From the NCBI GenBank assembly GCA_964460615.1, contig CAYWPX010000002.1, positions 71,220 through 135,219 on the forward strand: a stretch of DNA of 64,000 nucleotides, in the 5' to 3' direction. The position numbers and the translations under genes were made by a program. The stretch comes from an uncultured Planctomycetia bacterium (GTDB lineage Bacteria; Omnitrophota; Gorgyraeia; CAYWPX01). The notes beneath the pieces were generated by a model. It saw only the letters and a program-made list of their open reading frames with translations. It made no database searches and was not told the origin of the DNA. Shown piece after piece: positions 1 to 64,000 of the stretch; position 1 is the first letter of the stretch, and each line of letters opens with the position of its first letter.

Positions 1-152
1 ACCCATACCACGGGAACCGGTGCTTCCGGGGAGATCCTTGAAACTTTCCCCCATATGAATTCATCTATCATGACATCGCCGATGACAAGAACTCTTGCTT
101 TGTCAAAATCGGAAATAATCTTTACTAATCTTGCTAAATCTAGGTTTTTCAT
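1..152 (-). CDS. hldE: D-beta-D-heptose 7-phosphate kinase (HldE/RfaE domain I) N-terminal fragment; the gene continues past the window start
   Basis: Minus-strand translation from the ATG (rc at about 150-152) reads [50 protein letters not shown]. This is the classic RfaE/HldE N-terminus ([12 protein letters not shown]..[13 protein letters not shown]). An aaagg RBS lies upstream. Confidence 0.6.
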
Positions 153-234
153 AAGTACCTTTATTAATGGGTTAGGGTTTAAGGATAAGGGGTTATGGTT
201 AAACCCTGAACCCTATTCCTTAGTCCCTATACCG

Positions 235-1179
235 TTAAAGCTTTTCCAAAATCGCCTGATACAATAATGGCATCATTATTTCGTGATGACCTCTGATCTC
301 TATGCCTCGGCCACCGCATGAAACAGGCCTTTTAACGATGTTCACATTAGGCCTGTAGTGAGATATCATATCAAAATTTACGGTTGTAAAATCCTTAACC
401 TTTTTATATAAGTTCCTCGCTGTAGTAAGAGCCTTCAAAAAAACTTCGGGCATTATGACTGAAGAGCCAAAATTAATCAATACACCGCCGCCATTTAGCC
501 CTGAAACAGTGTAAATAAGATTCTTAAAATCCTTATATGATGCCTCTCCTATAATAGCCCCATCGCTTGACGGCTGCTGGTGCACTATGTCGGTACCTAT
601 TGCTATATGTACAGTTACCGGGACTTTTTCTTTGTATCCTGTCGCTAAAATCGACAAATTTTTGTAAGGCGCCTTTGATCTATATATAGCCTCACCGACA
701 GACCTGCCTGCGCCATAACCTGATTTTCTGCCTTTTTTTAAAGCGCTATTGATAAATTCCGCTGTCTCTCTTGCCATTCCAAAACTGCCGTCTTTTATGC
801 CGTCAGAAACTTCTTCGCTGGTCTTTCCAGCCAAGCTTATCTCAGTATCGTGTATCATGCCTGCGCCATTTAAGGATACCGCCGTAATTACGCCTTTTTT
901 CATCAGATCTATAACCAAAGGAGAAAGCCCGACCTTAATAACATGGGCACCCATCATAAGAATAACTGCTTTTTTATGTTTTTTGGCCGAAACTATTGCA
1001 TCAACAACGCTCTTAAAAGAATCTGCAACAAGAAATCCGGGTAAATTCTTATAAAAATCGCTAAATTTAGCGTTCTTTTTTGATGGTTTGGCAAAACCGC
1101 CAAGGTCCACCTTGCTATGTCTAGCAAAAAGCGAATACGTGTTCACCTTGCTTAGATCAGCTTCATTATATCTGTTCAT
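235..1179 (-). CDS. conserved protein of unknown function, possibly deoxyhypusine-synthase-like Rossmann fold; sits in the heptose/LPS cluster
   Basis: 314-aa ORF with motifs MMGAHVIKVGLSP and GEASYKD and a Gly-rich NGGGVLINFG. A TTGACA-N17-TAAAAT promoter lies directly upstream. The family assignment is only a weak recollection. Confidence 0.5.
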   Translation of the reverse strand: MNRYNEADLSKVNTYSLFARHSKVDLGGFAKPSKKNAKFSDFYKNLPGFLVADSFKSVVDAIVSAKKHKKAVILMMGAHVIKVGLSPLVIDLMKKGVITAVSLNGAGMIHDTEISLAGKTSEEVSDGIKDGSFGMARETAEFINSALKKGRKSGYGAGRSVGEAIYRSKAPYKNLSILATGYKEKVPVTVHIAIGTDIVHQQPSSDGAIIGEASYKDFKNLIYTVSGLNGGGVLINFGSSVIMPEVFLKALTTARNLYKKVKDFTTVNFDMISHYRPNVNIVKRPVSCGGRGIEIRGHHEIMMPLLYQAILEKL

Positions 1180-1199
1180 AGATTCACCTTAAACATATG

Positions 1200-1228
1200 A
1201 TTTTACTATCAATTAGCGTCTATGTCAA
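1200..1228 (-). promoter_or_regulatory. sigma70-type promoter for the 235..1179 gene (TTGACA-N17-TAAAAT)
   Basis: The minus strand reads ttgacatagacgctaattgatagtaaaat about 14 nt before RBS aaggtga and the ATG at 1179. Confidence 0.5.
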
Positions 1229-1507
1229 TGATTTTAGTATTTTAGGTATATACGCCATATTAAACAGGCTTATCACAAGATTTTCTTTACCTTAACCTTT
1301 TGATTGATTATATGTAGCTTCAAGTATCTCAAACTGCATACCCTTTAAAGTAAAACCCTTCTCTTTTTTTGGAATACACCCTGAAACAGACATTATAAAC
1401 CCCCTATTATCTTGGAAATTTTTTCTCCTTATTAAAAAATCAGAGAACGGGAGCCAGAAAATAGAGAAAAAATTATTGCTATCTCTAATACAGAATGGCC
1501 AACCGCA

Positions 1508-2551
1508 TTATTTCAGCCTGTCTTTAAATTTTCCGATCGCTTCTATCAGGTCAGCCACCTCTATTACTTTGAGGCACTTAAAATCGACCGTACAATTATG
1601 CGCCAGGCAAACCTTGCAACCTGCATCTTTTTGTATAGAGATATCGTTAATCCCCGTCGGACCCCACCTTTTTGGCCCAAGCCCCGGATCAATTCTTCCG
1701 AAAATAGAGATAACAGGAGTGCCCACTGCTACGGATATATGTACCGGGCCGGAGTCATTGGATATAAAAAGCCTGCTCAATTTTAAGACCGAGGCCAACT
1801 CCATAATAGTGGTTTTACCGCTGAGATCGATGATCTTATCTTTATTTTTGGCAAATTCCATTATCTTGCCGGAGAGCTCAGCGTCGTCTTTGCCAGAAAC
1901 GACTATAACCTTAGCCTTAAAATTATCGACCAAATAATCCGCAACCCCGGCGAATCTCTCTATCGGCCATTTTTTGGATACCGAGCTCGCTCCGGGATGC
2001 AATGTGACTATTATATCCTTGTCGCCTATCCCAAGACTTTTTAGAAAAGATCTGGTTCTTGATAGGACCACATCATCTAATTTAATATAAAGGGATCTAT
2101 CGAGTGAATTTATCCCCAGCGGCTTTAACATATCCAAAACATATTGGGATTCGCTCAGGAGGCCTTTTTCTTTTTCATGGTGAATAATTTCAGTGAGGAA
2201 TATTTTGCCTTTTCTGTCATACCCGATACGCCTTGGTATGCCGGCTAAAAATGCTATTAGATGTGTCCTCATGGTGGGGTGCAGGCAAATAGCAATATCA
2301 AATTTAATTTTTTTTAAACTAAATGCGAATTTTAATGTTGATAGAAAATTTTTATGGGTACCGTTTTTGTCATAGACTATGACTTCATCCAAATAAGGAT
2401 TATTCTTTACCAGATCCGCCGCATGCGGTCCTACCATAAAAGCTAAGTAACCGGAGGGAAACTTCTCTCTCAATGCTTTTATAGCCGGCGTCGAAAGCAT
2501 TACATCGCCGATCCTGTCAAGCCTTATAAGTAGTATACGTTTTGGGTCCAT
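1508..2551 (-). CDS. glycosyltransferase family 9 (ADP-heptose:LPS heptosyltransferase family)
   Basis: N-terminus KRILLIRLDRIGDVMLSTPAIKALREKFP is the GT9 signature, and the C-terminal half is GT9-like. It ends with a Cys motif CKVCLAHNCTVDFKC. Confidence 0.85.
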   Translation of the reverse strand: MDPKRILLIRLDRIGDVMLSTPAIKALREKFPSGYLAFMVGPHAADLVKNNPYLDEVIVYDKNGTHKNFLSTLKFAFSLKKIKFDIAICLHPTMRTHLIAFLAGIPRRIGYDRKGKIFLTEIIHHEKEKGLLSESQYVLDMLKPLGINSLDRSLYIKLDDVVLSRTRSFLKSLGIGDKDIIVTLHPGASSVSKKWPIERFAGVADYLVDNFKAKVIVVSGKDDAELSGKIMEFAKNKDKIIDLSGKTTIMELASVLKLSRLFISNDSGPVHISVAVGTPVISIFGRIDPGLGPKRWGPTGINDISIQKDAGCKVCLAHNCTVDFKCLKVIEVADLIEAIGKFKDRLK

Positions 2552-2600
2552 AGTTTTTTTTAATTAAAATCTTATAAGCTCATGGCTCATGGGTCATAGC

Positions 2601-3593
2601 TCATGGAGTTTTGTTGTTACTATGAGCTATTAGCAATCTCTTCGCTGCTTCAAAAACCTCATCCGGCGTTATAAGCCTCATGCATTCATGATTATAACGG
2701 CACTGGGCCTCTTCGCAAGGTGAGCAGATAAGATCTTTCTGGATCACTACGCTATGCTCGGCAAGAGGGCCGTATTTTTTGGGATCTGTGGGGCCGAATA
2801 TTGCAATTGTCTTTGTATTGGTGGCTGAACCTATATGCAAGGGCGCGCTATCATTTGTAACTAAAAGTTTTGCTCTTTTTATGAGAGCCGTTAATTGCCT
2901 GAGCGTCGTTCTTCCGGCAAGATTGATTATCTTATAATTGCTGATATGAGCGATATCCTGAATAAATGTATTGTCACTGGCGTCCCCTACCATAATAACT
3001 ATAGACTTAAACTCTTCCATAAGCCTGTCATTCAGAACTGCAAATCCTTCCTTGGACCAGCGCTTAATATGACTTTTTGACCCGGGGCTTATAATAACAA
3101 TATTGTTGTCCGCTCCCATTTTTTTAAGAAAGCTATCTACAAACGCTTCGTCATCTTTTGAAGTATATAAAGTAAAATTGGCATTTTTTATGTCAATACC
3201 GAGATTATGCAATTTCCAGAGGTGGATATCTTTTTTATGGCGTATCCTTTCGGGAGCTTTATGTATGGGGCTTGTATAAATCTTCGAGCCTAACAATATG
3301 GGAAAAAGCGTATTCCTCAGATCTATCACCAGGTCATACTTTATTTTTCTCAGTTTTGCAACTAAACGCCTCTTCTGCATCATAGGAGTGGTCTTATCAT
3401 AAATAATTAATTTAAAAATTGCCGGGTTATCTTTAAATAACTCTTTACCGTTCGGGCCTACCATTATATCTACACGTGCTTCCGGAAAATTATTTTTAAG
3501 CGCACACAATACCGGAGTAGTGAGAACTATATCACCGATATTACTAAGTGTTATAAGAAGAATTCTTTTAATTTTAGTTTTATCTAATTCCAT
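2601..3593 (-). CDS. glycosyltransferase family 9 (heptosyltransferase family) paralog
   Basis: KRILLITLSNIGDIVLTTPVLCALKNNFP. C-terminal motif CSPCEEAQCRYNHECM. Confidence 0.85.
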   Translation of the reverse strand: MELDKTKIKRILLITLSNIGDIVLTTPVLCALKNNFPEARVDIMVGPNGKELFKDNPAIFKLIIYDKTTPMMQKRRLVAKLRKIKYDLVIDLRNTLFPILLGSKIYTSPIHKAPERIRHKKDIHLWKLHNLGIDIKNANFTLYTSKDDEAFVDSFLKKMGADNNIVIISPGSKSHIKRWSKEGFAVLNDRLMEEFKSIVIMVGDASDNTFIQDIAHISNYKIINLAGRTTLRQLTALIKRAKLLVTNDSAPLHIGSATNTKTIAIFGPTDPKKYGPLAEHSVVIQKDLICSPCEEAQCRYNHECMRLITPDEVFEAAKRLLIAHSNNKTP

Positions 3594-3596
3594 GTT

Positions 3597-4640
3597 TTAA
3601 ATCCCTGAAAGAAATTTATTCTCATCTATCTTTTTTATAACATCCTCTACGGTTATAGCTTTCATGCATTTGAAATCATCACAGCTAAAATTATAGCACG
3701 GCACTTCACAGCCGATATCCGAGCTGATAACTACCGTATTCTCTTTGCCATATGGCCCGGTAAGATCGGGTTTTGTCGGGCCAAAAAGCGCTACGGTATT
3801 CACCTTCAGGCTATTTGCTATATGCATTGGCCCTGAATCATTTGCTATAACAAGGCTCGACATTTTTAATATTGCTCCTAACTGCTTGAGATTTGTGGCT
3901 CCGGCAAGAATTACCGGTTCTGATCTCATCATGGATTCAATGTCATTAGCTAACTCAATATCTTTTCTGGCGCCGGTTATAACGATCTTTACTCCATATT
4001 TTTCAACTAATCTGTCCGAAAGTTTTGCGAAATTTTCCCGTGGCCATCTTTTGGGATCCCAATTCCCTCCCGGGTTGATAACTACAAGGGTATCTTCCTC
4101 TTTTATACCTTTTCTTCTTAAAAGGTTTTTTGCGAATTCAGCGTCATTCTTTGATATATAAAATTCATATCCCAGCCCTTTTACATCAGCACCTAAAAAA
4201 CCGGCGATCTTAAGAAAATAATCGACCTTATGGGCTGCCTCGAGAGGGGGCTCGATGATTTCAGTCAGGAACGCATTTCCCTTTATACTAGCATAGCCGA
4301 TCCTGTTTTTTATTCCCGACAAAACTGCTATAAGCCGTCTTGTAATAGAGCGATGGAGGAATATTGCCGTATCAAACTTCAAAGACCTGATCTCATTTAT
4401 CAGCTTAAGTTTTCCGAATAAGGATCTGTGTATGCCTTTTTCGTCATATATTATAAGTTTATCTACCGAAGGGTTGAGATCCAACACCTCTTTGGTCCTT
4501 GGCGCAATAAGACATGCTATGTACGCCTTGGGATAGAGATTCCTTATGGCACGGATAAATGGCGTAGAAAAAATGACATCCCCTATCCAATTGACTTCCA
4601 CAATAAGAATTCTTTTTGGGTTAATACCGGCTTTTGTCAT
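3597..4640 (-). CDS. glycosyltransferase family 9 (heptosyltransferase family) paralog
   Basis: KRILIVEVNWIGDVIFSTPFIRAIRNLYP. C-terminal motif CEVPCYNFSCDDFKCM. The ORF-track N-terminal extension to 4790 overlaps the upstream deacetylase gene, so I take the start as the internal Met (MTKAGINPKRILIV). Confidence 0.75.
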   Translation of the reverse strand: MTKAGINPKRILIVEVNWIGDVIFSTPFIRAIRNLYPKAYIACLIAPRTKEVLDLNPSVDKLIIYDEKGIHRSLFGKLKLINEIRSLKFDTAIFLHRSITRRLIAVLSGIKNRIGYASIKGNAFLTEIIEPPLEAAHKVDYFLKIAGFLGADVKGLGYEFYISKNDAEFAKNLLRRKGIKEEDTLVVINPGGNWDPKRWPRENFAKLSDRLVEKYGVKIVITGARKDIELANDIESMMRSEPVILAGATNLKQLGAILKMSSLVIANDSGPMHIANSLKVNTVALFGPTKPDLTGPYGKENTVVISSDIGCEVPCYNFSCDDFKCMKAITVEDVIKKIDENKFLSGI

Positions 4641-5451
4641 GCGAATTTTCCGTATCCCCTCGTCTGAAATTCCTGAATTTTTTCTTAATATCTTTGACGA
4701 ATGTATAGTAACCGCTGATCTCAAACCAAAAAACAATGGGGTTATCGCAATTCCTGGTAATCTTGATCCTCGGCATAGCGTAAACGTCATTTCTCTTATA
4801 TTTAAACGGAGGATTGGTGCTTACCGCTCCCATATATCCTGAATCTTCGACGATTTTTTTGACCTCATCATTCATTCTGCCCAAAGGATAGCAGAACATG
4901 TTAACCTTTGACCCGCTATTGGCCTCGATGACACTTTTTGAACCGGCTATCTCGTCGGATAAGACCGATACGTCTTTTATCATATCCAAAAACGGGTGGC
5001 TTTTGGTATGGCTGCCGAACTGGATCCTGTCTTTTGACATACGGCGGATCTCGTCCCAAGTAAGATAATTATCTTTGCCAATATAATCGGTAATAATAAA
5101 GATCGTTGCCGGGATATCATATTTTTTTAGTATGGGATAGGCATTTTTATAATTATCTTCATATCCATCGTCAAATGTAACAGCCACGACCTTGTCCGGC
5201 ATCTCTAAATTGCTTTTAATGCGCGAAATCAATTCATCAAGCGGTATAACCGAATATTCGTTATCGCGCAGGAATTTCATATGCTTTTCAAAACTCTCGG
5301 AAGAGACGAGAAGATTATCATCCCCCGGATATTCGGCTATCTGGTGATACATCATCACAGGAGGTACGTAGATGCTCCTCAGAGCAGTGCCGATGACAGC
5401 ATAAATTGCTATAACAATTACTATTATCGTAAATAATCTTTTTAATTTCAT
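4621..5451 (-). CDS. polysaccharide deacetylase (CE4/NodB domain), membrane-anchored
   Basis: N-terminal TM helix, then VAVTFDDGYEDNY...ATIFIITDYIG...HTKSHPFL, which are NodB-homology motifs. Confidence 0.8.
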   Translation of the reverse strand: MKLKRLFTIIVIVIAIYAVIGTALRSIYVPPVMMYHQIAEYPGDDNLLVSSESFEKHMKFLRDNEYSVIPLDELISRIKSNLEMPDKVVAVTFDDGYEDNYKNAYPILKKYDIPATIFIITDYIGKDNYLTWDEIRRMSKDRIQFGSHTKSHPFLDMIKDVSVLSDEIAGSKSVIEANSGSKVNMFCYPLGRMNDEVKKIVEDSGYMGAVSTNPPFKYKRNDVYAMPRIKITRNCDNPIVFWFEISGYYTFVKDIKKKFRNFRRGDTENSHDKSRY

Positions 5452-6548
5452 ATCTCTTTTATGGTGTTTTTGTAAAAAAGTTCTATTTTCTGCGCCATTA
5501 CCGTTAAGGAAAAATTAACCTTAGCAAATTCTCCCGCTTTTTGCCTGATAGCGTCAGAAAGATTTTTGTCTTTTAGTAATTTTACTAAAATTGCCTTAAT
5601 GCCCGGCTCATCCCCTGCTTCAAAAAAAAGTCCCGTTTTGTTTTCCTCGATAATATCCTTTAGGCCTCCGGTCCTTGAAGCTGCAACAGGCACACGGCTG
5701 GCCATTGCTTCAATAGCCGCCAGGCCCAAACCCTCTTTAAGGGACGGTATGACAAATACATCGAACATCGAAAGAGCTTCCCTCGTATCCTTAAGAAGCC
5801 CGAGAAAATGCACATTTTTCTTAAGGCCATTTGACTCAACAAAGCTAACCAATTCTTCCTTAAGCCTGCCCTCGCCCACTAAGACCAAAGAAGCATTCGG
5901 AAAATCCGCTAATAAACTCTTAAAAGCCCTTAAAAGATGCATCTGCCCCTTCTCTTCGGTGAAACGTCCTATCGATCCGATAACGGGGCTGCCTGTAACG
6001 TTAAACTTAGTCTTATAATCTATCTTATTTGCCCCGGCAAAATCCCGGAATCTATCTACGTCAATGCCTGTATATATCGTCTCAATGGAGCTTGGTTTTA
6101 GGCTGAATTTATCTATAAGGTCTTTTTTTACGGAATCACTGATAGCTATCGTTTTATCTCCAAAAAATTTGAACAATACTCTCCCGGCCCGTTTCTTGAA
6201 AAAACCGTGCGCAGTTGTCACATACGGAATCTTCGCGATCCTACTTGCAAAAAAAGCCGCAACCTGAGTCACTCTGGTGTTGGCATGCACTATTTCAATA
6301 TTATTCTCTTTGATTATTTTTAAGAGGCCGAATATAGACGCAAATGTCCTCGGGCTTAGCTCCGATTTTGTATTTATATCAAGCTTGATGTGACTTATCC
6401 CGGCTTCTTTTAGCTCGCACTCTAATTCTCCGCCGTAACTCGCCACTATTACAAGATTACCCCTGTTTTTAAGCATCCCGGCGAGATTTACCACATACCT
6501 CGCTATCCCGCCCGTATTTAAATGAGTTGTTGCAAAAAGTATGTTCAT
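5448..6548 (-). CDS. glycosyltransferase family 4 (GT-B, RfaG-like)
   Basis: TGGIARYVVNLA at the N-terminus and EGLGLAAIEAMASRVPVAASRTGGLKDII (E-X7-E region) typical of GT4. Confidence 0.85.
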   Translation of the reverse strand: MNILFATTHLNTGGIARYVVNLAGMLKNRGNLVIVASYGGELECELKEAGISHIKLDINTKSELSPRTFASIFGLLKIIKENNIEIVHANTRVTQVAAFFASRIAKIPYVTTAHGFFKKRAGRVLFKFFGDKTIAISDSVKKDLIDKFSLKPSSIETIYTGIDVDRFRDFAGANKIDYKTKFNVTGSPVIGSIGRFTEEKGQMHLLRAFKSLLADFPNASLVLVGEGRLKEELVSFVESNGLKKNVHFLGLLKDTREALSMFDVFVIPSLKEGLGLAAIEAMASRVPVAASRTGGLKDIIEENKTGLFFEAGDEPGIKAILVKLLKDKNLSDAIRQKAGEFAKVNFSLTVMAQKIELFYKNTIKEI

Positions 6549-6554
6549 TTAGTT

Positions 6555-8711
6555 TCAGGAATTAAAAATTGCCTGTCCGGATTCATCATTTGAGAAATTC
6601 TGGTTACGATTTTCCCGTTTTTTATTTAAATCGGTATCTATATACTCTGAAACAGCTTTCATGACCTCTTCGACTTTGATATCTTTCATACATTTATTAT
6701 TCTTGAGGCACCCGGGCTTATAACACGGGGAACAATTTATGCCGCTTCTTATGATTTTTACATTACCGGGCGCATGTCTTTTGGGATCAGTAGGCCCGAA
6801 AAGCGCCACACAAGGCACGTTCAGGCTTGAAGCCACATGCATAGGAGCGCTGTCGCTTGTGACCAGAACGCTCATTTTATTTATCAAGGCTATCAGGTCC
6901 CTCAAATCTGTTTTACCCGCTGCAATAATGGGTTTACTCTGGGTCTTGGAAGCGATCTCCTTGGCAAGGTCAATATCAAGTTTGGATCCTATTATCACAA
7001 CCCTTGTATTATATTTTTTTGCTATCTCATCACAAAATTTGGCAAAGTATTCAGCCGGCCATCTTTTGGTCTGCCATTTTGCACTGGACCCCGGGTTGAT
7101 ACCTACAAGGCATTTTTGAGTATTGAACCAGTTCTCTTTCAGGAATTTATCAGCCCATTGGTCCTGCACCTTGCCCGGCCAAAGCTCTAAACCTGGGTCT
7201 TCAAGCTTGATCCCTAACATCGATAATACCCTGAACTGATGCTCTATAGGGCCGATATCCGGAATATTATTTTTTATCTTGTTATTCAACAGGAATGACC
7301 ACTTCTTATTATCATAGCCGAATCTTTTGGGCGCAAGACTTAAGAGAGCCAACAAATGGCTCGTCCGGTTATTCTGAAGATCTATAACAATATCAAAACA
7401 ATTTTTCCTTAAATAGCTTCCGATCTTAAGTATATCCTTTATCCCTTTTTTCTCAGGATCAAATATTATCTCATCATCTATATAAGTGCATCCGGCAAGA
7501 ACCTGCCTTGACTGAAGCCCTACAAGGACTTTTATAACGGCATTAGGAAATTTTTTTCTTATAGCCCGAAGGCTGGGAACTGACAATATAACGTCCCCGA
7601 TAGCGCTTATCTTTATTACCATAATATTAAGGCTTTCGAGGGCCTCTTCATACACCTTTAGAGTGCTTTCAAGCATCTTCTTGACGCTGAAGTTATCTTC
7701 TACATTCTTCCGTCCGTTTATAGCAAGTTGTTGCGCAAGATTTTTGTCTTTTGCTATCTTCAGTATTGCTTCTGACATTCCTTTCGGGTCATTAGGGAAG
7801 CATAATAATCCGTTGATATTATTTTTAATCACATCAAGGACCCCGCCGACCCTCGTCGCAACTACAGGCACCCCTGAGGCCTGGGCCTCAATAATGGTCC
7901 TTCCGAACGCTTCGGGAGTTGTTGTGGCAGAAACAAGGACATCCATCTTAGAAAGAACCTCGGGTATATTTTCCTGAAATCCCATAAACTCTACGATAGG
8001 TTGTAACCCAAGTCTTCTTATAAGTAACTCCAGCTCCTCTTTGTATTTCAATTTATCTTTTGACGCGTCCCCCACAATCAATACCTTAAGTTTCGGAATT
8101 GCCCTTGATACCAAAGCCGCCGCCTTAATAAAATCCGTGTGCCCCTTAAGCGGCGTTATCCGCGCTATTATACCCATTGTAAATTCATTTTTATTTTTAT
8201 CTCCGGGCGAGGAAAATCTGAACTTATCAAGATCAACCCCTCTATGGATGATCCTAATCCTGTTATAAGGGACTCCGAAATCCTCTATCATATGCTTAGC
8301 AATGGGATTTGATATGGCTATGACAAATTTTCCCCATCCCATTACGTAACTAAATATATTTTTGGAATAATACCCATGCGCTGAGGTTATAAATTTCACA
8401 TTGGTAATGCGTGAAGCAAAAAATGCCGCTATTGCGGGTACCCTGCTTCTGGCGTGCACAATATCGATCCTCTCGTCTTTAATTATTTTAACGAGCTCCC
8501 GGACCATCCTGATAACAGTAAGCGGGGATTTTTTATACACGGGAAGAGTATAGTGTCTGATCCCTGAGCGATCTAAGTGGCTTGTAAGCGGCCCACCGCC
8601 TGAGACTACGATAGATTTATGTTTATTTTCGGCCAAAAATCTGGCCACATCTATAGTCCCGCGCTCAACACCGCCGTATTCCAGCTTTGGTAATATTTGA
8701 AGTATATTCAT
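6555..8711 (-). CDS. fusion protein: N-terminal GT4 glycosyltransferase plus C-terminal GT9 heptosyltransferase-family domain
   Basis: Residues 1-360 are GT4-like (YGGVERGTIDVARFL...EAFGRTIIEAQASGVPVVATRVGGVLDVI). Residues about 365-718 are GT9-like (IMVIKISAIGDVILSVPSLRAIRKKFP...). The protein ends with the same Cys motif CSPCYKPGCLKNNKCM. Confidence 0.8.
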   Translation of the reverse strand: MNILQILPKLEYGGVERGTIDVARFLAENKHKSIVVSGGGPLTSHLDRSGIRHYTLPVYKKSPLTVIRMVRELVKIIKDERIDIVHARSRVPAIAAFFASRITNVKFITSAHGYYSKNIFSYVMGWGKFVIAISNPIAKHMIEDFGVPYNRIRIIHRGVDLDKFRFSSPGDKNKNEFTMGIIARITPLKGHTDFIKAAALVSRAIPKLKVLIVGDASKDKLKYKEELELLIRRLGLQPIVEFMGFQENIPEVLSKMDVLVSATTTPEAFGRTIIEAQASGVPVVATRVGGVLDVIKNNINGLLCFPNDPKGMSEAILKIAKDKNLAQQLAINGRKNVEDNFSVKKMLESTLKVYEEALESLNIMVIKISAIGDVILSVPSLRAIRKKFPNAVIKVLVGLQSRQVLAGCTYIDDEIIFDPEKKGIKDILKIGSYLRKNCFDIVIDLQNNRTSHLLALLSLAPKRFGYDNKKWSFLLNNKIKNNIPDIGPIEHQFRVLSMLGIKLEDPGLELWPGKVQDQWADKFLKENWFNTQKCLVGINPGSSAKWQTKRWPAEYFAKFCDEIAKKYNTRVVIIGSKLDIDLAKEIASKTQSKPIIAAGKTDLRDLIALINKMSVLVTSDSAPMHVASSLNVPCVALFGPTDPKRHAPGNVKIIRSGINCSPCYKPGCLKNNKCMKDIKVEEVMKAVSEYIDTDLNKKRENRNQNFSNDESGQAIFNS

Positions 8712-8722
8712 AATTTGTTTGC

Positions 8723-8782
8723 TCTAGGGTCCAGGGTCTAGGGTTTAAGGTTTTCAGCCCTACAGCCTGGAGCCGGGAGCGA
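8723..8782 (-). repeat. tandem heptamer array CTAGGGT/CCAGGGT/CTAGGGT/TTAAGGT followed by CAGCCCT/ACAGCCT/GGAGCCG; shares the 12-mer tagggtttaagg with the 168-233 element
   Basis: Read directly in the spacer between the LpxL-ELM1 stop and the GT4-GT9 start. Confidence 0.55.
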
Positions 8783-8792
8783 TTTTAGTTTT

Positions 8793-10736
8793 TTACACAA
8801 ACCTCTCAACAGCCTTTAAGACCTTTACGTTATCATCCAAAGGCTTGAGGGTTATGATCTGCTTCAATAATTTGTCAGAAAATTCCGCTATTTTTTCAGG
8901 GCCGGTAAAAACTATGTTGCCCTCCGAACTAAGATCTTTAAGCATGGATAAATGCTTCGAGCCCGACTTTATTACTAACGGCTCGAAGACCAGGACCTTT
9001 TTCCCGCTTGATATGGCTTCAGAGACCATAGAGCTTGAATCGCCGGATACAACTATAATATCAGAAATGCCCATTATGCCGGAAAGCGCAAAATCATAAT
9101 TTTTTTCATTGGCTATGACCAAAAATTTGCAGTACTTATTACCGGTAAGCCTCTTTTTGATAGTGTCTTCCACTTCCTTAGAAGTCCTGCGCGATGTAGT
9201 CAGAAGTATCCGGGCGGAATTTTTTTCACAGAAATCCGTGACCTCATCCAATACCTTGTTGATAATTTCATTATTGATCACAAAGCTGTCGTTTGAACCG
9301 CCGATAATGACCCCCACATTGATAGAGTCCCCCGGTTGTACCAATTGAAGAATCTTATTTTTAGACTCCTCCAAAAGATCCTTTGAAATAAGATTTGTAG
9401 TACCTTTGGTAACGACAACTCTATGCGATTCTTTTACTAAGTCATGTTTTGGTATGATAAGGAGATTAAAATGCGACCTTGCCATGAATCCGGGATCCAT
9501 AGAAGCAATATTCCTGGCGTTATTATCGGATTTTGCAAATATATTTACAGGGACCATCGACGAACCTGTAGAAATAATTATATCGCCGTATGTATTGACC
9601 AAATTTTTGTAAGAATCCGCCGTTAAAGCAAATTTTAATGCGACTCTGGGAATTTTATAGAATAAGGCCATAGAAAGACAAATAAACATATTTTTTCTTA
9701 AATTATTTTTAAATTTTATATCCAACTCTTTCACCGGAGTGTCAGATACTTTATAACCTTTTTCAAACCTCAGCTTCATAATCTTTTCGGCAATGGACCT
9801 GGACTGATTGAGGTGTCCCTGCTTTCCATCGCTTAAAATTATAATAGTTTTAAGCGGGGTGGATTTCCATCTTTTATGCACCCAGAGCCACTGGTCGGGA
9901 AATCTCCTGATATATGACTCCAGGATATTTGAGTATTTGGTTAAATTTACAGACTCGTCTGCAAATTTTTTGCCGGTATTTGTGATTTCAAGGGGCTCTT
10001 CGATATATATTGTATGCTTTGGCCCCTTCTCTCTGACAATAAATGTCGGCAATATTACAGCACCCGTTGATTCTGCCAGGTTCACAACCCCGGCTGCAAA
10101 AGAAGTAGGCCTTCCGAAAAAATCAACAAATACTCCGCGCCTCCCGGCATCCTGGTCGGATAAAACCCCTATCAGCTTATTCTCCCTTAAATCCTTGAAT
10201 ATCTCTCTGGTAGCCATACCTTTTTTTACTACTTTGCAACCTTTTATCTGGCGATAGAAGTTTAATAATCCGTTTAAGGCCTTCATCTTCTGCTCTCGCG
10301 CTAGCACTGACAGAGGATAGCCTATAATGGCGCTAGTAATACTGGTTATCTCCCAGTTACCAAAATGAGCCGTTAAAAATATAACGCCTTTTTTTTTGGA
10401 AAGTGCCTTATCTATGCGATCCATATTTTTTACTTCTATATATTCGCTTACATACCTTTTATTAACTCTGGGCAGAGTAAAGACCTCCACTATCACTTGG
10501 CCGAAGTTCTGATACATCTTTTTTATCAGGCTATCAATTTCTTCCGGAGATCTTTCGCCTTTGAACGCCGCCTTCATATTGGCATAGGCAACACGCTTTC
10601 TTTTGATATTCAGGTAATATGCAAGCGTCCCGAAACATCTGCCGATAAATAACCCTGCTCTGACAGGAATTAATAAAAATACCAGGCTAAATATTAGCGC
10701 TATAAATGAGAGAATCAAGTCTGCTAAGTAAAGCAT
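8793..10736 (-). CDS. lpxL: fusion: lipid A late acyltransferase (LpxL/HtrB family) N-terminal domain plus ELM1-family (PF06258-like) C-terminal domain
   Basis: N-terminal TM, then LTAHFGNWEI (HxGNWE motif of LpxL/LpxM), ...FPDQWLWVHKRWK. The C-terminal approx. 340 aa contain GVIIGGSND, LLTTSRRTSKE and VVSGDSSSMVSEA, reminiscent of ELM1-family proteins. Confidence 0.7.
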   Translation of the reverse strand: MLYLADLILSFIALIFSLVFLLIPVRAGLFIGRCFGTLAYYLNIKRKRVAYANMKAAFKGERSPEEIDSLIKKMYQNFGQVIVEVFTLPRVNKRYVSEYIEVKNMDRIDKALSKKKGVIFLTAHFGNWEITSITSAIIGYPLSVLAREQKMKALNGLLNFYRQIKGCKVVKKGMATREIFKDLRENKLIGVLSDQDAGRRGVFVDFFGRPTSFAAGVVNLAESTGAVILPTFIVREKGPKHTIYIEEPLEITNTGKKFADESVNLTKYSNILESYIRRFPDQWLWVHKRWKSTPLKTIIILSDGKQGHLNQSRSIAEKIMKLRFEKGYKVSDTPVKELDIKFKNNLRKNMFICLSMALFYKIPRVALKFALTADSYKNLVNTYGDIIISTGSSMVPVNIFAKSDNNARNIASMDPGFMARSHFNLLIIPKHDLVKESHRVVVTKGTTNLISKDLLEESKNKILQLVQPGDSINVGVIIGGSNDSFVINNEIINKVLDEVTDFCEKNSARILLTTSRRTSKEVEDTIKKRLTGNKYCKFLVIANEKNYDFALSGIMGISDIIVVSGDSSSMVSEAISSGKKVLVFEPLVIKSGSKHLSMLKDLSSEGNIVFTGPEKIAEFSDKLLKQIITLKPLDDNVKVLKAVERFV

Positions 10737-11730
10737 CTTTCCCTTCTTTAATCTCTATATTTATTTTCAGCACAAAAATCTTAATATTCATGCTGTCAAT
10801 ATTATTAAGCTTCTTTATCTTGACAAAATCTTTTTGCGTTGTCAGGACCGCCGCATTATTAATTTTTGCTGATACAAGAATCTGCTTAAGATCCTTATCA
10901 GAATAGTTATGATGATCCATGAATCTAATATCATCTTTTATCACCCCGCCTGACTTTTCAACCATCAATCTGAAATATTCGGGGTTTGCTATTCCGGAGA
11001 CAAGGATGAAATCTTTGCCCTTCAGAAACTCATCTTTCAGTTCTACCCCCATAGAAGGGTCCAGAATAGACTCTATTTTATAATAAGATTCCGCAAATAT
11101 CGCTTTATCGTTAATTTCCTTTATATCCCTCTTAAGCGCCTCCGGATCGGCTTTAGGAAAATCGCACTTAGTGAAAACTATTATATCGGCTCTTTTAAGA
11201 GAATCTTTAGGCTCTCTTAGAACGCCTCTGGGAAATAAAAAGCTGTTTCCAAAAGAATTGAGCGCGTCTATTAGTACTATGTCCAGATCCCTTTTAAGCT
11301 TCCAGTGCTGGAAACCGTCATCCAAAAGTATTAGTTCAGCTATTTTAGCTTCACTGATAAGTTTGGCATTTTGGGACTTATTAGGGCCTATAAATACAGG
11401 GAGCCCTGTTTCCTCCTGAAGAATGAATTTTTCATCTTCTCCGTACCCCCTCGTAATTATTGCGCCTCTTCTATTTTGCCTTTTTATAAGATCGGCAAGA
11501 TATATGGTAAAAGGAGTCTTACCGGTACCTCCAAGAGTAATGTTCCCTATGCTTATAACAATTGCATCGGCTTTAAAAGCCTTTAATATGCCTATTCTAT
11601 AGCCAAACTTGATAAGATTTAAAAAAAAACCATAAAAAACCGAGATAACTCTTAAAATCAATCTGACAAAAAAAGAAAAAACTCCTTTTTTCTGATCCTG
11701 CATTACAGAATATAAATATTCTACTATCAT
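10687..11730 (-). CDS. lpxK: tetraacyldisaccharide 4'-kinase
   Basis: VISIGNITLGGTGKTPFTIYLADLIK Walker A and LpxK-like length and architecture. It sits between waaA and lpxL. Confidence 0.85.
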   Translation of the reverse strand: MIVEYLYSVMQDQKKGVFSFFVRLILRVISVFYGFFLNLIKFGYRIGILKAFKADAIVISIGNITLGGTGKTPFTIYLADLIKRQNRRGAIITRGYGEDEKFILQEETGLPVFIGPNKSQNAKLISEAKIAELILLDDGFQHWKLKRDLDIVLIDALNSFGNSFLFPRGVLREPKDSLKRADIIVFTKCDFPKADPEALKRDIKEINDKAIFAESYYKIESILDPSMGVELKDEFLKGKDFILVSGIANPEYFRLMVEKSGGVIKDDIRFMDHHNYSDKDLKQILVSAKINNAAVLTTQKDFVKIKKLNNIDSMNIKIFVLKINIEIKEGKDALLSRLDSLIYSANI

Positions 11731-11765
11731 AGTTTTATCTGCAGTCAGTTTTAATTAAGTTTCTG

Positions 11766-13061
11766 TTAAATCCTTATATTCTTATCATTCAAAAGGATCT
11801 TAATTTTAAAAATTGCATTATTACTGGCGCCGATATTCTCATCGATCAGGCTTCTGGCGCGCCTTCCGAGAGCCAGGCGCTCTTTTTCCATATTAAGCAA
11901 TCTTAAGCTGGCCAGGTAAAGATTATTTTCATCATCAACTACAATACTGGCGCTATTTTTTAGAAATAGCTCCGTAATATCCCTGAAATTAAAAACATGC
12001 CTTCCGAAAATAATCGGCTTTCCGTAAAATGCCGGTTCCAGGATATTGTGACCGCCGTGTTTAACCAGGCTTCCCCCGACAAAAGCAATGGTACTAAAAG
12101 CATACATGTCTTTAAGCACGCCTATCTTATCGATAATCAGAACGTCAAAATTGTCGGTATTTTTTAATTCCGAAAACAATTTTGTTTTCAGCTTGAAATT
12201 TTTCTCAAAAATATTTTTTATCTCAGTACACCTGTCGACATGCCTTGGAGCTATGAAAAGCACCAGATCTTTAAAATCGCCCTTCAATTTTAAAAATACT
12301 CTTGCGGCCATCTCCTCTTCGCCGTGATGCGTAGATCCGGCGATGAAAATATTTTTATACTTATCAAAATCAACCGATCCTTTATATTTGTCTTTTATTT
12401 TATCAATATCTTTTTCCAATTTTAGCGCAGAATCAAATTTAATATTACCGACCTTAAATGCGCTTTCAGGCCTGGCTCCAAGCGCCTCTACTCTGTTATA
12501 ATCAACTTCTGTCTGCATACAAAATAGATCGACTCTTTCAAACGTACCTTTAAGTATCGGCTTTAAAAATAGATACCCATTAAAAGATCTGTCCGAAATC
12601 CTCCCGTTTATAAGCGCCATGGGAATATTTCTTTTGGATAAAGTTCTTATCATGTTGGGCCATATCTCGGTATCTACGGTTATAAATAGCCTTGGGTTTA
12701 TCTTTGAAACTGCTTTTTCGGTTATAGAACTTATGTCAAAAGGAAAATATATCACTACTTCATTTTTTCTGGCCAATTTTTTGGCTACCTCTTTGCCGGT
12801 TTGCGTTACGTTTGATATAACAATTGCGGCCTCAGGAAATTCACGCCTTAAATTTTCTAAAAACGCTTCCGCTGCCGCAGTTTCTCCGACGCTAACGGCA
12901 TGAAGCCAGATAACATTTTTATCTTTGAGCATTTTTAGCTTATCATCGCTATATTCACCCAGGCGTTCTTTGAATTCACTGTCAAATTTTCGTTTTATGA
13001 TATATCCCGGAAGAAAAACCACTATCAAAAATATAAAAACAATGTTAAATAATATGTACAT
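11766..13061 (-). CDS. waaA: 3-deoxy-D-manno-octulosonic acid (Kdo) transferase
   Basis: N-terminal TM and VIWLHAVSVGETAAAEAFLENLRREFP, typical of KdtA/WaaA. 431 aa. Confidence 0.85.
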   Translation of the reverse strand: MYILFNIVFIFLIVVFLPGYIIKRKFDSEFKERLGEYSDDKLKMLKDKNVIWLHAVSVGETAAAEAFLENLRREFPEAAIVISNVTQTGKEVAKKLARKNEVVIYFPFDISSITEKAVSKINPRLFITVDTEIWPNMIRTLSKRNIPMALINGRISDRSFNGYLFLKPILKGTFERVDLFCMQTEVDYNRVEALGARPESAFKVGNIKFDSALKLEKDIDKIKDKYKGSVDFDKYKNIFIAGSTHHGEEEMAARVFLKLKGDFKDLVLFIAPRHVDRCTEIKNIFEKNFKLKTKLFSELKNTDNFDVLIIDKIGVLKDMYAFSTIAFVGGSLVKHGGHNILEPAFYGKPIIFGRHVFNFRDITELFLKNSASIVVDDENNLYLASLRLLNMEKERLALGRRARSLIDENIGASNNAIFKIKILLNDKNIRI

Positions 13062-13111
13062 TTATTATTCCTTATTATAATTTTTTGTTTACTCAGACTT
13101 TTGTGGTCTTA

Positions 13112-13135
13112 CTATGAGCAATGAGCTATGAGCTA
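13112..13135 (-). repeat. ATGAGCT-heptad array (family B): ctatgag/caatgag/ctatgag
   Basis: Direct tandem 7-mers in the xerC-waaA spacer. Related arrays occur at about 2578-2607, 44191-44222 and 55089-55113. Confidence 0.55.
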
Positions 13136-13206
13136 ATTTATTCCTTTCGCTACGCTCTAGGATGTGTTTTATCCACGCCTCGCTTAGGACTGCCGCATCA
13201 CACTCG

Positions 13207-14169
13207 CTATGCTCGTGGATGCGTCTTGTCATACACGGCTTTGAGGCCATCCATAGTAACATGAGTATAAATCTGAGTTGTTGATAGATTAAGATGCCCC
13301 AATAACTCCTGCACACTTCTGAGATCAGCCCCTCTATTGAGTAGATGCGTAGCGAATGAGTGCCTTAGGCTATGAGGCGATATCCCCTGCCTGAAACTTA
13401 AGGCCTTTATATATTTATCAAGGATCCTTCTAACTGACCTATCTGTCAGCCTTTTGCCATATTTATTCAGAAAAACAGCTGAGTTTTTTTCACCTGACAG
13501 CTTTGCTCGTTTTGAAAAATATCCCCTGATTGATTTAAGGGCCCTGTCCCCGATAGGGCTTAACCTTTCTCTTTTACCTTTGCCTCTCACCTTAAGCACG
13601 CCGCTTATAAAGTCAATGTCATTCTGATTTAAACCTACTAATTCACTTACTCTTATACCGGTAGAGTAAAGCGTCTCCAGGATCGCTTTATCTCTCAATG
13701 AGGCCTCATCATGCCTCTTAAAACGCTTTGTTGTTTGCTCCGAAGGAGCATCCGAAGGAGCATCCGAAGGAGCATCCGAAGGAGCATCCGAAGGAGCATC
13801 CAACGGGGCATCCAATAATTTTGCGATCTCTTCTTCGCTTAAAAAAACCGGCAGTTTTTTATCAAGTTTTGGAGTTGAGATCGATAAAGCCGGGTTTGAC
13901 TTCACGTGTTCTTCCCGGAAAAGGAATTTAAAAAACGACCTGATGCATGAAAGGCGCCTGGCAATTGTGCGTTTGGATAAATTTTTTGTCTTAAGGTAAG
14001 CAAGATATCTTCTAAGGACCAGATAGTCCGCTTCTTCTATGGTGATCTTCAGATCTAAAATAAATTTGTCAAAATCCTTCAGATCATCAGCATAATTGGT
14101 GATAGTATGATTTGAGGCATTCTTTTCGACTCTCAGATATAATAGATATTTATCTACAAGCCTATCCAT
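13207..14169 (-). CDS. xerC: tyrosine site-specific recombinase XerC/XerD family, with an internal (DAPS)n repeat linker
   Basis: Catalytic region HSLRHSFATHLLNRGADLRSVQELLGHLNLSTTQIYTHV. The N-terminal core-binding domain and the catalytic domain are joined by LDAPLDAPSDAPSDAPSDAPSDAPSE. Confidence 0.85.
   Translation of the reverse strand: MDRLVDKYLLYLRVEKNASNHTITNYADDLKDFDKFILDLKITIEEADYLVLRRYLAYLKTKNLSKRTIARRLSCIRSFFKFLFREEHVKSNPALSISTPKLDKKLPVFLSEEEIAKLLDAPLDAPSDAPSDAPSDAPSDAPSEQTTKRFKRHDEASLRDKAILETLYSTGIRVSELVGLNQNDIDFISGVLKVRGKGKRERLSPIGDRALKSIRGYFSKRAKLSGEKNSAVFLNKYGKRLTDRSVRRILDKYIKALSFRQGISPHSLRHSFATHLLNRGADLRSVQELLGHLNLSTTQIYTHVTMDGLKAVYDKTHPRA
13738..13813 (-). repeat. in-frame 12-bp tandem repeat (gaaggagcatcc x5 plus a variant) encoding (DAPS)n inside xerC
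   Basis: The plus strand reads ctccgaaggagcatccgaaggagcatcc... with five near-perfect 12-mers. Confidence 0.8.
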
Positions 14170-16159
14170 TAACAGTATCCTTATTGTTATTAATATCTTC
14201 GGGAAGCGTATTGGTTATGTATGTACATTTCGGATAATTGGAACATCCGTAAAAAAATCCTCTCTTAGAACGCCTCTGGACCAGCTCTCCTCCGCACTCT
14301 GGCTCGGGACATTTGACCCCCGAGGTAATGGATTTGGCATTTTTACATTCAGGAAAGCCGGAGCAGCTTAAAAATTTTCCCTTTTTGCCCCATTTCACTA
14401 CCATGGGCTTACCGCATTTTTCGCAGACCTTGTCAGTCTCAATTACCTCTTTTTTGACATCTTTCATCTCAAGTTTCGCCGCTTCGACATTATGCATAAA
14501 AGGACTATAAAAACTTTTTAACACAATGAGCCAGTCCGCCTCTCCCTCTTCGATACCGTCCAGCTCATCTTCCATTTTAGCGGTGAACTTAAGGTCAAGT
14601 ATTGTGGGAAAATGCGCTATCAATAAGTCCAGCACCAGGATCCCGAGCTCCGTCGGAGTAAAAGTACCTTTTTCTCTGCGGACATAATTCCTTAAAATTA
14701 TTGTCTGGATAATGCTGGCATAGGTACTCGGCCTGCCGATACCTTCTTCCTCCAAAGCCTTTACCAATGATGCATCATTAAAGCGTGCCGGCGGTTTGGT
14801 AAATTTCTGATATGGCAAAAGTTTTACAAGATCCAGTATCTCATTTGGGTTTAATTCAGGTAAAACCTTATTCTTTTCTTCAGCCTCATCCTCTTCGAGA
14901 TATACACGTAAAAATCCGTCAAATATAAGCTTTGAACCGTTGGCCTTAAATAGATATTTCCCTGCTGCTATCTCAACGCCCTGTGTCTGAAATACGGCTG
15001 GTGCCATCTGACTAGCCAGAAATCTATTCCAGATAAGCTCATAAAGTTTATATTGAGTAGGATTCAAGAACTCTTCTACTTCGCCGGGGGATTTTAACGG
15101 AAGCGTAGGCCTTATTGCCTCATGGGCTTCCTGGGCGTTCTTTTTGGATTTATACACATTGGGGGTTTCCGGATAATACATCTTGCCGAATTTTTCCAAT
15201 ACATAAGTCTTTGCTTCGTCCTGAGCATCATTAGAGATCTTGACAGAGTCGGTCCTCATGTATGTGATCAAGGCAATGCTACCTTTATCGCCCATCTCAA
15301 CGCCCTCGTAAAGCTCCTGGGCAATCTTCATTGTCTTATAAGACGGAAATCCAAGTTTATTAAATGCATCCTGCTGAAGTTTGCTGGTAGTAAAAGGCGG
15401 GAGAGGATTTCTTTTTTTCTTCGATTCCTTGATATCTTTAACTATATAATTCTCTTTGGAAAGTTCATCAAGGATACGGTCTGCATTATCCTTATTAGTT
15501 ATCTCGAATTTCTCGCCGTTAATCTTGTCAAGTCTTGCAATAAATTCTAAAGACCCCTCTACTCTTTTCTTGAGTACAGACTCTATCTCCCAATATTCTT
15601 TGGGTATGAAATTCTTGATATCACGTTCTCTATCCACGATCAGCCTCAGGGCAACCGACTGGACTCTCCCTGCACTAAGGCCTCTTGTAATCTTTTTCCA
15701 TAATAAAGGGCTTATACTGTACCCCACAAGTCTATCCAAAATTCGCCTTGCCTGCTGAGCGTTTACTAGGTTCATATCGATCTGGCGCGGATGTTTAAAC
15801 GCCTCTTTGACAGCCTTCTCCGTTATCTCATCGAAACTTACCCTATAGGCGTTCTCTTCAAGCCCTAAAACATTTTTTATATGCCAGGCAATCGCCTCGC
15901 CTTCTCTGTCAGGATCGGGGGCAAGGAAAACTTTTTCTTTGCCCTTGGCTCGTTTTTTTAACTCGGAGACCAGTTTTTTCCTGGTAGATATGACAATATA
16001 TTTTGGTTTAAAATTATTTTCGATATCAAGGCCCATTCTGGATTTAGGGAGGTCCGCGATATGCCCCATGGAAGACGTTACTTCAAAGTCCTTCCCCAGG
16101 AATTTTGCAAGGGTCTTTGTCTTTGCCGGTGATTCAACTATAACTAAATTTTTTGCCAT
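14162..16159 (-). CDS. topA: DNA topoisomerase I
   Basis: MAKNLVIVESPAKTKTLAKFLGKDFEVTSSMGHIADLP (Toprim) and C-terminal C4 zinc ribbons (CEKCGKPM...CSGFPEC...CPEPECGG). Confidence 0.9.
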   Translation of the reverse strand: MAKNLVIVESPAKTKTLAKFLGKDFEVTSSMGHIADLPKSRMGLDIENNFKPKYIVISTRKKLVSELKKRAKGKEKVFLAPDPDREGEAIAWHIKNVLGLEENAYRVSFDEITEKAVKEAFKHPRQIDMNLVNAQQARRILDRLVGYSISPLLWKKITRGLSAGRVQSVALRLIVDRERDIKNFIPKEYWEIESVLKKRVEGSLEFIARLDKINGEKFEITNKDNADRILDELSKENYIVKDIKESKKKRNPLPPFTTSKLQQDAFNKLGFPSYKTMKIAQELYEGVEMGDKGSIALITYMRTDSVKISNDAQDEAKTYVLEKFGKMYYPETPNVYKSKKNAQEAHEAIRPTLPLKSPGEVEEFLNPTQYKLYELIWNRFLASQMAPAVFQTQGVEIAAGKYLFKANGSKLIFDGFLRVYLEEDEAEEKNKVLPELNPNEILDLVKLLPYQKFTKPPARFNDASLVKALEEEGIGRPSTYASIIQTIILRNYVRREKGTFTPTELGILVLDLLIAHFPTILDLKFTAKMEDELDGIEEGEADWLIVLKSFYSPFMHNVEAAKLEMKDVKKEVIETDKVCEKCGKPMVVKWGKKGKFLSCSGFPECKNAKSITSGVKCPEPECGGELVQRRSKRGFFYGCSNYPKCTYITNTLPEDINNNKDTVNG

Positions 16160-16183
16160 TTTTTATTTTTCCTCAAGTGGAGT

Positions 16184-17293
16184 TTAGTTTAAAATATATT
16201 TTTTGCCGGGAAGTTCTTTAATAAGTCTTTTTAACTGCAGCTTAACCAATACTCCCGAAGTTTGATTAACATTCAGATTCGATCTGGAAACAATTTCATC
16301 TATATGTAAAGGCTCGTCTTTATCAAGAACCTTATAAACATCGTTTTCGGCTTTATCCAGTTGTGGAGCCGGATTTTTTTTAATTACAGTACCGCTATTT
16401 TTCAAATAATTTGAGATCTTATCCGTAAATTCCATCAGGATATCATCTCCGTTCTCAACTAACTTCGCCCCTTCTTTAATAAGCGCATGCGTTCCCTGGC
16501 TTGTAAGAGAATCCACCTTGCCCGGCATTGCAAAGACTTCCCTGTTTTCATTAAGAGCAAAATCTGCCGTTATCAAAGCTCCCGAGCGCTTCGCAGCCTC
16601 AACTACTAAAACCCCCATACTGAGGCCGCTTATGATGCGGTTCCTCTTCGGAAAATTTATCTTGTCAGGAGGTGAGCTTATCGGACACTCTGATATTATG
16701 CATCCGTTACCTGCTATTATTTTTTCGGCAATATCCGTGTTTTCGGGAGGATATATTTTAGCCAGGCCGTTCCCCAAAACCGCTATTGTCCTGCCGCCGG
16801 AGGCCTTCAACGCTCCTTTATGCGCAGCAGTATCAATCCCCCTGGCAAGGCCGCTCACAATCGTCAAGCCCTTGGAGGCCAATTCAAATGATATATCCTC
16901 CGCACTCCTAAGGCCATAGATAGATGCACGCCTTGATCCTACAACCGCCAAAGAGATATTATCGCTATCCGCAAGCTCGCCTTTTACATAAAAGTATAAC
17001 GGAGCATCATAAATACTTTTCAGGTTCTCGGGATAATTCTTATCAAAGATACTTATTATTTTTATATTATGGATCCTTGCAAGGTCAAATTCTTTTTTTA
17101 TGTCAAAATCTTTCTCTGCTTTTTTTATGCTGGCTGCGATATTACTGCTTATGCCTTCAATTTGGGCTAATTCATTCTCTCTGGCCTCTAAAACATCCTG
17201 GGGTTTTTTAAATACCTCCAAAAGCCTTTTAATCTTCACAGGGCCAAGGCCGTTAACCGAATTTAAAAACATCAAACCTTCAAGATCTTCCAA
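16184..17293 (-). CDS. dprA: DNA processing protein DprA (Smf)
   Basis: LAVVGSRRASIYGLRSAEDISFELASKGLTIVSGLARGIDTAAHKGAL, the DprA Rossmann core, plus an N-terminal SAM-like and a C-terminal winged-helix extension. Confidence 0.85.
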   Translation of the reverse strand: MEDLEGLMFLNSVNGLGPVKIKRLLEVFKKPQDVLEARENELAQIEGISSNIAASIKKAEKDFDIKKEFDLARIHNIKIISIFDKNYPENLKSIYDAPLYFYVKGELADSDNISLAVVGSRRASIYGLRSAEDISFELASKGLTIVSGLARGIDTAAHKGALKASGGRTIAVLGNGLAKIYPPENTDIAEKIIAGNGCIISECPISSPPDKINFPKRNRIISGLSMGVLVVEAAKRSGALITADFALNENREVFAMPGKVDSLTSQGTHALIKEGAKLVENGDDILMEFTDKISNYLKNSGTVIKKNPAPQLDKAENDVYKVLDKDEPLHIDEIVSRSNLNVNQTSGVLVKLQLKRLIKELPGKKYILN

Positions 17294-17307
17294 AAATAAA
17301 CCCTTTT

Positions 17308-17829
17308 TTATTTTCTTAGCTTCCCGATCTCATCCTGATAAATACAAAGTACCTTCTCCGCAACATCCGAAGTGCCTATATCCGACGTATCTATTTTTAT
17401 AGGAATCTTCTTATAATATGATGACCTGATATTTAATATTTCCTTTATCTTCCCGAGTTTATCATTTACTTCCAATAAAGGCCTGTTTGAATCATTCTTA
17501 ACCCTCTCCAGAATAACTTCGGGAGTTGCTTCAAGAAGTATCAATAAGCCGTTCTTTTTCAGATTTGATATATTTTCATCATCAAGGATCACTCCTCCGC
17601 CCGTATCAACAACAACGCTATCCATCCCGGACACATCCTTTACCACTTCTTTTTCAACTTTGCGGAAATACTCTTCCTTATCTTCTTCAAAGATCCTCTT
17701 TATGGTCCTCTTCTCGCGCTTAACGATCTCTTCGTCAGTGCTGACATAGTCCATCCTGAGAAGATTTGCTACGATCTTCGCCGTTACGGTCTTTCCGGCA
17801 CCCATAAAACCAAAAAATACTATATTCAT
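17308..17829 (-). CDS. aroK: shikimate kinase
   Basis: MNIVFFGFMGAGKTVTAKIVANLL P-loop; 173 aa. Confidence 0.85.
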   Translation of the reverse strand: MNIVFFGFMGAGKTVTAKIVANLLRMDYVSTDEEIVKREKRTIKRIFEEDKEEYFRKVEKEVVKDVSGMDSVVVDTGGGVILDDENISNLKKNGLLILLEATPEVILERVKNDSNRPLLEVNDKLGKIKEILNIRSSYYKKIPIKIDTSDIGTSDVAEKVLCIYQDEIGKLRK

Positions 17830-17832
17830 TTT

Positions 17833-18957
17833 TTAGAATTTCTTTAGAGCTTTGAGATATCCTTCATAATTCCTCTTTAGCTCTATTCTTGAATCTGAAC
17901 CGAATTTTTCAAGCATTGCGCTTGCGATCTCAAGCGCAACAACATTTTTGGCTACCAGAGATGCCGCACTAACAGCTACAACATCGCTTCTTTCGACAGA
18001 GGCAACATGTTTAGCTTTGTTTTTTATGTTAACGCTATTTAATGGTTTTCTTAAAGTTGCGATCGGCTTCATAGCCGCTCTTACAATAACCTCCTGACCG
18101 TTACTTATCCCCCCTTCAATGCCGCCGGCATTATTTGATGGTCTTGTAAAACCGCAATTTTTGGAATAAATTATTTCATCATGTACCTTTGACCCGGGGT
18201 TCTTTGCCACGGCGAAACCCATCCCTATCTCAACACCTTTGATTGCCTGGATTGACATAATAGCTCCTGCAATTTTGGCATCAAGTTTTCTATCAGGTTC
18301 GACATGAGAACCAAGCCCCGGAGGCAGGCCCTTTACCCTTATTTCAAAAATCCCGCCAAGCGTATCCCCTTCGGCCCCGACCTCATCAATCAGTTTTTCC
18401 ATCCTCTTTGAGGCATCTAGATCGGCACACAGAAGGCTCGATCTTTTTGACAATTCTTTTATTCTATCAAATGAAAGCTTCCTCGTATCGGCCTCAACGG
18501 GCCCGATCGATACAACATGGCTCACCAGCTCAATATTAAACTCTTTCAAAAAAATCTGCCCTATAGCTCCTATAGCGACCCTTGAAGCAGTCTCTCTGGC
18601 GCTTGAACGCTCTAGTATATCCCTTACCTCATAAGTCCCGAATTTTAGGGCACCGGCAAGATCGGCATGCCCCGGCCTTGGATTTAAAACTGCCGGCAAG
18701 GAATTTATCTTGAAATCTTTATTTTTTATTAATACAGCTATAGGGCTGCCGAGTGTCATGGAATGCCTCAACCCGGAAAGTATTATTACGGAATCTTTCT
18801 CTATGGACATTCTTTTTCCGCGCCCGTATCCGGACTGACGAAGCCTCAATTCTTGATTTATAAACTCAGTATTTATTTTAAATCCGTATGGCATACCTTC
18901 GATGATCGCCACGAGACCCTCTCCATGCGATTCACCCGCAGTTAAAAATCTAAGCAT
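17833..18957 (-). CDS. aroC: chorismate synthase
   Basis: MLRFLTAGESHGEGLVAIIEGMP and ...GRHDP-like core. 374 aa. Confidence 0.9.
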   Translation of the reverse strand: MLRFLTAGESHGEGLVAIIEGMPYGFKINTEFINQELRLRQSGYGRGKRMSIEKDSVIILSGLRHSMTLGSPIAVLIKNKDFKINSLPAVLNPRPGHADLAGALKFGTYEVRDILERSSARETASRVAIGAIGQIFLKEFNIELVSHVVSIGPVEADTRKLSFDRIKELSKRSSLLCADLDASKRMEKLIDEVGAEGDTLGGIFEIRVKGLPPGLGSHVEPDRKLDAKIAGAIMSIQAIKGVEIGMGFAVAKNPGSKVHDEIIYSKNCGFTRPSNNAGGIEGGISNGQEVIVRAAMKPIATLRKPLNSVNIKNKAKHVASVERSDVVAVSAASLVAKNVVALEIASAMLEKFGSDSRIELKRNYEGYLKALKKF

Positions 18958-19004
18958 AATTATACCCCTTTCGGTTTACGGTATTAGGTTATCGTCTGCC
19001 TTCC

Positions 19005-19030
19005 TGCCCTACGGCTTTGCTGTAGGGCAG
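19005..19030 (-). promoter_or_regulatory. 9-bp-stem hairpin (ctgccctac...gtagggcag) in the pilD-aroC spacer, next to a GGT-phase heptamer array
   Basis: Seen directly. No U-tract follows on the transcript strand, so its role is unclear. Confidence 0.35.
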
Positions 19031-19045
19031 GCGAACCGTTAACCA

Positions 19046-19879
19046 TTAAAATATAAACAAACTTAGGATCTTATCCCCGAAAAATATCGACACAAGCGCT
19101 GCCATTGATAAAAACGGCCCATAAGGAATAACATGGTCCTTATTTTTCAACAATACAATAATCCCCACCACCGAACCAAAGAACGGAGCAATAAAAAATG
19201 TGAGAAGTGCTTTCTGCCATCCGATTATCGAGCCGATCATTGCCATAAATTTCACATCTCCGCCGCCCATGGCCTCTTTGCGGAAAATCAATCTGCCAAA
19301 TACTCCGGTAAGATAAATACTCCCTCCCCCGGCAACTGCGCCTAAAAGAGAATTTATAATGGAATATTTCATTGACTGAACACCGTGTAGGTGCGGGTAG
19401 ATTAGACTTATTATTAATCCTATAACCAACCCCCCCAAGGTAATCTCATCGGGAATTATCTGATGCTCAATATCAATAAAACTCGATACAATAAGCGCCC
19501 CTATCAACGCTGCGAATATAAGAAATTCAATACTCGGCCCGTAAACCGAAAAAATCGCTACAAAAAGAAGCGCTGTCAATAATTCTACAAGAAAATATCT
19601 GTAGGAAATATGGCTATTGCATTTTCTACACTTGGACCTAAGAATAAAAATGCTTACAAGCGGCAGATTATCAAACCATTTTATTTTCGAATTACAATAC
19701 GGACAATGTGAATTCGGAAATACAATAGACTCGTTCCTTGGCATCCTATATATGCATACATTCAAAAAACTCCCTACCACAGCCCCCAGAATAAATACAA
19801 ACGGATAAAAAATCACCGGAACAGGCCCCGAAGCCCATGCCGGACAATTACTAAACGAGATTATTTTGTATGGCATCAA
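19046..19879 (-). CDS. pilD: type IV prepilin leader peptidase (A24 family)
   Basis: CPYCNSKIKWFDNLP...CRKCNSHI zinc motif, then a multi-TM region and GGGDVKFMAMIGSIIG. Confidence 0.85.
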   Translation of the reverse strand: MMPYKIISFSNCPAWASGPVPVIFYPFVFILGAVVGSFLNVCIYRMPRNESIVFPNSHCPYCNSKIKWFDNLPLVSIFILRSKCRKCNSHISYRYFLVELLTALLFVAIFSVYGPSIEFLIFAALIGALIVSSFIDIEHQIIPDEITLGGLVIGLIISLIYPHLHGVQSMKYSIINSLLGAVAGGGSIYLTGVFGRLIFRKEAMGGGDVKFMAMIGSIIGWQKALLTFFIAPFFGSVVGIIVLLKNKDHVIPYGPFLSMAALVSIFFGDKILSLFIF

Positions 19880-19906
19880 ATTATATTCTAACCTTTCTTA
19901 AGCCGG

Positions 19907-20761
19907 TTATTTTTTAATGGCCCTATTAAGAGCGTTCTTCATTATATCCACCGGAGCCTTCAAACCAGTCCAGATCTCAAATGCCTTTACACCCTGCCTC
20001 AATAACATCCCGAGGCCGTTTGAATATCTTAATTTATTTTTTATTGCGGATTTTATAAGTTTGGTCTTAAGAGGATTGTAGATACAGTCATATACCGCCA
20101 GATTTTTATGAAGCCATCTTTTATCAACCAGCTCTGTGTCCTTGTCATGCATCCCGCATGGACTGGCGTTAACCAGAAGATCTGAATTAAGTATGAGTTC
20201 TCCGAGCGCGGTTTTATCAAATTTTACGGCGAATACCTCACATCTGGTTTTTGCAGAAAGCTCTTTTGCTAAAACCAGCGCTTTTTTTGAATCAAGATCC
20301 GTAAAAATAATTCTTTTCGCACCGGCTAAAGCCAGCGAAAAAGATATTGCCCTTGCCGCTCCTCCGGCTCCGAAAATAAAGACCGATTTACCTTTGGGGT
20401 TAAATTTAAGGTCCGCTTTTAAAGAATCTATAAAACCAAGCCCGTCGGTATTATATCCTATCATTAGATCATCCTTCACCAGGACCGTATTTACGGCCCC
20501 TATAAACTTCGCCTCGGGGGAAAGTTTATCGAGGTACTTTATGATATTCTCTTTGTGCGGGATCGTAACATTAAAACCTTTTACCCCTATAGACTTGAGG
20601 CCGGATATTGCGTCATGTAAATTCTCCGGTTTCACCTCGAACGGAAAGTACACGCCATTCACACCAAGCTTACTGAAAGCGCTATTATGCATGTTAGGTG
20701 AAAATGTATGCTTAACCGGAAACCCTATTAAACCAAAAACGGATGTCTGGCCATTTATCAT
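19907..20761 (-). CDS. aroE: shikimate dehydrogenase
   Basis: [22 protein letters not shown]...[13 protein letters not shown]. 284 aa. Confidence 0.85.
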
Positions 20762-22293
20762 AGAATAACCCTGGTCTTTTTTTCCAGCATATATATCTTA
20801 TTTATCGCGTTCAGATAGGCTTTCACACTGGCCTCTATAATGTCAGTTGATGCCGCCCTGCCGCTGATTATCCTGTTCTTATACTCAAGTTTCAGTATTA
20901 CTTCTCCGAGAGCATCTTTGCCCCTGGATATCGATTTTATTGAATAATCCAAAAGCCTCGCCTTTATGGAGGTTATCTTTTCTATGGCTTTATAACAAGC
21001 ATCTACCGGCCCGTCGCCTTTTGAAATAGCTTTTACAACTTTCCCTTTTTTGGAAACCTTTACTTCAGCCTGAGGTTCGATCTGACTGCCGCTTGATACA
21101 AAAAAGTAATCGAGTTTAAATATTTCCGGAGTTTCAACAGATTCATCCTCGATCAAAGCAATAAGATCTTCGTCAAAGACCTCTTTTTTCTTATCGGCAA
21201 GAAGTTTGAATTTGACAAAAAACAACTTATCGATCTCTTTTTCATTAAAACTGTAACCGAGTTTTTTTAATCTTTCGGAAAACGCATGCCTGCCGGAATG
21301 TTTACCAAGTACAAGCCTTGAATCGGCCTTCGTAAGCCCTATATCGACAGGGTTTATAATCTCATAGGTCGTGCGCTTTTTCATAACGCCGTCCTGATGA
21401 ATACCTGATTCATGGCTAAATGCGTTGCCGCCCACAATCGCTTTATTTGGCTGCACCGGTATGCCCGTAAGTTTCGATACCAATCGGCTTGTCGCAATGA
21501 TCTCTTTTGTATTAATAGCAGTCTCTACGTTAAAGAGATCTCTGCGGGTCTTTAAGATCATCACTATCTCTTCCATCGAGGCATTACCTGCTCGTTCGCC
21601 TATGCCATTGATCGTGCACTCGACCTGACGGGCGCCGTTTTTTATCGCAGCCAAAGAATTACTTACGCCAAGCCCGAGGTCGTTATGGCAATGTACGCTG
21701 ATAACAGCTTTTTCAATATTAGGAACATTGTTCTTTATATCATTGATCAAAGAACCGTATTCATTCGGTACGGCATAGCCTACAGTGTCAGGAATATTCA
21801 CAGTTGTTGCTCCTGCCTTTATTACGGTTTCAATGACCTTAAAAAGAAACTCTCTTTCGGTCCTTGAAGCATCCTCCGGAGAAAACTCCACATCATACGT
21901 TTTCTTTTTGGCCAAACGAACCGCCCAATCCGCCAAGCGCAAAATCTCCTCTTCGGCTTTTTTGAGCTTGTACTTCATATGGATCTTAGACGTCGCCAGA
22001 AAAACATGGATCCTGGGATGTTTGGAATATTTAATGGCATCGTAACATGTAACTATATCTTTTTCGATAGCTCTGGCTAATCCGCAGATAATAGGCCCTT
22101 TGATTTTTTTTGCGATCTCTTTCACCGAATCAAAATCACCCTTACTTGAAACCGGAAAACCGGCTTCAATAGCATCTACGCCTAACCTAACAAGCTGATT
22201 TGCTATTTCAATTTTCTGCTTGTCGGTCATAGAAGCGCCCGGTGACTGCTCACCATCGCGAAGTGTAGTGTCGAATATAATTATCTTTTCCAT
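20758..22293 (-). CDS. leuA: 2-isopropylmalate synthase
   Basis: [19 protein letters not shown]...[21 protein letters not shown]. 511 aa with a LeuA dimerisation C-terminus. Confidence 0.9.
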
Positions 22294-22408
22294 AATTCAC
22301 CTTAGAAATCAGATAACAGAATTCAGAAATCAGAAAAAATCATCTTTTATCCCTGCCTGCCGGCAGGCAGGTATTCTCTGTTTTCTGTCATCTGTCTTCT
22401 GTCATCTA
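22294..22408 (-). promoter_or_regulatory. nested palindromic spacer between ilvC and leuA: five AGAAATC-type heptamers, a perfect 20-bp GC palindrome, then four TCTGTCA-type heptamers
   Basis: The plus strand reads gaaatca|gataaca|gaattca|gaaatca|gaaaaaa ... cctgcctgccggcaggcagg ... tctgttt|tctgtca|tctgtct|tctgtca. On the transcript strand a U-rich run follows the hairpin about 12 nt later. Confidence 0.5.
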
Positions 22409-23401
22409 TTAATGTTTCATCCAAGGCATCATTTCCCTTAGATCTCTTCCAACTTTTTCTATCGGGTGATTATCCTGTTCTTTTAATATCTTGTTGAAAT
22501 TCGGTCTGCCCATTTCATTTTCTTTTATCCATTCACGGGCAAATTTTCCTTTTTGTATCTCTTTAAGGATTTTTTTCATTTCTTTTCTTGTTTTTTCAGT
22601 AATTATTCTCTTACCCCTGGTAATATCTCCATAACAAGCAGTGTTGGAAACGCTTCTTCTCATCCCCGAAATTCCTTTTTCCTGAATAAGGTCCGTAATA
22701 AGTTTCAGTTCGTGAAGAACTTCGAAATATGCTATCTCGGGCTGATATCCTGCCTCCAAAAGCGTATCAAAACCTGCCATGATCAATTCCGATGCCCCGC
22801 CGCACAGTACCGCCTGTTCTCCGAATAGATCCGTCTCTGTCTCTTCTTTAAATGTCGTTTCTATGACACCTGCTTTTGTTGCTCCTATCCCTTTAGCATA
22901 TGCGAGCGCTAGCTTAAGAGCGTTACCCGATGCATCCTGATAGATCGCTACCAGGCTCGGAACGCCTTTTCCCTCTTCGTACATACGCCTTACAAGAGCG
23001 CCCGGGCCTTTTGGAGCAATCATGAAAACATCGACTTTCTTCGGAGGCCTTATCTGTTTAAAGTGAATATTAAACCCATGTGAAAATACAAGGGATTTCC
23101 CTTTTTTCAGGTTCTTTTTTATAGCATCATTATAAACCTTTGCCTGGACATGGTCCTGAGTAAGGATCTGGATGATATCCGCTTTCTTTGCAGCTTCTTC
23201 GACAGTCAGAACCTCAAAGCCGTCCTTTTTTGCCAAATCGTAATTTGGGGTGTTCGGCAGTTCGCTGACGACAACATTAAGCCCGCTATCTCTTAAGCAT
23301 AAGCTCTGCCCGCGCCCCTGGATACCATATCCGATGATCGCGATCGTCTTATCTTTTAGGATACCGAGATCCGCATCTTTGTCATAATAAATTTTTGCCA
23401 T
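22409..23401 (-). CDS. ilvC: ketol-acid reductoisomerase
   Basis: [28 protein letters not shown] (NADP Rossmann) and 330 aa class I KARI. Confidence 0.9.
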
Positions 23402-23729
23402 TTCATTTCCTCCTTAGATGAGTCCCCCAAAGTAATTTCGGGGGCGAATCATCCCGACGAATGTGATAAAATTATCGAGCATTTAGCGCAGTTATGCTAA
23501 ATGCGCAGAAAATTTTATCACTTCTTATAAGTCGGGACACTATTATTCATTATCTATTTTTTTACTCTACCGCAGAGCAAAAGCTATTCCTTATTCAATC
23601 TCAATTGCAATCTCTAAATTCTTCCGCATTGGGAAGAATTTGCCCCAACGAGTATGCTAAAATTATCGAGAGCACTTAGCACTTTAGTGCTAGTGCTAAG
23701 GGAATTTTAGCATATGTCACGAGTTGGGG
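23402..23729 (-). repeat. 328-bp structured spacer carrying two diverged copies of an approx. 90-bp nested-hairpin element (shared 12-mer aaaattatcgag), plus two smaller hairpins
   Basis: Element 1 is about 23447-23541: atcccgac / gtgataaaatt / gcatttagc..gctaaatgc / aattttatcac / gtcgggac. Element 2 is about 23641-23728: ccccaac / gctaaaatt / agcact..agtgct / aattttagc / gttgggg. There is also aattcttccgcattgggaagaatt and cccccaaagtaatttcggggg next to the ilvC RBS. Confidence 0.55.
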
Positions 23730-24203
23730 TTACTCAATTTCTATCGCAATCTTCCCGGTTCTTGTCATATCCTTAACTCTATAAGGCTTAAGATGGTCGA
23801 GAAGCTTAACAACATTCTCATTCGTACCGACAAATTCCACTAATGCATGCTTTGAATCATGGTGCAATACATTAGCCTTGTTTTTTTCTAAAAGCGCAAG
23901 GACTTTCGATTTTACTTTATCGCCAAATTCGACCTTGAATAAAAGAAGTTCCCTGTCTATGTAGTCTTTCTTGGTAAAATCTTTTATACTTATAACATCA
24001 ATAAGTTTACCAAGCTGCTTTTTAACCTGTTCGAGTATCTTGTCATCTCCTTTGACCACAATCGTCATTTTGGAAATGGTCGGATCCTCTGTTTCGCCTA
24101 CAGCCAATGAGTCTATATTGTAGCCACGGGCGCTGAATAACCCAGATATTCTGGCCAAGACTCCTGACTTATTTTCTACCAGTACTGATATTGTGTGCCG
24201 CAT
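23730..24203 (-). CDS. ilvN: acetolactate synthase small (regulatory) subunit
   Basis: MRHTISVLVENKSGVLARISGLFSARGYNIDSLAV is the ACT domain of IlvH/IlvN. 157 aa. Confidence 0.85.
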   Translation of the reverse strand: MRHTISVLVENKSGVLARISGLFSARGYNIDSLAVGETEDPTISKMTIVVKGDDKILEQVKKQLGKLIDVISIKDFTKKDYIDRELLLFKVEFGDKVKSKVLALLEKNKANVLHHDSKHALVEFVGTNENVVKLLDHLKPYRVKDMTRTGKIAIEIE

Positions 24204-24294
24204 GATTTATTTAAACTCCGATTCGTACTTCGTCGTTCGTACTTCGTATATCGTTTCTTTTCGATGTACTATGTACGAAATACGATGTACTGCT
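24204..24294 (-). repeat. GTAC-rich tandem-heptamer element (family A copy 1) directly upstream of ilvN
   Basis: ttcgtac|ttcgtcg|ttcgtac|ttcgtat ... cgatgta|ctatgta|cgaaata|cgatgta. Confidence 0.55.
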
Positions 24295-25965
24295 TTACGC
24301 TAACGAATTAATCATCTTATTAATCGCCTGACCGGCCGGAACCATCGGAAAAACATTCTCTTCTTCCTCAACGACAAATTCCACCACAACCGTATTTGGA
24401 GTGTTTATAGCTTTCTCCAAAGCAGGCCTGACATCTTCTTTCTTTGCAACTCTAATGCCTACCGCGCCATAGGCCTCAGCCAGTTTTACAAAATCAGGAT
24501 TTTCTAAACGCACCTGAGAATATCTTCTCTTATAAAATAATTCCTGCCATTGTCTGACCATACCTAAGTAAGAATTATTAAGTATGATTATTTTGACTGG
24601 AATCTTATTAAATACCGCTGTTGCCAATTCCTGAATATTCATCTGAATAGAACCATCCCCGGCTATATCAAAAACAAGCCTCTCAGGACACCCTATCTGG
24701 GCGCCAATCGCGGCCGGAAACCCGAATCCCATTGTCCCAAGGCCGCCACTCGATAGAAAAGTTCTCGGTTCTTTATATTTAAAAAACTGGGCAGCCCACA
24801 TCTGGCTCTGGCCGACTTCAGTGACTATGATACAATCGCCTTTAGTGACCCTGTAAAGCTCCTCGATAACATACTGCGGTTTGATCTTTTTTGAATGTTC
24901 CGCATACACCAAAGGAAACTCTTTTTTCCATTCATTGATCTTAAACAGCCAATTTCCCGAATCACACGGGGAAACGATTTTATTTAATTCGGTTAAAATA
25001 CTCTTTGCATCACCGACGATCGGAATATGCACAGGCACATTTTTACTGACCGACGACGGATCAATATCGATATGGATAATATTGGCATGGGGGGCGAACT
25101 CATCGATCTTACCTGTAACCCTGTCGTCAAATCTTGCACCAATTGCAATGATCAAATCCGACTCCATTATAGCGTGATTCGCATAGGCCGTACCATGCAT
25201 ACCGAGCATCCCCAAAGACAACTCATGCTCCCCGGGAAATGCCCCCATAGCCATCAAAGTCGTAGTAACGGGCGCTTTTACTTTTTCGGCGAATTCCTTT
25301 ACTTCTTGGGAGGCATCGGCAATAATAGCTCCTCCTCCGACATAAATAATCGGGCGTTTGGAATTTGCTATTGCTTTTGCGGCTTTTTTTATCTGTCCCG
25401 GATGCCCTATATAAGTAGGCTTGTACCCCCTAATGGACGCTTCAGCCGGATAATGATACTCGGTCTCCTGGAGCTGAATATCACTCGGGAGATCTATAAG
25501 TACCGGCCCCGGACGGCCAGTGCGGGCAATATGAAATGCCTCTTTAATTATTTGAGACAGGTCTTCAATATTTTTAACTAAATAATTATGTTTTGTAATA
25601 GGACGCGTGATACCGGTTATATCGGCTTCCTGAAAAGCATCGTTTCCGATCAAAAATGTTTTTACCTGGCCTGTGATAGCAACCATCGGTATCGAATCCA
25701 TATACGCCGTCGCAATCCCCGTAACCAAATTTGTGGCACCCGGGCCTGATGTAGCAATACAGACTCCGACCTTTCCTGTGGCTCTGGCAAAACCATCCGC
25801 AGCATGCGCTGCTGCCTGTTCATGGCGGGTAAGCATAAAATTTAAACCGCCATCATATAAAGCATCAAAAAGAGGAAGGACCTGCCCTCCGGGGTAGCCA
25901 AAAACTATCTGCACTCCTTCTTTTTTTAAACTCTCAACAACTATTCTTGCTCCTGATAATTTCAT
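24295..25965 (-). CDS. ilvB: acetolactate synthase large subunit (thiamine-diphosphate enzyme)
   Basis: [27 protein letters not shown]...[15 protein letters not shown]. 556 aa. Confidence 0.9.
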
Positions 25966-26059
25966 TTAAAACCTCGCTTAAGCACTGCGTATTAAGTACG
26001 GCGTACGGCGCAAAAAACTTATTTTTCGCGATACGCTGTACACAATACGCTATACTGCT
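25966..26059 (-). repeat. GTAC-rich tandem-heptamer element (family A copy 2) directly upstream of ilvB
   Basis: gtacggcgtacggcgc ... cgcgata|cgctgta|cacaata|cgctata. Confidence 0.55.
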
Positions 26060-27712
26060 TTATTTGAACACTGCTCCTTCATCAGCTGACTGGACATGCT
26101 CGGAATATCTAACAAGGTATCCTTCGGTCACTTTCGGTTTTGGCTCCACCCACTTTGCCAAACGCGATTTAATTTCAGCTGCAGTCAATTTTATATCAAT
26201 GCTTCTTTTTGGTATATCGATCGAGATCTCATCTCCGTCTTTTACTATAGCTATAGGTCCGCCTGCCGCCGCCTCAGGCGATACATGGCCGATGCACGGC
26301 CCCCTGGTCCCGCCGGAAAATCTCCCGTCGGTGATAAGCGCTACGCTCTCTCCCAAACCCATACCCATAATAGCAGATGTTGCCGCAAGCATCTCTCTCA
26401 TCCCCGGGCCGCCTTTTGGGCCTTCGTATCTTATAACAACTACAGTACCTTCGGTTATCTTTTTATTCATGATGGCTTCCATTGCAGCCTCTTCCGAATC
26501 AAAAACCTTGGCAACGCCTGTAAATTTTTCCATCGCCTTTGATACGGCAGACTGTTTTACAATAGCACCATTCGGAGCGAGATTACCGAAAAGCACGGCG
26601 ATCCCGCCTTCTTTATGATAGGCATTATCCAATGGTCTTATAACGTCGTCGTCATCAACCCTTGCTTCGCGGGCTATCTGGGATATTTTTTTACCGCTAA
26701 CTGTATCAACATCATTAAGTTTTGATTGCAATCTTTTTATAACAGCGGGTATCCCCCCTGCATATTCAAGGTCTTCCATAAAATGTTCTCCGCCCGGGCG
26801 GATATTACTTATATGAGGTACGGATTTTGATATCTTATCGATCTCTTTTAAAGATAGCGGTATACCAAGCTCATTAGCAAGAGCTTTTATATGCAATACC
26901 GTGTTCGACGAGCCGCCAAGCGCCATATCTATAACTATGGCATTTTCAATAGCCTTTTTAGTCATTATTGATCGCGGAAGAATATTTTTCTTTACGAGCT
27001 GTACTACCCTTTCGCCGCTTGCGTAAGAGATCCTGTCTTTTTTTGCCAGTACCGCTAGAGCAGTCGCACATCCGGGCATGGACATACCCATCGCCTCCGT
27101 AACGCAAGACATGGTATTGGCCGTGTAAAGTCCCTGACAAGAACCAAAGCCCGGGCAAGCGCAGACCTCAAGCTCATTCAACTCTTCCTGATTTATTTCA
27201 CCGCTTTTAAATTGTCCTATCGCTTCAAACGTATCATGCACCAGATCAAGCCTTCGGCCTTTATATCTGCCGGTGATCATAGGGCCTGCGGTTACAATAA
27301 CCGTCGGAATATTAATCCTGGCGGTTGCCATAAGCATCCCGGGAGTGATCTTGTCGCAATTTGTCAAACAGACCAATCCGTCAAAAGAATGGGCTTTAAC
27401 AATAGTCTCTACCATGTCAGCTATCAATTCTCTCGACGGAAGAGAATATCTCATCCCCGCGTGGCCCATCGCAATCCCGTCGCAAATCCCGGGAACTCCG
27501 AAGAAAAACGGTACTCCTCCGGCTGCAATAATACCTCTTTCAATAAATCTTTCCAAGCGTTTCATCCCTATATGGCCGGGTATAATGTCATTAACAGTGG
27601 TCGCTACAGCGATAAAGGGTTTTCCCATATCGCTTTTTGAAAGTCCTGTTGCATAAAGAAGCGCCCTGTGCGGCACCCTCTCGACTCCGCGCTTGATTTT
27701 ATCTGATCTCAT
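26060..27712 (-). CDS. ilvD: dihydroxy-acid dehydratase
   Basis: [20 protein letters not shown] and [17 protein letters not shown] (Fe-S cluster Cys) as in IlvD. 550 aa. Confidence 0.9.
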
Positions 27713-27792
27713 ATAATCATCCTTTTAGTAATTCATCCTAAATATTGCCAAAGTTTTTTGGCATTTTTAAGGTAATACGCATAAATTTTTTG

Positions 27793-28488
27793 TTACCTTT
27801 TAGCTTCAATACCCTGAACCCACAACGCTATATTGGGCAAACCTGAAGGCATAAAGTCACTACTCCCAAACCATCTTACCGAAGCATCGCCCCACAGAAC
27901 ATTAAAACCTGTTTCGTGATTTTTCCTGTTAACATAATTCGGACAATCAACCGATATTATTTTATTCTTCACGCTCTCAAGGCTAAACGGCGGATCCGAA
28001 AAATTTGCCGGCCTTGCAACTGTCAGATAAGTACTTGTACAAGCGATATTATTGGTCATATTGTCGGGATTATAGCTGGCAGTGCCTTTCGCCCAATTAG
28101 CAGACGGACAAAAAAATACATCCGGGTCTTCCAAATACCTTGGGAACAAAGAGCCTATACTTGTCGTCTGCCCGCCAGCTGTCATTAAATTGGCGTTAAA
28201 AGTATACCCTGCAAAAAGATTTCTTGGCAATGGGGTAAAACCGTTGTTGTCATCGGCATATAGTTGCAAAGCCAGGCCTATTTGTCTGAAGTTGTTTGAA
28301 CAAAGGGCCCTTTTGCCCGATTCTTTAACTTTATTAATGGCCGGTAGTAATATTCCGGCCAAAATACCTGTTATAGCAATTACTACCAAAAGTTCTATTA
28401 AAGTAAACCCCTTCTTTTTGTATAAGTGTCCGGGGTTAGCAGTATTATCAAAAACGCATCCTAGGCTAATTATATTAATTTTTGTCAT
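27793..28488 (-). CDS. prepilin-type N-terminal cleavage/methylation domain protein with DUF1559-like C-terminus (PVC-type pseudopilin)
   Basis: KKKGFTLIELLVVIAITGILAGILLPAI is a class III signal. The C-terminus NVLWGDASVRWF resembles the DUF1559 H-X-DG-like tail. The leader is unusually long if the ATG at 28488 is used. Confidence 0.7.
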   Translation of the reverse strand: MTKINIISLGCVFDNTANPGHLYKKKGFTLIELLVVIAITGILAGILLPAINKVKESGKRALCSNNFRQIGLALQLYADDNNGFTPLPRNLFAGYTFNANLMTAGGQTTSIGSLFPRYLEDPDVFFCPSANWAKGTASYNPDNMTNNIACTSTYLTVARPANFSDPPFSLESVKNKIISVDCPNYVNRKNHETGFNVLWGDASVRWFGSSDFMPSGLPNIALWVQGIEAKR

Positions 28489-28537
28489 TTTATAGCCTTT
28501 TTTGGAAAATTTTAGCCTATTTTATTTAAATATTGTA

Positions 28538-28565
28538 ATTATATCATAAAGCCCCTGTTTGTCAA
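28538..28565 (-). promoter_or_regulatory. sigma70-type promoter with extended -10 (TTGACA-N16-TGaTATAAT) for the pilin-like gene
   Basis: The minus strand reads ttgacaaacaggggctttatgatataat. An inverted repeat ttgtcaattaaataaaatgacaa lies just upstream as a possible operator. Confidence 0.45.
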
Positions 28566-28650
28566 TTAAATAAAATGACAAAATATGAGTAATTTTCCTT
28601 TAATTTTGAGGAATTTTTATATATAATAAAGATATTAGGAGGGTTTATAC

Positions 28651-29781
28651 CTATTTGCTATAACTTCTTGGTACGCGGTCAGTTATGGAGCATACTATCT
28701 CATAAGGAATAGTTGCGGATAATTTGGCCAGCTCATCAATAGTTATAATATCCTTACCCTGCTTGCCTATTAATACCACTTCATCCCCAATTTGCACTTC
28801 TTTTATGTGGCCGACATCTATCATGGTCTGATCCATAGTTACCTTCCCTATCACCTTAGCGCGCTTTCCTCGGACCAGAACTTCCGCTTTATTTGAAAGG
28901 ATCCTGCCATAACCATCGGCATATCCTATGGGTAGCGTAGCAACCTTTGTAGGTTTTTGGGTAATATATGTCCTTCCATAACTAATCGATCTTCCGGCAG
29001 GGGTATCTTTTAAAAAAACAATTTTAGTTTTTAAGCTCATTGCCGGCTTCAGCTTTACAATATTGACAAAATGCCTTTTTGGATACATTCCATAAATAAT
29101 GATCCCGGGCCTGACCAGATTAAAATGCGATCTGGGTATATCTATTACGCCAATGCTATTGGCAACGTGCTTTAGCGGAATATCTATACCGATCTGCGCT
29201 GACTCATTTATTATCTCCTCAAAAGACTCCAATTGATAATTTGTAAAAAAATTGTCATGCCCGGCGCTTGCAAAATGAGTATAAATACCTTCGAGAACAA
29301 TGGAAGAAGTTTTGGAAATTGTCCTGATAAATCCGACTGCCTCCCTATGCCAAACACCGATCCTGCCCATCCCGGTATCTATTTTTATATGGGCCTTGGC
29401 CTTTTTTTTAAGGTTCAGGGAAACCTTGTCAATAAGCGGGATAAGATCGTCATTCCCAAGAGTGATGGTAATGTCATTCTCCACCATCGGGCGGATCTCT
29501 TCTTTTGTCACGCATCCAAGAACCAGTATAGGGGTCCTGATATTATTTCTTCTTAAATTTAAAGCCTCATCAACAGTAGCAACGCCAAAATAATCCACAT
29601 CTATGCCGGAAAGCGTTTTGGCCACTTCGAGGATACCATGGCCATAGGCATTGGCTTTTACCACAGCCATTACCTTGGTCTTACTCCCGACGAGTTTTTT
29701 TATTTCGCTATAATTGTATTTCACTGCCCCCAGATCTATCTCCGCGCATGTGGGACGGTGAAAAAATGGTTTCTTATTCAT
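28651..29781 (-). CDS. alr: alanine racemase
   Basis: VMAVVKANAYGHG (the PLP-lysine motif AVVKANAYGHG). 376 aa. Confidence 0.85.
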   Translation of the reverse strand: MNKKPFFHRPTCAEIDLGAVKYNYSEIKKLVGSKTKVMAVVKANAYGHGILEVAKTLSGIDVDYFGVATVDEALNLRRNNIRTPILVLGCVTKEEIRPMVENDITITLGNDDLIPLIDKVSLNLKKKAKAHIKIDTGMGRIGVWHREAVGFIRTISKTSSIVLEGIYTHFASAGHDNFFTNYQLESFEEIINESAQIGIDIPLKHVANSIGVIDIPRSHFNLVRPGIIIYGMYPKRHFVNIVKLKPAMSLKTKIVFLKDTPAGRSISYGRTYITQKPTKVATLPIGYADGYGRILSNKAEVLVRGKRAKVIGKVTMDQTMIDVGHIKEVQIGDEVVLIGKQGKDIITIDELAKLSATIPYEIVCSITDRVPRSYSK

Positions 29782-29895
29782 GAATACCTTTTAAAAATGC
29801 TTCTGGCTGCTGGCTACAAATTATTGGCCTGCGGCTATTTTTATAAATATATCACAAAATCCTTTATAATCAAATGACTAATAATCTTCTTATAA
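29782..29895 (-). repeat. spacer with a GGC-phase tandem heptamer array (ttctggc|tgctggc|tacaaat|tattggc|ctgcggc) and a candidate promoter (TTGATT-N16-TGaTATATT) for alr
   Basis: Read directly. The minus strand reads ttgattataaaggattttgtgatatatt. Confidence 0.35.
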
Positions 29896-30591
29896 TTATG
29901 GCTTAGATTTTTTTTCAAAGCCTCTTACACTGCAAAATTTGTGATATATATAAAGAGGTTCGAGCTTAAAAATATCCTCAAATTCCCTCTCTTTAATTTT
30001 TTTGAACCCGAGTTTCGCTATATTGCCAAGTTCCGGATAAAAGAATTCCGGTTCTGCAAAATTACTACCTATAAATTTTGACTCTATCTCATCCTTATAA
30101 ATACCCACTCCGTCCCCGACAAAAATCGCAGGACGTTTTAGTTTTTTTAATAACTCATCTATGGATAAGAGCATGTATTTGGAAATTCTGGCTAATTCGG
30201 ATCTTTTGTATCTATAAACCGCCGAATATACCATGCCTTTTTTTGCGTCTATTATCGGGACAATATCTTTGTCGGTATTTTTTATATTCAGAGCTATTGA
30301 GTCAAGCGAAGTCACGCTTACAACTTTTTTCCCCGTCACATAACTCAAACCTTTGACCAGCACCACCCCTATCCTGAGGCCGGTAAATGACCCAGGGCCT
30401 ATAACTATGACAATACTATCCATATCGGCTAATTTTAAACGGGCTTTTTTTAGAACTTTTTCTATAAAAACAATGATATCCCTTGAATGATTTAACTCTT
30501 CGGAAGAGATCATTTTAGAGACTACTTTATCATTTTTACTTATTGCAACCTGAAGTTTCTTTGAAGAAGTATCGATTAATAATAGATACAT
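29896..30591 (-). CDS. tsaB: tRNA t6A biosynthesis protein TsaB (YeaZ)
   Basis: MYLLLIDTSSKKLQVAI...GPGSFTGLRIGV, the YeaZ signature. Confidence 0.8.
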   Translation of the reverse strand: MYLLLIDTSSKKLQVAISKNDKVVSKMISSEELNHSRDIIVFIEKVLKKARLKLADMDSIVIVIGPGSFTGLRIGVVLVKGLSYVTGKKVVSVTSLDSIALNIKNTDKDIVPIIDAKKGMVYSAVYRYKRSELARISKYMLLSIDELLKKLKRPAIFVGDGVGIYKDEIESKFIGSNFAEPEFFYPELGNIAKLGFKKIKEREFEDIFKLEPLYIYHKFCSVRGFEKKSKP

Positions 30592-30621
30592 ATTTTTGCC
30601 TCTTGCCTGAAGCCTAAAGCT

Positions 30622-30649
30622 CTAATAGGTGCCGATAGGCACCTATTAG
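30622..30649 (-). promoter_or_regulatory. perfect 12-bp-stem hairpin ctaataggtgcc-gata-ggcacctattag overlapping the tsaE stop codon
   Basis: Seen directly. No U-tract follows. Confidence 0.4.
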
Positions 30650-31101
30650 AATAGCTTCTTTACGATTCTTTTATACCTATCCCCAAAGGGGATAAATTTG
30701 ATTCTTCTTTTATTATCACCGGCAACTTTAAACTCTATCCTCAGATGTTCTTCGGGAATAAGATCGGGCGCTTTATCGGCCCATTCCATTGCAGTCACTC
30801 CGTTACCAAAAAAATATTCGCTTGCGCCGATATCTTCGAGCGATTTCTCGTCATTTAAGCGGTATATGTCAAAGTGATAAAGATTCAGCCTTCCTTTGTA
30901 CTCTTTTACAATCACAAATGTAGGGCTATTCACATATCTATGGTCTATGCCTAACCCTTTTGCTAACCCCTTCACAAAAACCGTTTTTCCTGAACCAAGG
31001 TCCCCGACAAGCGCAAGAAAATCACCTTTTTTAAGATTTTTGCCGAGTGAGCAGGCAAATTTTTTTGTTTCGTCTATATTTATTGTGATCAGCTCATTCA
31101 T
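30646..31101 (-). CDS. tsaE: tRNA t6A biosynthesis ATPase TsaE (YjeE)
   Basis: LALVGDLGSGKTVFVKGLAKGLG P-loop and SPTFVIVKEY. 151 aa. Confidence 0.8.
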   Translation of the reverse strand: MNELITINIDETKKFACSLGKNLKKGDFLALVGDLGSGKTVFVKGLAKGLGIDHRYVNSPTFVIVKEYKGRLNLYHFDIYRLNDEKSLEDIGASEYFFGNGVTAMEWADKAPDLIPEEHLRIEFKVAGDNKRRIKFIPFGDRYKRIVKKLF

Positions 31102-31104
31102 ATT

Positions 31105-32022
31105 TTAAAAATGCGTAAATCCGGTCTTAGTTAAAGGCACAATCATGCCGTCTCTATTTATCAGCTTATAGCCGAAACTTTTTGGCATTATTTTACCGAC
31201 AGGGGTTATGTTTAGTTTTGAATATTTCTTAAAATTTTTTATTATCTCTAGCGCATTGACTTCATTGACAGTGAAGAGGAGCTCGAAATCTTCTCCGTCA
31301 CAAAGGGCATCTTCCACTGATCCGGCGTCTCTTGACACCGGGATAAGGGCCTCGCTTATAGCCGCGCCCACCGAACTTTCATCAAGTATTCTCCTGAGGT
31401 CTCCTGCCAGGCCGTCGGATATATCCATCATAGAATTGATTTGAAACTTTTTTACCAGTATCCTTGACTCATCCAGCCTAGGCGTGAAACTCAGATGTTT
31501 TTCTTTTATTGAACCTCCGAGAAAACCTGTAACAAAAATAATATCACCTACTCTTGCAGTGCTTCTTAAAACTAATTCATCTTTATTGACCTCACCTATC
31601 ATAGACACATCCAGCACCAACTTGTCTGATCTTACCGTATCGCCGCCTACGATATTTACATCAAACTTTTTTGCCAAAGCCTTTATCCCCATGTAAATTT
31701 TTTCTATATCTTTTACTTTAAGTTTCCCGGGGATCCCTGCTGAAACTACCGCCCACTTCGGAATCCCACCCATTGCGGCGATATCACTAATGGAGCATCC
31801 GAGAGCCTTATGGCCGATCTTTTCAAATGATGCGGACTTCAGCCTAAAATGCACATCCTCAATAAGCATGTCGCAAGTAAAAAGAAGGTGCTTTTTGGAA
31901 TTCCCGAATTTTAAAACCGCCGTATCGTCCCCGATCCCGCGTATTACGGATCTATCGGTCCCGGTTAAGGACCTGATCTTATTTATGAGATTAAACTCGC
32001 CGAAATTCTTTACCAGCTTCAT
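31105..32022 (-). CDS. thiL: thiamine-monophosphate kinase
   Basis: GIGDDTAVLKF...DMLIEDVHF is the N-terminus of the AIR-synthase-related fold typical of ThiL. 305 aa. Confidence 0.75.
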   Translation of the reverse strand: MKLVKNFGEFNLINKIRSLTGTDRSVIRGIGDDTAVLKFGNSKKHLLFTCDMLIEDVHFRLKSASFEKIGHKALGCSISDIAAMGGIPKWAVVSAGIPGKLKVKDIEKIYMGIKALAKKFDVNIVGGDTVRSDKLVLDVSMIGEVNKDELVLRSTARVGDIIFVTGFLGGSIKEKHLSFTPRLDESRILVKKFQINSMMDISDGLAGDLRRILDESSVGAAISEALIPVSRDAGSVEDALCDGEDFELLFTVNEVNALEIIKNFKKYSKLNITPVGKIMPKSFGYKLINRDGMIVPLTKTGFTHF

Positions 32023-33074
32023 TATTTTACTAACCTTTCAAGTGATCTGTCCAAAGGATTTTCGAATATGCCCTCTTCGGTAATTATTGCTTTTATCAAA
32101 TTATGCGGCGTAACATCAAATGCCGGATTATACGCCTTCATATTTTTCGGGGCGATCCTAAGTCCGAAAATTTCCGTAACCTCTTTATGGGACCTTTCTT
32201 CTATCGGTATAGAAGTGCCGTCTTTTAAACTTAGATCAAAAGTAGATATCGGAGCAACTACATAAAAAGGGATCTTGTGATAATTAGCTAAAACCGCTAA
32301 ACTGTAAGTTCCTACTTTATTGGCAGTATCGCCATTACGGGCTATTCTGTCGGCGCCGACAAATATCTTATCGATTTTGCCTTTTGCCATAAGTGAGGCA
32401 GCCATATTATCGCAGATAAGCGTAGCGTCGACGCCCTCTTTGGTAAGTTCCCAGGCAGTAAGCCTGGCCCCCTGAAGAAGCGGCCTTGTTTCATCAACAA
32501 AGACCTTTATTTTTTTGCCGTCGTGATGCGCCTTCGAAATTAGCCCGAGTGCCGTGCCAAAATCCGCAGTTGCCAATGCCCCGGCATTACAGTGAGTAAG
32601 TATTGAATCTCCCGACTTGATCAGACCGGAGCCGTTCTGGGCCATCTTTCTACAGATATGCTTGTCCTCATTAAATATTTTTATCGCTTCATGTAAAAGA
32701 ATATGCTTTAAAGCGCTTATATCATCGGTTTTGTTTTCCAGGGCAACCGTCTTCATCCTATCAAGCGCCCAAAAAAGATTAACCGCGGTGGGTCTTGATA
32801 TTTTCAGATACTGAATAACCTTCTCGAGGTCCTTTTCAAATGCTGCAAAATTTTTTGCTTTGGAGTTTTGGGTCCCTATTACCACCCCAAAAGCCCCCGC
32901 TATGCCTATAGCCGGTGCGCCGCGCACTTTAAGTTTTTTTATGGCATCCCACAAAGTATTCAAATCATCCGTAGTCACTTTGACAAATTTTTCGGGAAGC
33001 ATTGTCTGGTCTATGAACCGGATCTTTGCATATCGTTTTTTTGTTAACACCAATTCTATCGTTGGTAAAGACAT
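32022..33074 (-). CDS. mtnA: S-methyl-5-thioribose-1-phosphate isomerase (eIF-2B alpha/beta/delta family)
   Basis: VRGAPAIGIAGAFGVVIG...THCNAGALATADFGTALG, the MtnA/e2B2 signature. 350 aa. Confidence 0.8.
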   Translation of the reverse strand: MSLPTIELVLTKKRYAKIRFIDQTMLPEKFVKVTTDDLNTLWDAIKKLKVRGAPAIGIAGAFGVVIGTQNSKAKNFAAFEKDLEKVIQYLKISRPTAVNLFWALDRMKTVALENKTDDISALKHILLHEAIKIFNEDKHICRKMAQNGSGLIKSGDSILTHCNAGALATADFGTALGLISKAHHDGKKIKVFVDETRPLLQGARLTAWELTKEGVDATLICDNMAASLMAKGKIDKIFVGADRIARNGDTANKVGTYSLAVLANYHKIPFYVVAPISTFDLSLKDGTSIPIEERSHKEVTEIFGLRIAPKNMKAYNPAFDVTPHNLIKAIITEEGIFENPLDRSLERLVK

Positions 33075-33075
33075 T

Positions 33076-34167
33076 TTACCCCCAAACTATTTTTGCCATT
33101 AAATTCCGTTTTATCTTTACGGCTTTACTTGGACAAAACTCATGACAACATAAGCACAGTATGCATTTATTATGGTCTATATTGTGTTTTTCGTCAATAG
33201 CGTTAACAGGACAGCTATTTTTGCATATGTTGCATTTTGTGCAGATTGATCTATCAACATAAGGCTTAAATTTGCAGTATTTAAATATTGGTTTTAAGAG
33301 CGGTTTCAGAATACTCTGGGAAATGAACGGTAATTTATAATCGCTTTTTTTGAAAGCGCCTATACCGTCGCCCGTTATCTCAATATCTTTAATTTCACCT
33401 ATCCCGACCTGTCTAGAGTGTGCAAGCCTTGTAGTCAGCACATCAAAGCTATTTATCCCGATGATTTTGGCCATCACCGCATCAAGGCTGACACCATCGT
33501 TTGAGACAGCGATCAAATCAAGGTTCCTCAAAGGCCCGTTATTCGGCCCGTCGCCCTCCATACAGGTTACGGCATCCAATACCACCAGATCCGGCAATCT
33601 TGCCGAATAGACATCGACCAGAAAATTACAAAATCCTGCCAGCGTCGGATATATCCCGTGGCTTTGAGGCTTGTAAAGCCCCGGCACCAGCCCGAAACTA
33701 TTCTTTACTCCTGCTGTAATAGTAGTGACTGTATGGGTCTTAAATTTTGGTACCGAGACAAGGTAATCGCATTCAAATAGCTTACTCGCTAACGGTATGC
33801 CATTTACCTTTCTGATCTTATCAAATCTGACCAGCTCCACGCCCTCTTCTATGCAAATTTTTTTTGTAAGTGTTTTTTCAAAAACTTCTTCAGTATTTTT
33901 CCCATAACCTCCGGGGCTGTCGCCTACATAGATCTTATTATTATTTTTTTTAAAGACCCTTATTACGGACCTTAAAACCTCGGGATGCGTTGTTACATGC
34001 TCTTCGGGCACCTTAGCAGATAATAGGTTCGGTTTTATCAAAACCTTACTGCCCGGTTTTAAAGCGCTATCCCACCCGGGCATATTCTTAAGCGCTTTTA
34101 ATAGCGCACTTTCGATATTTGCCGGATCATAATCAGGGCAGAACTGAAGGGATACCTTTGATTCCAT
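33076..34167 (-). CDS. DUF362 domain protein with C-terminal 2x[4Fe-4S] ferredoxin domain
   Basis: KVLIKPNLL...GDSPGG is DUF362-like. The C-terminus CTKCNICKNSCPVNAI ... CILCLCCHEFCP gives two CxxCxxCxxxCP motifs. Confidence 0.7.
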   Translation of the reverse strand: MESKVSLQFCPDYDPANIESALLKALKNMPGWDSALKPGSKVLIKPNLLSAKVPEEHVTTHPEVLRSVIRVFKKNNNKIYVGDSPGGYGKNTEEVFEKTLTKKICIEEGVELVRFDKIRKVNGIPLASKLFECDYLVSVPKFKTHTVTTITAGVKNSFGLVPGLYKPQSHGIYPTLAGFCNFLVDVYSARLPDLVVLDAVTCMEGDGPNNGPLRNLDLIAVSNDGVSLDAVMAKIIGINSFDVLTTRLAHSRQVGIGEIKDIEITGDGIGAFKKSDYKLPFISQSILKPLLKPIFKYCKFKPYVDRSICTKCNICKNSCPVNAIDEKHNIDHNKCILCLCCHEFCPSKAVKIKRNLMAKIVWG

Positions 34168-34185
34168 ATTAAAAATTGATCCTTA

Positions 34186-35229
34186 TTATAAAAGAGTTTT
34201 AAACACAAAAACAAAATAAAGCATGACGCTATTATGTATCATATGAACAAGTATTGAGTAGGTAAGGCTTTTTGTTCTTTCGTAAATATATATCAATAAA
34301 ATTCCCAGTATCAAAATAGGCAGAAACGCTGCCACATTCCCGTGTAAAAGCGCAAAAAATACTGATGTTATCATTACTCCCCAAAAAATCCCCAGGCGGT
34401 TCTTTAAGGCCGGGTACATAAACCCCCTGAAAAAAATTTCTTCGACGATCGGGCCTATGATGCAGGCAAATATACCTAGAAATATCAAAAAGAATGTATC
34501 ATTTTCCTTAAGGAAGATCCCGAGTATCTCCTGAGGCTCAGGTTCAAAATTAAATTTATCTGCAACAAAAACCACTACCAATAGAGCAATAACAAATAGA
34601 GGTGCTGCTTGGATATATTTGGCAACCGATAAAACTGAATTCTTAAAGAAATTGTTGAATCTTATACCCAAAAGTGACAGGTCTATTTTTTTAACACCAC
34701 CAAAAACAAAATATAAAATCAAAATCATTATCATTATTTCGTTGAAAGCAGCATTAAAGAGCAGCCTTAGGTTATCTATTTTATCTAATTGCGGGAATAT
34801 CTTTACTAACCCGATCTCAATAACGCTTAAAATGTAAAGAAAAAAAGTAAAAAGAATGATAACCTTACAGACATCCCATACTGACCAGCTGATCTCAAAC
34901 TTGGTTTTTAGCGAATCAAATAAGCGCTTCAAATTTAACTTAAACAGAGTTAAAATATTTAAGAAGATCCCGGTAAGTACTACAAAAATTATCAAAAGAC
35001 TTACCGCTGTCATTTTAGCCAAAAGCACAGGATCTTTTAAGAGATTGGCCCTTGCAATTTCTTCTAACGAACTTACCTCTTTTGCTATATCTGAAGATTT
35101 TTGTTTTACTAAATCGGTTGTCGAAACTGATAATAATAGCGCTATATTAAAGAAAGCTATGAAGCACAGGAGATAAAAATACATGCTTTCTTTATTTATA
35201 AATTCTCTTATCTTTAGTATTGAAATCAT
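34186..35229 (-). CDS. CPBP family intramembrane metalloprotease (CAAX protease-like)
   Basis: Multi-TM protein. The C-terminus GPIVEEIFFRGF ... FALLHG matches the CPBP motifs EExxxR and FxxxH. Confidence 0.7.
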   Translation of the reverse strand: MISILKIREFINKESMYFYLLCFIAFFNIALLLSVSTTDLVKQKSSDIAKEVSSLEEIARANLLKDPVLLAKMTAVSLLIIFVVLTGIFLNILTLFKLNLKRLFDSLKTKFEISWSVWDVCKVIILFTFFLYILSVIEIGLVKIFPQLDKIDNLRLLFNAAFNEIMIMILILYFVFGGVKKIDLSLLGIRFNNFFKNSVLSVAKYIQAAPLFVIALLVVVFVADKFNFEPEPQEILGIFLKENDTFFLIFLGIFACIIGPIVEEIFFRGFMYPALKNRLGIFWGVMITSVFFALLHGNVAAFLPILILGILLIYIYERTKSLTYSILVHMIHNSVMLYFVFVFKTLL

Positions 35230-35355
35230 TTATCCGTTCTTCGTACGGGGTACGGCGTCGTGCGTGTTAAAAAATTAGTTATTATTTATATTTATTTTCA
35301 CGCCGTACACAATACGTTATACGCCGTACTTTTTTGTTAAGAGCCATGATCACAA
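35230..35355 (-). repeat. GTAC-rich tandem-heptamer element (family A copy 3) with an AT-rich core, directly upstream of the CPBP gene
   Basis: ttatccgttcttcgtacggggtacggcgtcgtg ... AT-rich 40 nt ... cgccgta|cacaata|cgttata|cgccgta. Confidence 0.55.
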
Positions 35356-36735
35356 TTACCCAACCACTCCGAGCTGCCTGAACCTGAAATTTACTTTTAA
35401 TTCGTCTTTGGCTATCGATTCGCATCTTTTAACGTCTACTCCCGGTAGATCTAAGCACGTAGCTTCAACCTCAATACCGGCATCGCGGCAATCACGGATA
35501 AATTTTTTGACCGCTTCATAGGTTTCATCGCCAAATGCAGGAAAGCAGAACTTATTATAAAGCTCCTTTGTATCAGCGTTAAGGCTTACAGATGCCCTGT
35601 CAATCAATCCTGCCAGGTCCTTCACAATATTTTTCTTATTTATAAGGTCTCCCTGCCCGTTTGTCACTAGCCTTATTTTAGAACCTGATTTTTTTAAAGA
35701 CTCGGCGATCTCTATAAGGACATCGAGCCTGGTAGTCGGCTCGCCATAACCGCAAAAAACAATTTCTTTATATTTGCCGGGATTTTTAATGCTACTAAGG
35801 ACATCTTCGGCGCTAGGCTCATTATCAAGCCACAGGCTGTGGCCTTTGACGAACTTTGAGGTATTCCTTATGCAAAAATCGCAGTTATTTGTGCATTGGT
35901 TTGTAATATTCAAATACAGTGAATCGCGTATCTCATAAGAGTAGACATTTTCACTCTCTTTTATCCCGAGGCTGAACAACTGATTTGCATTATGGGTTGT
36001 GATCCTTGCAATATCGGATTCGCTTAATTTTTTTAATTCCGCCAGAAGCTTTATTAGGCTTATTAGGTTGGCAGGCTCATTCCTCTTCCCCCTCAAATTC
36101 TCGGGGGCAAGGTACGGCGCATCCGTCTCAAGGCACATCTTTTCAATCGGAACAAGCTTAGAAAGATCTCTAAGGTTCTGGGCCTTTTTATACGTTACAT
36201 TCGAGGTGAACGATATGTATAACCCAAGCTCAAGGCACTCTTTCAGGGACTGCTCATCTCCTGAAAAGCAGTGCATAACGCCCTTGATGGGCAGTGATTT
36301 ATATTTTTTTAATATCTCCAGAGTATCGCCGAAGGCTTCCCTTGAGTGAATTACGATCGGAAGGTCATATTTATTCGATAGTTCCAGCTGTTTAATAAAG
36401 ATCTCGATCTGCTTATCCTTAGGAGAGAGATTTCTGTAATAATCTAATCCTATCTCCCCTATCGCAACGACCTTTTTATTATTCTTTATCAGCCACTCTA
36501 AAGTATCATAATCCTCGCTTTTCACATCTTTTGCTTCATGAGGATGAATGCCGACCGTCGCAAAAATAAACTCATATTCATTAGCTAGTGCGCATGAACG
36601 CTTGCTTCCTTCAACAGAACTTCCTACATTAATAATATATTCCACCCCGGAAGACTTCGCCTTATTAATAGCTTCGGGCCTGTCGTGATCAAAATCCTTG
36701 AAATCAAGGTGGCAATGGGTATCTACAATAATCAT
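35356..36735 (-). CDS. tatD: fusion: TatD-family metal-dependent hydrolase (N-terminal) plus radical SAM domain (C-terminal)
   Basis: MIIVDTHCHLDF...IGEIGLDYY...PIVIHSREA...ETDAPYL is TatD. The C-terminal approx. 200 aa carry CTNNCDFC (Cx3Cx2C). Confidence 0.75.
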   Translation of the reverse strand: MIIVDTHCHLDFKDFDHDRPEAINKAKSSGVEYIINVGSSVEGSKRSCALANEYEFIFATVGIHPHEAKDVKSEDYDTLEWLIKNNKKVVAIGEIGLDYYRNLSPKDKQIEIFIKQLELSNKYDLPIVIHSREAFGDTLEILKKYKSLPIKGVMHCFSGDEQSLKECLELGLYISFTSNVTYKKAQNLRDLSKLVPIEKMCLETDAPYLAPENLRGKRNEPANLISLIKLLAELKKLSESDIARITTHNANQLFSLGIKESENVYSYEIRDSLYLNITNQCTNNCDFCIRNTSKFVKGHSLWLDNEPSAEDVLSSIKNPGKYKEIVFCGYGEPTTRLDVLIEIAESLKKSGSKIRLVTNGQGDLINKKNIVKDLAGLIDRASVSLNADTKELYNKFCFPAFGDETYEAVKKFIRDCRDAGIEVEATCLDLPGVDVKRCESIAKDELKVNFRFRQLGVVG

Positions 36736-36737
36736 CT

Positions 36738-38291
36738 TTAGACCTTTATACGGGGAAACAGCGGAGGAATCTTCTTCAGTTTCGTATCTGGTTTCAAAAA
36801 ATCCGTCACAAATTTTTCAAAATCCGTTTTTGCCGGATCAAAAGCCACATTAAGCGATTCTAATATCTTAATAGAGGTCTTTGGCATAAAAGGATATAAA
36901 AAAGCCCCTACCAATCTAAGGGACTCCAAAAGTGAATAGATGACATCTTTGAGTTCTTCTATCTTATTCTCTTTTGAAAGTTTCCACGGGGCCTTTTCTT
37001 CAATAAATTTGTTCGCCCTGTTCACCGCTTTCCAGATCACCGCCAATGCTTCGCTGAAATTAAGATCTTTTATTAAAATTTCTAACTGAGGCGGTATCTT
37101 TAACGCCTCTTTTACCAATTCAAGCTCTTTTGGATCTTTTGTTCCGGGTACAATCCCGCCAAAATATTTTTCTGCCATAGTGACGGTCCTATTTAGTAAA
37201 TTCCCAAGGTCATTGGCCAGATCCGAATCAAACCTTTCAATAAAAGCATCCTCGCTAAAGGACCCATCCAGTCCGAAAGTAACTTCTCGAAGCAAAAAAT
37301 ACCTTAAGGGGTCTTCCCCTCCGTAATTTTCTATGTAATAATTCGGGTCCACCACATTGCCGCGGGATTTTGACATCTTCTCGCCCTTTATCACCCACCA
37401 TCCGTGGGCAAATACGGATTTTGGCATCGCAAGGTCCATCGCCTTCAGCATGATCGGCCAATAGACCGCATGGTGCCTTATTATATCCTTTGCCATAAGA
37501 TGCAGGTCCGCAGGCCAGTACTTATTAAATTTTTCGTTATTTTTTAAATACCCGCTTCCTGTTAGATAATTGATAAGCGCGTCAAACCAGACATAGACAA
37601 CATAATTATTATCAAAAGGCAACTCTATACCCCAACTAAGCCTCGACTTCGGCCTCGAGATACAAAGATCGTTCAACGGGTTCTCAAGAAATGACATTAT
37701 CTCGTTCTTTCTGGATACCGGCCTAATAAAATCAGGGTTATCGTTGATATATTTTTTAAGCCACCCGACATAACTTGAAAGTTTAAAAAAATAGTTCTCC
37801 TCGTCGATCCGCTCAATGGGCCTATGGCAATCTGGACAGAGATTATCTTTTACCTGGGAATCTATAAAGAATCCTTCGCACGGCTTACAGAACCATCCCT
37901 GGTACCTGCCTTTATAGATGTCGCCTTTTTTATAAAGAGCATTCAGTATCTCCTTAACTACAAACTCATGATCGGCATCAGTAGTCCTGATAAAATAATC
38001 ATAGCTTATATTCATATCCTCCCAGAGTTTTTTAAATCTGGGAAGGATCTTATCGACAAATAACTTCTCTTCGCCCTTTTTAAGGCCGTCTTTTAGAGTA
38101 GACTCCTCTATCTTTTCTCCATGCTCATCGGTACCGGTAAGGAAAAACACATCATATCCTTTAAGCCTGTAAAATCTCGCCAAAACATCGCAGGCTACCT
38201 GAGTATAGGAATGGCCTATGTGAGGGGAGCCATTAATATAATAAATAGGAGTTGTCAGATAAAATTTATTTTTCATGCTTCTTATCCTCAT
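36738..38291 (-). CDS. metG: methionyl-tRNA synthetase (short form)
   Basis: PIYYINGSPHIGHSYTQVACD (HIGH), KMSKSRGN (KMSKS) and a zinc knuckle CPDCHRPI. Confidence 0.9.
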   Translation of the reverse strand: MRIRSMKNKFYLTTPIYYINGSPHIGHSYTQVACDVLARFYRLKGYDVFFLTGTDEHGEKIEESTLKDGLKKGEEKLFVDKILPRFKKLWEDMNISYDYFIRTTDADHEFVVKEILNALYKKGDIYKGRYQGWFCKPCEGFFIDSQVKDNLCPDCHRPIERIDEENYFFKLSSYVGWLKKYINDNPDFIRPVSRKNEIMSFLENPLNDLCISRPKSRLSWGIELPFDNNYVVYVWFDALINYLTGSGYLKNNEKFNKYWPADLHLMAKDIIRHHAVYWPIMLKAMDLAMPKSVFAHGWWVIKGEKMSKSRGNVVDPNYYIENYGGEDPLRYFLLREVTFGLDGSFSEDAFIERFDSDLANDLGNLLNRTVTMAEKYFGGIVPGTKDPKELELVKEALKIPPQLEILIKDLNFSEALAVIWKAVNRANKFIEEKAPWKLSKENKIEELKDVIYSLLESLRLVGAFLYPFMPKTSIKILESLNVAFDPAKTDFEKFVTDFLKPDTKLKKIPPLFPRIKV

Positions 38292-39075
38292 GACATGGCC
38301 ATTTTACCTCTATCTGCCTGCCGTCCTCGGTTTCAACAAGGACTTTCCTGGTTATAGCATTAATGCTCAGGACCTTCCCGGCAACATCTTTGACCTTTAT
38401 TTTCTCGCCTTCCTTCGGCAAGTCTTTCATAAGATGCTTATAGGCTTCATACTCATATCCAAGGCAGCACATAAGCCTGCCGCATACACCTGATATCTTC
38501 TGAGGGTTAAGAGGCAGGTTCTGCTCTTTCGCCATTTTGATAGTTACCGGTTCAAAATCTTTCAGGAACCTGGCGCAGCACAATTGCCTGCCGCAATGCC
38601 CGTATCCTCCGAGAAGCTTCGCCTCATCGCGCACACCTATCTGCTTCAGTTCGATCCTGGCTTTCAAGTTTGTGGCAAGATCCTTTACTAAGTCCCTAAA
38701 ATCCACTCTGCCCTCAGCCGTGAAATAAAAAACTATTTTTGAACGGTCAAACGAATACTCGGCATCGATCATCTTCATATCAAGGCCGCGTTCCTGGATC
38801 TTCTTCTGACAAAGTTCAAAGGCTTCGCGGGCGTTTTTTTTGTTCTTTTCTATCTGTGATTTATCATGCGTGGTTGCTATCCGGATAATTTTCCTGAGCG
38901 GCTCTTCAACATCCGCGTCAAGTATGACCTCAGGGTCGGAGACCGCTTGCCCATAATCAACCCCTCTATCCGATTCCACTATGCAATATTCGCCAATAGC
39001 AGGCCTAAAGCTGGATGTGGAGAAATAGCTTACCTTCCCCGCTTCCCGCATTCTTATTTGGATGACTTCATACAT
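38266..39075 (-). CDS. yaaT: PSP1 C-terminal domain protein (YaaT/RicT-like)
   Basis: GHCGRQLCCARFL...VCGRLMCCLGYE Cys-rich PSP1 motifs. The classic position downstream of holB-tmk is preserved. Confidence 0.75.
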   Translation of the reverse strand: MYEVIQIRMREAGKVSYFSTSSFRPAIGEYCIVESDRGVDYGQAVSDPEVILDADVEEPLRKIIRIATTHDKSQIEKNKKNAREAFELCQKKIQERGLDMKMIDAEYSFDRSKIVFYFTAEGRVDFRDLVKDLATNLKARIELKQIGVRDEAKLLGGYGHCGRQLCCARFLKDFEPVTIKMAKEQNLPLNPQKISGVCGRLMCCLGYEYEAYKHLMKDLPKEGEKIKVKDVAGKVLSINAITRKVLVETEDGRQIEVKWPCHEDKKHEK

Positions 39076-40034
39076 ATATCTTCTATCTCCATTTTTAAAA
39101 CACTCATGGAAAGCTTAGTGTTTGCGTTTAAACTAATTAAATTTGACGCCCTGTCCAGCTGTTCAAGCACCTTTACAAGGTCCTCAACACTAAAGTAATT
39201 TGATTCATTTAAGATCTCCTCAATTCTATCGCTATTGGTCAGCATATTGTCTAAACCGATCTTAGCCATCAGTATATCCCTGTACCAGAATGAAAGAACC
39301 TCTATGATCTCGAATGCCTCAACCTTTGATTCGCCGAAATCATCATACAATTTGATATTATTCTTGAACTTATCTATAATCGCATTCTTTTTAGTAAGAA
39401 GATCTTCGATATCTTTTAAATTATCAAGATCCTTGAGCGATCCTTTAGAATAATTTGCCACAAACCCTGCTTTAAATTCAAAAATACCGAATTTTTCGAT
39501 AAGTATGCTTTTCACGAAATCTCTTGTTAGATTTGAAAAGTTCATCACTTCGCACCTTGAATAGATCGTAGGTATTATTTTCGATTTGTCGTGCGCTATC
39601 AAAATAATGACAGAATCCTCCGGAGGCTCTTCAAGTGTCTTAAGAAAAGAATTGGCCGCATCGAGAGTCATCCTGGAGGCATCCTCAACGATAAAAACCT
39701 TTTTTCTGGCTTCAAAGGGCTTAAGAAAAATGATATTCTGGAGATTCTTCATATCCTCGATCTTAAAAGTCCCGCCTTCTCCGGTCCCTTTTGCAAAGAC
39801 CACATCAGGCGATTGATCAGCCTCGATCTTTTGGCAATTTATACAATTGGAGCATGAGTCATTATCTTTAATATCAAGACAATTTAAAAGAAGAGCAAAA
39901 TTTTTGGCAGTCAAAGTTTTACCGACCCCCTGGCTTCCTACAAATAGATAGGCATGGTGTATCCTCTGGGACGATATAGCATCTTTTAATACCTTAACAA
40001 TCCTATCCTGGCCTTTAATATCGTTGAATGACAT
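39054..40034 (-). CDS. holB: DNA polymerase III delta' subunit
   Basis: HAYLFVGSQGVGKTLTAKNFALLLNC (AAA+ Walker A) with Cys cluster CSNCINC. Confidence 0.8.
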   Translation of the reverse strand: MSFNDIKGQDRIVKVLKDAISSQRIHHAYLFVGSQGVGKTLTAKNFALLLNCLDIKDNDSCSNCINCQKIEADQSPDVVFAKGTGEGGTFKIEDMKNLQNIIFLKPFEARKKVFIVEDASRMTLDAANSFLKTLEEPPEDSVIILIAHDKSKIIPTIYSRCEVMNFSNLTRDFVKSILIEKFGIFEFKAGFVANYSKGSLKDLDNLKDIEDLLTKKNAIIDKFKNNIKLYDDFGESKVEAFEIIEVLSFWYRDILMAKIGLDNMLTNSDRIEEILNESNYFSVEDLVKVLEQLDRASNLISLNANTKLSMSVLKMEIEDICMKSSK

Positions 40035-40689
40035 TCTCTACTATCCTTTGAATATGATCCTGAGTATCTGACATCTTTTCCATCACCTTAACAAGTTTTA
40101 TTCTCTTTGGATTTAATTTTTGAAGCTTTAGATATCCGGCCCTCACCTTTTTATGGAAATCCAAACCCTTCCTTTCCATGCGGTCGTGTTCACCTTTGAT
40201 CCGCGACCTTTTTAACCCTTCTTCAGCATCAATATCGAGAAGTATCGTAAGGTCGGGCTTAAAGCCTTTTAAATACGATTTTTCTATTTTTTTTATAAGA
40301 TCTAAGCTTATTTTGCCGGCCAAAGACTGGTAGACGTGGGTCGCATCATTAAATCTGTCAGAAATAACAATAAATTTTTTCTTGAGTGCCGGCTTAATGA
40401 TCTCATCTACTATCTGGGCCCTGGCGGCTTCAAAGAGAAATAACTCACTAAAATCTGCCATTCCTTTATTTCCAGGATCGAGAAGGATCTCTCTTATCTT
40501 CTTGCCGATATATGTCCCGCCGGGTTCATATGTATGCAAAACATGATACCCCTCTTCTTCCAAAAACTCTGTCAGAAGTTTAGACTGCGTTGATTTCCCG
40601 CAGCCTTCAGGCCCTTCAAAAGTAATAAACAGGCCTTTTTTTAAAGTTTTTTTCTCCATTTTATTTCCTTCGAAGCTCGCTAGTTCCAT
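40015..40689 (-). CDS. tmk: thymidylate kinase
   Basis: GLFITFEGPEGCGKSTQSKLL P-loop and DRF-like region. 224 aa. Confidence 0.85.
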   Translation of the reverse strand: MELASFEGNKMEKKTLKKGLFITFEGPEGCGKSTQSKLLTEFLEEEGYHVLHTYEPGGTYIGKKIREILLDPGNKGMADFSELFLFEAARAQIVDEIIKPALKKKFIVISDRFNDATHVYQSLAGKISLDLIKKIEKSYLKGFKPDLTILLDIDAEEGLKRSRIKGEHDRMERKGLDFHKKVRAGYLKLQKLNPKRIKLVKVMEKMSDTQDHIQRIVENVIQRY

Positions 40690-42139
40690 CTTTCTTGTCT
40701 AACACTATATATCCTTTATTATCCAATTCTTTTCTTATAATATCGGCTTCTTGATATCTTTTCTCTTTCTTTAATGCTTCCCTCTCAACTTTTTTTTCTT
40801 CGGCCCATTTTTGTAGTTTTTCATAATCAACAATAACTTCTTTGTAACCACTATCAGTGTCCCACCTTGAAAAATCTTTATCAGGGCTGATTGAATCCGG
40901 AGCTAATCCAAATACATTTGTCATTTTAAGAAAAAGGTTTGCGGCATAATTAAGCTTAGATGCATTGATATTTTTAGTGTCATTAACCAATAATGAATAA
41001 CAATACGATTTCATTTTCTCTAAAACGCCTAAGGCTTTTGGAGTGTTAAAATTATCATCCATTGCCTCTTCAAAATCTAATTTATAATTATCTATTTCTT
41101 TCTTAATTTCACTTTCAAGATCCATGGGTTTATTTTCCCATAAAGATTTATATGAAAATAAATAAATAAAACTTTTGTAACGCTTTTTCTCTTCTTCCAT
41201 TATTTGAATAGAATAATCTATGGGATTAGAATAATGCGTTTGAAGAAAAAATATTTTTAAAACATCGGGATGGAATTTTTCTAAAATCTTCTTTATCGTT
41301 ATAAAATTCCCCAGAGACTTGGCCATCTTCTCTTTATTAATCGTTAATAGGCCGTTATGTATCCAGTATCTTGCGAATTTTTTCCCCGCACCCTCAGACT
41401 GTGCGACTTCATTTTCATGATGAGGGAAAATAAGGTCTATCCCGCCGCCGTGAATATCAAACTCATCTCCAAGTAGATCAGAACTCATGCATGAACACTC
41501 TATATGCCAGCCGGGCCTACCTTTACCCCACGGGCTATCCCAGGATGGTTCATTCTCTTTTGCGCTCTTCCACAACGCAAAATCCATGGGCTCTAACTTA
41601 TTCTCTCCCGGATGAACTCTCGCCCCGCTTTCCATAGCATCGAGGCTTTGATTAGACAGTTTACCGTAATTTTTTGCTTTCTTTATGTCAAAATAGACAT
41701 CTCCTTTAGATTCATAAGCAGCCCCGCGCTCAATCAGGTTCTCAATGAACTTTATCATCCTAAGAATATATTCTGTAGCCTTTGGCTCATCTGTTGGCCT
41801 CTGAATCCCTAATGAGTCCATATCCTTATGATAAGAATCGAGGTATTTCTCGGCGACTTTTTTAAACGAGCTATTCAGGTCTTCCCCCGGAAATTCTTTT
41901 TTTGCCTTATCAATGATCTTATCGTCAACATCGGTGACATTTCTTACAAATTTAACATTATAACCTTTATAACTAAGATAGCGTCTGATAACATCAAATA
42001 TATAGGCGGATCTTGCGTGCCCTATATGAGGCTCATCATAGACAGTAGGGCCGCAGACATACATTTTAATATTCGGATTATCTATCGGCGTAAAAATATC
42101 CTTGGAACGAGTGAGGGAATTATATATCTTTATCGGCAT
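40661..42139 (-). CDS. cysS: cysteinyl-tRNA synthetase
   Basis: MYVCGPTVYDEPHIGHARS (HIGH), KMAKSLGN (KMSKS). 492 aa. Confidence 0.9.
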   Translation of the reverse strand: MPIKIYNSLTRSKDIFTPIDNPNIKMYVCGPTVYDEPHIGHARSAYIFDVIRRYLSYKGYNVKFVRNVTDVDDKIIDKAKKEFPGEDLNSSFKKVAEKYLDSYHKDMDSLGIQRPTDEPKATEYILRMIKFIENLIERGAAYESKGDVYFDIKKAKNYGKLSNQSLDAMESGARVHPGENKLEPMDFALWKSAKENEPSWDSPWGKGRPGWHIECSCMSSDLLGDEFDIHGGGIDLIFPHHENEVAQSEGAGKKFARYWIHNGLLTINKEKMAKSLGNFITIKKILEKFHPDVLKIFFLQTHYSNPIDYSIQIMEEEKKRYKSFIYLFSYKSLWENKPMDLESEIKKEIDNYKLDFEEAMDDNFNTPKALGVLEKMKSYCYSLLVNDTKNINASKLNYAANLFLKMTNVFGLAPDSISPDKDFSRWDTDSGYKEVIVDYEKLQKWAEEKKVEREALKKEKRYQEADIIRKELDNKGYIVLDKKDGTSELRRK

Positions 42140-42145
42140 GTGAAT

Positions 42146-42838
42146 TTATTTCTTTTCGAGCTTATTGAGCCTGCCCTCTAATTCTTCGATGATCTGCATC
42201 ACAGGGTCAAGCACATGAATATGATTGAGGCTTATGTCCAGTTTTTTCCCATCCTGTTTTGTAATCCTCCCGGGAACGCCAACTACGGTAGAATTGTGAG
42301 GAACATTTTTTAACACAACTGCATTTGCTCCTATATATGAATTATTGCCAATGGTGATATTTCCGAGAATTTTTGCGCCTGCGCCTATTACGACATTATT
42401 TCCGATATTCGGATGTCGCTTGCCTTTTTCTAACCCCGTCCCACCAAGAGTCACCTCCTGATACAAAAGCACATCATCGCCTATAACTGACGTCTCACCT
42501 ATAACTACACCCATCCCGTGATCGATAAAAAATCTTTTTCCTATTGTTGCCCCGGGGTGAATTTCAATTCCTGTAAAAAATCTTCCGAGTTGGGAAAGAA
42601 ACCTCGGGAAAAAAGGAATTTTTAGTTTCCAGAGAAAATTAGCCATCCTGTGATAGATAAGTGCATGAAGCCCGGAATATGTAAGGATTATCTCTACGGA
42701 GCTCTTTGCAGCAGGGTCCCTTTTAAAGATAGTCTTTATCTCTTCATTAAAAACTATCCTTATTATAAGAAACTTGATAAGGCCTATCAGAATAAGTACA
42801 GCTAGTATCATTAAGAATATTTCCATGATTGTCTCCAA
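42146..42838 (-). CDS. cysE: serine O-acetyltransferase
   Basis: Left-handed beta-helix hexapeptide repeats [34 protein letters not shown]. The start codon is uncertain (TTG in the track, or the internal ATG of MEIF...). Confidence 0.8.
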
Positions 42839-42924
42839 AACCCAATGTTACAGGTTACAGATCACATGCCACAGTTATTAGATCTTAATGCAACCTATGA
42901 CTTGCGGCTTGTAACATTTTTAAT

Positions 42925-43392
42925 TTATTCTAAAAGTGCCACAGCGTAGCTGGCTATTCCCTCGGCCCTTCCAATTGACCCGAGCCGCTCAGCAGTCGTG
43001 GCTTTTATATTTATTTTTTCTGTTTCGATATTTAATGCATTTGCAATGTTTGAGATCATCTTATCTTTAAAGGGCTCGATTTTTGGTTCCTGAGCCAGCA
43101 CTACACAATCGATATTGCTTATTTTAAATTTTCTGTCAAGAAGCATCTTATTCACTTCTTTAAGAAGCTCCAAACTTGAGATATCCTTATAAGTAATATC
43201 ATTATTTGGAAAATGCTTGCCGATATCATTCAGCCCCGCCGCCCCTAAAAGCGAGTCGCATATAGCATGGACCAAAGCGTCTGCATCCGAATGCCCTTCC
43301 AGCCCCTTAATGTAGGGTATCTCTACTCCACCGAGTATAAGCTTTCTACCCTCAACAAAAGCGTGTATGTCATAACCCATTCCGACCCGCAT
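42925..43392 (-). CDS. ispF: 2-C-methyl-D-erythritol 2,4-cyclodiphosphate synthase
   Basis: MRVGMGYDIHAF...GHSDADALVHAICDSLLGA. 155 aa. Confidence 0.9.
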   Translation of the reverse strand: MRVGMGYDIHAFVEGRKLILGGVEIPYIKGLEGHSDADALVHAICDSLLGAAGLNDIGKHFPNNDITYKDISSLELLKEVNKMLLDRKFKISNIDCVVLAQEPKIEPFKDKMISNIANALNIETEKINIKATTAERLGSIGRAEGIASYAVALLE

Positions 43393-43426
43393 CGCCTAAC
43401 CTCTCCTCACCCCGAAATTCAAATAT

Positions 43427-44146
43427 CTAATTTCTGATGATCTTAGATCTCAGGATAGCTTCACCCATCACAACATCTTCAGGGGTAGTTATTTTGATAT
43501 TCTCCCATGAGCCTTCGACTATTTTCACTCTCTTGCCCAAATTTTCAACGCATGAAGCATCATCTGTAAAAATTTTCTTTGATACTGAGGCTTTGCTATA
43601 CGCCTTTAGGATCAACCCGGCCTGAAAACTCTGGGGGGTCTGTGCATCCCATAAGAATTTCCTATCCGGCGTTTCGATAACATTTAGATTTTTATCAACT
43701 TTTTTAATAGTATTTTTAGTCTTAACCGCTACACACGAAGCCCCGAACTTTTTAGCCGCTTCAATCGACCTGGCTAAGATATCTTTCTTAAGAAATGGCC
43801 TGGCTGAATCATGGATTACTATTATGCCGACTTTTTTGCTATTTATCATTTTAAGGGCGTTATAGACAGAGTCAAACCGCTCTTTGCCCCCGCTGACTAA
43901 CCTGGTTTTTTTGAACCCAAATCTCTTTAGTATATTTATTGTACAATACTTAACATCATCTTTATGCACAGCGCAGATTATTTCATTAATTAAGGGTGAT
44001 TTTTCAAACACGCTGAGAGTATAATAAAGCATCGGTTTACCGCAAAGCTTGATATATGGCTTTCTTATTTTAGAATAAAGCCTTTTACCCATCCCTCCGG
44101 CGGGAATTATTGCGCAAATTTTTAAAGAACTGTTTTTTTTAACCAT
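43427..44146 (-). CDS. ispD: 2-C-methyl-D-erythritol 4-phosphate cytidylyltransferase
   Basis: ICAIIPAGGMGKRL...VLIHDSARPF-like motif (VIHDSARPFL). Confidence 0.85.
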   Translation of the reverse strand: MVKKNSSLKICAIIPAGGMGKRLYSKIRKPYIKLCGKPMLYYTLSVFEKSPLINEIICAVHKDDVKYCTINILKRFGFKKTRLVSGGKERFDSVYNALKMINSKKVGIIVIHDSARPFLKKDILARSIEAAKKFGASCVAVKTKNTIKKVDKNLNVIETPDRKFLWDAQTPQSFQAGLILKAYSKASVSKKIFTDDASCVENLGKRVKIVEGSWENIKITTPEDVVMGEAILRSKIIRN

Positions 44147-44190
44147 TATTGTTTTAATATTTAGTTATTTGTAATTTATTTTTAGCTTTT

Positions 44191-44222
44191 CCCATGAGCT
44201 TAGAGCCATGAGCCAAGAGCTA
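44191..44222 (-). repeat. ATGAGC-heptad array (family B copy 3): cccatgag|cttagag|ccatgag|ccaagag
   Basis: Read in the yacL-ispD spacer. Confidence 0.5.
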
Positions 44223-45248
44223 TTTTTTCCTTCCCTGTCCTTCCTCAAGTTTTGCAAATATCATCCTGCCGGCTGATGTCTGGAGAACACTGGTCACTAA
44301 AACCTTTAGATTCTGTCCAATAAGATGTCTTGAATTATCCACCACTACCATTGTTCCGTCATCAAGATACGCAACTCCCTGGTTATACTCTTTGCCTTCT
44401 TTTGTAATCCTTACTTCCATAAGCTCGCCCGGAAGTACCACCGGCTTAAGCGCATTGGCTAAATCATTTATATTTAAAACCGGCACTTTCTGAAGCTCGG
44501 CTATTTTATTAAGGTTGTAATCGTTTGTTAATACCTTAGCTCCCAGAAATTCCGCCAGCTTTATTATCTTGGCGTCAACATCTGTTATATCCGGAAAGTC
44601 TTCCTCGTGTATCTTTACATCCATCTTTGTGCTTTTCTGGATCTTATTTAATATATCCAATCCGCGTCTTCCGCGGTTTCTCTTGAGGGTATCCTGGGAA
44701 TCCGCTATCTGCTGAAGCTCCCTAAGGACAAACCTGGGGATTATCAATCTTCCTTCAATAAATTTTGTTTCGAAGATATCGGCTATTCTCCCATCTATGA
44801 TCACGGATGTATCCAGAATAATTATGTCTTCTTTCTGGTCCTGCCTGGCAAATTTTACATAGGGGATTATTATATTAAATTCATCCTTACCGCGCATTGA
44901 GATCACCATGCCTAAATAACAAAAAACCGTTATAAAAACTATCTGAAGCGACGCATACATCTTTGCATCCATCGGAATAAGCCTGAGAATTATAGAAAGA
45001 AGCCATGCCATGAAAAACCCGAACACTAAGCCAAACAAAGCCGCAGAAAGGTTTCGTATGGATGCGCGCCTTAATACAACTTCTAATAAAATTATGCCCA
45101 GCCCCGCTACAAAACCAAAAGCGCTACCGGCGATCGCCCATTCAAATGAAAAATTCCCGAATAAAGACCCGATATAATAACCGACTATCGTACTTACAAG
45201 CGCAAAAAATATTCTTAAAAATATTAGTGTCATACGCCAGCTCCTCAA
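44220..45248 (-). CDS. yacL: PIN and TRAM domain membrane protein (YacL-like)
   Basis: N-terminal TM helices, then [14 protein letters not shown] (PIN) and a C-terminal TRAM-like [24 protein letters not shown]. Confidence 0.7.
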
Positions 45249-45297
45249 GTTTCTAGTTAATTATTAGTTCGTTATATTATGTAATTTCGCCCTAAGC

Positions 45298-46677
45298 CTA
45301 ACCTATTGCCAATGCTATGGCCTTTTCGATGGTATCAATATGTATAATTTCAAAGTCACCCTTGACCGACCCGCCCACGGGAAGAGAATTATTTTTTGGT
45401 ACAAAAATCCTTTTAAAACCCAGCTTGGATACCTCTTTTATCCTGGAATTAATATTATTAACCGACCTGATTTCTCCTCCAAGCCCAAGCTCACCGATAA
45501 ATGCATCTTTAGCATTAATTGCCTTATTCTTAAAGCTTGAGCTAAGCGCCATGGCGACCGCCAAGTCACTTGCCGGTTCACTAAGCCTTACACCGCCCGC
45601 AACATTGATAAAAATATCAAAACTTCCAAGATGAAACCCGCAACGTTTCTCTAAGATCGCTATAATAAGATTTAGCCTGTTGAGATCGAACCCGCTTGCC
45701 TGTCTTTTTGGGATATTGAATTTCGATTCAACCACAAGCGCCTGAACTTCTACACAAAGCGGCCTTGTCCCTTCCAGGCTTACTGTGGCAACCGATCCGC
45801 TCGTATTATTTGGACGCTCGAATAGGAAAACTTTTGAAGGGTCCTTTAGTTCATTTAAGCCGTTTTCAGCCATTTCAAAAATCCCTATCTCATTGGTAGA
45901 GCCAAAACGGTTTTTGGTTGACCTGAGAATCCTTAAACTTGATTGGGACTCCCCTTCAAAATATAACACAGTATCAACCATATGCTCTAGAACCCTCGGG
46001 CCTGCAAGAAGGCCTTCCTTTGTCACATGCCCTATAAGAAACACGGCTGCATCAAGCTTCTTTGCCAGATATATAAGTTCAGCCGCACACTCTCTTATCT
46101 GGCTTACTGAACCGGCGCTCGTTGTAAGCTCATTTTTATAAATAACCTGGATAGAATCTATTATAATAGCTTTTGGCTTAAGTTTGCTTATATATTGTAC
46201 CACCAGCTCAAGGCTCGTTTCGCTTGCCATAAATAAATTGTCATGAAAATTACCGAGTCTTTTTGCACGCAATTTTGTCTGGCTTATGGATTCTTCGCCT
46301 GAAATATAAAGAACTGTTTCCGATTTTGACAAAGAATTTGAAACCTGAAGCATCAGCGTTGACTTACCTATACCAGGGTCTCCGCCTACCAGAACCACCG
46401 ACCCTCTTACCAATCCTCCGCCGAGGACCCTGTCAAATTCATTAATGCTTGTTACGATCCTTGGTATTGCAAGCTCACTTATATCCTTAAATTGTTTAGG
46501 CCCGAGATCAAGCGCTTTATCATCGAATTTAAAAATCTGCCTTTTATTTGTAAGCTCAGGTGTCTCAAGTTCTTCAAGAAAAGAATTCCACTTTTCGCAC
46601 TCAGGGCACCTGCCTTGCCATTTGGGCGATTTATAACCGCAATCCTGGCATATAAAAATATTTTTTGTCTTTGTCAT
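45298..46677 (-). CDS. radA: DNA repair protein RadA/Sms
   Basis: CQDCGYKSPKWQGRCPEC zinc finger, GDPGIGKSTL Walker A, KNRFG motif and a Lon-like C-terminus. Confidence 0.9.
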   Translation of the reverse strand: MTKTKNIFICQDCGYKSPKWQGRCPECEKWNSFLEELETPELTNKRQIFKFDDKALDLGPKQFKDISELAIPRIVTSINEFDRVLGGGLVRGSVVLVGGDPGIGKSTLMLQVSNSLSKSETVLYISGEESISQTKLRAKRLGNFHDNLFMASETSLELVVQYISKLKPKAIIIDSIQVIYKNELTTSAGSVSQIRECAAELIYLAKKLDAAVFLIGHVTKEGLLAGPRVLEHMVDTVLYFEGESQSSLRILRSTKNRFGSTNEIGIFEMAENGLNELKDPSKVFLFERPNNTSGSVATVSLEGTRPLCVEVQALVVESKFNIPKRQASGFDLNRLNLIIAILEKRCGFHLGSFDIFINVAGGVRLSEPASDLAVAMALSSSFKNKAINAKDAFIGELGLGGEIRSVNNINSRIKEVSKLGFKRIFVPKNNSLPVGGSVKGDFEIIHIDTIEKAIALAIG

Positions 46678-47408
46678 TAAAAATTCTTTTTAGGGCCCTT
46701 GGTGCTCTTTTTATCTTTTACAGTATCTTCTTTCTTCTCTTTAAATAGCAATTTCCACGGGCTTTCTTTTATCTCTTGTGAAAAATCCTTGAAGTTGTTA
46801 TATACCGTATCATCCGTAAGGAATTTTCCTATAGTACCTTGACCGCTATTTAGTCTTGTAAGAAACGTATCTATCTCATTATACATTTTATCATCGGAAA
46901 TAAGCTTTCCCATTGTACCTTGACCGCTACTCATCTTCCCGATGATGCTCTTTACATCCGTCACGATTGTTTTAAGTTCACTGGTAACCTCTTCCATTGT
47001 AACCGGGTCCTGCCCTACGAGATAGTCGCCCTCTTTAAGAAACTCCTCGGTTTTGCCGGGAAATACCTCGACATATTTTTCTCCAAGAAGCCCCAAGGTA
47101 TTTATTGTAGCCTTGGCGTCTTTTTCTAATTTTACGCTTTTATCTATTTTAAGCCCGAGTTCGACTTTTGAGCGCTTTGAAGCCTCATCGTAATACACCC
47201 CAAGGTTCTCAACCTCTCCCACAGTTACACCGCAGAGCCTGACCGGGGCAGTATGGCCTATACCGCTGGCAAAATTAAGCGCAAGCTTTATACGATAATA
47301 TGATTTAAAAAACTTGATGTCCCCGATAGAAAAAACTATCAGAAATAACAATGTAAAACCTATAAAAATAAAAATCCCGACCTTAAGCTCGATTGATTGC
47401 TCTCTCAT
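46677..47408 (-). CDS. mlaD: MCE/MlaD-family periplasmic substrate-binding protein
   Basis: N-terminal TM plus MCE domain (GHTAPVRLCGVTVGEV). Adjacent to mlaF/mlaE. Confidence 0.75.
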   Translation of the reverse strand: MREQSIELKVGIFIFIGFTLLFLIVFSIGDIKFFKSYYRIKLALNFASGIGHTAPVRLCGVTVGEVENLGVYYDEASKRSKVELGLKIDKSVKLEKDAKATINTLGLLGEKYVEVFPGKTEEFLKEGDYLVGQDPVTMEEVTSELKTIVTDVKSIIGKMSSGQGTMGKLISDDKMYNEIDTFLTRLNSGQGTIGKFLTDDTVYNNFKDFSQEIKESPWKLLFKEKKEDTVKDKKSTKGPKKNF

Positions 47409-47458
47409 TATTTCCCTCCTAAAATAAATTCTGTCTTTTTACCGTATGATTAAAATGA

Positions 47459-48226
47459 TCAACTTATATTATCTGTACCGCCGTGTTCGGTGATCGGCCC
47501 GATCGCAGCCCCGGTTATAAACTGCCTTATGATCGGACTTGTGGTATTCTTTATTTCATCAGGGGTACCAAAACCGATAATCTTCCCATGATAGAGCATA
47601 GCTATCTTATCCGCTATTTTATACGCACTTGTCATATCATGAGTAACAACAATGGATGTCATATTCAATTTTTTCTTAATATCTATAATAAGATCGTTTA
47701 TTGCATCCGCCATAATAGGGTCAAGGCCTGTTGTCGGTTCATCGTAAAGTATTATCTTCGGATTAACGCAGATCGCCCTGGCAAGCCCCACTCTTTTTCT
47801 CATGCCTCCGGAAAGCTCTGCCGGCTTAAGATGCTCTATACCGTTTAAGCCAACCATATTAAGGCACTCTGAAATTCTTTTTTCGATCTGGGATTTGGGA
47901 AGGTCCGAATGCTCATATAAGGCAAAACCAACGTTTTCTCCGACTGTAAGTGAATCAAAAAGGGCAGCCCCCTGAAAAAGCATGCCAAACTGCATCCTGA
48001 AATCCCTCAGTTCTTTTCCTTCTAATCTATCAATATCAACGCCTTCTATTATAACCTGTCCGGAAGTCGGCCTTAGAATCCCTACTACGTGCTTCAACAG
48101 AACGCTTTTACCGCAACCGGAACGCCCGATTATAACGAGCGTTTTGCCGCTCGCGATATTCAGATTAAGATTATCCAGGACAAGATTGCCGTTAAAATAT
48201 TTTGTTAAATTTACTATTTCAATCAT
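47459..48226 (-). CDS. mlaF: ABC transporter ATP-binding protein MlaF-like
   Basis: GRSGCGKSVLLK, LSGGMRKRVGLARA, ILYDEPTTGLD. Confidence 0.85.
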   Translation of the reverse strand: MIEIVNLTKYFNGNLVLDNLNLNIASGKTLVIIGRSGCGKSVLLKHVVGILRPTSGQVIIEGVDIDRLEGKELRDFRMQFGMLFQGAALFDSLTVGENVGFALYEHSDLPKSQIEKRISECLNMVGLNGIEHLKPAELSGGMRKRVGLARAICVNPKIILYDEPTTGLDPIMADAINDLIIDIKKKLNMTSIVVTHDMTSAYKIADKIAMLYHGKIIGFGTPDEIKNTTSPIIRQFITGAAIGPITEHGGTDNIS

Positions 48227-48323
48227 TATTTATCCGTTCTGCGTACGGTGTACAACGTACTGCGTGATGTAAAAATTATTTATTTTTTACGCCGTACGAA
48301 ATACGACATACGATGTACTGCTT
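48227..48323 (-). repeat. GTAC-rich tandem-heptamer element (family A copy 4) directly upstream of mlaF
   Basis: tatttatccgttctgcgtacggtgtacaacgtactgcgtg ... tacgccgtacgaaatacgacatacgatgtactgc. It shares its first approx. 22 nt with copy 3. Confidence 0.55.
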
Positions 48324-49130
48324 TTAGAATGCAAAATAGAAAAACGCGGTGAACAGACAGTCCGCCGCTATTATAAGTATAAAACTTGTAACTACTGATA
48401 AGGTAGTTGCCTTGCCTACTCCCTCTGCCCCGCCCTCTGTTCGCATACCTTCAAAGCAAGAGATAGTGCAGATGATGATACCAAAAGAAAAAGATTTTAT
48501 TAGACCGGTCACTAAGTCCTTATATTTGAGCGGATCCCATGTCATCTTTAGATACATATGATGGCTGATGTTCAATTTATAGACACCTACCAGATATCCC
48601 CCTATTATTCCGATAAAATCGGCATACACAGTAAGTAGCGGAAGCATTATTATAAGGGCTAAAAACCGCGGCACCACAAGGTATTTGATCGGATTTGTCG
48701 CAAGAGTTTCAAGGGCATCTATCTGTTCGGTAACTTTCATTGTCCCGAGTTCAGCGGTAATCGACGCTCCTACCCTTCCGGCAACGACTAAAGCTGTCAG
48801 TACCGGGCCGAGCTCTCTCGTCATGGATAAAGCAACTAAAGACGCAATATACATCTCCGCATTAAGCTGCTTCATCTGATAGGCGCTCTGCAAAGCCAGC
48901 ACTATGCCGGTAAAAAGGCTCGTAAGAAAAACTATAGGGAGACTGTCCACTCCGATCTTTGACATCTGGTCAAAAATAGGTCGCTTTTTAACAGGCGGGA
49001 TAAAGACCCAGAATACCGTCTGAACAAATAATATCGACGCGCCGCCTACATAGGTAAGGAAAAAAAGAGTATTTTTACCTATGCTTATAAACCAATTTCT
49101 AAGGCTTTCCATCATTTTGCGTAGTTTCAT
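48324..49130 (-). CDS. mlaE: ABC transporter permease MlaE-like
   Basis: Multi-TM permease with LTALVVAGRVGASITAELGTMKVTEQIDALE, the MlaE signature. Confidence 0.85.
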   Translation of the reverse strand: MKLRKMMESLRNWFISIGKNTLFFLTYVGGASILFVQTVFWVFIPPVKKRPIFDQMSKIGVDSLPIVFLTSLFTGIVLALQSAYQMKQLNAEMYIASLVALSMTRELGPVLTALVVAGRVGASITAELGTMKVTEQIDALETLATNPIKYLVVPRFLALIIMLPLLTVYADFIGIIGGYLVGVYKLNISHHMYLKMTWDPLKYKDLVTGLIKSFSFGIIICTISCFEGMRTEGGAEGVGKATTLSVVTSFILIIAADCLFTAFFYFAF

Positions 49131-49149
49131 CTGTTATCTTTGCCCTTTT

Positions 49150-50958
49150 TTAAAATTTAACCTTATGTTCCATGCCGATAAACTCTTCATTCTGGCCCTT
49201 CAGCTTCATTATCAGATTATCCTCTGATTTCACCTTATATTTAAACTCAACTTCGCTTCTTTTGGTCTCAGGGTTTTCATTATCATTATCCCGCCTGGTC
49301 CAGGTTTTAAGATTGATGTCAAAATCCTTGCCTACCTGTTTTGATAGGCTTACCTCGTCCTTTTCATTACGCTTTGCGATGTCCCAGCCGTCAAAAACAA
49401 TCGTGTTGTTATCAGTTGTCACCTGCAGGTTTTCCAAAAAACTGCTTTTCCCGATCTTGTTTGTATCTAAAAACCCGCTCAAAAGCAGATAGCCATTTTT
49501 TACTTTTATCCTTGAGTCCTCTATCTTAAGTATCGAATCTCTCCCGGTGAGGCTGGTGGTCATTTTTTCAAAATCAACATTCCCTATTGTACCACTATTC
49601 ACCTCGATCCGGCCTTTTGAGATATTCTCCTTTAAGTTGCCCTTGATTTCAAATTTGGCATTAAGGATCCCCGTAATACCCGCTCTTTCAGATGCCGGGA
49701 AAAGTTGCAAAAATTTTACAAGGTCCAGCTTATTTATTGAAAATGCCAGTTGCCCATTATAGGGTTTTTTATTATCAATAAACCCTGAGAAGCTGAACTC
49801 ATCTGTCAGATCAAGATTTTTAACTTCAAATCTGTCTTTATTGATAATAGCCTCTCCGGTCAATTTTCCATAAGGCTTATAATTTACAATGAGCTCATCG
49901 GATGCTAATTTTATCGAAATATCACGCTCGATATTCGAAGAACAAAAAACCCTGGTTACAAAATCAAAATTCCCTACTTTGCAGTGGTCAATCCTGGCAT
50001 CATAAAAAACTTCGGGGAATCCTGAGAAATCAACCGCTAAATCAATGTCACCTTCAAACAATTTAATATCAAAATTAGAAACAAGCTCTTTTAGGTCAAA
50101 TTGGCCGCTTAATAACCGCTTACTATCAATGTCAACGTTATATATATTTAAAAACTGATTATCAATGAAATATTCAACATCAAATTTTGTCAAAAGATCG
50201 TTGAATATCACGGTATTCCCGCTTACCAATATCGACCTGGTATCTCCTGCAATATCAATAAAACCGTTAAAATCATTATTCTTTATAAGCCCTGACATTG
50301 TAAGCTCCGGGCCAAAAAAAACATTTCTGATCCTGCCGCTTAATATCGTCTCTGTATCAAAAAATCTGCCTTTGACCTTATCTAGGATTATATCCTTATT
50401 ATCAAAGATTATATTCCCGTTCAAATTATTCAGGACGTATTTCCCTTCGGAGTTTAAAATAGCTCCGTCCGAAACAAATATGCCAAGCGGCTTATGCCAA
50501 AGTATATATTCAGGAAATTTAGTTAAAAATATTTTTGCCAGATCAAGTTTATCAAAATTTTGCTTATAAAAACTATCTTGAAGATCCTTCACTAAATACA
50601 GCCTTGGCCCATCAATCTCGATATGGCTCAGGACATCATAATTCTTCAAAAATATATCCCAGATCTTATAATTAAATGTAAGGGTTTTTATCTCAAGGAT
50701 ATTTTCCAGCTTATTATTGGATACCTTTGAAACCCTGATATCTCTTATCCCGATGTCCCGGGCAAATCCGCCTTCAATATCGCCGATCTTTACTATAAGA
50801 CCTGTATTTTTTGAAACTACCGTTTCAATAGTAATAAGAAAATTGCTTATCAGCGTATCTTTTTTTGCGTCAAAATATAGAAAAGCTTGCGCTAACAAAA
50901 CTACCAGTAGCATTGTAAGCAAAATAAGCCTTCTATTTTTGCCATGCCGGTTACGCAT
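49150..50958 (-). CDS. large membrane-anchored beta-rich protein, possibly AsmA/TamB-like
   Basis: N-terminal signal-anchor (LILLTMLLVVLLAQAF), then an approx. 570-aa repetitive segment with alternating hydrophobic residues. No catalytic motif recognised. Sits next to the Mla genes. Confidence 0.4.
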   Translation of the reverse strand: MRNRHGKNRRLILLTMLLVVLLAQAFLYFDAKKDTLISNFLITIETVVSKNTGLIVKIGDIEGGFARDIGIRDIRVSKVSNNKLENILEIKTLTFNYKIWDIFLKNYDVLSHIEIDGPRLYLVKDLQDSFYKQNFDKLDLAKIFLTKFPEYILWHKPLGIFVSDGAILNSEGKYVLNNLNGNIIFDNKDIILDKVKGRFFDTETILSGRIRNVFFGPELTMSGLIKNNDFNGFIDIAGDTRSILVSGNTVIFNDLLTKFDVEYFIDNQFLNIYNVDIDSKRLLSGQFDLKELVSNFDIKLFEGDIDLAVDFSGFPEVFYDARIDHCKVGNFDFVTRVFCSSNIERDISIKLASDELIVNYKPYGKLTGEAIINKDRFEVKNLDLTDEFSFSGFIDNKKPYNGQLAFSINKLDLVKFLQLFPASERAGITGILNAKFEIKGNLKENISKGRIEVNSGTIGNVDFEKMTTSLTGRDSILKIEDSRIKVKNGYLLLSGFLDTNKIGKSSFLENLQVTTDNNTIVFDGWDIAKRNEKDEVSLSKQVGKDFDINLKTWTRRDNDNENPETKRSEVEFKYKVKSEDNLIMKLKGQNEEFIGMEHKVKF

Positions 50959-51001
50959 ATTGAATCCAATTCTAAAAATAAATTAGCCAAACAAACTATT
51001 A

Positions 51002-53419
51002 CTATTCAAAAACCAATTTACTATCTTTAACAGTAGCTTTTACAACCTGATTTTCTTTAAACTTACCGCTTATTATCTCTTCTGCAAGAGGGTCTTCGAT
51101 ATACCTCTGAATTGTCCTTTTAAGCGGCCTGGCTCCGAAAACAACGTCGAAACCTTTTTCTATCAGGAATTCTTTTGCTTCGATGGTCATTTCGAGCTCA
51201 ATATTTTGTTCTTTAAGCCTACCCATGACTTCATCAAGCTCTATATCAACTATTTTCAAAAGGTCTTCTTTCTCCAAAGGCTTAAAAACAATGATATCGT
51301 CAATTCTGTTCAAAAATTCCGGCTTAAAGGTCTTTTTGATCTCTTCAAGGATCCTTGTTTTCATATCCTGATAGGTGACATCCGATTTGGCCTGCACAAA
51401 CCCTAATGATCCTTGTTTTCTGAGCATCTCTGCGCCGATATTGGATGTCATCAGAATGATAGTATTCTTAAAATCAACTTTTCTCCCGAATGAGTCTGTA
51501 AGGCGTCCTTCTTCGAATACCTGCAATAAGATATTAAAAACATCGGGGTGCGCCTTTTCAATCTCATCAAGTATAATTACCGAATAAGGCCTGCGCCTTA
51601 CTTTTTCAGTGAGCTGTCCGCCCTCTTCATACCCGACATATCCCGGAGGAGCTCCGACAAGCCTTGAAACATTGAACTTTTCCATGTATTCAGACATATC
51701 TATCTGAATGACTGCATTCTCATCGCCGAACATATATTCGGCAAGGACTTTGCCCAAAAGCGTTTTTCCTACACCCGTCGGCCCCAAAAATATAAATGAA
51801 CCAATGGGCCTTTTTGGGTCTTTTATCCCGGAACGCGATCGCCTGACAGCATGTGCAATAGCGCTTATCGCCTCTTTCTGCCCAACAACCTTCTTCGTGA
51901 GGCCTTCCTCCATCTTAAGGAATTTTTCAGTCTCTTTTTCTTCCAACCTCAGAAGAGGGATACCTGTGATCTTGGAAACAATAGTAGCTATGTCATCGGC
52001 AGTTACTTTTGGATAAGACTCTGCTTTGGACTCTTTCCAGTCTTTCTTAATCTTTTCAAGTTTCTCTTTAGCTTTTCTTTCTTTATCCCTAAAAGTCGCG
52101 GCCTTTTCAAAATCCTGGCCTTTAACGGCGGATTCCTTCTCTTTTTTGAACTCTTTTATCTCATCCTCAACTTTTTTTAGATCCGGCGGGGCAACCATAG
52201 TATTAAGCCTTGCCCTTGAACCTGCTTCGTCTATTAGGTCTATTGCCTTATCCGGCAAAAACCTGCCGCTGATGTACCTGTCGGAAAGTTTTGCCGCAGC
52301 CTCTACCGCTTCATCGAGAAACTTCACCCTGTGATGAGCCTCGTATTTATCCCTTAAGCCTTTTAATATCTCAACTGTTTCCAAGACGCTCGGCGGCTCG
52401 ACCATGATCGTCTGGAATCTTCTTTCCAAAGCAGCGTCTTTTTCAATATGCTTTCTGTATTCATCAAGTGTTGTCGCGCCTATACATTGTATTTCGCCTC
52501 TTGAAAGAGCCGGCTTTAGGATATTTGAAGCATCTATCGCCCCTTCAGCCCCGCCTGCTCCTACGAGAGTATGGAGCTCATCAATAAATACAATGATATT
52601 CTCGGAACGCTTTATCTCGTCCATTACAGTCTTTATTCTTTCTTCAAACTGTCCTCTGTATTTTGTCCCTGCGACCATCAAAGCAAGATCAAGCACTATC
52701 ACTCTTTTATCTTTAAGGACTTCGGGAATATCTCCCACTACTATTTTCTGCGCCAGGCCTTCAACGATCGCGGTCTTTCCTACGCCGGCCTCGCCTAAAA
52801 GTACGGGATTATTTTTTGTCCGCCTTGAAAGGATTTGGATAACTCTTTCGATCTCATTTTTTCTGTTCACTACCGGGTCAAGCTTATCCTGCCTTGCTAA
52901 AGCTGTCAGGTCCCTTCCGAATGCATCGAGTGCCGGAGTCTTTGCCTTCTGTTGTTTTGGTGGAGCGCCGAAACCCGGTGTAGCCGATCCGAGTAACTGC
53001 ATAACTTCATTTCTTACTTTATCGAGGTCCAGGCCAAGATTTATCAAAACCTGCGCAGCAACACCCTCGCCTTCGCGTATAAGCCCAAGAAGGATATGCT
53101 CAGTGCCGATATAATTATGCCCCATGGATTCCGCTTCATCCATGGCCAGTTCAATAGCCTTCTTGGCTTTAGGATTAAAAGGAATATCGCCTGAAACAAC
53201 TGTAGTGGGCCCGGGTTGAACGACTTTTTCTATTTCCATCCTTATTTTTTCAGGGTCTAATCCGACTCCGACCAAAACCGCAGCAGCAACACCTTCGCCC
53301 TCTCGTATAAGCCCAAGAAGGATATGCTCAGTCCCGATATAATCATGATTAAACCTTTTGGCTTCCTCTTTTGCCAATAATATTACTTTACGAGCTCGCT
53401 CTGTAAATCTATTGAACAT
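51002..53419 (-). CDS. clpC: ATP-dependent Clp protease ATP-binding subunit ClpC
   Basis: Duplicated Clp_N repeat (YIGTEHILLGLIREGEGVAA x2), two AAA+ modules (GEAGVGKTAIVEGLA; GPTGVGKTLLGKVLA) and a UVR-like coiled coil between them. Confidence 0.9.
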   Translation of the reverse strand: MFNRFTERARKVILLAKEEAKRFNHDYIGTEHILLGLIREGEGVAAAVLVGVGLDPEKIRMEIEKVVQPGPTTVVSGDIPFNPKAKKAIELAMDEAESMGHNYIGTEHILLGLIREGEGVAAQVLINLGLDLDKVRNEVMQLLGSATPGFGAPPKQQKAKTPALDAFGRDLTALARQDKLDPVVNRKNEIERVIQILSRRTKNNPVLLGEAGVGKTAIVEGLAQKIVVGDIPEVLKDKRVIVLDLALMVAGTKYRGQFEERIKTVMDEIKRSENIIVFIDELHTLVGAGGAEGAIDASNILKPALSRGEIQCIGATTLDEYRKHIEKDAALERRFQTIMVEPPSVLETVEILKGLRDKYEAHHRVKFLDEAVEAAAKLSDRYISGRFLPDKAIDLIDEAGSRARLNTMVAPPDLKKVEDEIKEFKKEKESAVKGQDFEKAATFRDKERKAKEKLEKIKKDWKESKAESYPKVTADDIATIVSKITGIPLLRLEEKETEKFLKMEEGLTKKVVGQKEAISAIAHAVRRSRSGIKDPKRPIGSFIFLGPTGVGKTLLGKVLAEYMFGDENAVIQIDMSEYMEKFNVSRLVGAPPGYVGYEEGGQLTEKVRRRPYSVIILDEIEKAHPDVFNILLQVFEEGRLTDSFGRKVDFKNTIILMTSNIGAEMLRKQGSLGFVQAKSDVTYQDMKTRILEEIKKTFKPEFLNRIDDIIVFKPLEKEDLLKIVDIELDEVMGRLKEQNIELEMTIEAKEFLIEKGFDVVFGARPLKRTIQRYIEDPLAEEIISGKFKENQVVKATVKDSKLVFE

Positions 53420-53514
53420 TTATTGCCTCCGTGTAATTCAGATGACAGAAGTCAGAAAACAGAAATCAGATTTTTTTCTGTCTTCTGACCTCTTTTTTCT
53501 ATTTTCTTTCTTTA
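53420..53514 (-). promoter_or_regulatory. 5' spacer of clpC carrying a CAGAA-phase heptamer array and hairpin (gtcagaaaacag...ctgtcttctgac), related in words to the ilvC-leuA spacer
   Basis: cagatga|cagaagt|cagaaaa|cagaaat|cagattt then ttttctgtcttctgac. It shares gatgacagaag with 22294-22408. Confidence 0.45.
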
Positions 53515-54561
53515 TTATTTCAATTTTTCTCTTATTAGATCAGATCTTTTAACATCCCTCTCTACAGAGGATAATATCTTTCCTTCCAATTTCTGCAGAT
53601 GAGCAGGCTGAGAAAGTATTAAAATCTCATTTATCATTTTAAGGTCGATATTTTTCGTAAGCTCCATATCAACCCCCAATTTCACATCCGATAACAATCT
53701 TACGGCCTCTTCGCTCGTTATGATCCTGGCGCTTTTTAAAGTGCCATACGCACGAAAGATCCTATCAGAGATAAGTTCCCGGCTTTTTGTAAAAAGTATA
53801 TCCCTTGCACTTTTTTCCCTGACGATTATCTGTTTCACTATCTTTTCAAGATTATCTATTACATCGCTTTCAGGCCTTCCCAAGGTTGACTGGTTCGACA
53901 TCTGAAAAAAGTTACCGACTGCTTCGGTCCCTTCGCCATAAAACCCTCTTACTGCAAAATTTAATTTTGCGAGAGCCTGGAAGATCTTTCCTATCTGATT
54001 AGTCATCACCAGAGCCGGCAGATGCATCATTACTGATGCTCTCATACCGGTACCGGTATTGGTAGGACATGCCGTCAGATACCCGAACTTGGAAGAAAAA
54101 GCGATGTTTAATTGAGAAGAAATTTCTGTATCTATCTTATCGATTATCTTCATTGAGTCGGACAGATTAAGCCCTGACTGCATAGCTTGCAGCCTCAGGT
54201 GGTCCTCTTCATTTATCATCAAAGATATTGTTTCGCGGTCGTCGATTAAAAGTGCCTTGCCGTCACCTTTTACGGCATGCTCTCTGGAAATCAAATGCCG
54301 TTCTACTAAGAATATCCTGTCAAGGTCACTTAGATTATTCATGTACAAAAAAAGTGAATTTTTCGGAAAAGAAGATTTTTCTACGGCCTTCTTGACCGCA
54401 TCCAAAATCTCTTCGAGTTTCTTCTTAGAGGCCCAGTTCGGAAAAGGCAACTTGTCCAGATTGCGTGCCAGCCTGACCCTTGAAGACAGCACTATATCCA
54501 CATTAGGGCCGGTCCCCTTGAGCCATTCTCCTGTTGAATAAAGCAATTCATCCAGTTTCAT
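53515..54561 (-). CDS. mcsB: protein arginine kinase McsB (ATP:guanido phosphotransferase)
   Basis: TACPTNTGTGMRASVMMHLPAL is the phosphagen-kinase active-site signature. 348 aa. Confidence 0.85.
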   Translation of the reverse strand: MKLDELLYSTGEWLKGTGPNVDIVLSSRVRLARNLDKLPFPNWASKKKLEEILDAVKKAVEKSSFPKNSLFLYMNNLSDLDRIFLVERHLISREHAVKGDGKALLIDDRETISLMINEEDHLRLQAMQSGLNLSDSMKIIDKIDTEISSQLNIAFSSKFGYLTACPTNTGTGMRASVMMHLPALVMTNQIGKIFQALAKLNFAVRGFYGEGTEAVGNFFQMSNQSTLGRPESDVIDNLEKIVKQIIVREKSARDILFTKSRELISDRIFRAYGTLKSARIITSEEAVRLLSDVKLGVDMELTKNIDLKMINEILILSQPAHLQKLEGKILSSVERDVKRSDLIREKLK

Positions 54562-54572
54562 TATCAGATATC

Positions 54573-55061
54573 CTATTTTTTCTCAAGCTCTTTTATCAGA
54601 TCGCGCAGTTTTGCCGCCTCTTCAAATTCTTCTTTCTCAATCGCCACTCTAAGCTTTTTCTTCAACTCCTCGATATCCAGTTCTGACTTGACTGTTTTTG
54701 GTAGCATCGCCGGCACCTTTCCTAAATGTTGGCTTGATCCGTGTATTCTTTTTAACAAAGGGTCCAGATTTTTCTTGAAGGATGTATAACATTCACTGCA
54801 TCCGAGCCTGCCTGTCTTTTTAAAATCTCTGTAAGTCATGTTGCAATTTTTGCATTTTATTGCAAGCTCTTCTCCTTTTTCTATCTGCGTCCCAAAATCC
54901 GCTAAACCTGCCAGCAAATCCGCCAGCCCGAAGTGGTCTTCCATCTCCGAGCCCTTCTTAATTGCGCACTCCTCACAAAGATGCAGCTTCGTGATCTGAT
55001 CATTTATTATTTCGGTCAGATGTACCGTTGCTTCATTTTTACCGCAAATATTGCACAGCAT
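54573..55061 (-). CDS. mcsA: McsA-like protein with zinc fingers and a UVR motif
   Basis: CNICGKNEATVHLTEI...CEEC, a second CKNC...CSEC, and C-terminal EEFEEAAKLRDLIKELE (UVR). Confidence 0.75.
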   Translation of the reverse strand: MLCNICGKNEATVHLTEIINDQITKLHLCEECAIKKGSEMEDHFGLADLLAGLADFGTQIEKGEELAIKCKNCNMTYRDFKKTGRLGCSECYTSFKKNLDPLLKRIHGSSQHLGKVPAMLPKTVKSELDIEELKKKLRVAIEKEEFEEAAKLRDLIKELEKK

Positions 55062-55088
55062 AATTACTACCCCTTTTTAGCCCATCAA

Positions 55089-55113
55089 CTATGAGCTATG
55101 AACCATGAGCTGA
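55089..55113 (-). repeat. ATGAGC-heptad array (family B copy 4) upstream of mcsA: ctatgag|ctatgaa|ccatgag|ctga
   Basis: Read 25-45 nt upstream of the mcsA start, where a CtsR-type operator would sit in Firmicutes. Confidence 0.5.
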
Positions 55114-55116
55114 TAA

Positions 55117-55758
55117 TTATTTATTATTAAGCTTTTTTGATCTCAGATCGCTTGTAAGCTCGTCTATCTCCTGCAGTTGTTCAGTCAGTTTTTCAATATT
55201 TACATTATCTTTTTTAAGGTCCGACATGACTAAGCTTATTTTATCTTTTACCTGATCGATAACCCTCAGGTCCTGATACATCTTATCGCGAAGCGAATGG
55301 ACCATATGATTGAATGCCCCCGCCATCTCTTTAAGCTGATCTTTTTTTCTTATCTGGACCGTCTGAAGCTCGTTATCGACTCCAACGAGATTGATAAATT
55401 TTGTCAACCTAAAAAGAGGGCCTGCTATCCTATGAGATGAATATATCCCGACAAAGAGCAATAGTATACCCATAAATAGCGCCGCCAAGATGATTTTTAT
55501 AACAAATGAATTCTCTATTGATTTTATATATTCTTTTGATAAGGCATTGTCGCCGACCATTCTATAGAAAAGCTCTAAATACTCCTTATTTAGGTACCAA
55601 AGCGCAAACCCAAATATCAATGTTATCAGAGTAACATGCAAAATCAACTGGCCGCTATAAGCAAGCTGGAGCGGCTTATTTACCAGATATTGCGTACGTT
55701 TATAATTTTTTTTCGCCATCTTTCCCTCCGATTTTTGTAAAAACAAGCGATTAAGCAA
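55117..55758 (-). CDS. membrane protein with HAMP domain
   Basis: Two TM helices flank a periplasmic segment, then IAGPLFRLTKFINLVG...LKEMAGAFNHMVHSL (HAMP-like) and a coiled coil. Confidence 0.5.
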   Translation of the reverse strand: MLNRLFLQKSEGKMAKKNYKRTQYLVNKPLQLAYSGQLILHVTLITLIFGFALWYLNKEYLELFYRMVGDNALSKEYIKSIENSFVIKIILAALFMGILLLFVGIYSSHRIAGPLFRLTKFINLVGVDNELQTVQIRKKDQLKEMAGAFNHMVHSLRDKMYQDLRVIDQVKDKISLVMSDLKKDNVNIEKLTEQLQEIDELTSDLRSKKLNNK

Positions 55759-55832
55759 TTATGCTATTATGCGATTAGGTATTTTTTACCTAATTACCCA
55801 ATCACATAATCGCCCAATCGCTGATTTTTTAC
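55759..55832 (-). terminator. long imperfect nested palindrome (GCGATTA-type 8-mers x4, inner 8-bp hairpin attaggta-ttttt-tacctaat, inverse arm), followed on the transcript strand by UGUUUUUAC; candidate ilvE terminator
   Basis: The plus strand reads gcgattaa|gcaattat|gctattat|gcgattag gtatttttt acctaatt ... taatcgcccaatcgc. Confidence 0.35.
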
Positions 55833-56708
55833 TTAATACTTCACGCCTTCTTTTTTTGTAAGCTTTTTGAATTCCTGTATCAAGAACAATGTCTTCTCTC
55901 CGGGTTTTCCGCTGCCGATTATCCTGCCGTCAAGCTTGACCACCGGGATAACCTCTGCGGCAGTACCTGTAAGAAAACACTCATCTGCATTAAAAATATC
56001 GTGCCTCGATAACACCGCCTCTTTAAATGAAACTTCTTTTGTGGATTTAGCGATATCTATGACTGCATTTCTGGTTATTCCGCACAATGCGCCCATATAA
56101 GAAGGAGGTGTAGTAAGTGCGCCATTTTTAATGATAAAAATATTATCACCCGAGCACTCTACGACATATCCTGCGTTATTCAGCATAATACATTCTTCGC
56201 AACCCGCTTTAACAGCTTCAATCTTTGCCATGATATTATTTAGATAATTAAGAGATTTTATCTGAGGATTAAGCGCCTCCGGGATATTGCGCCTTGTGGC
56301 GACAGTCACCAATTCCAAGCCTTCTTTATATAATTTTTCAGGATAGAGAGTGATCTTATCCGTTATGATAATTATTGTGGCTTTAGAACATTTTCTCGGA
56401 TCGAGCCCAAGGTCCCCTTTGCCTCTCGTAACGACAAGTCTGATATAAGCGTCCGTGAGATTGTTTATTTTAAGCGTTGCAACAACAGCCTCGATCATCT
56501 CTTTTTTTGAAATAGGGATTTCAAGCATTATCGACCTGGCGGATTCATAAAGCCTATCTATATGCTCCTTAAGCTTAAAAACAAGGCTGTCGTATGACCT
56601 TATTCCCTCAAAAACACCGTCACCATAGAGAAGCCCGTGGTCAAATACAGATATCTTTGCATCATCCTTTTCATAATACTGCCCGTCGATATAAATTTTT
56701 AGTCCCAT
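55833..56708 (-). CDS. ilvE: branched-chain amino acid aminotransferase (class IV PLP enzyme)
   Basis: VFDHGLLYGDGVFEGIRSY...TRRNIPEALNPQIKSLNYLNNIMAKIEA...ECFLTGTAAEV. Confidence 0.85.
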   Translation of the reverse strand: MGLKIYIDGQYYEKDDAKISVFDHGLLYGDGVFEGIRSYDSLVFKLKEHIDRLYESARSIMLEIPISKKEMIEAVVATLKINNLTDAYIRLVVTRGKGDLGLDPRKCSKATIIIITDKITLYPEKLYKEGLELVTVATRRNIPEALNPQIKSLNYLNNIMAKIEAVKAGCEECIMLNNAGYVVECSGDNIFIIKNGALTTPPSYMGALCGITRNAVIDIAKSTKEVSFKEAVLSRHDIFNADECFLTGTAAEVIPVVKLDGRIIGSGKPGEKTLFLIQEFKKLTKKEGVKY

Positions 56709-56825
56709 AATTACCTCTTATCCCGTACTTCGCCCATCGTATTTCGTACATTGTTTTTTAAAATTATTATTTTAATTTTTTCAATATACGATATACGAAG
56801 TACAATGTACTGTTTTTTTAAAGTA
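56709..56825 (-). repeat. GTAC-rich tandem-heptamer element (family A copy 5) with an AT-rich core, directly upstream of ilvE
   Basis: ccgtact|tcgccca|tcgtatt|tcgtaca ... AT-rich ... atatacg|atatacg|aagtaca|atgtact. Confidence 0.55.
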
Positions 56826-57518
56826 CTATATCAATACTCCGTCTTTTATATTCAGAATCCTGTCAGAAACCTTTGATAGATCTTTATTATGAGTCACTAT
56901 TATGAAAGTCGTTCTATCAATTTTATTTATCTCTTTTAATAGGCCAAATACCTCTTCACTGGTCTTAGAATCAAGATTTCCGGTCGGCTCATCACAAAAA
57001 ACAATATCCGGCTTATTCAATAATGCCCTTGCTATGGCTACCCTCTGTTGTTCTCCACCGGAAAGTTCTTTTGGCCTGTGCGTTAATCTTTTTTCGAGAC
57101 CTACAAGTTTCAAGGCCTTATGCGCATCTATCCTGCAATCTTTTAAAGAGCTCTGAAAATTTTTATTAATGAGCCGCGTTATCATAACGTTCTCTAATGC
57201 GTTTAGTTCGTTCAGGAGATGGTAGAACTGAAACACAAAACCCATCCTCTTATTACGTAATGCACTTTTGGCCTTATCAGAGAGATGTTTTAGATTTTTT
57301 CCGTCAAATAAAACCATACCGCTCGTCGGCTCATCGATCCCGCCTAGTATATGGAGAAGAGTCGACTTACCGGCTCCTGACGGGCCTACTATAGAAACAA
57401 ACTCTCCGGTCTTAATTTCAAGGTCTATATCTTTGATGACATGAAGGGATTTTTTCCCTTCAAAAAATTTTTTGTTAAGTCCTTTAGCGATTATTATACT
57501 ATTCATATCTAAGGGCAT
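56826..57518 (-). CDS. lolD: ABC transporter ATP-binding protein, LolD-like
   Basis: GPSGAGKSTLLHILGG, LSGGEQQRVAIARAL, VFCDEPTGNLD. Paired with an FtsX-like permease. Confidence 0.8.
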   Translation of the reverse strand: MPLDMNSIIIAKGLNKKFFEGKKSLHVIKDIDLEIKTGEFVSIVGPSGAGKSTLLHILGGIDEPTSGMVLFDGKNLKHLSDKAKSALRNKRMGFVFQFYHLLNELNALENVMITRLINKNFQSSLKDCRIDAHKALKLVGLEKRLTHRPKELSGGEQQRVAIARALLNKPDIVFCDEPTGNLDSKTSEEVFGLLKEINKIDRTTFIIVTHNKDLSKVSDRILNIKDGVLI

Positions 57519-58680
57519 CGGTTATGTTTAAACTTGCAGCTTTATATGCCGGATAAATAGTCGCTAAAAAAGTAATAACTATACTCGAAATCGCTATCGC
57601 CAGTACATCGGACTGGATAATAAGAACCGGTATCTTATCAATATAATAAATATCTTTCGGTATATCTACAAACTGGTATTTTTTAAGGACATTGGCCAAT
57701 AATATCCCCAGACCTACCCCGAGCCCAGTGCCCCCCAATCCTATCAATGTCCCGTTTAAGGCAAATATTGCCATTATGCTTCTTTTGGTAGCGCCGATAG
57801 CCCTTAATATCCCTATGTCTTTCGTCTTTTCCATCACTGTCATAATAAGCGATGTAGCAATATTTAGGGCAGCAACAATAACTATGAGGGTCAGTATAAC
57901 AAACATCGTAAGCTTCTCCAGCTTTAGAGCGCTGAAAAAACTCTTATTTGATTCCATCCACGTCCTGATCGTATAGTCATAACCAAGTATGGCTGCAATG
58001 TTATTTTTGACTTCTTCGGGGCTGAACCTGTCTTTTATCTTTATCTCAAACCCTCCGACAAGATCCCCGAGATTTAGTATACGCCTGGCATCCGGTATAT
58101 TGATAAAAACAATATTTGCATCGTAGTCATACATACCTGAATTAAAAAAAGCGGCTATTTTAAAGTCATAACTCTTATTTGTAACCGGAGAAACCAGCGA
58201 TATTGTACTGGATATATTCGCCCCGAATTTTTTCGCCAGCTCCGAACCCATGATAACTTCGCCCTCGGAAAGCCTGAATTCACCCTTGGTTATATATTTT
58301 TTTAGCGATGTGGTGTTCTTCTCAACGTCGATATCTATCCCCCTTATTATTACCCCGGCAGTCTTGGCATTATTCACCAAAAGTGCCTGTGCATTCACAA
58401 AAGGGGCAACGCTTTCAATTCCATTTACCCTAACCAGTTCTTCTGATAACGAAACATAGTCAGAGATCCCGGCCTCTTTCTCTACCAATATCTCGGAATT
58501 GAACCCGATTATTTTTTCCTTGAGCTCATTATCAAATCCGCTCATAACCGCAAGTACTACTATGAGTGCTGCGACTCCGATTGTTATGCCGGCTACGGAG
58601 ATCAGGCTTATAACAGAGATCAATGCATGCTTTTTTTTAGCAGTCAAAAATTTAAAGCTTAGAAATAATTCCCAGATCAT
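57499..58680 (-). CDS. lolC: lipoprotein-releasing system permease LolC/E-like (FtsX family)
   Basis: N-terminal TM, a large periplasmic MacB-like domain and three C-terminal TM helices (FtsX). Confidence 0.8.
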   Translation of the reverse strand: MIWELFLSFKFLTAKKKHALISVISLISVAGITIGVAALIVVLAVMSGFDNELKEKIIGFNSEILVEKEAGISDYVSLSEELVRVNGIESVAPFVNAQALLVNNAKTAGVIIRGIDIDVEKNTTSLKKYITKGEFRLSEGEVIMGSELAKKFGANISSTISLVSPVTNKSYDFKIAAFFNSGMYDYDANIVFINIPDARRILNLGDLVGGFEIKIKDRFSPEEVKNNIAAILGYDYTIRTWMESNKSFFSALKLEKLTMFVILTLIVIVAALNIATSLIMTVMEKTKDIGILRAIGATKRSIMAIFALNGTLIGLGGTGLGVGLGILLANVLKKYQFVDIPKDIYYIDKIPVLIIQSDVLAIAISSIVITFLATIYPAYKAASLNITDALRYE

Positions 58681-58700
58681 AATTTGGTTAATGGTTGTTA

Positions 58701-59148
58701 GTGAATTGTGAATAGTTAAAAAATAAATTGTTACAATAATTTAATTAAAGTCATGGTCATTCTATTTATCTTTTCAATCTTTTCCAATAACTCGCTTAAT
58801 TTCTGATTTGCTAAATAATTTAACTTGTTAGATATTATTAATTGCGTTTCAAGTTCGGCGCTACTTGACAAAGTAATAAATAGAAATTGCTTGAATTCTT
58901 TGTTATGGTGCCTCATAAATCCTTCTGCAATATTCGAAGGCACCGAAATACTAGATCGTCTTATTTGATTAACTAACCCATAAAGCTCGTGACTTGGAAA
59001 TTCTTTTGTAATTTTATATATTTCTTCAACTAACTCTATGCCTTCCTGCCAAATCCTTAAGTTCTTGAAATTCTTTATTTTTTTTCCATTCACTATTCAC
59101 GTTTTTTGGTTTTATTACAATTCACCAACTACTATTCACTATTCACGG
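58701..59148 (-). mobile_element. candidate small cassette: four-helix-bundle IVS-family gene bracketed by inverted GTGAAT-heptamer repeats
   Basis: Left end, plus strand: gtgaattgtgaatagtt (about 58701-58717). Right end, minus strand: gtgaattgtaat, gtgaatagtgaatgg (overlapping the GTG start) and gtgaatagtgaatag (last codons of lysS). Confidence 0.3.
58731..59093 (-). CDS. four-helix-bundle protein of the 23S rRNA intervening-sequence (IVS) protein family (Avd-like fold)
   Basis: NLRIWQEGIELVEEIYKITKEFPSHELYGLVNQIRRSSISVPSNIAEGF matches the IVS-protein signature (W-Q-x-A..L....Y..FP..E.Y.L..Q.RR...S...NIAEG). The apparent start is GTG. Confidence 0.75.
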   Translation of the reverse strand: MNGKKIKNFKNLRIWQEGIELVEEIYKITKEFPSHELYGLVNQIRRSSISVPSNIAEGFMRHHNKEFKQFLFITLSSSAELETQLIISNKLNYLANQKLSELLEKIEKINRMTMTLIKLL

Positions 59149-60571
59149 TTTTTAGTTGAGGAAATAAGATAACATCTCTTATTGAATCTGCACCGGTAAA
59201 AACCATGGCAATTCTGTCAATACCTATGCCAAGCCCGCCCGCAGGGGGCATGCCGTATTCAAGTGCTCTTACAAAATCCATATCAATTCTCTCTTTTTTG
59301 CCCTGGACTTCGGCTAAGAACCTTTCATACTGCTCAATTGGGTCATTGAGTTCTGAATAGGCATTTGCCACTTCAATACCGCCTATAAAAAGCTCGAATC
59401 TTTCAGAAATTTTCGGATTGCCGGGCTTATTTTTAGCTAAAGGGCAGAGCTCGCTGAACATCTCTGTCACAAAAACCGGATGCGCTTCGGCCTTCGGTTC
59501 AATCAGTTCGGCTATGATATTTAATAGCTGGGTCTTGCTGAGATCTTTTCCTTCTACCTCGACGCCATGGCTTTTCAGTTTCGGTATCCACTCTTTTACA
59601 TCGTCATCGGGTAAAATCCCGAATGTATCTTTCATAAGATCGGTAAAAGAGACCTTCTTAAAAACCGAAAAATCAACGGTCTTACCCATGAATTCAAACT
59701 GAAGTTTCCCAAAAATCTCTTTAGCTGTATTTGTCAAAAGCTCTTCGGTGAGACGGATCATCTCGTCGCAGTCTGCATAAGCGGTATAGACCTCTAACAT
59801 TGTAAATTCAGGATTGTGCCTGATAGAGATCCCTTCGTTTCTGAAGGATCTGTTTAATTCGTAGACCCTTTCAAAACCGCCTACCAGAAGCTTTTTCAAA
59901 TATAGCTCTGGAGCTATCCTTAAAAAAAGGTCCATATCCAAAGCCTCATGATGAGTAATAAAAGGCTTTCCGGCAGCTCCTCCGGCTATGGGGTGCATCA
60001 TTGGGGTCTCTACCTCCATGTAACCCTTGGAATCCAGATATCCCCTTATACTTTTAATTATCCTGCTCCTGTCATAGAAAGCCTTTTTCACATTATCATT
60101 CACTATCAAGTCTACATACCTCTGACGGTATCTCGTCTCAACATCTTTAAGGCCGTGCCATTTTTCAGGTAAAGGCCTAAGGCTTTTTGAAAGGATCGTA
60201 AAGTTATTAACCTTGATTGTAAGTTCACCGGTCCTGGTCTTAAATATTTCTCCTTTAACGCCGATAATATCGCCTATATCAAGCTTGCTTACCAAATCAT
60301 ACTGTTCAGAGCCTACAATATCCTCTTTAAAATAAAGCTGCAACTTGCCGGTCTCATCCCTTAGATCCATAAAAGTACTTTTGCCGTGATTCCGCATAGC
60401 CATAATACGGCCTGCGGCTACGGATGGCTTCCCTTCAGAGTATGTATCTACCAGCTCTTTTACCTGATTATGGTCAAAACGCCTGCCATAAGGCTCTATA
60501 TTTCTGGCTTTTATGGCCTCAAGCTTATTAAGGCGCTCCCTTATTAATTCGTTGGAATCCTGTATTTCCAT
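59132..60571 (-). CDS. lysS: lysyl-tRNA synthetase (class II)
   Basis: N-terminal OB anticodon-binding domain, class II motifs FRNEGIS..HNPEFTMLE and GGLGIGIDRIAM. Confidence 0.9.
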   Translation of the reverse strand: MEIQDSNELIRERLNKLEAIKARNIEPYGRRFDHNQVKELVDTYSEGKPSVAAGRIMAMRNHGKSTFMDLRDETGKLQLYFKEDIVGSEQYDLVSKLDIGDIIGVKGEIFKTRTGELTIKVNNFTILSKSLRPLPEKWHGLKDVETRYRQRYVDLIVNDNVKKAFYDRSRIIKSIRGYLDSKGYMEVETPMMHPIAGGAAGKPFITHHEALDMDLFLRIAPELYLKKLLVGGFERVYELNRSFRNEGISIRHNPEFTMLEVYTAYADCDEMIRLTEELLTNTAKEIFGKLQFEFMGKTVDFSVFKKVSFTDLMKDTFGILPDDDVKEWIPKLKSHGVEVEGKDLSKTQLLNIIAELIEPKAEAHPVFVTEMFSELCPLAKNKPGNPKISERFELFIGGIEVANAYSELNDPIEQYERFLAEVQGKKERIDMDFVRALEYGMPPAGGLGIGIDRIAMVFTGADSIRDVILFPQLKTVNSE

Positions 60572-60630
60572 AATTGCCCTCTAAACCAAATTTTTGTATA
60601 TATCTATATTATCATAAAACTTAGATTATA

Positions 60631-60659
60631 ATTATATCTTAACACTACCCCCGTGTCAA
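60631..60659 (-). promoter_or_regulatory. consensus sigma70 promoter (TTGACA-N17-TATAAT) for lysS
   Basis: The minus strand reads ttgacacgggggtagtgttaagatataat about 55 nt upstream of the lysS ATG, with RBS agaggg. Confidence 0.55.
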
Positions 60660-60754
60660 TGGATAATCATCTATAAACATCTGAATATTGATTTTGATAA
60701 AACCTAATACAAAAAAAAGAATAAATGGAGAAATTTAAAGAAGATTTAATAAAG

Positions 60755-62305
60755 TTAGGAAGTTCTGTTCAAATTTAACTGTTTATTGGGCTTAAACAGC
60801 CAGAAAAAACTAAAAATCGAAAATATCGCGCACAATAAAGCATAAATATCTCCGAAGGACCTATAGAATGACCATTCCCTAGAAATAGTTATTTCGGCGG
60901 TTTTATAACCCTCTATAAAAATCTCTTTGCCGAGGCTATTTTCCACCTTGGCAAATATTGCTCCCCTGGGATCAATAAAACACGAGAGCCCTGTATTTGC
61001 CGCCCTTACAACATTGACTCGATTCTCTACCGCTCTAAACACAGAGGCCTGCGCATGCTGATAAGGCGCAGATGTATCGCCAAACCATGCATCATTTGTT
61101 ATATTTATGATAAAATCGGCTCCATTTCTTACAAATCCATTGACCAATTCAGGGAATATATCCTCAAAACAAATAGTAACTCCGAAATCAATACCTTCTT
61201 TAAGGTTGAATATGGTATATTTTGTCCCGGGTGAATATTCCCCGACGGGATTCGGAATAAGTTCGCGTATAAAATACAAATTTGTCTCCAGAGGTATATA
61301 CTCTCCGAAAGGCACTAAATGCTGTTTACTGTACTTATCCAATACTTGACCCTTCGATTGTAAAATAACGCTATTGTAAATTTTTTCAAAATAATCCCCG
61401 AATGTAATTGTGGGGCTTCCGATAAGAAGTGGCATCGAAAGTTCATTGGACAAATCTTTTACGGCTTCATGGATATCTTTGTCGTCCTCCAAAAATCCCG
61501 GCACAGAAGTCTCGGGCCATACGATCAGTTCCGGGTTATCGCGGCTGGCTTCTTTGGTCAAGATAATATGCTTATCGAGGATTAATTTTCTGGTTTCAGG
61601 GGTGTTGGACCAATACCAGTTGAGCGGGATATTCCCCTGAATTACAGAAAGTCTGACTTTTGGGCCTTCCGGCTTTTCCCAAAGCCTAAAAAATCCATAT
61701 CCCAAAACTATTATGAGTACAATACCTGTAAAAATATAAGCGCTTTTTAAATGAGCCCAGGATCTTTTTTTATCTATAAATCTGTTTTTTACCAATATAA
61801 AAATCAGGTAATTAACCATTACAACCAAGCCGGAAACCATATATACCCCGCCTATATCGGCTATCTGGATAATTGGCAGTGTAAGATACTGCGAATACCC
61901 TAAAAGCGCCCAGCTTATGCCGGTAAGTACATAGTTTCTGGTTATTTCTAAACCGACCCAAAAGGCCGAAACCACGACTAAAGACAGCAATTCATTTTTG
62001 TCCGGAAGCAAAAATATTTTTTTGAGCACATAACCAAATACCAAGAAGTACAATCCGCCATAAAAAAATACAAAATACAATAAAGGCGTAACCTTATAAA
62101 TCCAGTAACATGTTAGACCAAAAAATAGAACACCTGATATATATGAGATAAACAACGCATTTTTTATAGACCTGGAATAAAAGACCGCTATCATAAGAGG
62201 GACCAGGCCCAAAAAGGCAAGAAATTCCAAATTTGCGTTTGGGAAACTCAATGTAAGCAGGATACTGCTAAAAATAGCTAAAAGAATTTGATATATAGTT
62301 TTCAT
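60755..62305 (-). CDS. lnt: apolipoprotein N-acyltransferase
   Basis: Eight-TM N-terminal region plus a C-terminal CN-hydrolase domain (VRLSVIQGNIP...WPETSVP...ICFEDIFPEL). Confidence 0.85.
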   Translation of the reverse strand: MKTIYQILLAIFSSILLTLSFPNANLEFLAFLGLVPLMIAVFYSRSIKNALFISYISGVLFFGLTCYWIYKVTPLLYFVFFYGGLYFLVFGYVLKKIFLLPDKNELLSLVVVSAFWVGLEITRNYVLTGISWALLGYSQYLTLPIIQIADIGGVYMVSGLVVMVNYLIFILVKNRFIDKKRSWAHLKSAYIFTGIVLIIVLGYGFFRLWEKPEGPKVRLSVIQGNIPLNWYWSNTPETRKLILDKHIILTKEASRDNPELIVWPETSVPGFLEDDKDIHEAVKDLSNELSMPLLIGSPTITFGDYFEKIYNSVILQSKGQVLDKYSKQHLVPFGEYIPLETNLYFIRELIPNPVGEYSPGTKYTIFNLKEGIDFGVTICFEDIFPELVNGFVRNGADFIINITNDAWFGDTSAPYQHAQASVFRAVENRVNVVRAANTGLSCFIDPRGAIFAKVENSLGKEIFIEGYKTAEITISREWSFYRSFGDIYALLCAIFSIFSFFWLFKPNKQLNLNRTS

Positions 62306-62370
62306 TCTTATGATTAGTTCTTTTGCCCTTTTCTATTCAACATTCTGTCGCACCATTCACTATTAACTAT

Positions 62371-64000
62371 CTACTGATTTATCCCGCAGCATTTTTTATA
62401 TTTTTTACCGCTGCCGCACGGACAAGGATCGTTCCTGCCTACTTTGGGAAACTCTCTTTTAAAGGGTTCCGCTTTCTCCTCAACAAGATCTTCCCCGTTT
62501 TGAAGCGCATTTTGAGCTTGCGTTTTCGGCAGATCTTTTATTGCCGCCGCCTCGGCATGAATGAGCTTCTGTGCATTAATATTAAAAACCGGGCGCCTCT
62601 CTTCTTCTTTGACTATCTGGACCTTGAACAGCTTTTCAATTGTCTCTTCTTTTACGGAATTCTCCATCTCAGAAAACATCGAATACGCTTCTCTTTTGTA
62701 TTCTATTAGAGGGTCCACCTGGCCATAGGCACGGAACCCTATCCATTCCCTCAGTTCATCCATATTCCTCAGATGCCTCTTCCACCAGGTGTCTATGGTC
62801 TGGAGCATTATGTATTTTTCTATCATTCTCATTCTCTCGGAATTGATAAAATTCTCTTTATCCTCATAAAGATGTTTTAATCTTTCAAGGATCTCATCTT
62901 CTATCTGAACGCGCCTGAGATTTTCAAAATCAATATCCGATATATCAAGCATTAATTTATTTCTTGCCCAGGTGATAAACACTTTTGTATCCCAGTCTTT
63001 AGGATGAATATCCTCTTTTAGGCATTGATCCATCTCGTCCAGTATAACTTCCTCTGCCATATTAAAAATTTCACTTTTAATGTCTATATCAAAGAGGACT
63101 TTCCTCCTGTAGTTGTAGACTTCCTTTCGCTGAACGTTCATTATATTGTCATACTCTATCAAATGTTTCCTTATCGAAAAATTGTGTTCTTCCACTCTTT
63201 TTTGCGCCGTCTCGATCGCCCGCGAAAGCATATTATGTTCGATCGGCATACCCTCTTCCCACTGAAAAAAATTCATTACTTTGGCGATCCTGTCAGAAGC
63301 AAATAACCTCATAAGGTCATCTTCCAGAGAAATAAAAAACCTGCTCGAGCCCGGATCTCCCTGCCTGCCTGCCCTGCCTCTTAACTGGTTGTCTATTCGT
63401 CTTGATTCATGGCGTTCTGTGCCTATAACATGCAAACCGCCCAGTTCAGTCACCCCTTCACCGAGAACTATATCGGTACCGCGGCCTGCCATATTCGTTG
63501 ATATGGTAACGCTGAATTTCTGCCCGGCCTTAGAAATTATTTCAGCTTCTTTTTCATGATACCTGGCATTTAAGACATTATGAGGGACTTCGTATCTTCT
63601 TAATAAACGGCTGAGTTTTTCTGATTTTTCTATTGTTACGGTCCCAACGAGAACTGGCCTTCCTACCTTATACAACTCTACGATCTCCCGACAAACGGCA
63701 TTATATTTTTCCCCCTCAGTCTTAAATATCAGATCATGATTTTCTGATCTTTTTAAAGGTTTATTGGTAGGGATTGCAATACTATCAAGGCTGTAAATTT
63801 TCTTAAATTCCTGCGCCTCGGTCATGGCGGTCCCTGTCATGCCGCTTAATTTCTCGTACATCCTGAAATAATTCTGGAAAGTTATGGTAGCGAGCGTCTG
63901 GGACTCTTTTTCAATAGTAACACTCTCTTTTGCTTCCAATGCCTCATGTATACCGTCTGAAAAACGCCTCCCCGGCATCATACGGCCGGTAAATTCGTCC
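62371..64000 (-). CDS. secA: preprotein translocase ATPase SecA, C-terminal approx. 540 aa (N-terminus beyond the window end)
   Basis: Helicase motor 2 region ([13 protein letters not shown]), helical scaffold/wing and the C-terminal zinc motif [14 protein letters not shown]. Confidence 0.9.

Follow-up and report, generated by a model that had tools for sequence, protein, structure and literature searches.

The intervening sequence (IVS) of the Coxiella 23S rRNA carries an S23p ORF. Its terminal inverted repeats pair into a stem of 28 bp, inside which RNase III cuts; excision has been shown for Coxiella and others, and the stem region contains a tandem array of GACAGAT heptamers that differs in repeat number from strain to strain (PMC4990558). 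The 23S rRNA IVSs of Coxiella burnetii and Leptospira are regarded as selfish elements (PMC4990558). Heptanucleotide repeats are also found outside rRNA, as the cyanobacterial STRR and LSSR, TAACTGA of Beggiatoaceae and GGGAATC of Xanthomonas, and some inverted pairs were noted among those of Xanthomonas (PMC4679880, PMC4692102). The repeats were not connected to S23p genes or IVSs in those two papers, and Omnitrophota were not among the taxa covered. Variation in 7-nt steps has been reported for Coxiella (PMC4990558) and Cyanothece.

We analyzed a 64-kb stretch of Candidatus Omnitrophota DNA (the window), in which exactly five spacers are rich in GTAC (Table 1). Like a 23S rRNA IVS, the elements described here have terminal inverted repeats that form an extended stem, with a loop that may hold an S23p gene (PF05635/PF22296), and the Coxiella IVS word GACAGAT recurs in the ilvC–leuA spacer of the window. 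Unlike rRNA IVSs, they lie in the spacers of mRNA operons (at locus L206, a tRNA operon) and not in helix 25/45, and unlike S23p-bearing IVSs, the five GTAC copies have a short loop and no ORF. As in STRR and LSSR, the 7-nt units are tandem, intergenic and often beside start codons, with several words per genome; they differ from STRR and LSSR in their degeneracy (4-5 positions of each 7 are fixed) and in that most arrays are inverted pairs, forming hairpins that fill entire intercistronic gaps.

REP hairpins stabilize the mRNA segments upstream of them, and Correia elements of Neisseria are cut by RNase III in mRNA. The GTAC elements resemble REP/BIME, REPIN and Correia elements as dispersed extragenic hairpins that would be co-transcribed within operons. 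Unlike these, the window elements have neither a RAYT gene nor a conserved GTAG head, and they lack a terminal inverted repeat with TA duplication; their arms are of tandem heptamers, with words that differ by locus. In the Bacillus hut operon, HutP sites, (NAG-N4) x3 with a 7-nt period in RNA, are read by an amino-acid-responsive ring protein. To our knowledge, this type of mechanism is the only one that fits the idea, put forward in an earlier note on this DNA, that the GTAC spacers respond to branched-chain amino acids (BCAA). The 7-nt period is shared, but the elements described here conserve the triplet UAC or UAU rather than UAG, many words coexist, the window has no HutP-like protein, and the setting is intercistronic instead of a leader ahead of a terminator.

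Structure and statistics of the GTAC spacers

All long ORFs of the window are on the minus strand, the genes on either side of all five GTAC elements are co-directional, and each spacer is the whole gap from the stop codon of one gene to the start codon of the next. The names of the flanking genes were checked with NCBIfam, and three of the five copies do precede ilv genes, as the earlier note had observed; its placement of the elements directly before start codons is right in that the gap is filled up to the start, although this means merely that they are intercistronic. On the minus (transcribed) strand each element reads 4 x (nnCGTAY), an A/T-rich loop, and 4 x (RTACGnn) in our alignment (A1), which together with the hairpin folds bears out the left arm of GTAC heptamers and inverse right arm described previously. 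The alignment columns give a loop of 8-36 nt, shorter than the 30-45 nt A/T core that had been proposed; the A/T-rich tract of copy 5 is longer than its aligned loop because its innermost arm units are A/T-rich too. In copy 1, a GGAG Shine-Dalgarno (SD) sequence lies 4 nt past the stem. A repeat search found that copies 3 and 4 have a common start-codon-proximal end, with 75% identity over 63 nt, and independently grouped four of the right arms at 74-81% identity. Beside the start codon, where the note had described an identical end of about 22 nt, 22 of 24 positions agree between copies 3 and 4 when counted by eye. A variant unit, CGTCGTG, is common to copy 3 and loci L212 and L010; bearing on this unit, GCGTCGTGCGT has 11 matches versus 1 expected.

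No ORF or recognizable ORF remnant was found in the five copies, and a scan of copies 1-3 revealed neither a promoter-like nor a terminator-like site on the strand of the genes. There is no rRNA or tRNA in the window; all five copies lie between protein-coding genes, and none is an insertion in 23S rRNA helix 25/45.

The pattern GTAYN3GTAYN3GTAY, with at most one mismatch, has 25 matches versus 0.62 expected, all within the five spacers, and none of 100 shuffles equalled this count, confirming the five-member family; the coordinates given for it in the note are correct. A four-unit pattern gave 14 matches versus 0.00 expected, and 22 of the window's 110 GTAC sites fall in the 525 nt of the five spacers. 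A hairpin fold is predicted for every copy, the complementary termini forming an extended stem-loop as in IVSs. Fold z-scores are -4.8 and -4.7 for copies 1 and 2 against dinucleotide shuffles, and -2.7, -2.5 and -7.7 for copies 3, 4 and 5 against simple shuffles. Across 25 consensus pairs in the five copies, 87% of cells are paired versus 81% in shuffles, a level reached by 2 of 500 shuffles. Seven pairs are changed on both sides. No RNA-specific signature is seen: the RNAalifold covariation term for the copies is about 0, and in 23 heptamer hairpins wobble pairs are equally common on the sense (56) and antisense (50) strands.

Table 1. Positions of GTAC spacers, other heptamer arrays and associated features in the window
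Feature	Position	Strand	Parts	Location or remark
GTAC copy 1	24204-24294	minus	5' arm 24262-24290, loop 24254-24261, 3' arm 24225-24253	ilvB–ilvN spacer
GTAC copy 2	25966-26059	minus	5' arm 26027-26055, loop 26011-26026, 3' arm 25982-26010	ilvD–ilvB spacer
GTAC copy 3	35230-35355	minus	5' arm 35301-35329, A/T loop 35265-35300, 3' arm 35236-35264	tatD-radical-SAM–CPBP protease spacer
GTAC copy 4	48227-48323	minus	5' arm 48290-48318, loop 48265-48289, 3' arm 48236-48264	mlaE–MlaF-like ABC ATPase (mlaF) spacer
GTAC copy 5	56709-56825	minus	5' arm 56782-56810, loop 56754-56781, 3' arm 56725-56753	lolD–ilvE spacer
AGGGnnn / ACCCTnn heptamer hairpin	8712-8792	minus		Same word in hairpin within 1-234
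GGTTAAC / AACCnnn arms	18958-19045	minus	Inner perfect hairpin	prepilin-peptidase–aroC spacer
GACAGAn / TCTGAnn heptamer hairpin	22294-22408	minus	Inner GC hairpin	ilvC–leuA spacer; fold z -6.8
Sigma-70-type promoter, perfect	28538-28565	minus		12/12 matches with TG; only perfect one near ilv
GTTACAn / CTGTAAC heptamer hairpin	42839-42924	minus		
Second GACAGAn / TCTGAnn hairpin	53420-53514	minus		mcsB–clpC-type spacer; fold z -5.8
GCTCATR heptamer array, one-armed	55062-55116	minus		Word again at 2552-2600 (inverse orientation), 13108-13141 and 44195-44223
S23p/bAvd-like cassette	58681-59161	minus	ORF 58731-59093; upstream GTGAATn units 59086-59115, duplicate 59132-59161 at lysS 3' end; downstream ATTCACn units 58699-58728	Between lysS and lolC/E
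GTGAAT-word array, one-armed, gene-less	62306-62370	minus		secA–lnt spacer

Heptamer arrays in other spacers and in relatives

In this genome, arrays with period 7 characterize the spacers in general. Intergenic autocorrelation at lag 7 is 0.383, and 0.362 when the five GTAC copies are removed; other lags give about 0.28, and coding sequence gives 0.25. Strict heptamer arrays number 16 versus 0.45 in shuffles, all in or at the edges of intergenic gaps, so that head-to-tail intergenic 7-nt units occur above chance, as in STRR and LSSR. Among gaps of at least 35 nt, 19 of 29, including ilvC–leuA, have period 7 at p<0.05; promoter-bearing gaps are not periodic and have no heptamer arrays. The 64 kb contain about nine word classes, of which GTAC is one. 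In about 22 array-bearing gaps, five have one common word and four another. The ilvC–leuA word is that of the Coxiella IVS repeats, and the secA–lnt word is that of the window's S23p cassette.

The gene order ilvD-ilvB-ilvN-ilvC-leuA-aroE-x-aroC is common to the window and other Omnitrophota, where the orthologous ilv junctions have hairpins with unrelated words or lack the spacer. The word is TCGCATA at L003, with the same gene order, and ATTAAGA, TCGGTTn, GAGATAC and CCAGAAA are found at the same junctions of L007. In the closest relative, whose ilvB is 86% identical, the ilvD–ilvB spacer retains GTACATA units, but the hairpin fold is absent (z +0.43). This spacer is 53% identical between the two genomes versus 48% identity at third codon positions. 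The absence of the hairpin and the nearly neutral divergence of the spacer indicate that selection on the hairpin is weak.

S23p genes between inverted heptamer arms

S23p, listed in Pfam as "23S rRNA-intervening sequence protein", is a four-helix-bundle protein resembling bAvd. The arms around the window's S23p ORF pair in the minimum-free-energy fold, with 38 long-range pairs, and across seven folded cassettes the arms form stems of 27-55 long-range pairs. At 6 of 6 loci chosen by protein homology alone, the S23p gene lies inside inverted heptamer arms, of word GTGAAT (L203, L206, L209), CGTACAG (L212, L215) or CGTGACT (L213). The enclosure of S23p genes by inverted heptamer arms is a new link. 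The CGTAC-word cassettes come from one other Omnitrophota MAG and one Sedimentisphaerales MAG. An S23p gene in the loop, as in IVSs, is present at 58731-59093, L212 and L215 but in none of the five GTAC copies.

S23p proteins of the GTGAAT group are 65-73% identical to one another and those of the CGTAY group 58-63%; across the two groups, identity is 50-57%. The flanking word tracks S23p lineage across unrelated genomic contexts, which means that arms and gene move together, and the gene-carrying relatives of the heptamer hairpins look like mobile cassettes. Alternatively, heptamer hairpins might already have been there, with S23p genes simply inserting into them or being tolerated. They occur in 5 of 120 metagenome loci chosen only for a CGTAY array; none was found in 1.2 Mb of ilvB loci or in the 12-22 kb sampled from array-rich L003 and L007. 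The same arm layout is seen at S23p genes of cultured organisms, in Nostoc punctiforme, Stanieria and Riemerella plasmids; among the S23p genes on plasmids, numbering six, one lacks flanking arrays and two are flanked on a single side.

Explanations for the GTAC spacers

The interpretation offered in the earlier note is, as a whole, partly supported. Its preferred proposal, a cis-regulatory module common to ilvN, ilvB and ilvE through which a BCAA-responsive regulator would act as on an operator or structured leader, is not supported. The three copies before ilv genes and the GTAC heptamers at ilvD–ilvB of the closest relative favor such a module, but two copies precede unrelated, non-BCAA genes, and the three ilv copies form no sequence cluster, the closest pair being copies 3 and 4. 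Elsewhere in the ilv operon, the hairpin at ilvC–leuA has a different word, which recurs at mcsB–clpC, and ilvN–ilvC has an element other than GTAC. With the perfect promoter at 28538-28565, copies 1 and 2 are internal to the operon and its transcription unit. The closest relative's ilvB–ilvN spacer opens with AAATCAA-type units, and the same junctions in other Omnitrophota have different words or no spacer. In metagenomes, the genes downstream of CGTAY arrays are unrelated housekeeping genes, with 0 ilv or leu among 28. No Rfam match at gathering scores was obtained anywhere in the window, and the elements, being intercistronic, do not correspond to an amino-acid-responsive leader (T-box, attenuator, riboswitch); nor, in the metagenome loci and orthologous ilv operons compared, is the motif enriched at and conserved before pathway genes, as would be expected of a BCAA-regulon operator. 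A BCAA switch of this kind is largely refuted and now scarcely credible.

The arrays could instead be a simple-sequence by-product of heptamer slippage, 7 nt being favored in replication slippage, with inverted arms produced by template switching at quasi-palindromes and S23p genes merely landing or surviving in tolerant spots, which would leave the spacers without element identity or function. Near-neutral spacer divergence, loss of the hairpin in the closest relative, arm mismatches without strand bias, and long perfect arrays in related data, CGTACTA x10 (L102), GCGTATT x11 (L109) and CAGGGTT x10 (L078), which suggest recent slippage, all agree with this, and slippage has been proposed for the heptameric SSRs over-represented in many bacteria (PMC4679880, PMC4692102). 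Independent slippage from random seeds would not be expected to give one word in five gaps and another in four. Also against it are the co-variation of the word with S23p lineage across unrelated contexts, the arms at every homology-chosen S23p locus, and the lack of arrays in promoter gaps and coding sequence, and we consider this explanation unlikely. Still less likely are periodic protein-binding arrays, in which a reader of the 7-nt period on RNA or DNA, either the S23p pentamer itself or a HutP-type ring-shaped RNA binder, exerts global post-transcriptional control, with the GTAC set as one regulon. The conservation of 4-5 of 7 positions per unit, strict phasing, array ends shortly before the SD and the correspondence between word and S23p lineage are suggestive, and heptamers have been proposed as translational-regulator sites in Beggiatoaceae/Nostoc (PMC4679880; bioRxiv 10.1101/2022.06.06.494920). 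Against it, the roughly nine words of the 64 kb would call for a similar number of readers, the window's one S23p gene has the word GTGAAT and not CGTAY, genes adjoining one word have no common function, and a junction's word differs between species. The REP/MITE-like selfish element that the note had named as its alternative is a step in the right direction, the family being dispersed and fast-evolving with relatives that look like mobile cassettes. A classical mobile repeat at the DNA level, either a REP/REPIN moved by a RAYT transposase or a MITE with TIRs and target-site duplications, fits in that the family is dispersed, extragenic and hairpin-forming, measures about 90-125 nt and is one of several in the genome, but neither definition applies. 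No RAYT (Y1) or other transposase is encoded among the 56 window proteins, where the only recombinase is a XerC/D-type integrase; the window has no IS, no target-site duplication or other flanking direct repeat is visible by eye at the five copies, the arms are tandem heptamers rather than a unique palindrome with a conserved GTAG head, and the element edges fall exactly at stop and start codons. We regard such a repeat as very improbable.

We favor, as the reasonably probable reading, that the GTAC spacers are gene-less IVS-like hairpin elements in mRNA spacers. They are one of a dispersed, fast-evolving hairpin family whose elements occupy the stop-to-SD gaps of co-directional housekeeping genes and turn over rapidly. 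Since the five copies have no ORF or remnant, their descent link to the S23p cassettes is inferred from architecture and word. As in an IVS, two inverted arms, each a tandem array of a degenerate 7-nt word (nnCGTAY in one and RTACGnn in the other in the GTAC copies), would pair into an imperfect stem of 25-55 bp, closing either a short A/T loop, as in the GTAC copies, or a loop with an S23p/bAvd-like gene. The elements would be co-transcribed with their operons and fold in mRNA, and by analogy with rRNA IVS stems they are probably RNase III substrates; cutting in the stem would split the polycistronic RNA and leave half-stems on the new ends. Any effect on expression may be generic or nearly neutral rather than amino-acid specific. 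Words may spread and homogenize within a genome via copying of elements or arms and 7-nt slippage. As to 7-nt copy-number steps, the one contig from the same strain, L082, agrees at 100% identity over 1945 nt.

Five GTAC spacers form a family of inverted heptamer-array hairpins

The five GTAC-rich spacers form a real family of inverted heptamer-array hairpins, as the earlier note had claimed, and the positions it gave were correct for all five (Table). The window contains exactly five copies: the pattern GTAYN3GTAYN3GTAY, with at most one mismatch, matched 25 times against 0.62 expected, always within the five spacers, and a four-unit pattern matched 14 times where 0.00 was expected. The window's 56 long ORFs all lie on the minus strand, and therefore each pre-start spacer also comes directly after a stop codon, that of a co-directional gene. 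The copies can be aligned over their full length on the transcribed strand, each consisting of four nnCGTAY units, an A/T loop and four RTACGnn units, followed by a Shine-Dalgarno-like purine tract and the start codon. The AT-rich core described previously is present in each copy, but the loop measures 8-36 nt rather than 30-45 nt. Rfam and tRNA scans of the whole window gave no match, and a promoter/terminator scan of copies 1-3 found none. Recognition of GTAC as a restriction-modification site was rejected, because the word shows no avoidance in the rest of the window (88 observed, 96 expected).

Positions and arms of the five GTAC spacers (window coordinates, neighbours by NCBIfam) and of S23p genes with heptamer arms in the window, in homologue loci (L handles) and in plasmid regions
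Feature	Position	Strand	Context	First arm	Second arm
Copy 2	25966-26059	minus	ilvD|ilvB		
Copy 1	24204-24294	minus	ilvB|ilvN		
Copy 3	35230-35355	minus	TatD-radical-SAM|CPBP protease		
Copy 4	48227-48323	minus	MlaE|MlaF-like ATPase		
Copy 5	56709-56825	minus	LolD|IlvE		
Window S23p (PF05635)	ORF 58731-59093; region 58681-59161		between lysS and lolC/E	GTGAATn units upstream	ATTCACn downstream
L203				GTGAATAG, one unit	CTATTCAC, one unit
L206	cassette 1291-1964		between tRNA-Leu and tRNA-Gly	GTGAATn x4	ATTCACG x2
L209				GTGAATn	ATTCACT x3
L212 (Omnitrophica)				CGTACAG x about 9	RTACGCn x8
L213				CGTGACT x3	AGTCACG
L215 (Sedimentisphaerales)			groEL|dnaJ	CGTACnG x5	RTACGCn x4
N. punctiforme				GGGTGTn	ACACCCT
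Riemerella				AAGGTTn	AACCTTn
Stanieria				GGCAGAA	TCTGCCn

RNAalifold predicted 25 consensus pairs for the five copies, with 87% of cells paired against 81% in shuffles (2 of 500 shuffles were as high), and pairing was lost when the partner was shifted by one column. The conserved CGTAY/RTACG cores are the main basis of pairing, small internal loops are common at the two variable positions within a unit, and arms fit slightly better within one copy than between different copies. In the proposed check of the arms for RNA structure versus a DNA operator, 7 pairs carry changes on both sides. There is no RNA-specific signature. Sense-strand G-U mismatches outnumbered the reverse kind by 22 to 9 in the window hairpins alone; with hairpins of the Omnitrophota loci added, 23 heptamer hairpins in all, the numbers were 56 and 50, plus 55 transversions, and the bias was no longer taken as evidence of selection at the RNA level. 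In appearance the arms are inverted repeats of DNA that undergo neutral decay and renewal.

The five spacers are one class of a genome-wide, phylum-crossing population. Lag-7 autocorrelation is 0.383 in the intergenic DNA of the window and 0.362 without the five copies, compared with about 0.28 at other intergenic lags and 0.25 at lag 7 in coding DNA. A strict detector found 16 lag-7 arrays against 0.45 in shuffles and 1-5 at other lags, all 16 within or at the edges of intergenic gaps, and periodicity reaches p<0.05 in 19 of the 29 gaps that are 35 nt or longer. About nine different words occur, in gaps such as 2552-2600, 8712-8792, 13108-13141, 22294-22408, 42839-42924, 53420-53514 and 55062-55116; the promoter-bearing gaps 1180-1507, 28489-28650 and 60572-60754 carry no heptamer arrays. 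The further words are GACAGAn/TCTGAnn, AGGGnnn/ACCCTnn, GCTCATR, GTGAATn/ATTCACn, GGTTAAC/AACCnnn, CTGTAAC and AGGCnnn, and most non-GTAC words form inverted pairs with fold z-scores of -4 to -7.

Perfect GC-rich inner hairpins (CCTGCC...GGCAGG) lie within heptamer-hairpin loops at 22352-22371 and 18972-19000, with a similar one at 11705-11740 of the Omnitrophota locus L007, and could represent insertions of a second small repeat into the heptamer hairpin. The ilvN|ilvC gap (23402-23729) holds a pair of paralogous hairpins, each about 87 nt long and with a short GC hairpin after it (fold z -7.8), that have CCCnACGAnT..GATAAAATTATCGAG in common with 85% identity over 27 nt; they are a repeat family distinct from the heptamer arrays. 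A TCGGGATnATTCGCCC motif in the ilvD|ilvB spacer of locus L010 resembles this repeat.

The arrays are not specific to branched-chain amino acid genes

The earlier note preferred a regulatory module responsive to branched-chain amino acids (BCAA) and proposed a test for enrichment before ilv/leu and amino-acid transport genes. Metagenome contigs, in place of the remainder of this genome, were scanned for four CGTAY units, yielding at least 120 stretches; among the matches listed, GC content spans at least 0.29-0.71, many stretches form hairpins and many lie beside arrays of other words. Twenty-eight genes with starts adjoining CGTAY arrays in these matches include folD, metG, gltX, pheT, accC, rplC, rpoA and recO, with no ilv or leu gene among them. 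An ilv-specific subfamily was sought among the five copies and not found; the closest pair is copies 3 and 4. The BCAA-module reading is therefore unsupported. Within the window, the ilvC|leuA spacer carries a GACAGAn hairpin, and GACAGAn also occurs at mcsB|clpC, so that BCAA genes are not tied to GTAC, nor GTAC to BCAA genes. Three of the five copies adjoin ilv genes because the arrays are generic filler of intercistronic gaps, and in annotation GTAC spacers should not be read as amino-acid regulators. One-armed CGTAY arrays in the metagenome loci divided 16 to 12 relative to the orientation of the downstream gene, with an ORF caller that is noisy in GC-rich contigs. Two unrelated metagenome contigs (L089 and L130) have in common a hairpin motif, TCTCCCC..GGGGAGAGG followed by G-rich (A/T)TnAGGGTGAGGGGG, directly upstream of CGTAY arrays and a start codon.

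By its ilvB the window belongs to Candidatus Omnitrophota. Among 22 Omnitrophota ilvB loci from GTDB, lag-7 arrays are abundant in some and absent in others. Loci L003 and L007 have the gene order ilvD-ilvB-ilvN-ilvC-leuA-aroE-x-aroC in common, and their heptamer hairpins occupy the junctions that hold them in the window, with other words (TCGCATA in L003; ATTAAGA, TCGGTTn, GAGATAC and CCAGAAA in L007). In L002, L005, L009 and L015-L017 the genes abut without a spacer. The closest relative, L001 (ilvB identity 86% amino-acid, 75% nucleotide), has kept three GTACATA units in its ilvD|ilvB spacer, which is 53% identical compared with 48% at third codon positions and has lost its folding (z +0.43); its ilvB|ilvN spacer starts with AAATCAA-type units. 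The position of the arrays is thus fairly stable and their sequence not, and selection on any single hairpin is weak. Integron attC sites, considered in view of co-directional genes with hairpins between them, were rejected since the genes are syntenic housekeeping genes. A literature search found no publication on the Omnitrophota repeats. Beyond this phylum, ilvB loci L028, L072, L049, L068, L046 and L078, on contigs labelled Deltaproteobacteria, Nitrospiraceae, Desulfotomaculum, Nitrospinae and Proteobacteria, contain 5-14 heptamer arrays in a stretch of 11-22 kb, frequently arranged as inverted pairs (CAGGGTT occurs ten times in L078).

S23p genes between heptamer arms

The architecture of the five spacers, including the CGTAY word, encloses S23p genes elsewhere. 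In the window itself an ORF for S23p, the bAvd-like "23S rRNA-intervening sequence protein", lies between arms of another word (Table); a second copy of the 30-nt stretch at its start (59086-59115) lies 46 nt away, at the 3' end of lysS (59132-59161). An iterative search of all ORFs of all fetched loci recovered five more S23p genes, all in 0.72 Mb chosen only for a CGTAY array, and none in 1.2 Mb of ilvB loci. All five adjoin CGTAY-type (GTAC-core) heptamers, four between both arms (L114, L177, L137 and L195) and one beside a single arm (L183). As a check free of array-selection bias, six homologues were taken by protein similarity alone, and the word of the five GTAC spacers was found in two of these six loci (L212 and L215). 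In all seven cassettes folded, the minimum free energy structure joins the arms in a long-range stem that encloses the ORF and comprises 27-55 pairs. Window copy 3, L212 (five times) and L010 have the variant unit CGTCGTG in common. In L212, at 880-2000, blocks of about 52 nt (GGGGCGAGCGGGATT plus CGTACAG units) recur five or more times, upstream of the S23p gene and again some 500 nt downstream of it, and the L206 cassette sits in a tRNA cluster, a stable-RNA operon other than rRNA.

In a plasmid collection, S23p homologues are nearly confined to Nostoc, Calothrix, other cyanobacteria and Riemerella, taxa that coincide with those known for heptamer repeats. Of six plasmid regions examined, three have inverted arms around S23p, two have one-sided arrays and one has none.

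Relation to intervening sequences and rival explanations

[quoted passage not shown] Its word is that of window positions 22294-22408. Work on heptamer repeats describes over-representation, start-codon adjacency, conserved position with variable sequence and occasional inverted pairs, with no link to S23p (PMC4679880; PMC4692102; bioRxiv 10.1101/2022.06.06.494920), and in the literature searched only the Coxiella paper reports heptameric repeats together with an IVS (PMC4990558).

The leading reading is that the spacers are a new form of IVS-like heptamer-stem elements sited in mRNA spacers. Bacterial heptamer repeats and the very common "four helix bundle / S23p" genes have both been puzzles since about 1990, the former in function and origin, the latter in function; the present data tie the two to each other and both to rRNA intervening sequences, and a common grouping of all three is a wider lead. 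The five spacers would be gene-less IVS-like elements, probably transcribed as parts of operons (28538-28565 holds the only perfect promoter close to ilv), with stems that are putative RNase III substrates; words may spread through a genome as elements or arms are copied, together with 7-nt slippage. Cleavage of the hairpins in mRNA, should it occur, would make them determinants of the stability of individual cistrons in the long one-strand operons found in Omnitrophota and other uncultured phyla.

A REP/MITE-like element, the alternative offered earlier, pointed in the right direction, toward a selfish element, but REP/RAYT and MITE models each miss a defining feature, as do leader and operator models. 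The main rival is that the arrays are slippage products in which S23p genes are merely tolerated. S23p proteins of the GTGAAT group are 65-73% identical to one another and those of the CGTAY group 58-63%, compared with 50-57% across the two groups, and since identity tracks the word across unrelated genomic contexts, arms and gene move as a unit. Word-specific protein binding is a possible further explanation.

Extended further, the IVS-like reading becomes a proposal that we consider unlikely: that the heptamer repeats of cyanobacteria (STRR), Xanthomonas, Beggiatoaceae, Bacteroidota and many uncultured phyla are the stems of one IVS-like cassette class. Autonomous cassettes would carry the gene for an S23p/bAvd-like four-helix-bundle protein that matches the 7-nt word of the cassette, and gene-less hairpins like the five GTAC spacers would be non-autonomous derivatives. 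The class would colonise transcribed spacers (rRNA and tRNA operons, intercistronic mRNA gaps), with removal or cutting by RNase III at the RNA level. Spread via an RNA intermediate is conceivable, because bAvd is the partner of a reverse transcriptase in diversity-generating retroelements.

Several further features were observed. The window has constant GC skew over 1-64000, few visible strong promoters, and housekeeping genes for LPS core, lpxK, topA, aro, ilv/leu, metG, cysS, ispDF, mla, clp, lol, lysS and secA. A 12-nt unit (TCCGAAGGAGCA) is repeated in tandem about six times at 13727-13822 within a XerC/D-type integrase ORF (13207-14169), in frame and therefore encoding a four-residue repeat. 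The Clp ATPase gene (51002-53419) contains a 114-nt direct repeat (53006-53119 and 53234-53347, 78% identity). A 2,967-nt Logan contig (L082) from SRR12487046 is 100% identical to window positions 1-1945, and the same strain is therefore present in that public run.

Follow-up and report, generated by a model that had tools for sequence, protein, structure and literature searches.

Taken together, our family, structural and gene-order comparisons suggest that the locus at 51002-55116 of the window (the whole 64 kb stretch of DNA analysed here) is very probably a genuine McsA-McsB-ClpC phospho-arginine quality-control module, vertically inherited within a very old gene block. As such it is an ordinary member of a known system. 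The host is a Candidatus Omnitrophota MAG, and the window encodes LPS, Lol, Lnt and Mla functions; the original prediction that the module resides in a diderm was borne out by waaA (11766-13061), lpxK (10687-11730), lnt (60755-62305), lolC/lolD (56826-58680) and mlaD/F/E (46677-49130), all of which we found together with heptosyltransferases and an LpxL-like acyltransferase. The three module ORFs are intact and lie on the minus strand, and family and PDB matches agree with the identities first proposed for them; the end of the interval, at 55116, counts in the 55-bp spacer 5' of mcsA.

The arginine kinase, its activator and the unfoldase

The mcsB gene (53515-54561, minus strand) encodes a protein arginine kinase of 348 residues, which scored 443.9 bits against the NCBIfam model NF002194 'protein arginine kinase' (cutoff 385) and matched PF00217 (E 1e-66) and the McsB structure PDB 6fh1 (E 9e-94), with a score under the cutoff of the Bacillus-type model NF053707. 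The CPTNTGTG signature on which the assignment was originally based is found at residues 165-172 and contains the catalytic Cys165, NEEDH occupies residues 117-121, and the pArg receptor residues S283, R335, D336 and R339 are invariant in our alignment A1 (residue roles taken from PMC11046695 and PMC8370763). However, unlike its B. subtilis/Geobacillus counterparts the window McsB has no equivalent of B. subtilis R194, the octamer-forming residue, and therefore its oligomeric regulation may differ from that of B. subtilis. The ATP:guanido phosphotransferase catalytic domain is shared with small-molecule phosphagen (arginine) kinases, and the mcsB product could on that ground be read as one of these rather than as a protein kinase. 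We give this next to no credence, as the protein lacks the N-terminal domain of phosphagen kinases, aligns with McsB from end to end (the alignment takes in both the C-terminal dimerisation domain, PF27454, and the pArg receptor residues), matches McsB at E 9e-94 as against about E 1e-26 for arginine kinases, and is paired with McsA, the supplier of the missing domain (PMC11046695). For Gram-negative McsB homologues, the same study states that activity 'has never been identified' (PMC11046695).

The mcsA gene (54573-55061, minus strand) encodes the McsB activator, a protein of 162 residues that matches NF053706 at E 2.7e-50 but with 170.7 bits stays below the 210-bit equivalog cutoff, and that matches McsA in PDB 8wtb_B at E 7e-33 over residues 1-161. 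It consists of two four-cysteine zinc domains, with four CxxC motifs at residues 3, 29, 70 and 88, followed by a C-terminal UVR coiled coil (PF02151). The clpC product (51002-53419, minus strand; 805 residues) is a class I AAA+ unfoldase that aligns end-to-end with B. subtilis ClpC (3j3s, 1096 bits, residues 1-803) and possesses an N-terminal double Clp_N repeat, two AAA+ modules, an M-domain with a UVR motif and a ClpP-docking LGF loop, with Pfam matches to Clp_N (twice), AAA, AAA_lid_9, AAA_2 and ClpB_D2-small. Walker A motifs are located at 209 and 546, Walker B motifs at 280 and 618 and LGF at 672, F437 is present, and the residues T7, E32 and E106 of the two pArg pockets are matched in the alignment by T6, E31 and E107 (residue roles taken from PMC12583610). 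Every motif that we looked for was found, whether it concerns arginine kinase activity, the binding of zinc, recognition of phospho-arginine or docking to ClpP. In this respect the module is similar to the ctsR-mcsA-mcsB-clpC operon (pArg degron) of B. subtilis and Geobacillus, with which it also has an identical mcsA-mcsB-clpC order, and all three proteins align end-to-end with the solved Gram-positive ones.

Distribution, gene order and the CtsR repressor

A scan of GTDB species genomes returned no fewer than 593 McsB loci. The top 80 of these belong mainly to Omnitrophota, Planctomycetota (anammox included) and Verrucomicrobiota, the remainder being Aerophobetes, Binatia and three Bacillota-type loci. 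Hundreds of Omnitrophota McsB proteins were found at about 60% identity, many of them labelled 'protein arginine kinase'. The original description of an unusual 'Firmicute-style' and possibly transferred module is thus not supported, since McsB and McsA are widespread in Omnitrophota, Planctomycetota and Verrucomicrobiota, nor does the system belong to Gram-positives only, as Chlamydia has already been published as a Gram-negative with McsAB and ClpC (PMC10128030). In a neighbour-joining McsB tree, calculated without support values on a sample biased to the best 80 matches of an Omnitrophota-centred profile and including only four Bacillota sequences and no Chlamydiae, the groups follow phyla, and the window falls inside Omnitrophota as sister to an Omnitrophota MAG. 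Moreover, the G+C content of the module (0.37-0.42) equals that of the rest of the window.

Gene order points in the same direction as the tree. Upstream of mcsA, ilvE (branched-chain aminotransferase; 55833-56708, minus strand; NF006185, 471.9 bits) is a conserved neighbour in Omnitrophota and Verrucomicrobiota, and lysS, a small 23S-rRNA-IVP-like ORF, lolC and lolD (56826-60571, minus strand) form the upstream part of a conserved block. Downstream, a backbone of radA, a PIN-TRAM (yacL-like) gene, ispD, ispF, cysE and cysS (40661-46677, minus strand) is separated from clpC in the window by U602 and mlaE/F/D (46677-50958), and the radA-to-cysS order recurs in Omnitrophota loci. The order lolD-ilvE-mcsA-mcsB-clpC-mlaEF is kept in Omnitrophota and Verrucomicrobiota, locus L005 reads clpC-radA-PIN-ispD-ispF-cysE, and the anammox loci L035 and L036 read mcsAB-clpC-radA. 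Of the Bacillota-type loci carrying ctsR, two (L056 and L075) also have clpC-radA, and L075 extends to ctsR-mcsA-mcsB-clpC-radA-ispD-ispF; the full downstream order in B. subtilis we take to be radA-yacL-ispD-ispF-cysE-cysS. The conserved block reads lysS ... mcsA-mcsB-clpC-radA-yacL-ispD-ispF-cysE-cysS, part of which is common to Bacillota, although unlike in B. subtilis and Geobacillus it is interleaved in the window with lolCD upstream and with U602 and mlaEFD between clpC and radA.

These data bear on whether a Firmicute mcsA-mcsB-clpC cassette was recently transferred into a diderm host, with ctsR lost en route. The literature presents the system as Gram-positive, horizontal acquisition of mcsAB has been suggested for Chlamydia (PMC10128030), and McsB identity to Bacillota (46-48%) is close to that with Planctomycetota and Verrucomicrobiota (47-56%). 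Nevertheless we regard such a transfer as very improbable, considering the phylum-wise tree with the window nested in Omnitrophota, the retention across Omnitrophota and Verrucomicrobiota of lolD-ilvE upstream and of mlaEF or radA-PIN-ispDF downstream, the lack of any G+C anomaly and the lack of flanking mobile-element genes. A McsB tree that follows phyla, combined with a backbone partly common to Bacillota, instead suggests old vertical inheritance.

The loci in annotated MAGs of anammox Planctomycetota, Verrucomicrobiota and further Omnitrophota have the same gene order as the window and the same lolD-ilvE and mlaEF/radA flanks, their McsB proteins are 47-80% identical to that of the window, and they lack ctsR, although most are also without the HAMP gene and heptad array described below; in many Planctomycetota clpC does not adjoin mcsAB, and some carry a second mcsA-like gene. 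Similarly, Chlamydia trachomatis is a Gram-negative PVC member with McsA/McsB orthologues and no CtsR described, its ClpC requires an arginine-phosphorylated substrate in vitro, and its ClpCP degrades pArg-casein (PMC10128030). However, its mcsAB operon is tRNA-flanked and lies apart from clpC (PMC10128030), whereas in the window mcsA, mcsB and clpC are contiguous within a conserved housekeeping block.

Unlike the B. subtilis/Geobacillus operon, the window has neither a ctsR gene nor a CtsR box. As originally proposed, ctsR is missing: tblastn with two Pfam-verified CtsR queries gave zero matches in the 64 kb window even at E <= 10, and the sole CtsR-box match in the window has two mismatches and lies within a coding region, with 0.47 expected by chance. 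A ctsR homologue with canonical boxes before mcsA had been named as the observation that would overturn the proposal, and neither was found in the 64 kb. Among the best 80 of the at least 593 McsB loci, tblastn detected CtsR only in the three Bacillota-type loci (L054, L056 and L075), directly upstream of mcsA, and in none of the non-Bacillota loci. CtsR boxes at no more than one mismatch were present only in L054 and L056, just 5' of ctsR, which served as the positive control for the box search. Across the Planctomycetes-Verrucomicrobia group, a module without ctsR is the inherited rule.

The HAMP gene and the heptad-repeat spacers

A small HAMP membrane protein was correctly noted directly upstream of mcsA (55117-55719, minus strand; 200 residues from the ATG start). 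Hydropathy places TM1 at about 22-44 and TM2 at about 70-93, followed by HAMP from about residue 95 and a C-terminal coiled coil, with no output domain; alone the protein matches PF00672 weakly (E 4e-4, below cutoff), whereas 17/20 of its orthologues match the family, the best at E 2e-7. The idea that the gene is there instead of ctsR is not supported, as most relatives have ilvE directly abutting mcsA and possess neither gene. The HAMP gene is a clade-specific insertion between ilvE and mcsA: all orthologues sharing at least 49% identity lie between these two genes wherever their flanks could be read, and homologues at 46% or less are located elsewhere. One could envisage that the protein works with the module as a membrane-bound sensor or anchor gating McsA/McsB or ClpC on envelope signals, since the orthologues (49-86% identity) in L082, L086-L090 and 15/15 metagenomic loci all occupy this site (the shortest gaps to mcsA being 14-28 bp) and conservation of the HAMP region is high; conceivably, the protein's C-terminal coiled coil might also pair with those of the UVR type in McsA or ClpC. 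We consider such a partnership unlikely. Synteny of the entire block reflects common descent, and mcsA is linked just as closely to ilvE and lolD, which have no obvious functional connection with it, so that adjacency by itself counts for little; moreover, the gene is absent from the same-clade sister lineages L002, L085, L004 and L015 and from all other Omnitrophota examined, the protein lacks an output domain and any relative in the PDB, and its distant homologues occur in unrelated gene contexts.

The predicted ATGAGC heptad array upstream of mcsA is real. It lies at 55087-55111 within the 55-bp HAMP-mcsA spacer (TRF period 7, ~3.3-4 units, assigned to neither strand) and reads AGCTCAT GGTTCAT AGCTCAT AGTTGAT on the gene strand, with no significant fold (z -1.6). 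Its assignment to an operator position was not upheld. Similar arrays at 2577-2604, 13114-13134 and 44192-44220 precede genes that are unrelated, and the window holds 20 period-7 arrays compared with 2.7 in shuffles. An operator of some unknown stress regulator replacing CtsR might be argued from the position of the array 28-50 nt 5' of the mcsA start, from four occurrences of the ATGAGC unit across the 64 kb, where chance predicts 0, each located 25-75 nt 5' of a start codon, and from the distant relative L106, whose corresponding spacer holds an array of similar sequence (AGTTCGT AGCTCGT AGGTCGT). We find this highly unlikely, because the remaining three copies stand before a heptosyltransferase gene, waaA and ispD, a set that is no proteostasis regulon, orientation differs between copies, and some 20 heptad arrays built from different units occupy other spacers. 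Furthermore, the array is absent from the closest relative (L082, McsB 80% identical, HAMP-mcsA spacer 28 bp) and from most HAMP-carrying relatives (spacers 14-31 bp). The ATGAGCT-type array is a lineage-specific insert, not an operator, and fits the pattern of cyanobacterial STRR-type repeats (PMC2670836).

A 19-bp hairpin of heptad-like units (53447-53493, minus strand), a feature without counterpart in B. subtilis/Geobacillus, lies within the 95-bp mcsB-clpC spacer 5' of the clpC ribosome-binding site (GGAGG), overlaps a period-7 array at 53444-53473 and is not followed by a U-tract. It folds at -31.1 kcal/mol (z -5.8; 0/200 shuffles fold as well), the sense strand 8.7 kcal/mol better than the antisense, and relatives carry unrelated structured inserts in this spacer. 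A long imperfect hairpin with 8-bp periodic arms (inverted repeat I1; 55739-55829, minus strand; -40.3 kcal/mol, z -8.8) is located in the ilvE-HAMP spacer. Cyanobacterial STRRs are likewise tandem repeats of 7-bp units, lie in non-coding spacers that separate co-oriented genes, can often form hairpins (as between hupS and hupL), and have been proposed to act in transcript stability or translational coupling (PMC2670836); however, they belong to another phylum and the units in the window vary by spacer, and the likeness shown is one of pattern. The mcsB-clpC hairpin belongs to a large set of STRR-like heptad-repeat elements that occupy spacers of this genome, and it may influence how stable the transcript is or the ratio of mcsAB to clpC expression.

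Proposed role in Omnitrophota

By homology, zinc-bound McsA would activate McsB, which would phosphorylate arginines of damaged or regulatory proteins; the pArg mark would be bound by the two pockets of the ClpC N-domain and would also activate ClpC, which would then unfold the substrate into a ClpP encoded outside the window. We infer both the enzymatic activity of the module and its partnership with ClpP from sequence. The genes of the module follow one another closely within a long run of genes on one strand, and their co-transcription with neighbouring genes is probable. The CtsR repressor loop of Bacillota is no part of the system in this lineage, or at any non-Bacillota locus among the 80 examined, and McsB here probably functions as a post-translational degradation labeller, not as a switch of a CtsR regulon.

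Identity of the McsA, McsB and ClpC proteins

Taken together, profile, structural and alignment comparisons make a strong case that mcsB (53515-54561, minus strand, 348 aa) encodes an McsB protein arginine kinase, with its activity predicted from sequence. The protein matches PF00217 in Pfam at E 1e-66 and passes the NCBIfam 'protein arginine kinase' model NF002194 (443.9 bits, cutoff 385), and scores 417.6 bits against the Bacillus-type model NF053707, under its 500-bit cutoff. When compared with the PDB, Geobacillus McsB (PDB 6fh1) matches residues 11-348 at E 9e-94 and free-arginine kinases reach only about E 1e-26; the catalytic domain is phosphagen-kinase-type, without the N-terminal specificity domain. 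We found that the NEEDH motif (residues 117-121) and the catalytic C165 within CPTNTGTG, whose roles as NEEDH and CPTN(V/T)GTG cysteine have been described (PMC11046695), are both invariant in our McsB alignment. Also invariant there are S283, R335, D336 and R339, which correspond to Ser285, Arg337, Asp338 and Arg341, the phospho-arginine (pArg) receptor in the C-terminal dimerisation domain of B. subtilis McsB (PMC8370763), and the McsB_C domain PF27454 is assigned to a protein identical to this one. The counterpart of R194, the residue behind octamer formation in B. subtilis (PMC8370763), is not conserved, and Geobacillus lacks it too.

Directly upstream of mcsB, with a gap of 11 bp, lies mcsA (54573-55061, minus strand, 162 aa), the predicted McsB activator. 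It fails to reach the NCBIfam equivalog NF053706, a model of the Bacillus type (170.7 bits against a 210-bit cutoff), however its homology is clear at the sequence level from the match to B. subtilis McsA (PDB 8wtb_B) over the whole length at E 7e-33. The CxxC motifs at residues 3, 29, 70 and 88 make up two zinc domains of two motifs each and align with the Z1 and Z2 domains of 8wtb_B (described in PMC11046695), and a UVR-type coiled coil (PF02151) occupies the C-terminus at residues 130-162. Four Isosphaeraceae and Gemmataceae loci (L051, L053, L066, L079) carry two tandem mcsA-like genes upstream of mcsB.

The third gene, clpC (51002-53419, minus strand, 805 aa), follows mcsB after 95 bp. 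It aligns end to end with B. subtilis ClpC (1096 bits), which outscores ClpB, ClpA and ClpE among PDB entries, and its domain matches comprise two AAA+ modules and a short M-domain with FEKAA at 437 (phenylalanine F437). Walker A motifs are present at 209 (GEAGVGKT) and 546 (GPTGVGKT) and Walker B motifs at 280 (DELH) and 618 (DEIE), while LGF at 672 stands where B. subtilis ClpC has its VGF loop, the (V/L)GF loop for docking to ClpP. T6, E31 and E107 of the N-domain are conserved and align with T7, E32 and E106, residues of the two pArg pockets of B. subtilis and S. aureus ClpC (PMC12583610). By homology, McsA-activated McsB would place the pArg mark on proteins, the ClpC N-domain would read the mark and be allosterically activated by it, and ClpC would feed the substrate to a ClpP encoded outside the window; the annotated ORFs of the 64-kb window include no clpP.

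Distribution, descent and gene order

The original prediction placed this module in a diderm host, and that claim holds, since the window encodes waaA, lpxK, several heptosyltransferases, an LpxL-like acyltransferase, lnt, lolC/D and mlaD/E/F. Fused genes were also observed in the window, joining a GT4 glycosyltransferase to a GT9 heptosyltransferase (6555-8711), an LpxL-like lipid A acyltransferase to an ELM1-like domain (8793-10736) and a TatD nuclease to a radical SAM domain (35356-36735). The further idea that a Firmicute-style module is unusual in such a host did not survive a survey in which one genome per GTDB species was scanned with two McsB motifs: at least 593 McsB relatives were confirmed among at least 600 matched stretches, and the best 80 of these at least 593 loci are chiefly non-Bacillota, coming from Omnitrophota, Planctomycetota (anammox Kuenenia, Jettenia and Scalindua; Gemmataceae, Isosphaeraceae, Pirellulales), Verrucomicrobiota (Chthoniobacterales, Udaeobacter and Spartobacteria-labelled MAGs), Aerophobetes and Binatia, with only three of Bacillota type. 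Within these best 80, mcsA precedes mcsB in nearly all loci with flanking sequence and clpC directly follows mcsB in the Omnitrophota, Verrucomicrobiota and anammox loci. Many other Planctomycetota among the best 80 of at least 593 carry mcsAB without an adjacent clpC, similar to Chlamydia, where mcsAB alone has been reported (PMC10128030).

The closest McsB relatives (about 58-80% identity) are overwhelmingly Candidatus Omnitrophota MAGs. Moreover, a neighbour-joining tree of 82 McsB sequences, which addresses the suspected horizontal transfer, grouped by phylum, with the window protein inside the Omnitrophota clade and Bacillota in a separate clade, and the G+C of the module (0.37-0.42) is indistinguishable from that of the remaining window; the tree speaks against a recent transfer. 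Several MAGs labelled 'uncultured Planctomycetia/Planctomycetales' group with Omnitrophota in McsB and synteny, and in the McsB tree Bifidobacteriaceae- or Bifidobacterium-labelled MAGs (L034, L077) fall among Verrucomicrobiota and a Chitinophagaceae-labelled MAG (L068) among Planctomycetota; label and content appear inconsistent for L003, L006, L007, L010-L014, L034, L068 and L077.

In the direction of transcription the window reads lnt-lysS-(small IVP-like ORF)-lolC-lolD-ilvE-HAMP-mcsA-mcsB-clpC-U602-mlaE-mlaF-mlaD-radA-PIN/TRAM-ispD-ispF-cysE-cysS-tmk-holB-PSP1-metG-tatD, where HAMP is a small membrane-protein gene and U602 a 602-aa ORF. The core lysS-lolCD-ilvE-mcsAB-clpC-mlaEFD-radA-PIN-ispDF recurs throughout the Omnitrophota loci compared; one of them (L005) lacks the intervening mla genes and runs clpC-radA-PIN-ispD-ispF-cysE. 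Verrucomicrobiota share the run lolD-ilvE-mcsAB-clpC(-mlaEF), mcsAB-clpC-radA is found in the anammox loci L035 and L036, and two Bacillota-type loci have ctsR-mcsA-mcsB-clpC-radA (L056) and the same run continued by ispD-ispF (L075). The comparison with Bacillota rests on such loci and on the B. subtilis order, lysS ... ctsR-mcsA-mcsB-clpC-radA-disA-yacL-ispD-ispF-gltX-cysE-cysS. The order at 35356-46677 and 59132-60571 matches the B. subtilis origin-proximal region, with PIN/TRAM and PSP1 as the counterparts of yacL and yaaT and the shared run extending to tmk-holB-PSP1-metG-tatD; a literature search for the B. subtilis clpC radA disA yacL ispD order found no paper. Considering that parts of this order are common to Omnitrophota, Verrucomicrobiota, anammox and Bacillota loci, the module is no island and belongs to an old housekeeping backbone that has the diderm genes lolCD and mlaEFD interleaved.

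The U602 ORF (49150-50958), between clpC and mlaE, matched neither Pfam nor NCBIfam; some Omnitrophota (L002, L014, L016) have at this position a gene that is weakly similar (22%) or unannotated, and L085 one of 484 aa, and the U602 product may work with the Mla system as a so far uncharacterised partner. The 451-bp lysS-lolC gap (58681-59131) contains the small ORF, whose 120-aa counterpart in the closest-relative locus (L082, McsB 80% identical) matches PF05635, a 23S rRNA-intervening-sequence, four-helix-bundle protein. Every one of the 55 non-nested ORFs of 150 aa or more (55/55) lies on the minus strand of the window, an unusually long co-oriented run, and GC skew is negative in all of its 2-kb bins.

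CtsR and the intergenic spacers

The absence of ctsR upstream of mcsA, as originally predicted, was borne out. With two CtsR proteins from Bacillota loci as queries, verified with Pfam PF05848 and PF17727, tblastn returned no match in the 64-kb window even at E <= 10 and none in the 77 non-Bacillota loci with up to 8 kb of flank on either side; among the 80 loci, matches occurred only in the three Bacillota-type ones (L054, L056, L075), directly upstream of mcsA. We took the CtsR box consensus to be (A/G)GTCAAANAN(A/G)GTCAAA. No such box occurs in the window at one mismatch or fewer, and the single two-mismatch match lies within a coding region, with 0.47 expected by chance; as a positive control, boxes at one mismatch or fewer were found only in L054 and L056, just upstream of ctsR. 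In most relatives the ilvE-mcsA gap is in fact -1 to 27 bp, the genes abutting or overlapping, so that there is no room for a regulator gene. The CtsR-less state is thus the rule outside Bacillota among the loci examined, and most simply McsB here probably has protein quality control as its core role, rather than CtsR switching. CIRCE, the HrcA operator, was also sought, and no site matched at 3 mismatches or fewer.

Read on the gene strand, the 55-bp spacer that precedes mcsA contains AGCTCAT GGTTCAT AGCTCAT AGTTGAT, a period-7 array of the ATGAGCT type (55087-55110) that the original prediction regarded as occupying the operator position. Our comparisons argue against an mcsA operator. Four arrays of this type occur in the window and none in shuffles, and the other three (2577-2604, 13114-13134 and 44192-44220) lie 25-75 nt upstream of genes unrelated to mcsA, namely a heptosyltransferase gene, waaA and ispD. 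Period-7 arrays of all kinds number 20 in the window against 2.7 in shuffles (examples at 2576-2604, 8721-8780, 13111-13137, 22315-22411, 24228-24285, 42845-42867, 44202-44223, 48293-48318, 53444-53473, 55087-55110 and 56778-56805) and fill many intercistronic spacers, each with its own heptad unit, often as two inverted arms folding into hairpins of 20-40 bp. Moreover, the array is absent from the closest relative, L082, whose HAMP-mcsA spacer is 28 bp; in most other relatives with the HAMP gene this spacer is 14-31 bp, one (L106) has an AGTTCGT/AGCTCGT/AGGTCGT array, and other relatives carry different periodic inserts.

Comparable arrays are found in other Omnitrophota, planctomycete and verrucomicrobial loci, with turnover between close relatives (L009 7211-7413, L086 8168-8460, L094 4414-4700 and L106 381-458; also L028, L023 and L065). 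In the window the mcsB-clpC spacer folds into a hairpin at 53447-53493 (-31.1 kcal/mol, z -5.8) and the ilvE-HAMP spacer into another (-40.3 kcal/mol, z -8.8), and the mcsA array gives no significant fold (z -1.6). At the sites of these two hairpins L082 has two copies of an unrelated REP-like element of about 60 nt (aaaggtcct...tcaggat; 8770-8850 and 11070-11135), and it follows that the structured inserts have been replaced and not conserved. Folding of both strands, as a test for action at the RNA level, showed the sense strand to be 9-14 kcal/mol more stable near the mcs locus, with mixed sign over 17 spacers; a DNA-level inverted-repeat search recovered only part of the hairpins because it does not count G-U pairs, and no Rfam family reached its gathering score anywhere in the window. 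Among published repeats the nearest analogue is the STRR of heterocystous cyanobacteria, heptanucleotide repeats that similarly lie in spacers and form hairpins, and have no known function (PMC2670836).

A separate structured region lies upstream of ilvC (22409-23401), whose 328-nt spacer (23402-23729) folds into five hairpins (-110.8 kcal/mol, z -7.8) and contains two similar elements of about 85 nt with no Rfam match. One of them holds TTAGCACT...AGTGCTAA, which resembles CIRCE half-sites at the wrong spacing. Candidate readings for this spacer are an ilv leader or attenuator and a REP-like element.

Within 50800-59300 neither sigma-70 promoters (27 vs 21.7 in shuffles) nor intrinsic terminators (7 vs 6.4) exceeded expectation, and the sigma-70 scan gave no convincing promoter in the 55-bp mcsA spacer. 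The mcs genes stand within a long, closely spaced same-strand string and are probably co-transcribed with their neighbours; the spacer hairpins may serve to adjust how stable the transcript is or how much clpC is made relative to mcsAB.

The HAMP protein and implications

The gene upstream of mcsA (55117-55719) encodes 200 aa from an ATG with a good ribosome-binding site. Hydropathy peaks near residues 22-44 and 70-93 mark two transmembrane helices, and a HAMP domain comes next; PF00672 is matched in 17/20 orthologues (best E 2.2e-7), and the window protein alone is below cutoff (21 vs 25 bits). Beyond this domain there are only about 55 residues of coiled coil, in which neither an output domain (kinase, MCP signalling domain or cyclase) nor any further Pfam domain was found, and a profile of the family had no match in the PDB. 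The name 'methyl-accepting chemotaxis protein' carried by relatives is unsupported.

Wherever flanks are readable, orthologues of 49-86% identity lie between ilvE and mcsA (L082, L086-L090 and 15/15 metagenomic loci), and all 65 of 65 more distant homologues (46% identity or less) are located elsewhere. Loci with the gene are scattered in one Omnitrophota subclade, in which sister lineages are without it. We weighed whether this adjacency proves functional coupling and decided that it does not, since the whole block is syntenic by descent and the position shows a single old insertion. Co-transcription of the HAMP gene with its mcs neighbours is probable, and we think it unlikely that its product is a membrane partner of the McsA/McsB/ClpC module. 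Equally doubtful is the joint scenario in which the pArg/ClpC system was ancestral to the block common to Bacillota and the Planctomycetes-Verrucomicrobia (PVC) group, CtsR came later in Bacillota and the HAMP protein was recruited in one Omnitrophota clade. If such recruitment were true, the operon would have gained a fourth member through which McsA/McsB activity responds to signals from the envelope or membrane, and the pArg system of this clade would be a variant gated at the membrane.

The kind of system described here is already known, and many Omnitrophota McsB relatives carry the automatic annotation 'protein arginine kinase'. A pArg system has been described in Chlamydia, a Gram-negative PVC member, with biochemical evidence for ClpC (PMC10128030), and Gram-negative McsB homologues are mentioned in PMC11046695; a literature search for McsB with Planctomycetes, Verrucomicrobia or Omnitrophica returned no paper among its 20 top-ranked matches. 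What we add is modest: a CtsR-less module conserved in three phyla of the PVC group on an ancient backbone partly common to Bacillota, and an extra HAMP gene at the operon position in one clade. Reviews and structural papers still call arginine phosphorylation a Gram-positive degradation mark, and yet the complete McsA/McsB/ClpC set, with all checked motifs intact, is conserved in Omnitrophota, Verrucomicrobiota and many Planctomycetota, all LPS diderms. The proposed horizontal acquisition of chlamydial mcsAB therefore merits re-examination against a PVC-wide vertical scenario, and culturable members of the Planctomycetes and Verrucomicrobia could offer a way to study the function of McsB where CtsR is lacking.

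Follow-up and report, generated by a model that had tools for sequence, protein, structure and literature searches.

A heptamer-bounded four-helix-bundle gene between lysS and lolC is probably an inserted IVS-type cassette

In the window (the whole 64-kb stretch of DNA analysed here), a small gene of the IVS family separates lysS from lolC, co-directional with both and inside the lysS-lolCD-ilvE gene string; by Pfam, the products encoded within ~5 kb of it are SecA, Lnt, LysS, LolC, LolD and IlvE. Arrays of tandem heptamers precede the gene on the sense strand and an inverted array follows it. We consider it very probable that the whole is an inserted, heptamer-bounded IVS-type cassette of ~460 nt, the only gene-bearing copy in the window. 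Its parts are as follows.

58687..59146, minus strand: whole cassette (5' heptamer arrays, four-helix-bundle ORF and inverted 3' array), between lysS and lolC
58731..59093, minus strand: four-helix-bundle protein gene (PF05635 / TIGR02436), 120 aa, GTG start
59112..59146, minus strand: distal 5' array of five GT-phased heptamers, GTGAATA GTGAATA GTAGTTG GTGAATT GTAATAA
59086..59100, minus strand: proximal 5' array, GTGAATA GTGAATG G, which includes the GTG start codon at 59091-59093
58687..58721, plus-strand reading: 3' array, GTTAATG GTTGTTA GTGAATT GTGAATA GTTAAAA, inverted relative to the gene
59088-59111 and 59134-59157, minus strand: 24-nt direct repeat (family D1), two copies 46 nt apart

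The 120-aa protein matches PF05635 (23S_rRNA_IVP) over residues 10-113 with an E-value of 2.6e-38 and 130.9 bits (cut-off 33.8), TIGR02436 ('four helix bundle protein') with 123.3 bits (cut-off 24) and NF008911 with 139.8 bits (cut-off 137). Judged by profile cut-offs passed over a ~110-aa domain, the gene is a member of the PF05635/TIGR02436 family, and these matches, together with the site between lysS and lolC, agree with the original prediction of an IVS-family gene located outside rRNA. Rfam finds no rRNA gene in the 64-kb window; at gathering thresholds the window has no Rfam match, and at E <= 1 it has one unrelated, spurious match only. A structural counterpart is XCC0516 (PDB 2GSC, five chains in the entry; E 1.4e-20), described as a homopentameric toroid in the work of Lin et al. 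2006 as cited in PMC4990558. Comparison of the gene with its orthologue in the nearest relative (L082) gives a dN/dS of 0.08, with a dN (0.128) close to that of lysS (0.136). A single-sequence search at E <= 0.001 returns 22,253 PF05635 clusters at 50% identity, and to our knowledge this very large family has no known function outside DGRs.

Within DGRs, Avd is a pentameric ring that binds nucleic acids and RT. The window gene might accordingly be read as a DGR remnant or component, that is, an Avd gene after RT loss: Avd (bAvd, PDB 4DWL) has a four-helix-bundle fold that is homologous to, and the same as, that of PF05635 (PMC10053308), and bAvd (E 5e-6) and the DGR Avd model (E 8e-4) both match the window protein weakly. 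We regard this as very improbable, because the Avd models stay below their cut-offs (PF22296 bAvd, 27.4 bits against 40; NF033474, 19.7 against 80) and no RT gene occurs among secA, lnt, lysS, lolC, lolD and ilvE, nor at other loci with cassettes of the same type; that the locus is not a DGR had also been the original view.

The arrays run into both neighbouring genes or close to them. The distal 5' array overlaps the last four codons of lysS and its stop codon (59132-59134), the copy at 59132-59146 encoding V-N-S-E-stop, and the 3' array, a partner in the inverted pairs I1, I3 and I6, stops 6 nt ahead of the lolC start codon. Within this layout, GTGAATTGTGAATAG is found at 58701-58715 on the plus strand, exact GTGAATAGTGAAT at two minus-strand sites (59088-59100 and 59134-59146) and GTGAATTGTAAT at 59114-59125 on the minus strand. 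It had been predicted that inverted GTGAAT repeats bracket the gene, with one right-end copy overlapping the GTG start and another forming the end of lysS, and inspection of the arrays bears this out. The description of the ends needs correction, however: the right-end copies are present, but as a 24-nt direct duplication whose distal copy is lacking in the nearest relative, and the ends are not simple terminal inverted repeats but ~4-5 tandem heptamers, with a unit order that is not mirrored between the arms. The duplication is specific to the window and has given LysS a TVNSE tail in place of the ancestral KKEK/KKES.

Alignment with L082 shows that the distal 5' array is missing there and the 3' array kept, and that the proximal 5' array shows no change at any of its 15 positions while ~65% of synonymous sites differ. 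Taken with the dN/dS value, this comparison indicates that purifying selection acts on the four-helix-bundle gene and its arrays, strongly so for the gene. Over its whole 64 kb the window contains 40 copies of GTGAAT/ATTCAC, about 42 being expected, and 13-mer matches with at most two mismatches number 5, against 1.87 expected, a value reached by 6 of 100 shuffles. This window-wide 13-mer count is unremarkable by itself; the clustering is remarkable, with 7 of the hexamers within 446 nt where 0.28 are expected (Poisson probability about 2e-8). A generic heptamer background was rejected as the source of the flanking similarity, since the hexamer has its expected frequency window-wide and its excess is local to the cassette, so that the similarity exceeds such a background.

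Examination of the lolC-lysS junction in related genomes, a check that had been proposed at the outset, revealed both empty and occupied sites. In three more distant Omnitrophota relatives (LysS 67-68% identical), lysS overlaps lolC or lies 9-20 nt from it, with the same synteny downstream; these empty junctions are those of L091, L093 and one contig known from its gene table alone. In L082/L083 (LysS 82% identical), the cassette lies at the same lysS|lolC site. This distribution indicates that the cassette entered a once-abutting lysS|lolC junction before this organism diverged from its nearest sampled relative. Five cassettes of the same clade, at four loci (lysS|lolC, queD|pyrF, mraY|murD and x|miaA), align from the AGTGAAT of the first heptamer to the last ATTCAC, with unrelated outer flanks, which indicates that like cassettes with the same termini occupy other operon junctions in other genomes. 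The empty sites and the sharp homology edges at four loci both favour the discrete inserted element that had been proposed. No duplicated bases were seen directly outside the arrays in the five cassettes, no transposase in the cassettes examined or their neighbours, and the cassette encodes no recognisable recombinase.

With regard to transcription, a TTGACA-17-TATAAT promoter lies upstream of lysS and is kept in L082, and no promoter-like site belonging to the cassette was found upstream of its ORF. No terminator-like site was found in 58400-59400; an intrinsic terminator was rejected as an identity for the repeats, a GC-rich hairpin with a T run being absent from that interval. When cassette RNA of the window and of L082 is folded, both the MFE and the centroid structures pair array with array and close the ORF within a predicted stem of ~25 bp, the long-range stem expected from the earlier proposal to fold the flanks; in the window, the distal 5' array supplies the 5' strand of this closing stem in MFE and centroid folds alike. 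The stability of the whole-cassette fold is not unusual for the window copy (z = -0.58), and for L082 z = -3.27. Mismatches between arms comprise 94 of the sense-type G.U and 71 of the antisense A.C type (p = 0.086), and the sense duplex is the stabler in 76% of loci, against 68% for composition-matched shuffles (p = 0.31); the sense-over-antisense energy difference, at first p = 3.5e-7, is gone against such shuffles. The order of heptamer variants is mirrored between arms at 0.70, against 0.68 under a unit-order permutation null (p = 0.07). Because arm-to-arm unit complementarity is not above the permutation null, we make no claim that covariation supports a specific stem.

The layout extends across the PF05635 family. 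Inverted-flank scores for 83 homologues, drawn from many phyla, have a median of 15, compared with 7 for direct, shuffled and random controls, and a score of at least 12 is reached by 81% of the homologues and by 0 of 121 controls. TRF detects arrays in 142 of 166 flanks, with a period of 7 in 132 of the 142 and a median of 4.2-4.3 copies (IQR 3.3-5.0). Homologues on viral contigs have the inverted-array layout in 21 of 32 cases, and it is present also in Riemerella and Geminocystis plasmids. These counts indicate that a gene with an inverted array is the family norm across phyla and phages. Across the family, 65 upstream neighbours share the strand of the gene and 4 are on the opposite one; for downstream neighbours the counts are 61 and 9. 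Some cassettes occupy tRNA gaps (tRNA-Met|tRNA-Glu or tRNA-Cys|tRNA-Val), and across Planctomycetota a PF05635 gene recurs at dnaK|dnaJ and V-ATPase junctions.

A coincidence of AT-rich intergenic sequence, with an ordinary small gene in its midst, would suit the window-wide 13-mer count, which is not significant alone, and the unexceptional fold of the window cassette RNA. Against it stand the local hexamer excess, arrays kept in the orthologue despite near-saturated synonymous change, and the recurrence of the layout in homologues and not in controls. We consider chance refuted, with a negligible remaining probability, by the family-wide layout, the array conservation in L082 and the sharp boundaries of the five cassettes.

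The analysis indicates that PF05635 members are usually discrete cassettes with inverted heptamer ends, set co-directionally in operon gaps, tRNA gaps and, in the classical case, 23S rRNA; the rRNA 'intervening sequence' then becomes one habitat of a general, cross-phylum element. In the literature searched for a link between PF05635, S23p or four-helix-bundle proteins and heptamers or inverted repeats, only the Coxiella description was found; that literature gave no general rule by which both ends carry inverted arrays of ~4-5 heptamers.

Heptamer arrays also occur in the window outside the cassette. Five form hairpins that contain no ORF, and one is single.

56725..56810, minus strand: ORF-less heptamer hairpin of the GTACATT/GTACTTC/GTATATC type, in the lolD|ilvE gap of the lysS operon
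48236..48318, minus strand: ORF-less heptamer hairpin, mlaE|mlaF gap
25989..26055, minus strand: ORF-less heptamer hairpin, ilvD|ilvB gap
24225..24290, minus strand: ORF-less heptamer hairpin, ilvB|ilvN gap
8719..8782, minus strand: ORF-less heptamer hairpin of the GGTCCAG/GGTCTAG type, in the gap between a lipid-A acyltransferase-like gene and a glycosyltransferase gene
62347..62374, minus strand: single array GTAGATA GTTAATA GTGAATG GT with no inverted partner, secA|lnt gap

The five hairpins use heptamer words other than those of the cassette and are only ~60-70% alike by eye. The lolD|ilvE hairpin, with a sense-strand MFE of -33.1, has no counterpart in L082, L091 or L093. In metagenomes, arrays of GTGAATx3 are gene-less in 52 cases and gene-bearing in 6-7, a ratio of ~8 to 1.

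Such gene-less copies bear on a DNA-level reading, in which the cassette is a selfish element whose arrays serve as multi-site terminal inverted repeats for a recombinase or transposase supplied in trans, the gene-less hairpins are MITE-like, the RNA stem is incidental and the gene is cargo or an accessory factor. We hold this to be possible, if on balance unlikely. The empty sites and sharp termini are what it calls for, as are the gain of the lolD|ilvE hairpin in the window lineage only, the excess of gene-less over gene-bearing GTGAATx3 matches and a strand asymmetry that is nil beyond base composition; yet neither a target-site duplication nor a transposase was found in the cassettes examined, the strong co-orientation with host genes is not predicted by transposition alone, and the gene is under strong purifying selection at orthologous sites and recurs at the dnaK|dnaJ and V-ATPase junctions. 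MITEs resemble the cassette in being short and intergenic with inverted ends, empty sites and gene-less copies; the cassette differs from them in its tandem-array ends, in showing no target-site duplication and in having a conserved gene rather than a passenger. A MITE with a passenger gene, one of the two identities suggested originally, is a poor fit, given how regularly gene and arrays are paired among the homologues and how low dN/dS is.

The same reading recalls RAYT genes, where a small gene lies between inverted short repeats (REPs) that also form gene-less hairpins in many gaps, and where the repeat type tends to follow the gene lineage. The cassette differs from the REP/REPIN-RAYT system in encoding a four-helix bundle that matches PF05635 only, with no HUH/Y1 (IS200/IS605-like) transposase motifs, and in having tandem heptamer arrays in place of the single imperfect palindrome of a REP; moreover, several cassettes per genome are possible. 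One genome (L052) carries three within 8 kb, each with a different heptamer word.

The composition of the arrays raises another alternative, that they are mainly protein-binding sites, with a pentamer reading tandem heptamers in RNA or DNA at about one unit per subunit; the pentamer would then regulate its own cassette and also target ORF-less hairpins and single arrays in trans, and the complementarity of the arms would be a by-product of their being oppositely oriented arrays of one word. A period of 7 (conserved at 93%) and a leading GT (90%) are retained far better than the pairing at variable positions (71-85%), the unit order of the arms is not mirrored, and the ~4-5 units per array recall the homopentameric ring of 2GSC. 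Protein identity tracks heptamer-profile similarity (Spearman 0.40; Mantel 0 of 500 permutations), independently of GC, the three L052 cassettes retain their distinct words, and gene-less hairpins and single arrays are common. Several observations weigh against this alternative, which we judge rather unlikely. Word specificity is loose, GTGAAT arrays being found also around proteins only 32-47% identical to the window protein; the ORF-less hairpins of the window carry the word GTACATC, unlike the cassette; the correlation of protein with word could reflect mere co-inheritance of gene and arrays; and the unit numbers from TRF are spread and not sharply five. A strict pairing of protein clade with cognate heptamer word was rejected on the first of these grounds and because most GTGAATx3 arrays are gene-less.

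Ring-shaped RNA-binding regulators that read periodic triplets are represented by TRAP and HutP, the HutP site being UAG-N4-UAG-N4-UAG, with a period of 7. A GTGAATA array reads UAG-N4-UAG, a HutP-like spacing that we offer as a conceptual analogue only, with no homology to TRAP or HutP. Tandem 7-nt repeats are also described in cyanobacteria (STRR/heptamer) and Beggiatoaceae (TAACTGA), at ~3-8 units in intergenic DNA near start codons and with function and binding partner not known (PMC4679880; 10.1101/2022.06.06.494920), and the want of an identified partner for the cyanobacterial repeats (10.1101/2022.06.06.494920) suits the protein-binding alternative. The reverse complement of TAACTGA, aGTTATC, fits the xGTnnnn pattern of the cassette arrays; the STRR and TAACTGA repeats are direct repeats near genes generally, whereas the cassette arrays are inverted pairs around a PF05635 gene, and neither PF05635 nor an inverted-pair link is mentioned in PMC4679880 and 10.1101/2022.06.06.494920. 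The present findings join three loose ends: IVS ORFs, gene-less intergenic heptamer hairpins and the cyanobacterial and Beggiatoaceae heptamer repeats. In its general and speculative form, PF05635 pentamers would be the readers of bacterial tandem heptamer repeats, with about five 7-nt units of RNA or ssDNA per ring, each ring controlling or propagating its own cassette and acting in trans on the far commoner gene-less hairpins and single arrays of operon gaps. We think this doubtful; if true, it would give IVS ORFs a role, unexplained since 1993, supply a partner for STRR and TAACTGA-type repeats, and point to an ancestral nucleic-acid recognition from which DGR Avd was recruited.

The explanation that we prefer is that of an IVS-type cassette read through from lysS, with an array stem cut by RNase III, and we give this statement as a whole a probability of roughly 0.5. 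Transcription from the lysS promoter would read through into the four-helix-bundle gene and so express it, and in the transcript the arrays would pair into an imperfect stem of ~25 bp that holds the ORF in a ~400-nt loop. RNase III would act on this stem, as on those of the 23S rRNA intervening sequences in Coxiella and Leptospira, and the cut would free the four-helix-bundle message and part lysS from the lolC cistron; the five ORF-less operon-gap hairpins would be gene-less members of the same class. The RNase III step we infer from the Coxiella IVS and the stem length only. In Coxiella, an S23p ORF with a poor Shine-Dalgarno follows tandem heptamers (GACAGAT x3, varying among strains), a 28-bp terminal stem is formed and RNase III cuts map to the first repeat (PMC4990558).

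The cassette shares its protein family with the 23S rRNA IVSs that carry an S23p/PF05635 ORF (Leptospira, Coxiella burnetii, Xanthomonas and Brucella), and both have a sense ORF within a host transcript and terminal inverted repeats as a closing stem. Their sites differ, the cassette lying in an mRNA operon (elsewhere between tRNA genes) and the IVS in helix 25 or 45 of 23S rRNA, and their ORFs differ too, that of the cassette being under strong purifying selection and that of the Coxiella IVS decaying. By its location at lysS|lolC, the cassette falls outside the strict definition of a 23S rRNA IVS.

Some further observations concern the proposed RNA. None of the results shows selection on pairing at the RNA level, which counts against the preferred explanation. 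The lysS stop lies inside the predicted stem, and an efficient cut could leave a stop-less lysS mRNA, a point against the RNase III step. A long ORF in another frame runs right through the gene in some viral contigs, an arrangement that fits poorly with obligatory cleavage. For annotation, the cassette accounts for odd gene ends such as the altered LysS C-terminus, and heptamer repeats of this kind may account for breaks in metagenome assemblies.

Profile searches clearly place the 120-residue protein encoded between lysS and lolC, by its sequence, in PF05635 (23S_rRNA_IVP; E 2.6e-38, 130.9 bits against a cut-off of 33.8), with further matches to TIGR02436 ('four helix bundle protein') and NF008911; its nearest solved structure is XCC0516 (PDB 2GSC, E 1.4e-20, five chains). 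The original prediction of an IVS-family gene amid housekeeping genes is thus borne out, the order on a single strand throughout being secA, lnt, lysS, four-helix-bundle gene, lolC, lolD and ilvE. Purifying selection on the gene is strong (dN/dS 0.08), with a dN of 0.128 versus 0.136 for lysS. Read along the sense (minus) strand, the gene follows a distal (lysS-side) and a proximal heptamer array and precedes an inverted one:

Components of the cassette (window positions)
59146->59112, minus: distal 5' array, GTGAATA GTGAATA GTAGTTG GTGAATT GTAATAA
59100->59086, minus: proximal 5' array, GTGAATA GTGAATG G, including the GTG start codon
58731-59093, minus: four-helix-bundle gene, 120-aa ORF with a GTG start
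58687-58721, plus-strand reading: 3' inverted array, GTTAATG GTTGTTA GTGAATT GTGAATA GTTAAAA

The inverted GTGAAT copies said to bracket the gene, one over its GTG start and another forming the V-N-S-E-* end of lysS, were both located, the distal array encoding the last lysS codons and stop (…KTVNSE*). Across the 64-kb window GTGAAT occurs 40 times, near expectation, yet 7 of these 40 copies cluster inside the 446 nt of the cassette, a concentration that excludes a generic heptamer background and led us to reject GTGAAT as a mere background word. Between the window and L082, a locus from the nearest sampled relative, the arrays are conserved far above synonymous sites. Whichever of the three frames is read, a GTGAATA array also contains stop codons.

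The proposed search for empty sites succeeded at the lysS|lolC junction, where three Omnitrophota relatives (LysS 67-68% identical to that of the window) share the lysS-lolC-lolD-ilvE-mcsA-mcsB order but lack the cassette: the two genes overlap or are separated by 9-20 nt, and LysS ends …KKEK*. The nearest sampled relative (L082/L083; identity 82% for LysS, 68% for LolC and 78% for the four-helix-bundle protein) has the cassette at the same junction. Because L082/L083 lack the distal array and their LysS ends …KKES*, sequence comparison indicates that the distal array of the window is a lineage-specific 46-nt duplication (direct-repeat family D1), which overwrote the end of LysS. This tandem duplication of the cassette 5' end spans 59088-59157, so that LysS of the window ends in TVNSE in place of the conserved C-terminal KKEK/KKES and its stop codon now lies within a heptamer unit. 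Cassettes of the same type, with proteins 72-78% identical, occupy three other junctions: queD|pyrF (L084), mraY|murD (L085/L086) and the region upstream of miaA (L002). Alignment of five cassettes shows similarity running from AGTGAAT… to …ATTCAC, with unrelated outer flanks in which no target-site duplication was found.

What sits in this mRNA operon is an IVS-type mobile cassette. The observation behind the original prediction is confirmed and its interpretation supported in part: a transposed IVS-like element is favored by the empty lysS|lolC sites and by sharp ends at four junctions, but no target-site duplication is seen. It resembles S23p-bearing rRNA IVSs in appearance and probable mode of working (the RNase III step by analogy); however, it sits between lysS and lolC, outside rRNA, and so lacks the location that defines those elements. 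The proposed alternative of a MITE with a passenger gene fits poorly, since a MITE is expected to show the absent target-site duplication, and the resemblance to RAYT genes flanked by REPs is one of architecture alone. A component of a DGR was considered and discarded, as had been predicted: scores against the Avd models stay under their cut-offs, and no RT gene is present among the neighbors. No Rfam family matched the cassette.

A gene enclosed by inverted arrays is the rule for the PF05635 family. We surveyed 83 homologous genes with both flanks, from 80 species-representative loci (Omnitrophota, Atribacterota, Planctomycetota, Nitrospirota, Smithellaceae, Victivallales and others). When the 110-nt flanks are compared in inverted orientation, the best match scores 15 at the median, versus 7 for the direct orientation, for shuffles and for 121 random control pairs alike; scores of at least 12 are reached by 81% of the 83 genes and 0% of controls. 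Period-7 self-similarity marks 58% of the flanks upstream and 53% of those downstream (controls, <1%), whereas periods 5, 6, 8 and 9 are essentially absent from these flanks. Independently, TRF detected arrays in 142/166 flanks, with period 7 in 132/142 and a median of 4.2-4.3 copies; the number of GT-phased units per array has a mode of 5, and the unit consensus in the window's clade is G(93%) T(90%) R W W K M. The same architecture, built from other words, recurs in 21 of 32 viral-contig homologues and on plasmids of cultured Riemerella and Geminocystis. The window cassette is one instance of this general layout, apparently not described before, in a family that is very large (22,253 clusters at 50% identity, E <= 0.001). 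In the openly searchable literature, heptamers next to an S23p ORF are described only for Coxiella, and work on the heptamer repeats of cyanobacteria and Beggiatoaceae leaves the PF05635 family unmentioned; the FLSHclust survey names '23S rRNA IVP' among domains associated with CRISPR arrays (PMC10910872), which may stem from linkage to DGRs or from heptamer arrays taken for CRISPR repeats.

Operon gaps are the recurrent habitat. Neighbors are mostly co-oriented: upstream, 65 share the strand of the gene and 4 do not (median gap 54 nt); downstream, the numbers are 61 and 9. The dnaK/grpE|dnaJ junction is occupied at seven or more loci of Planctomycetota (L022, L023, L030, L035, L039, L042, L043). 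In the V-type ATPase operon of Sedimentisphaerales and Phycisphaerae (L052, L046, L047, L050), up to three cassettes stand between consecutive genes, each with a separate heptamer word; the three of L052 lie at 3204-3572, 3995-4360 and 7701-8102. Two other cassettes are flanked by co-directional tRNA genes (L009 1878-2483, Met|Glu; L068 934-1551, Cys|Val) and therefore lie inside stable-RNA precursor transcripts. Microsatellite-like arrays of 8-23 or more units (L065, about 3840-4000; L121, L126, L127, L142, L146) suggest slippage, and their length is possibly phase-variable. The contigs that bear close homologues are in many cases very short (about 0.6-2 kb), a pattern that would fit assembly breaks at heptamer repeats or multi-copy elements. 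On IMG/VR contigs, the gene can lie within a long ORF for a PglX/BREX-like methyltransferase (L215, 2995-3351 in ORF 6-3980; L221, 656-1021 in ORF 103-1617; also L216 and L224), which crosses the whole gene in another frame with no stop, as a G/S/D-rich segment of about 120 aa; that the frame stays open in two divergent examples points to dual coding or to an insertion tolerated inside the gene.

No terminator-like or promoter-like site of the cassette's own was found. A near-consensus TTGACA-17-TATAAT promoter in the lnt|lysS gap (about 60600-60640, minus), conserved in L082, likely drives a lysS-cassette-lolCD-ilvE transcript. Folding as RNA, a check proposed with the prediction, pairs the 5' and 3' arrays of the window and L082 cassettes and encloses the ORF in the loop in both MFE and centroid predictions; the predicted window stem comprises blocks of 6, 9 and 10 bp. 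RNase III usually needs a duplex of at least about 22 bp. In the Coxiella 23S IVS, an S23p ORF is preceded by tandem heptamers, the terminal stem is 28 bp, and RNase III cuts have been mapped (PMC4990558); by analogy, the array stem would be an RNase III site.

Several results weaken this RNA-stem reading. The excess of G.U-type over A.C-type mismatches (94 vs 71) is not significant (p = 0.086), the sense duplex is more stable at 76% of loci versus 68% in composition-matched shuffles (p = 0.31), mirror order of heptamer variants between the arms does not exceed chance, and pairing at variable heptamer positions reaches only 71-85%; the window cassette fold is not unusually stable (z = -0.58), and the lysS stop codon lies within the predicted stem. 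Accordingly, the two arms are best described as one word family arrayed in opposite orientations. A slippage-tolerant RNA stem fits the arrays, and multi-site transposon ends or sites read by a protein fit equally well. There is some support for a putative protein reader, in that protein similarity tracks heptamer-profile similarity (Spearman 0.40; Mantel, 0/500 permutations; independent of GC) and PF05635 proteins form pentameric rings, with about 4-5 units per array, although heptamer specificity is loose.

Arrays also occur without the gene. Five ORF-less hairpins, in each of which a short A/T-rich loop separates a forward heptamer array from the inverted one, lie in the window, as does a single array:

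Gene-less heptamer features (window positions)
8719-8782: hairpin, gap separating a lipid-A acyltransferase-like gene from a glycosyltransferase gene
24225-24290: hairpin, ilvB|ilvN gap
25989-26055: hairpin, ilvD|ilvB gap
48236-48318: hairpin, mlaE|mlaF gap
56725-56810: hairpin, lolD|ilvE gap
62347-62374: single array, secA|lnt gap, GTAGATA GTTAATA GTGAATG GT

The ilvD|ilvB|ilvN, mlaE|mlaF and lolD|ilvE hairpins occupy tiny gaps between co-directional genes for subunits or steps of one system, and, read on the sense strand, four of the five hairpins open with A(A/G)CAGTAC. The secA|lnt array has no inverted partner and shares the cassette's word family. Since the lolD|ilvE hairpin is missing in the relatives L082, L091 and L093, such hairpins were gained on the cassette's timescale. 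Scanning metagenome contigs for GTGAATNGTGAATNGTGAAT, we found 6-7 arrays adjoining a four-helix-bundle gene versus 52 evaluable arrays without one within 700 nt; an inverted partner lies within 600 nt of 19 of these 52 (within 150 nt for 17 of the 19), and the remainder are single arrays.
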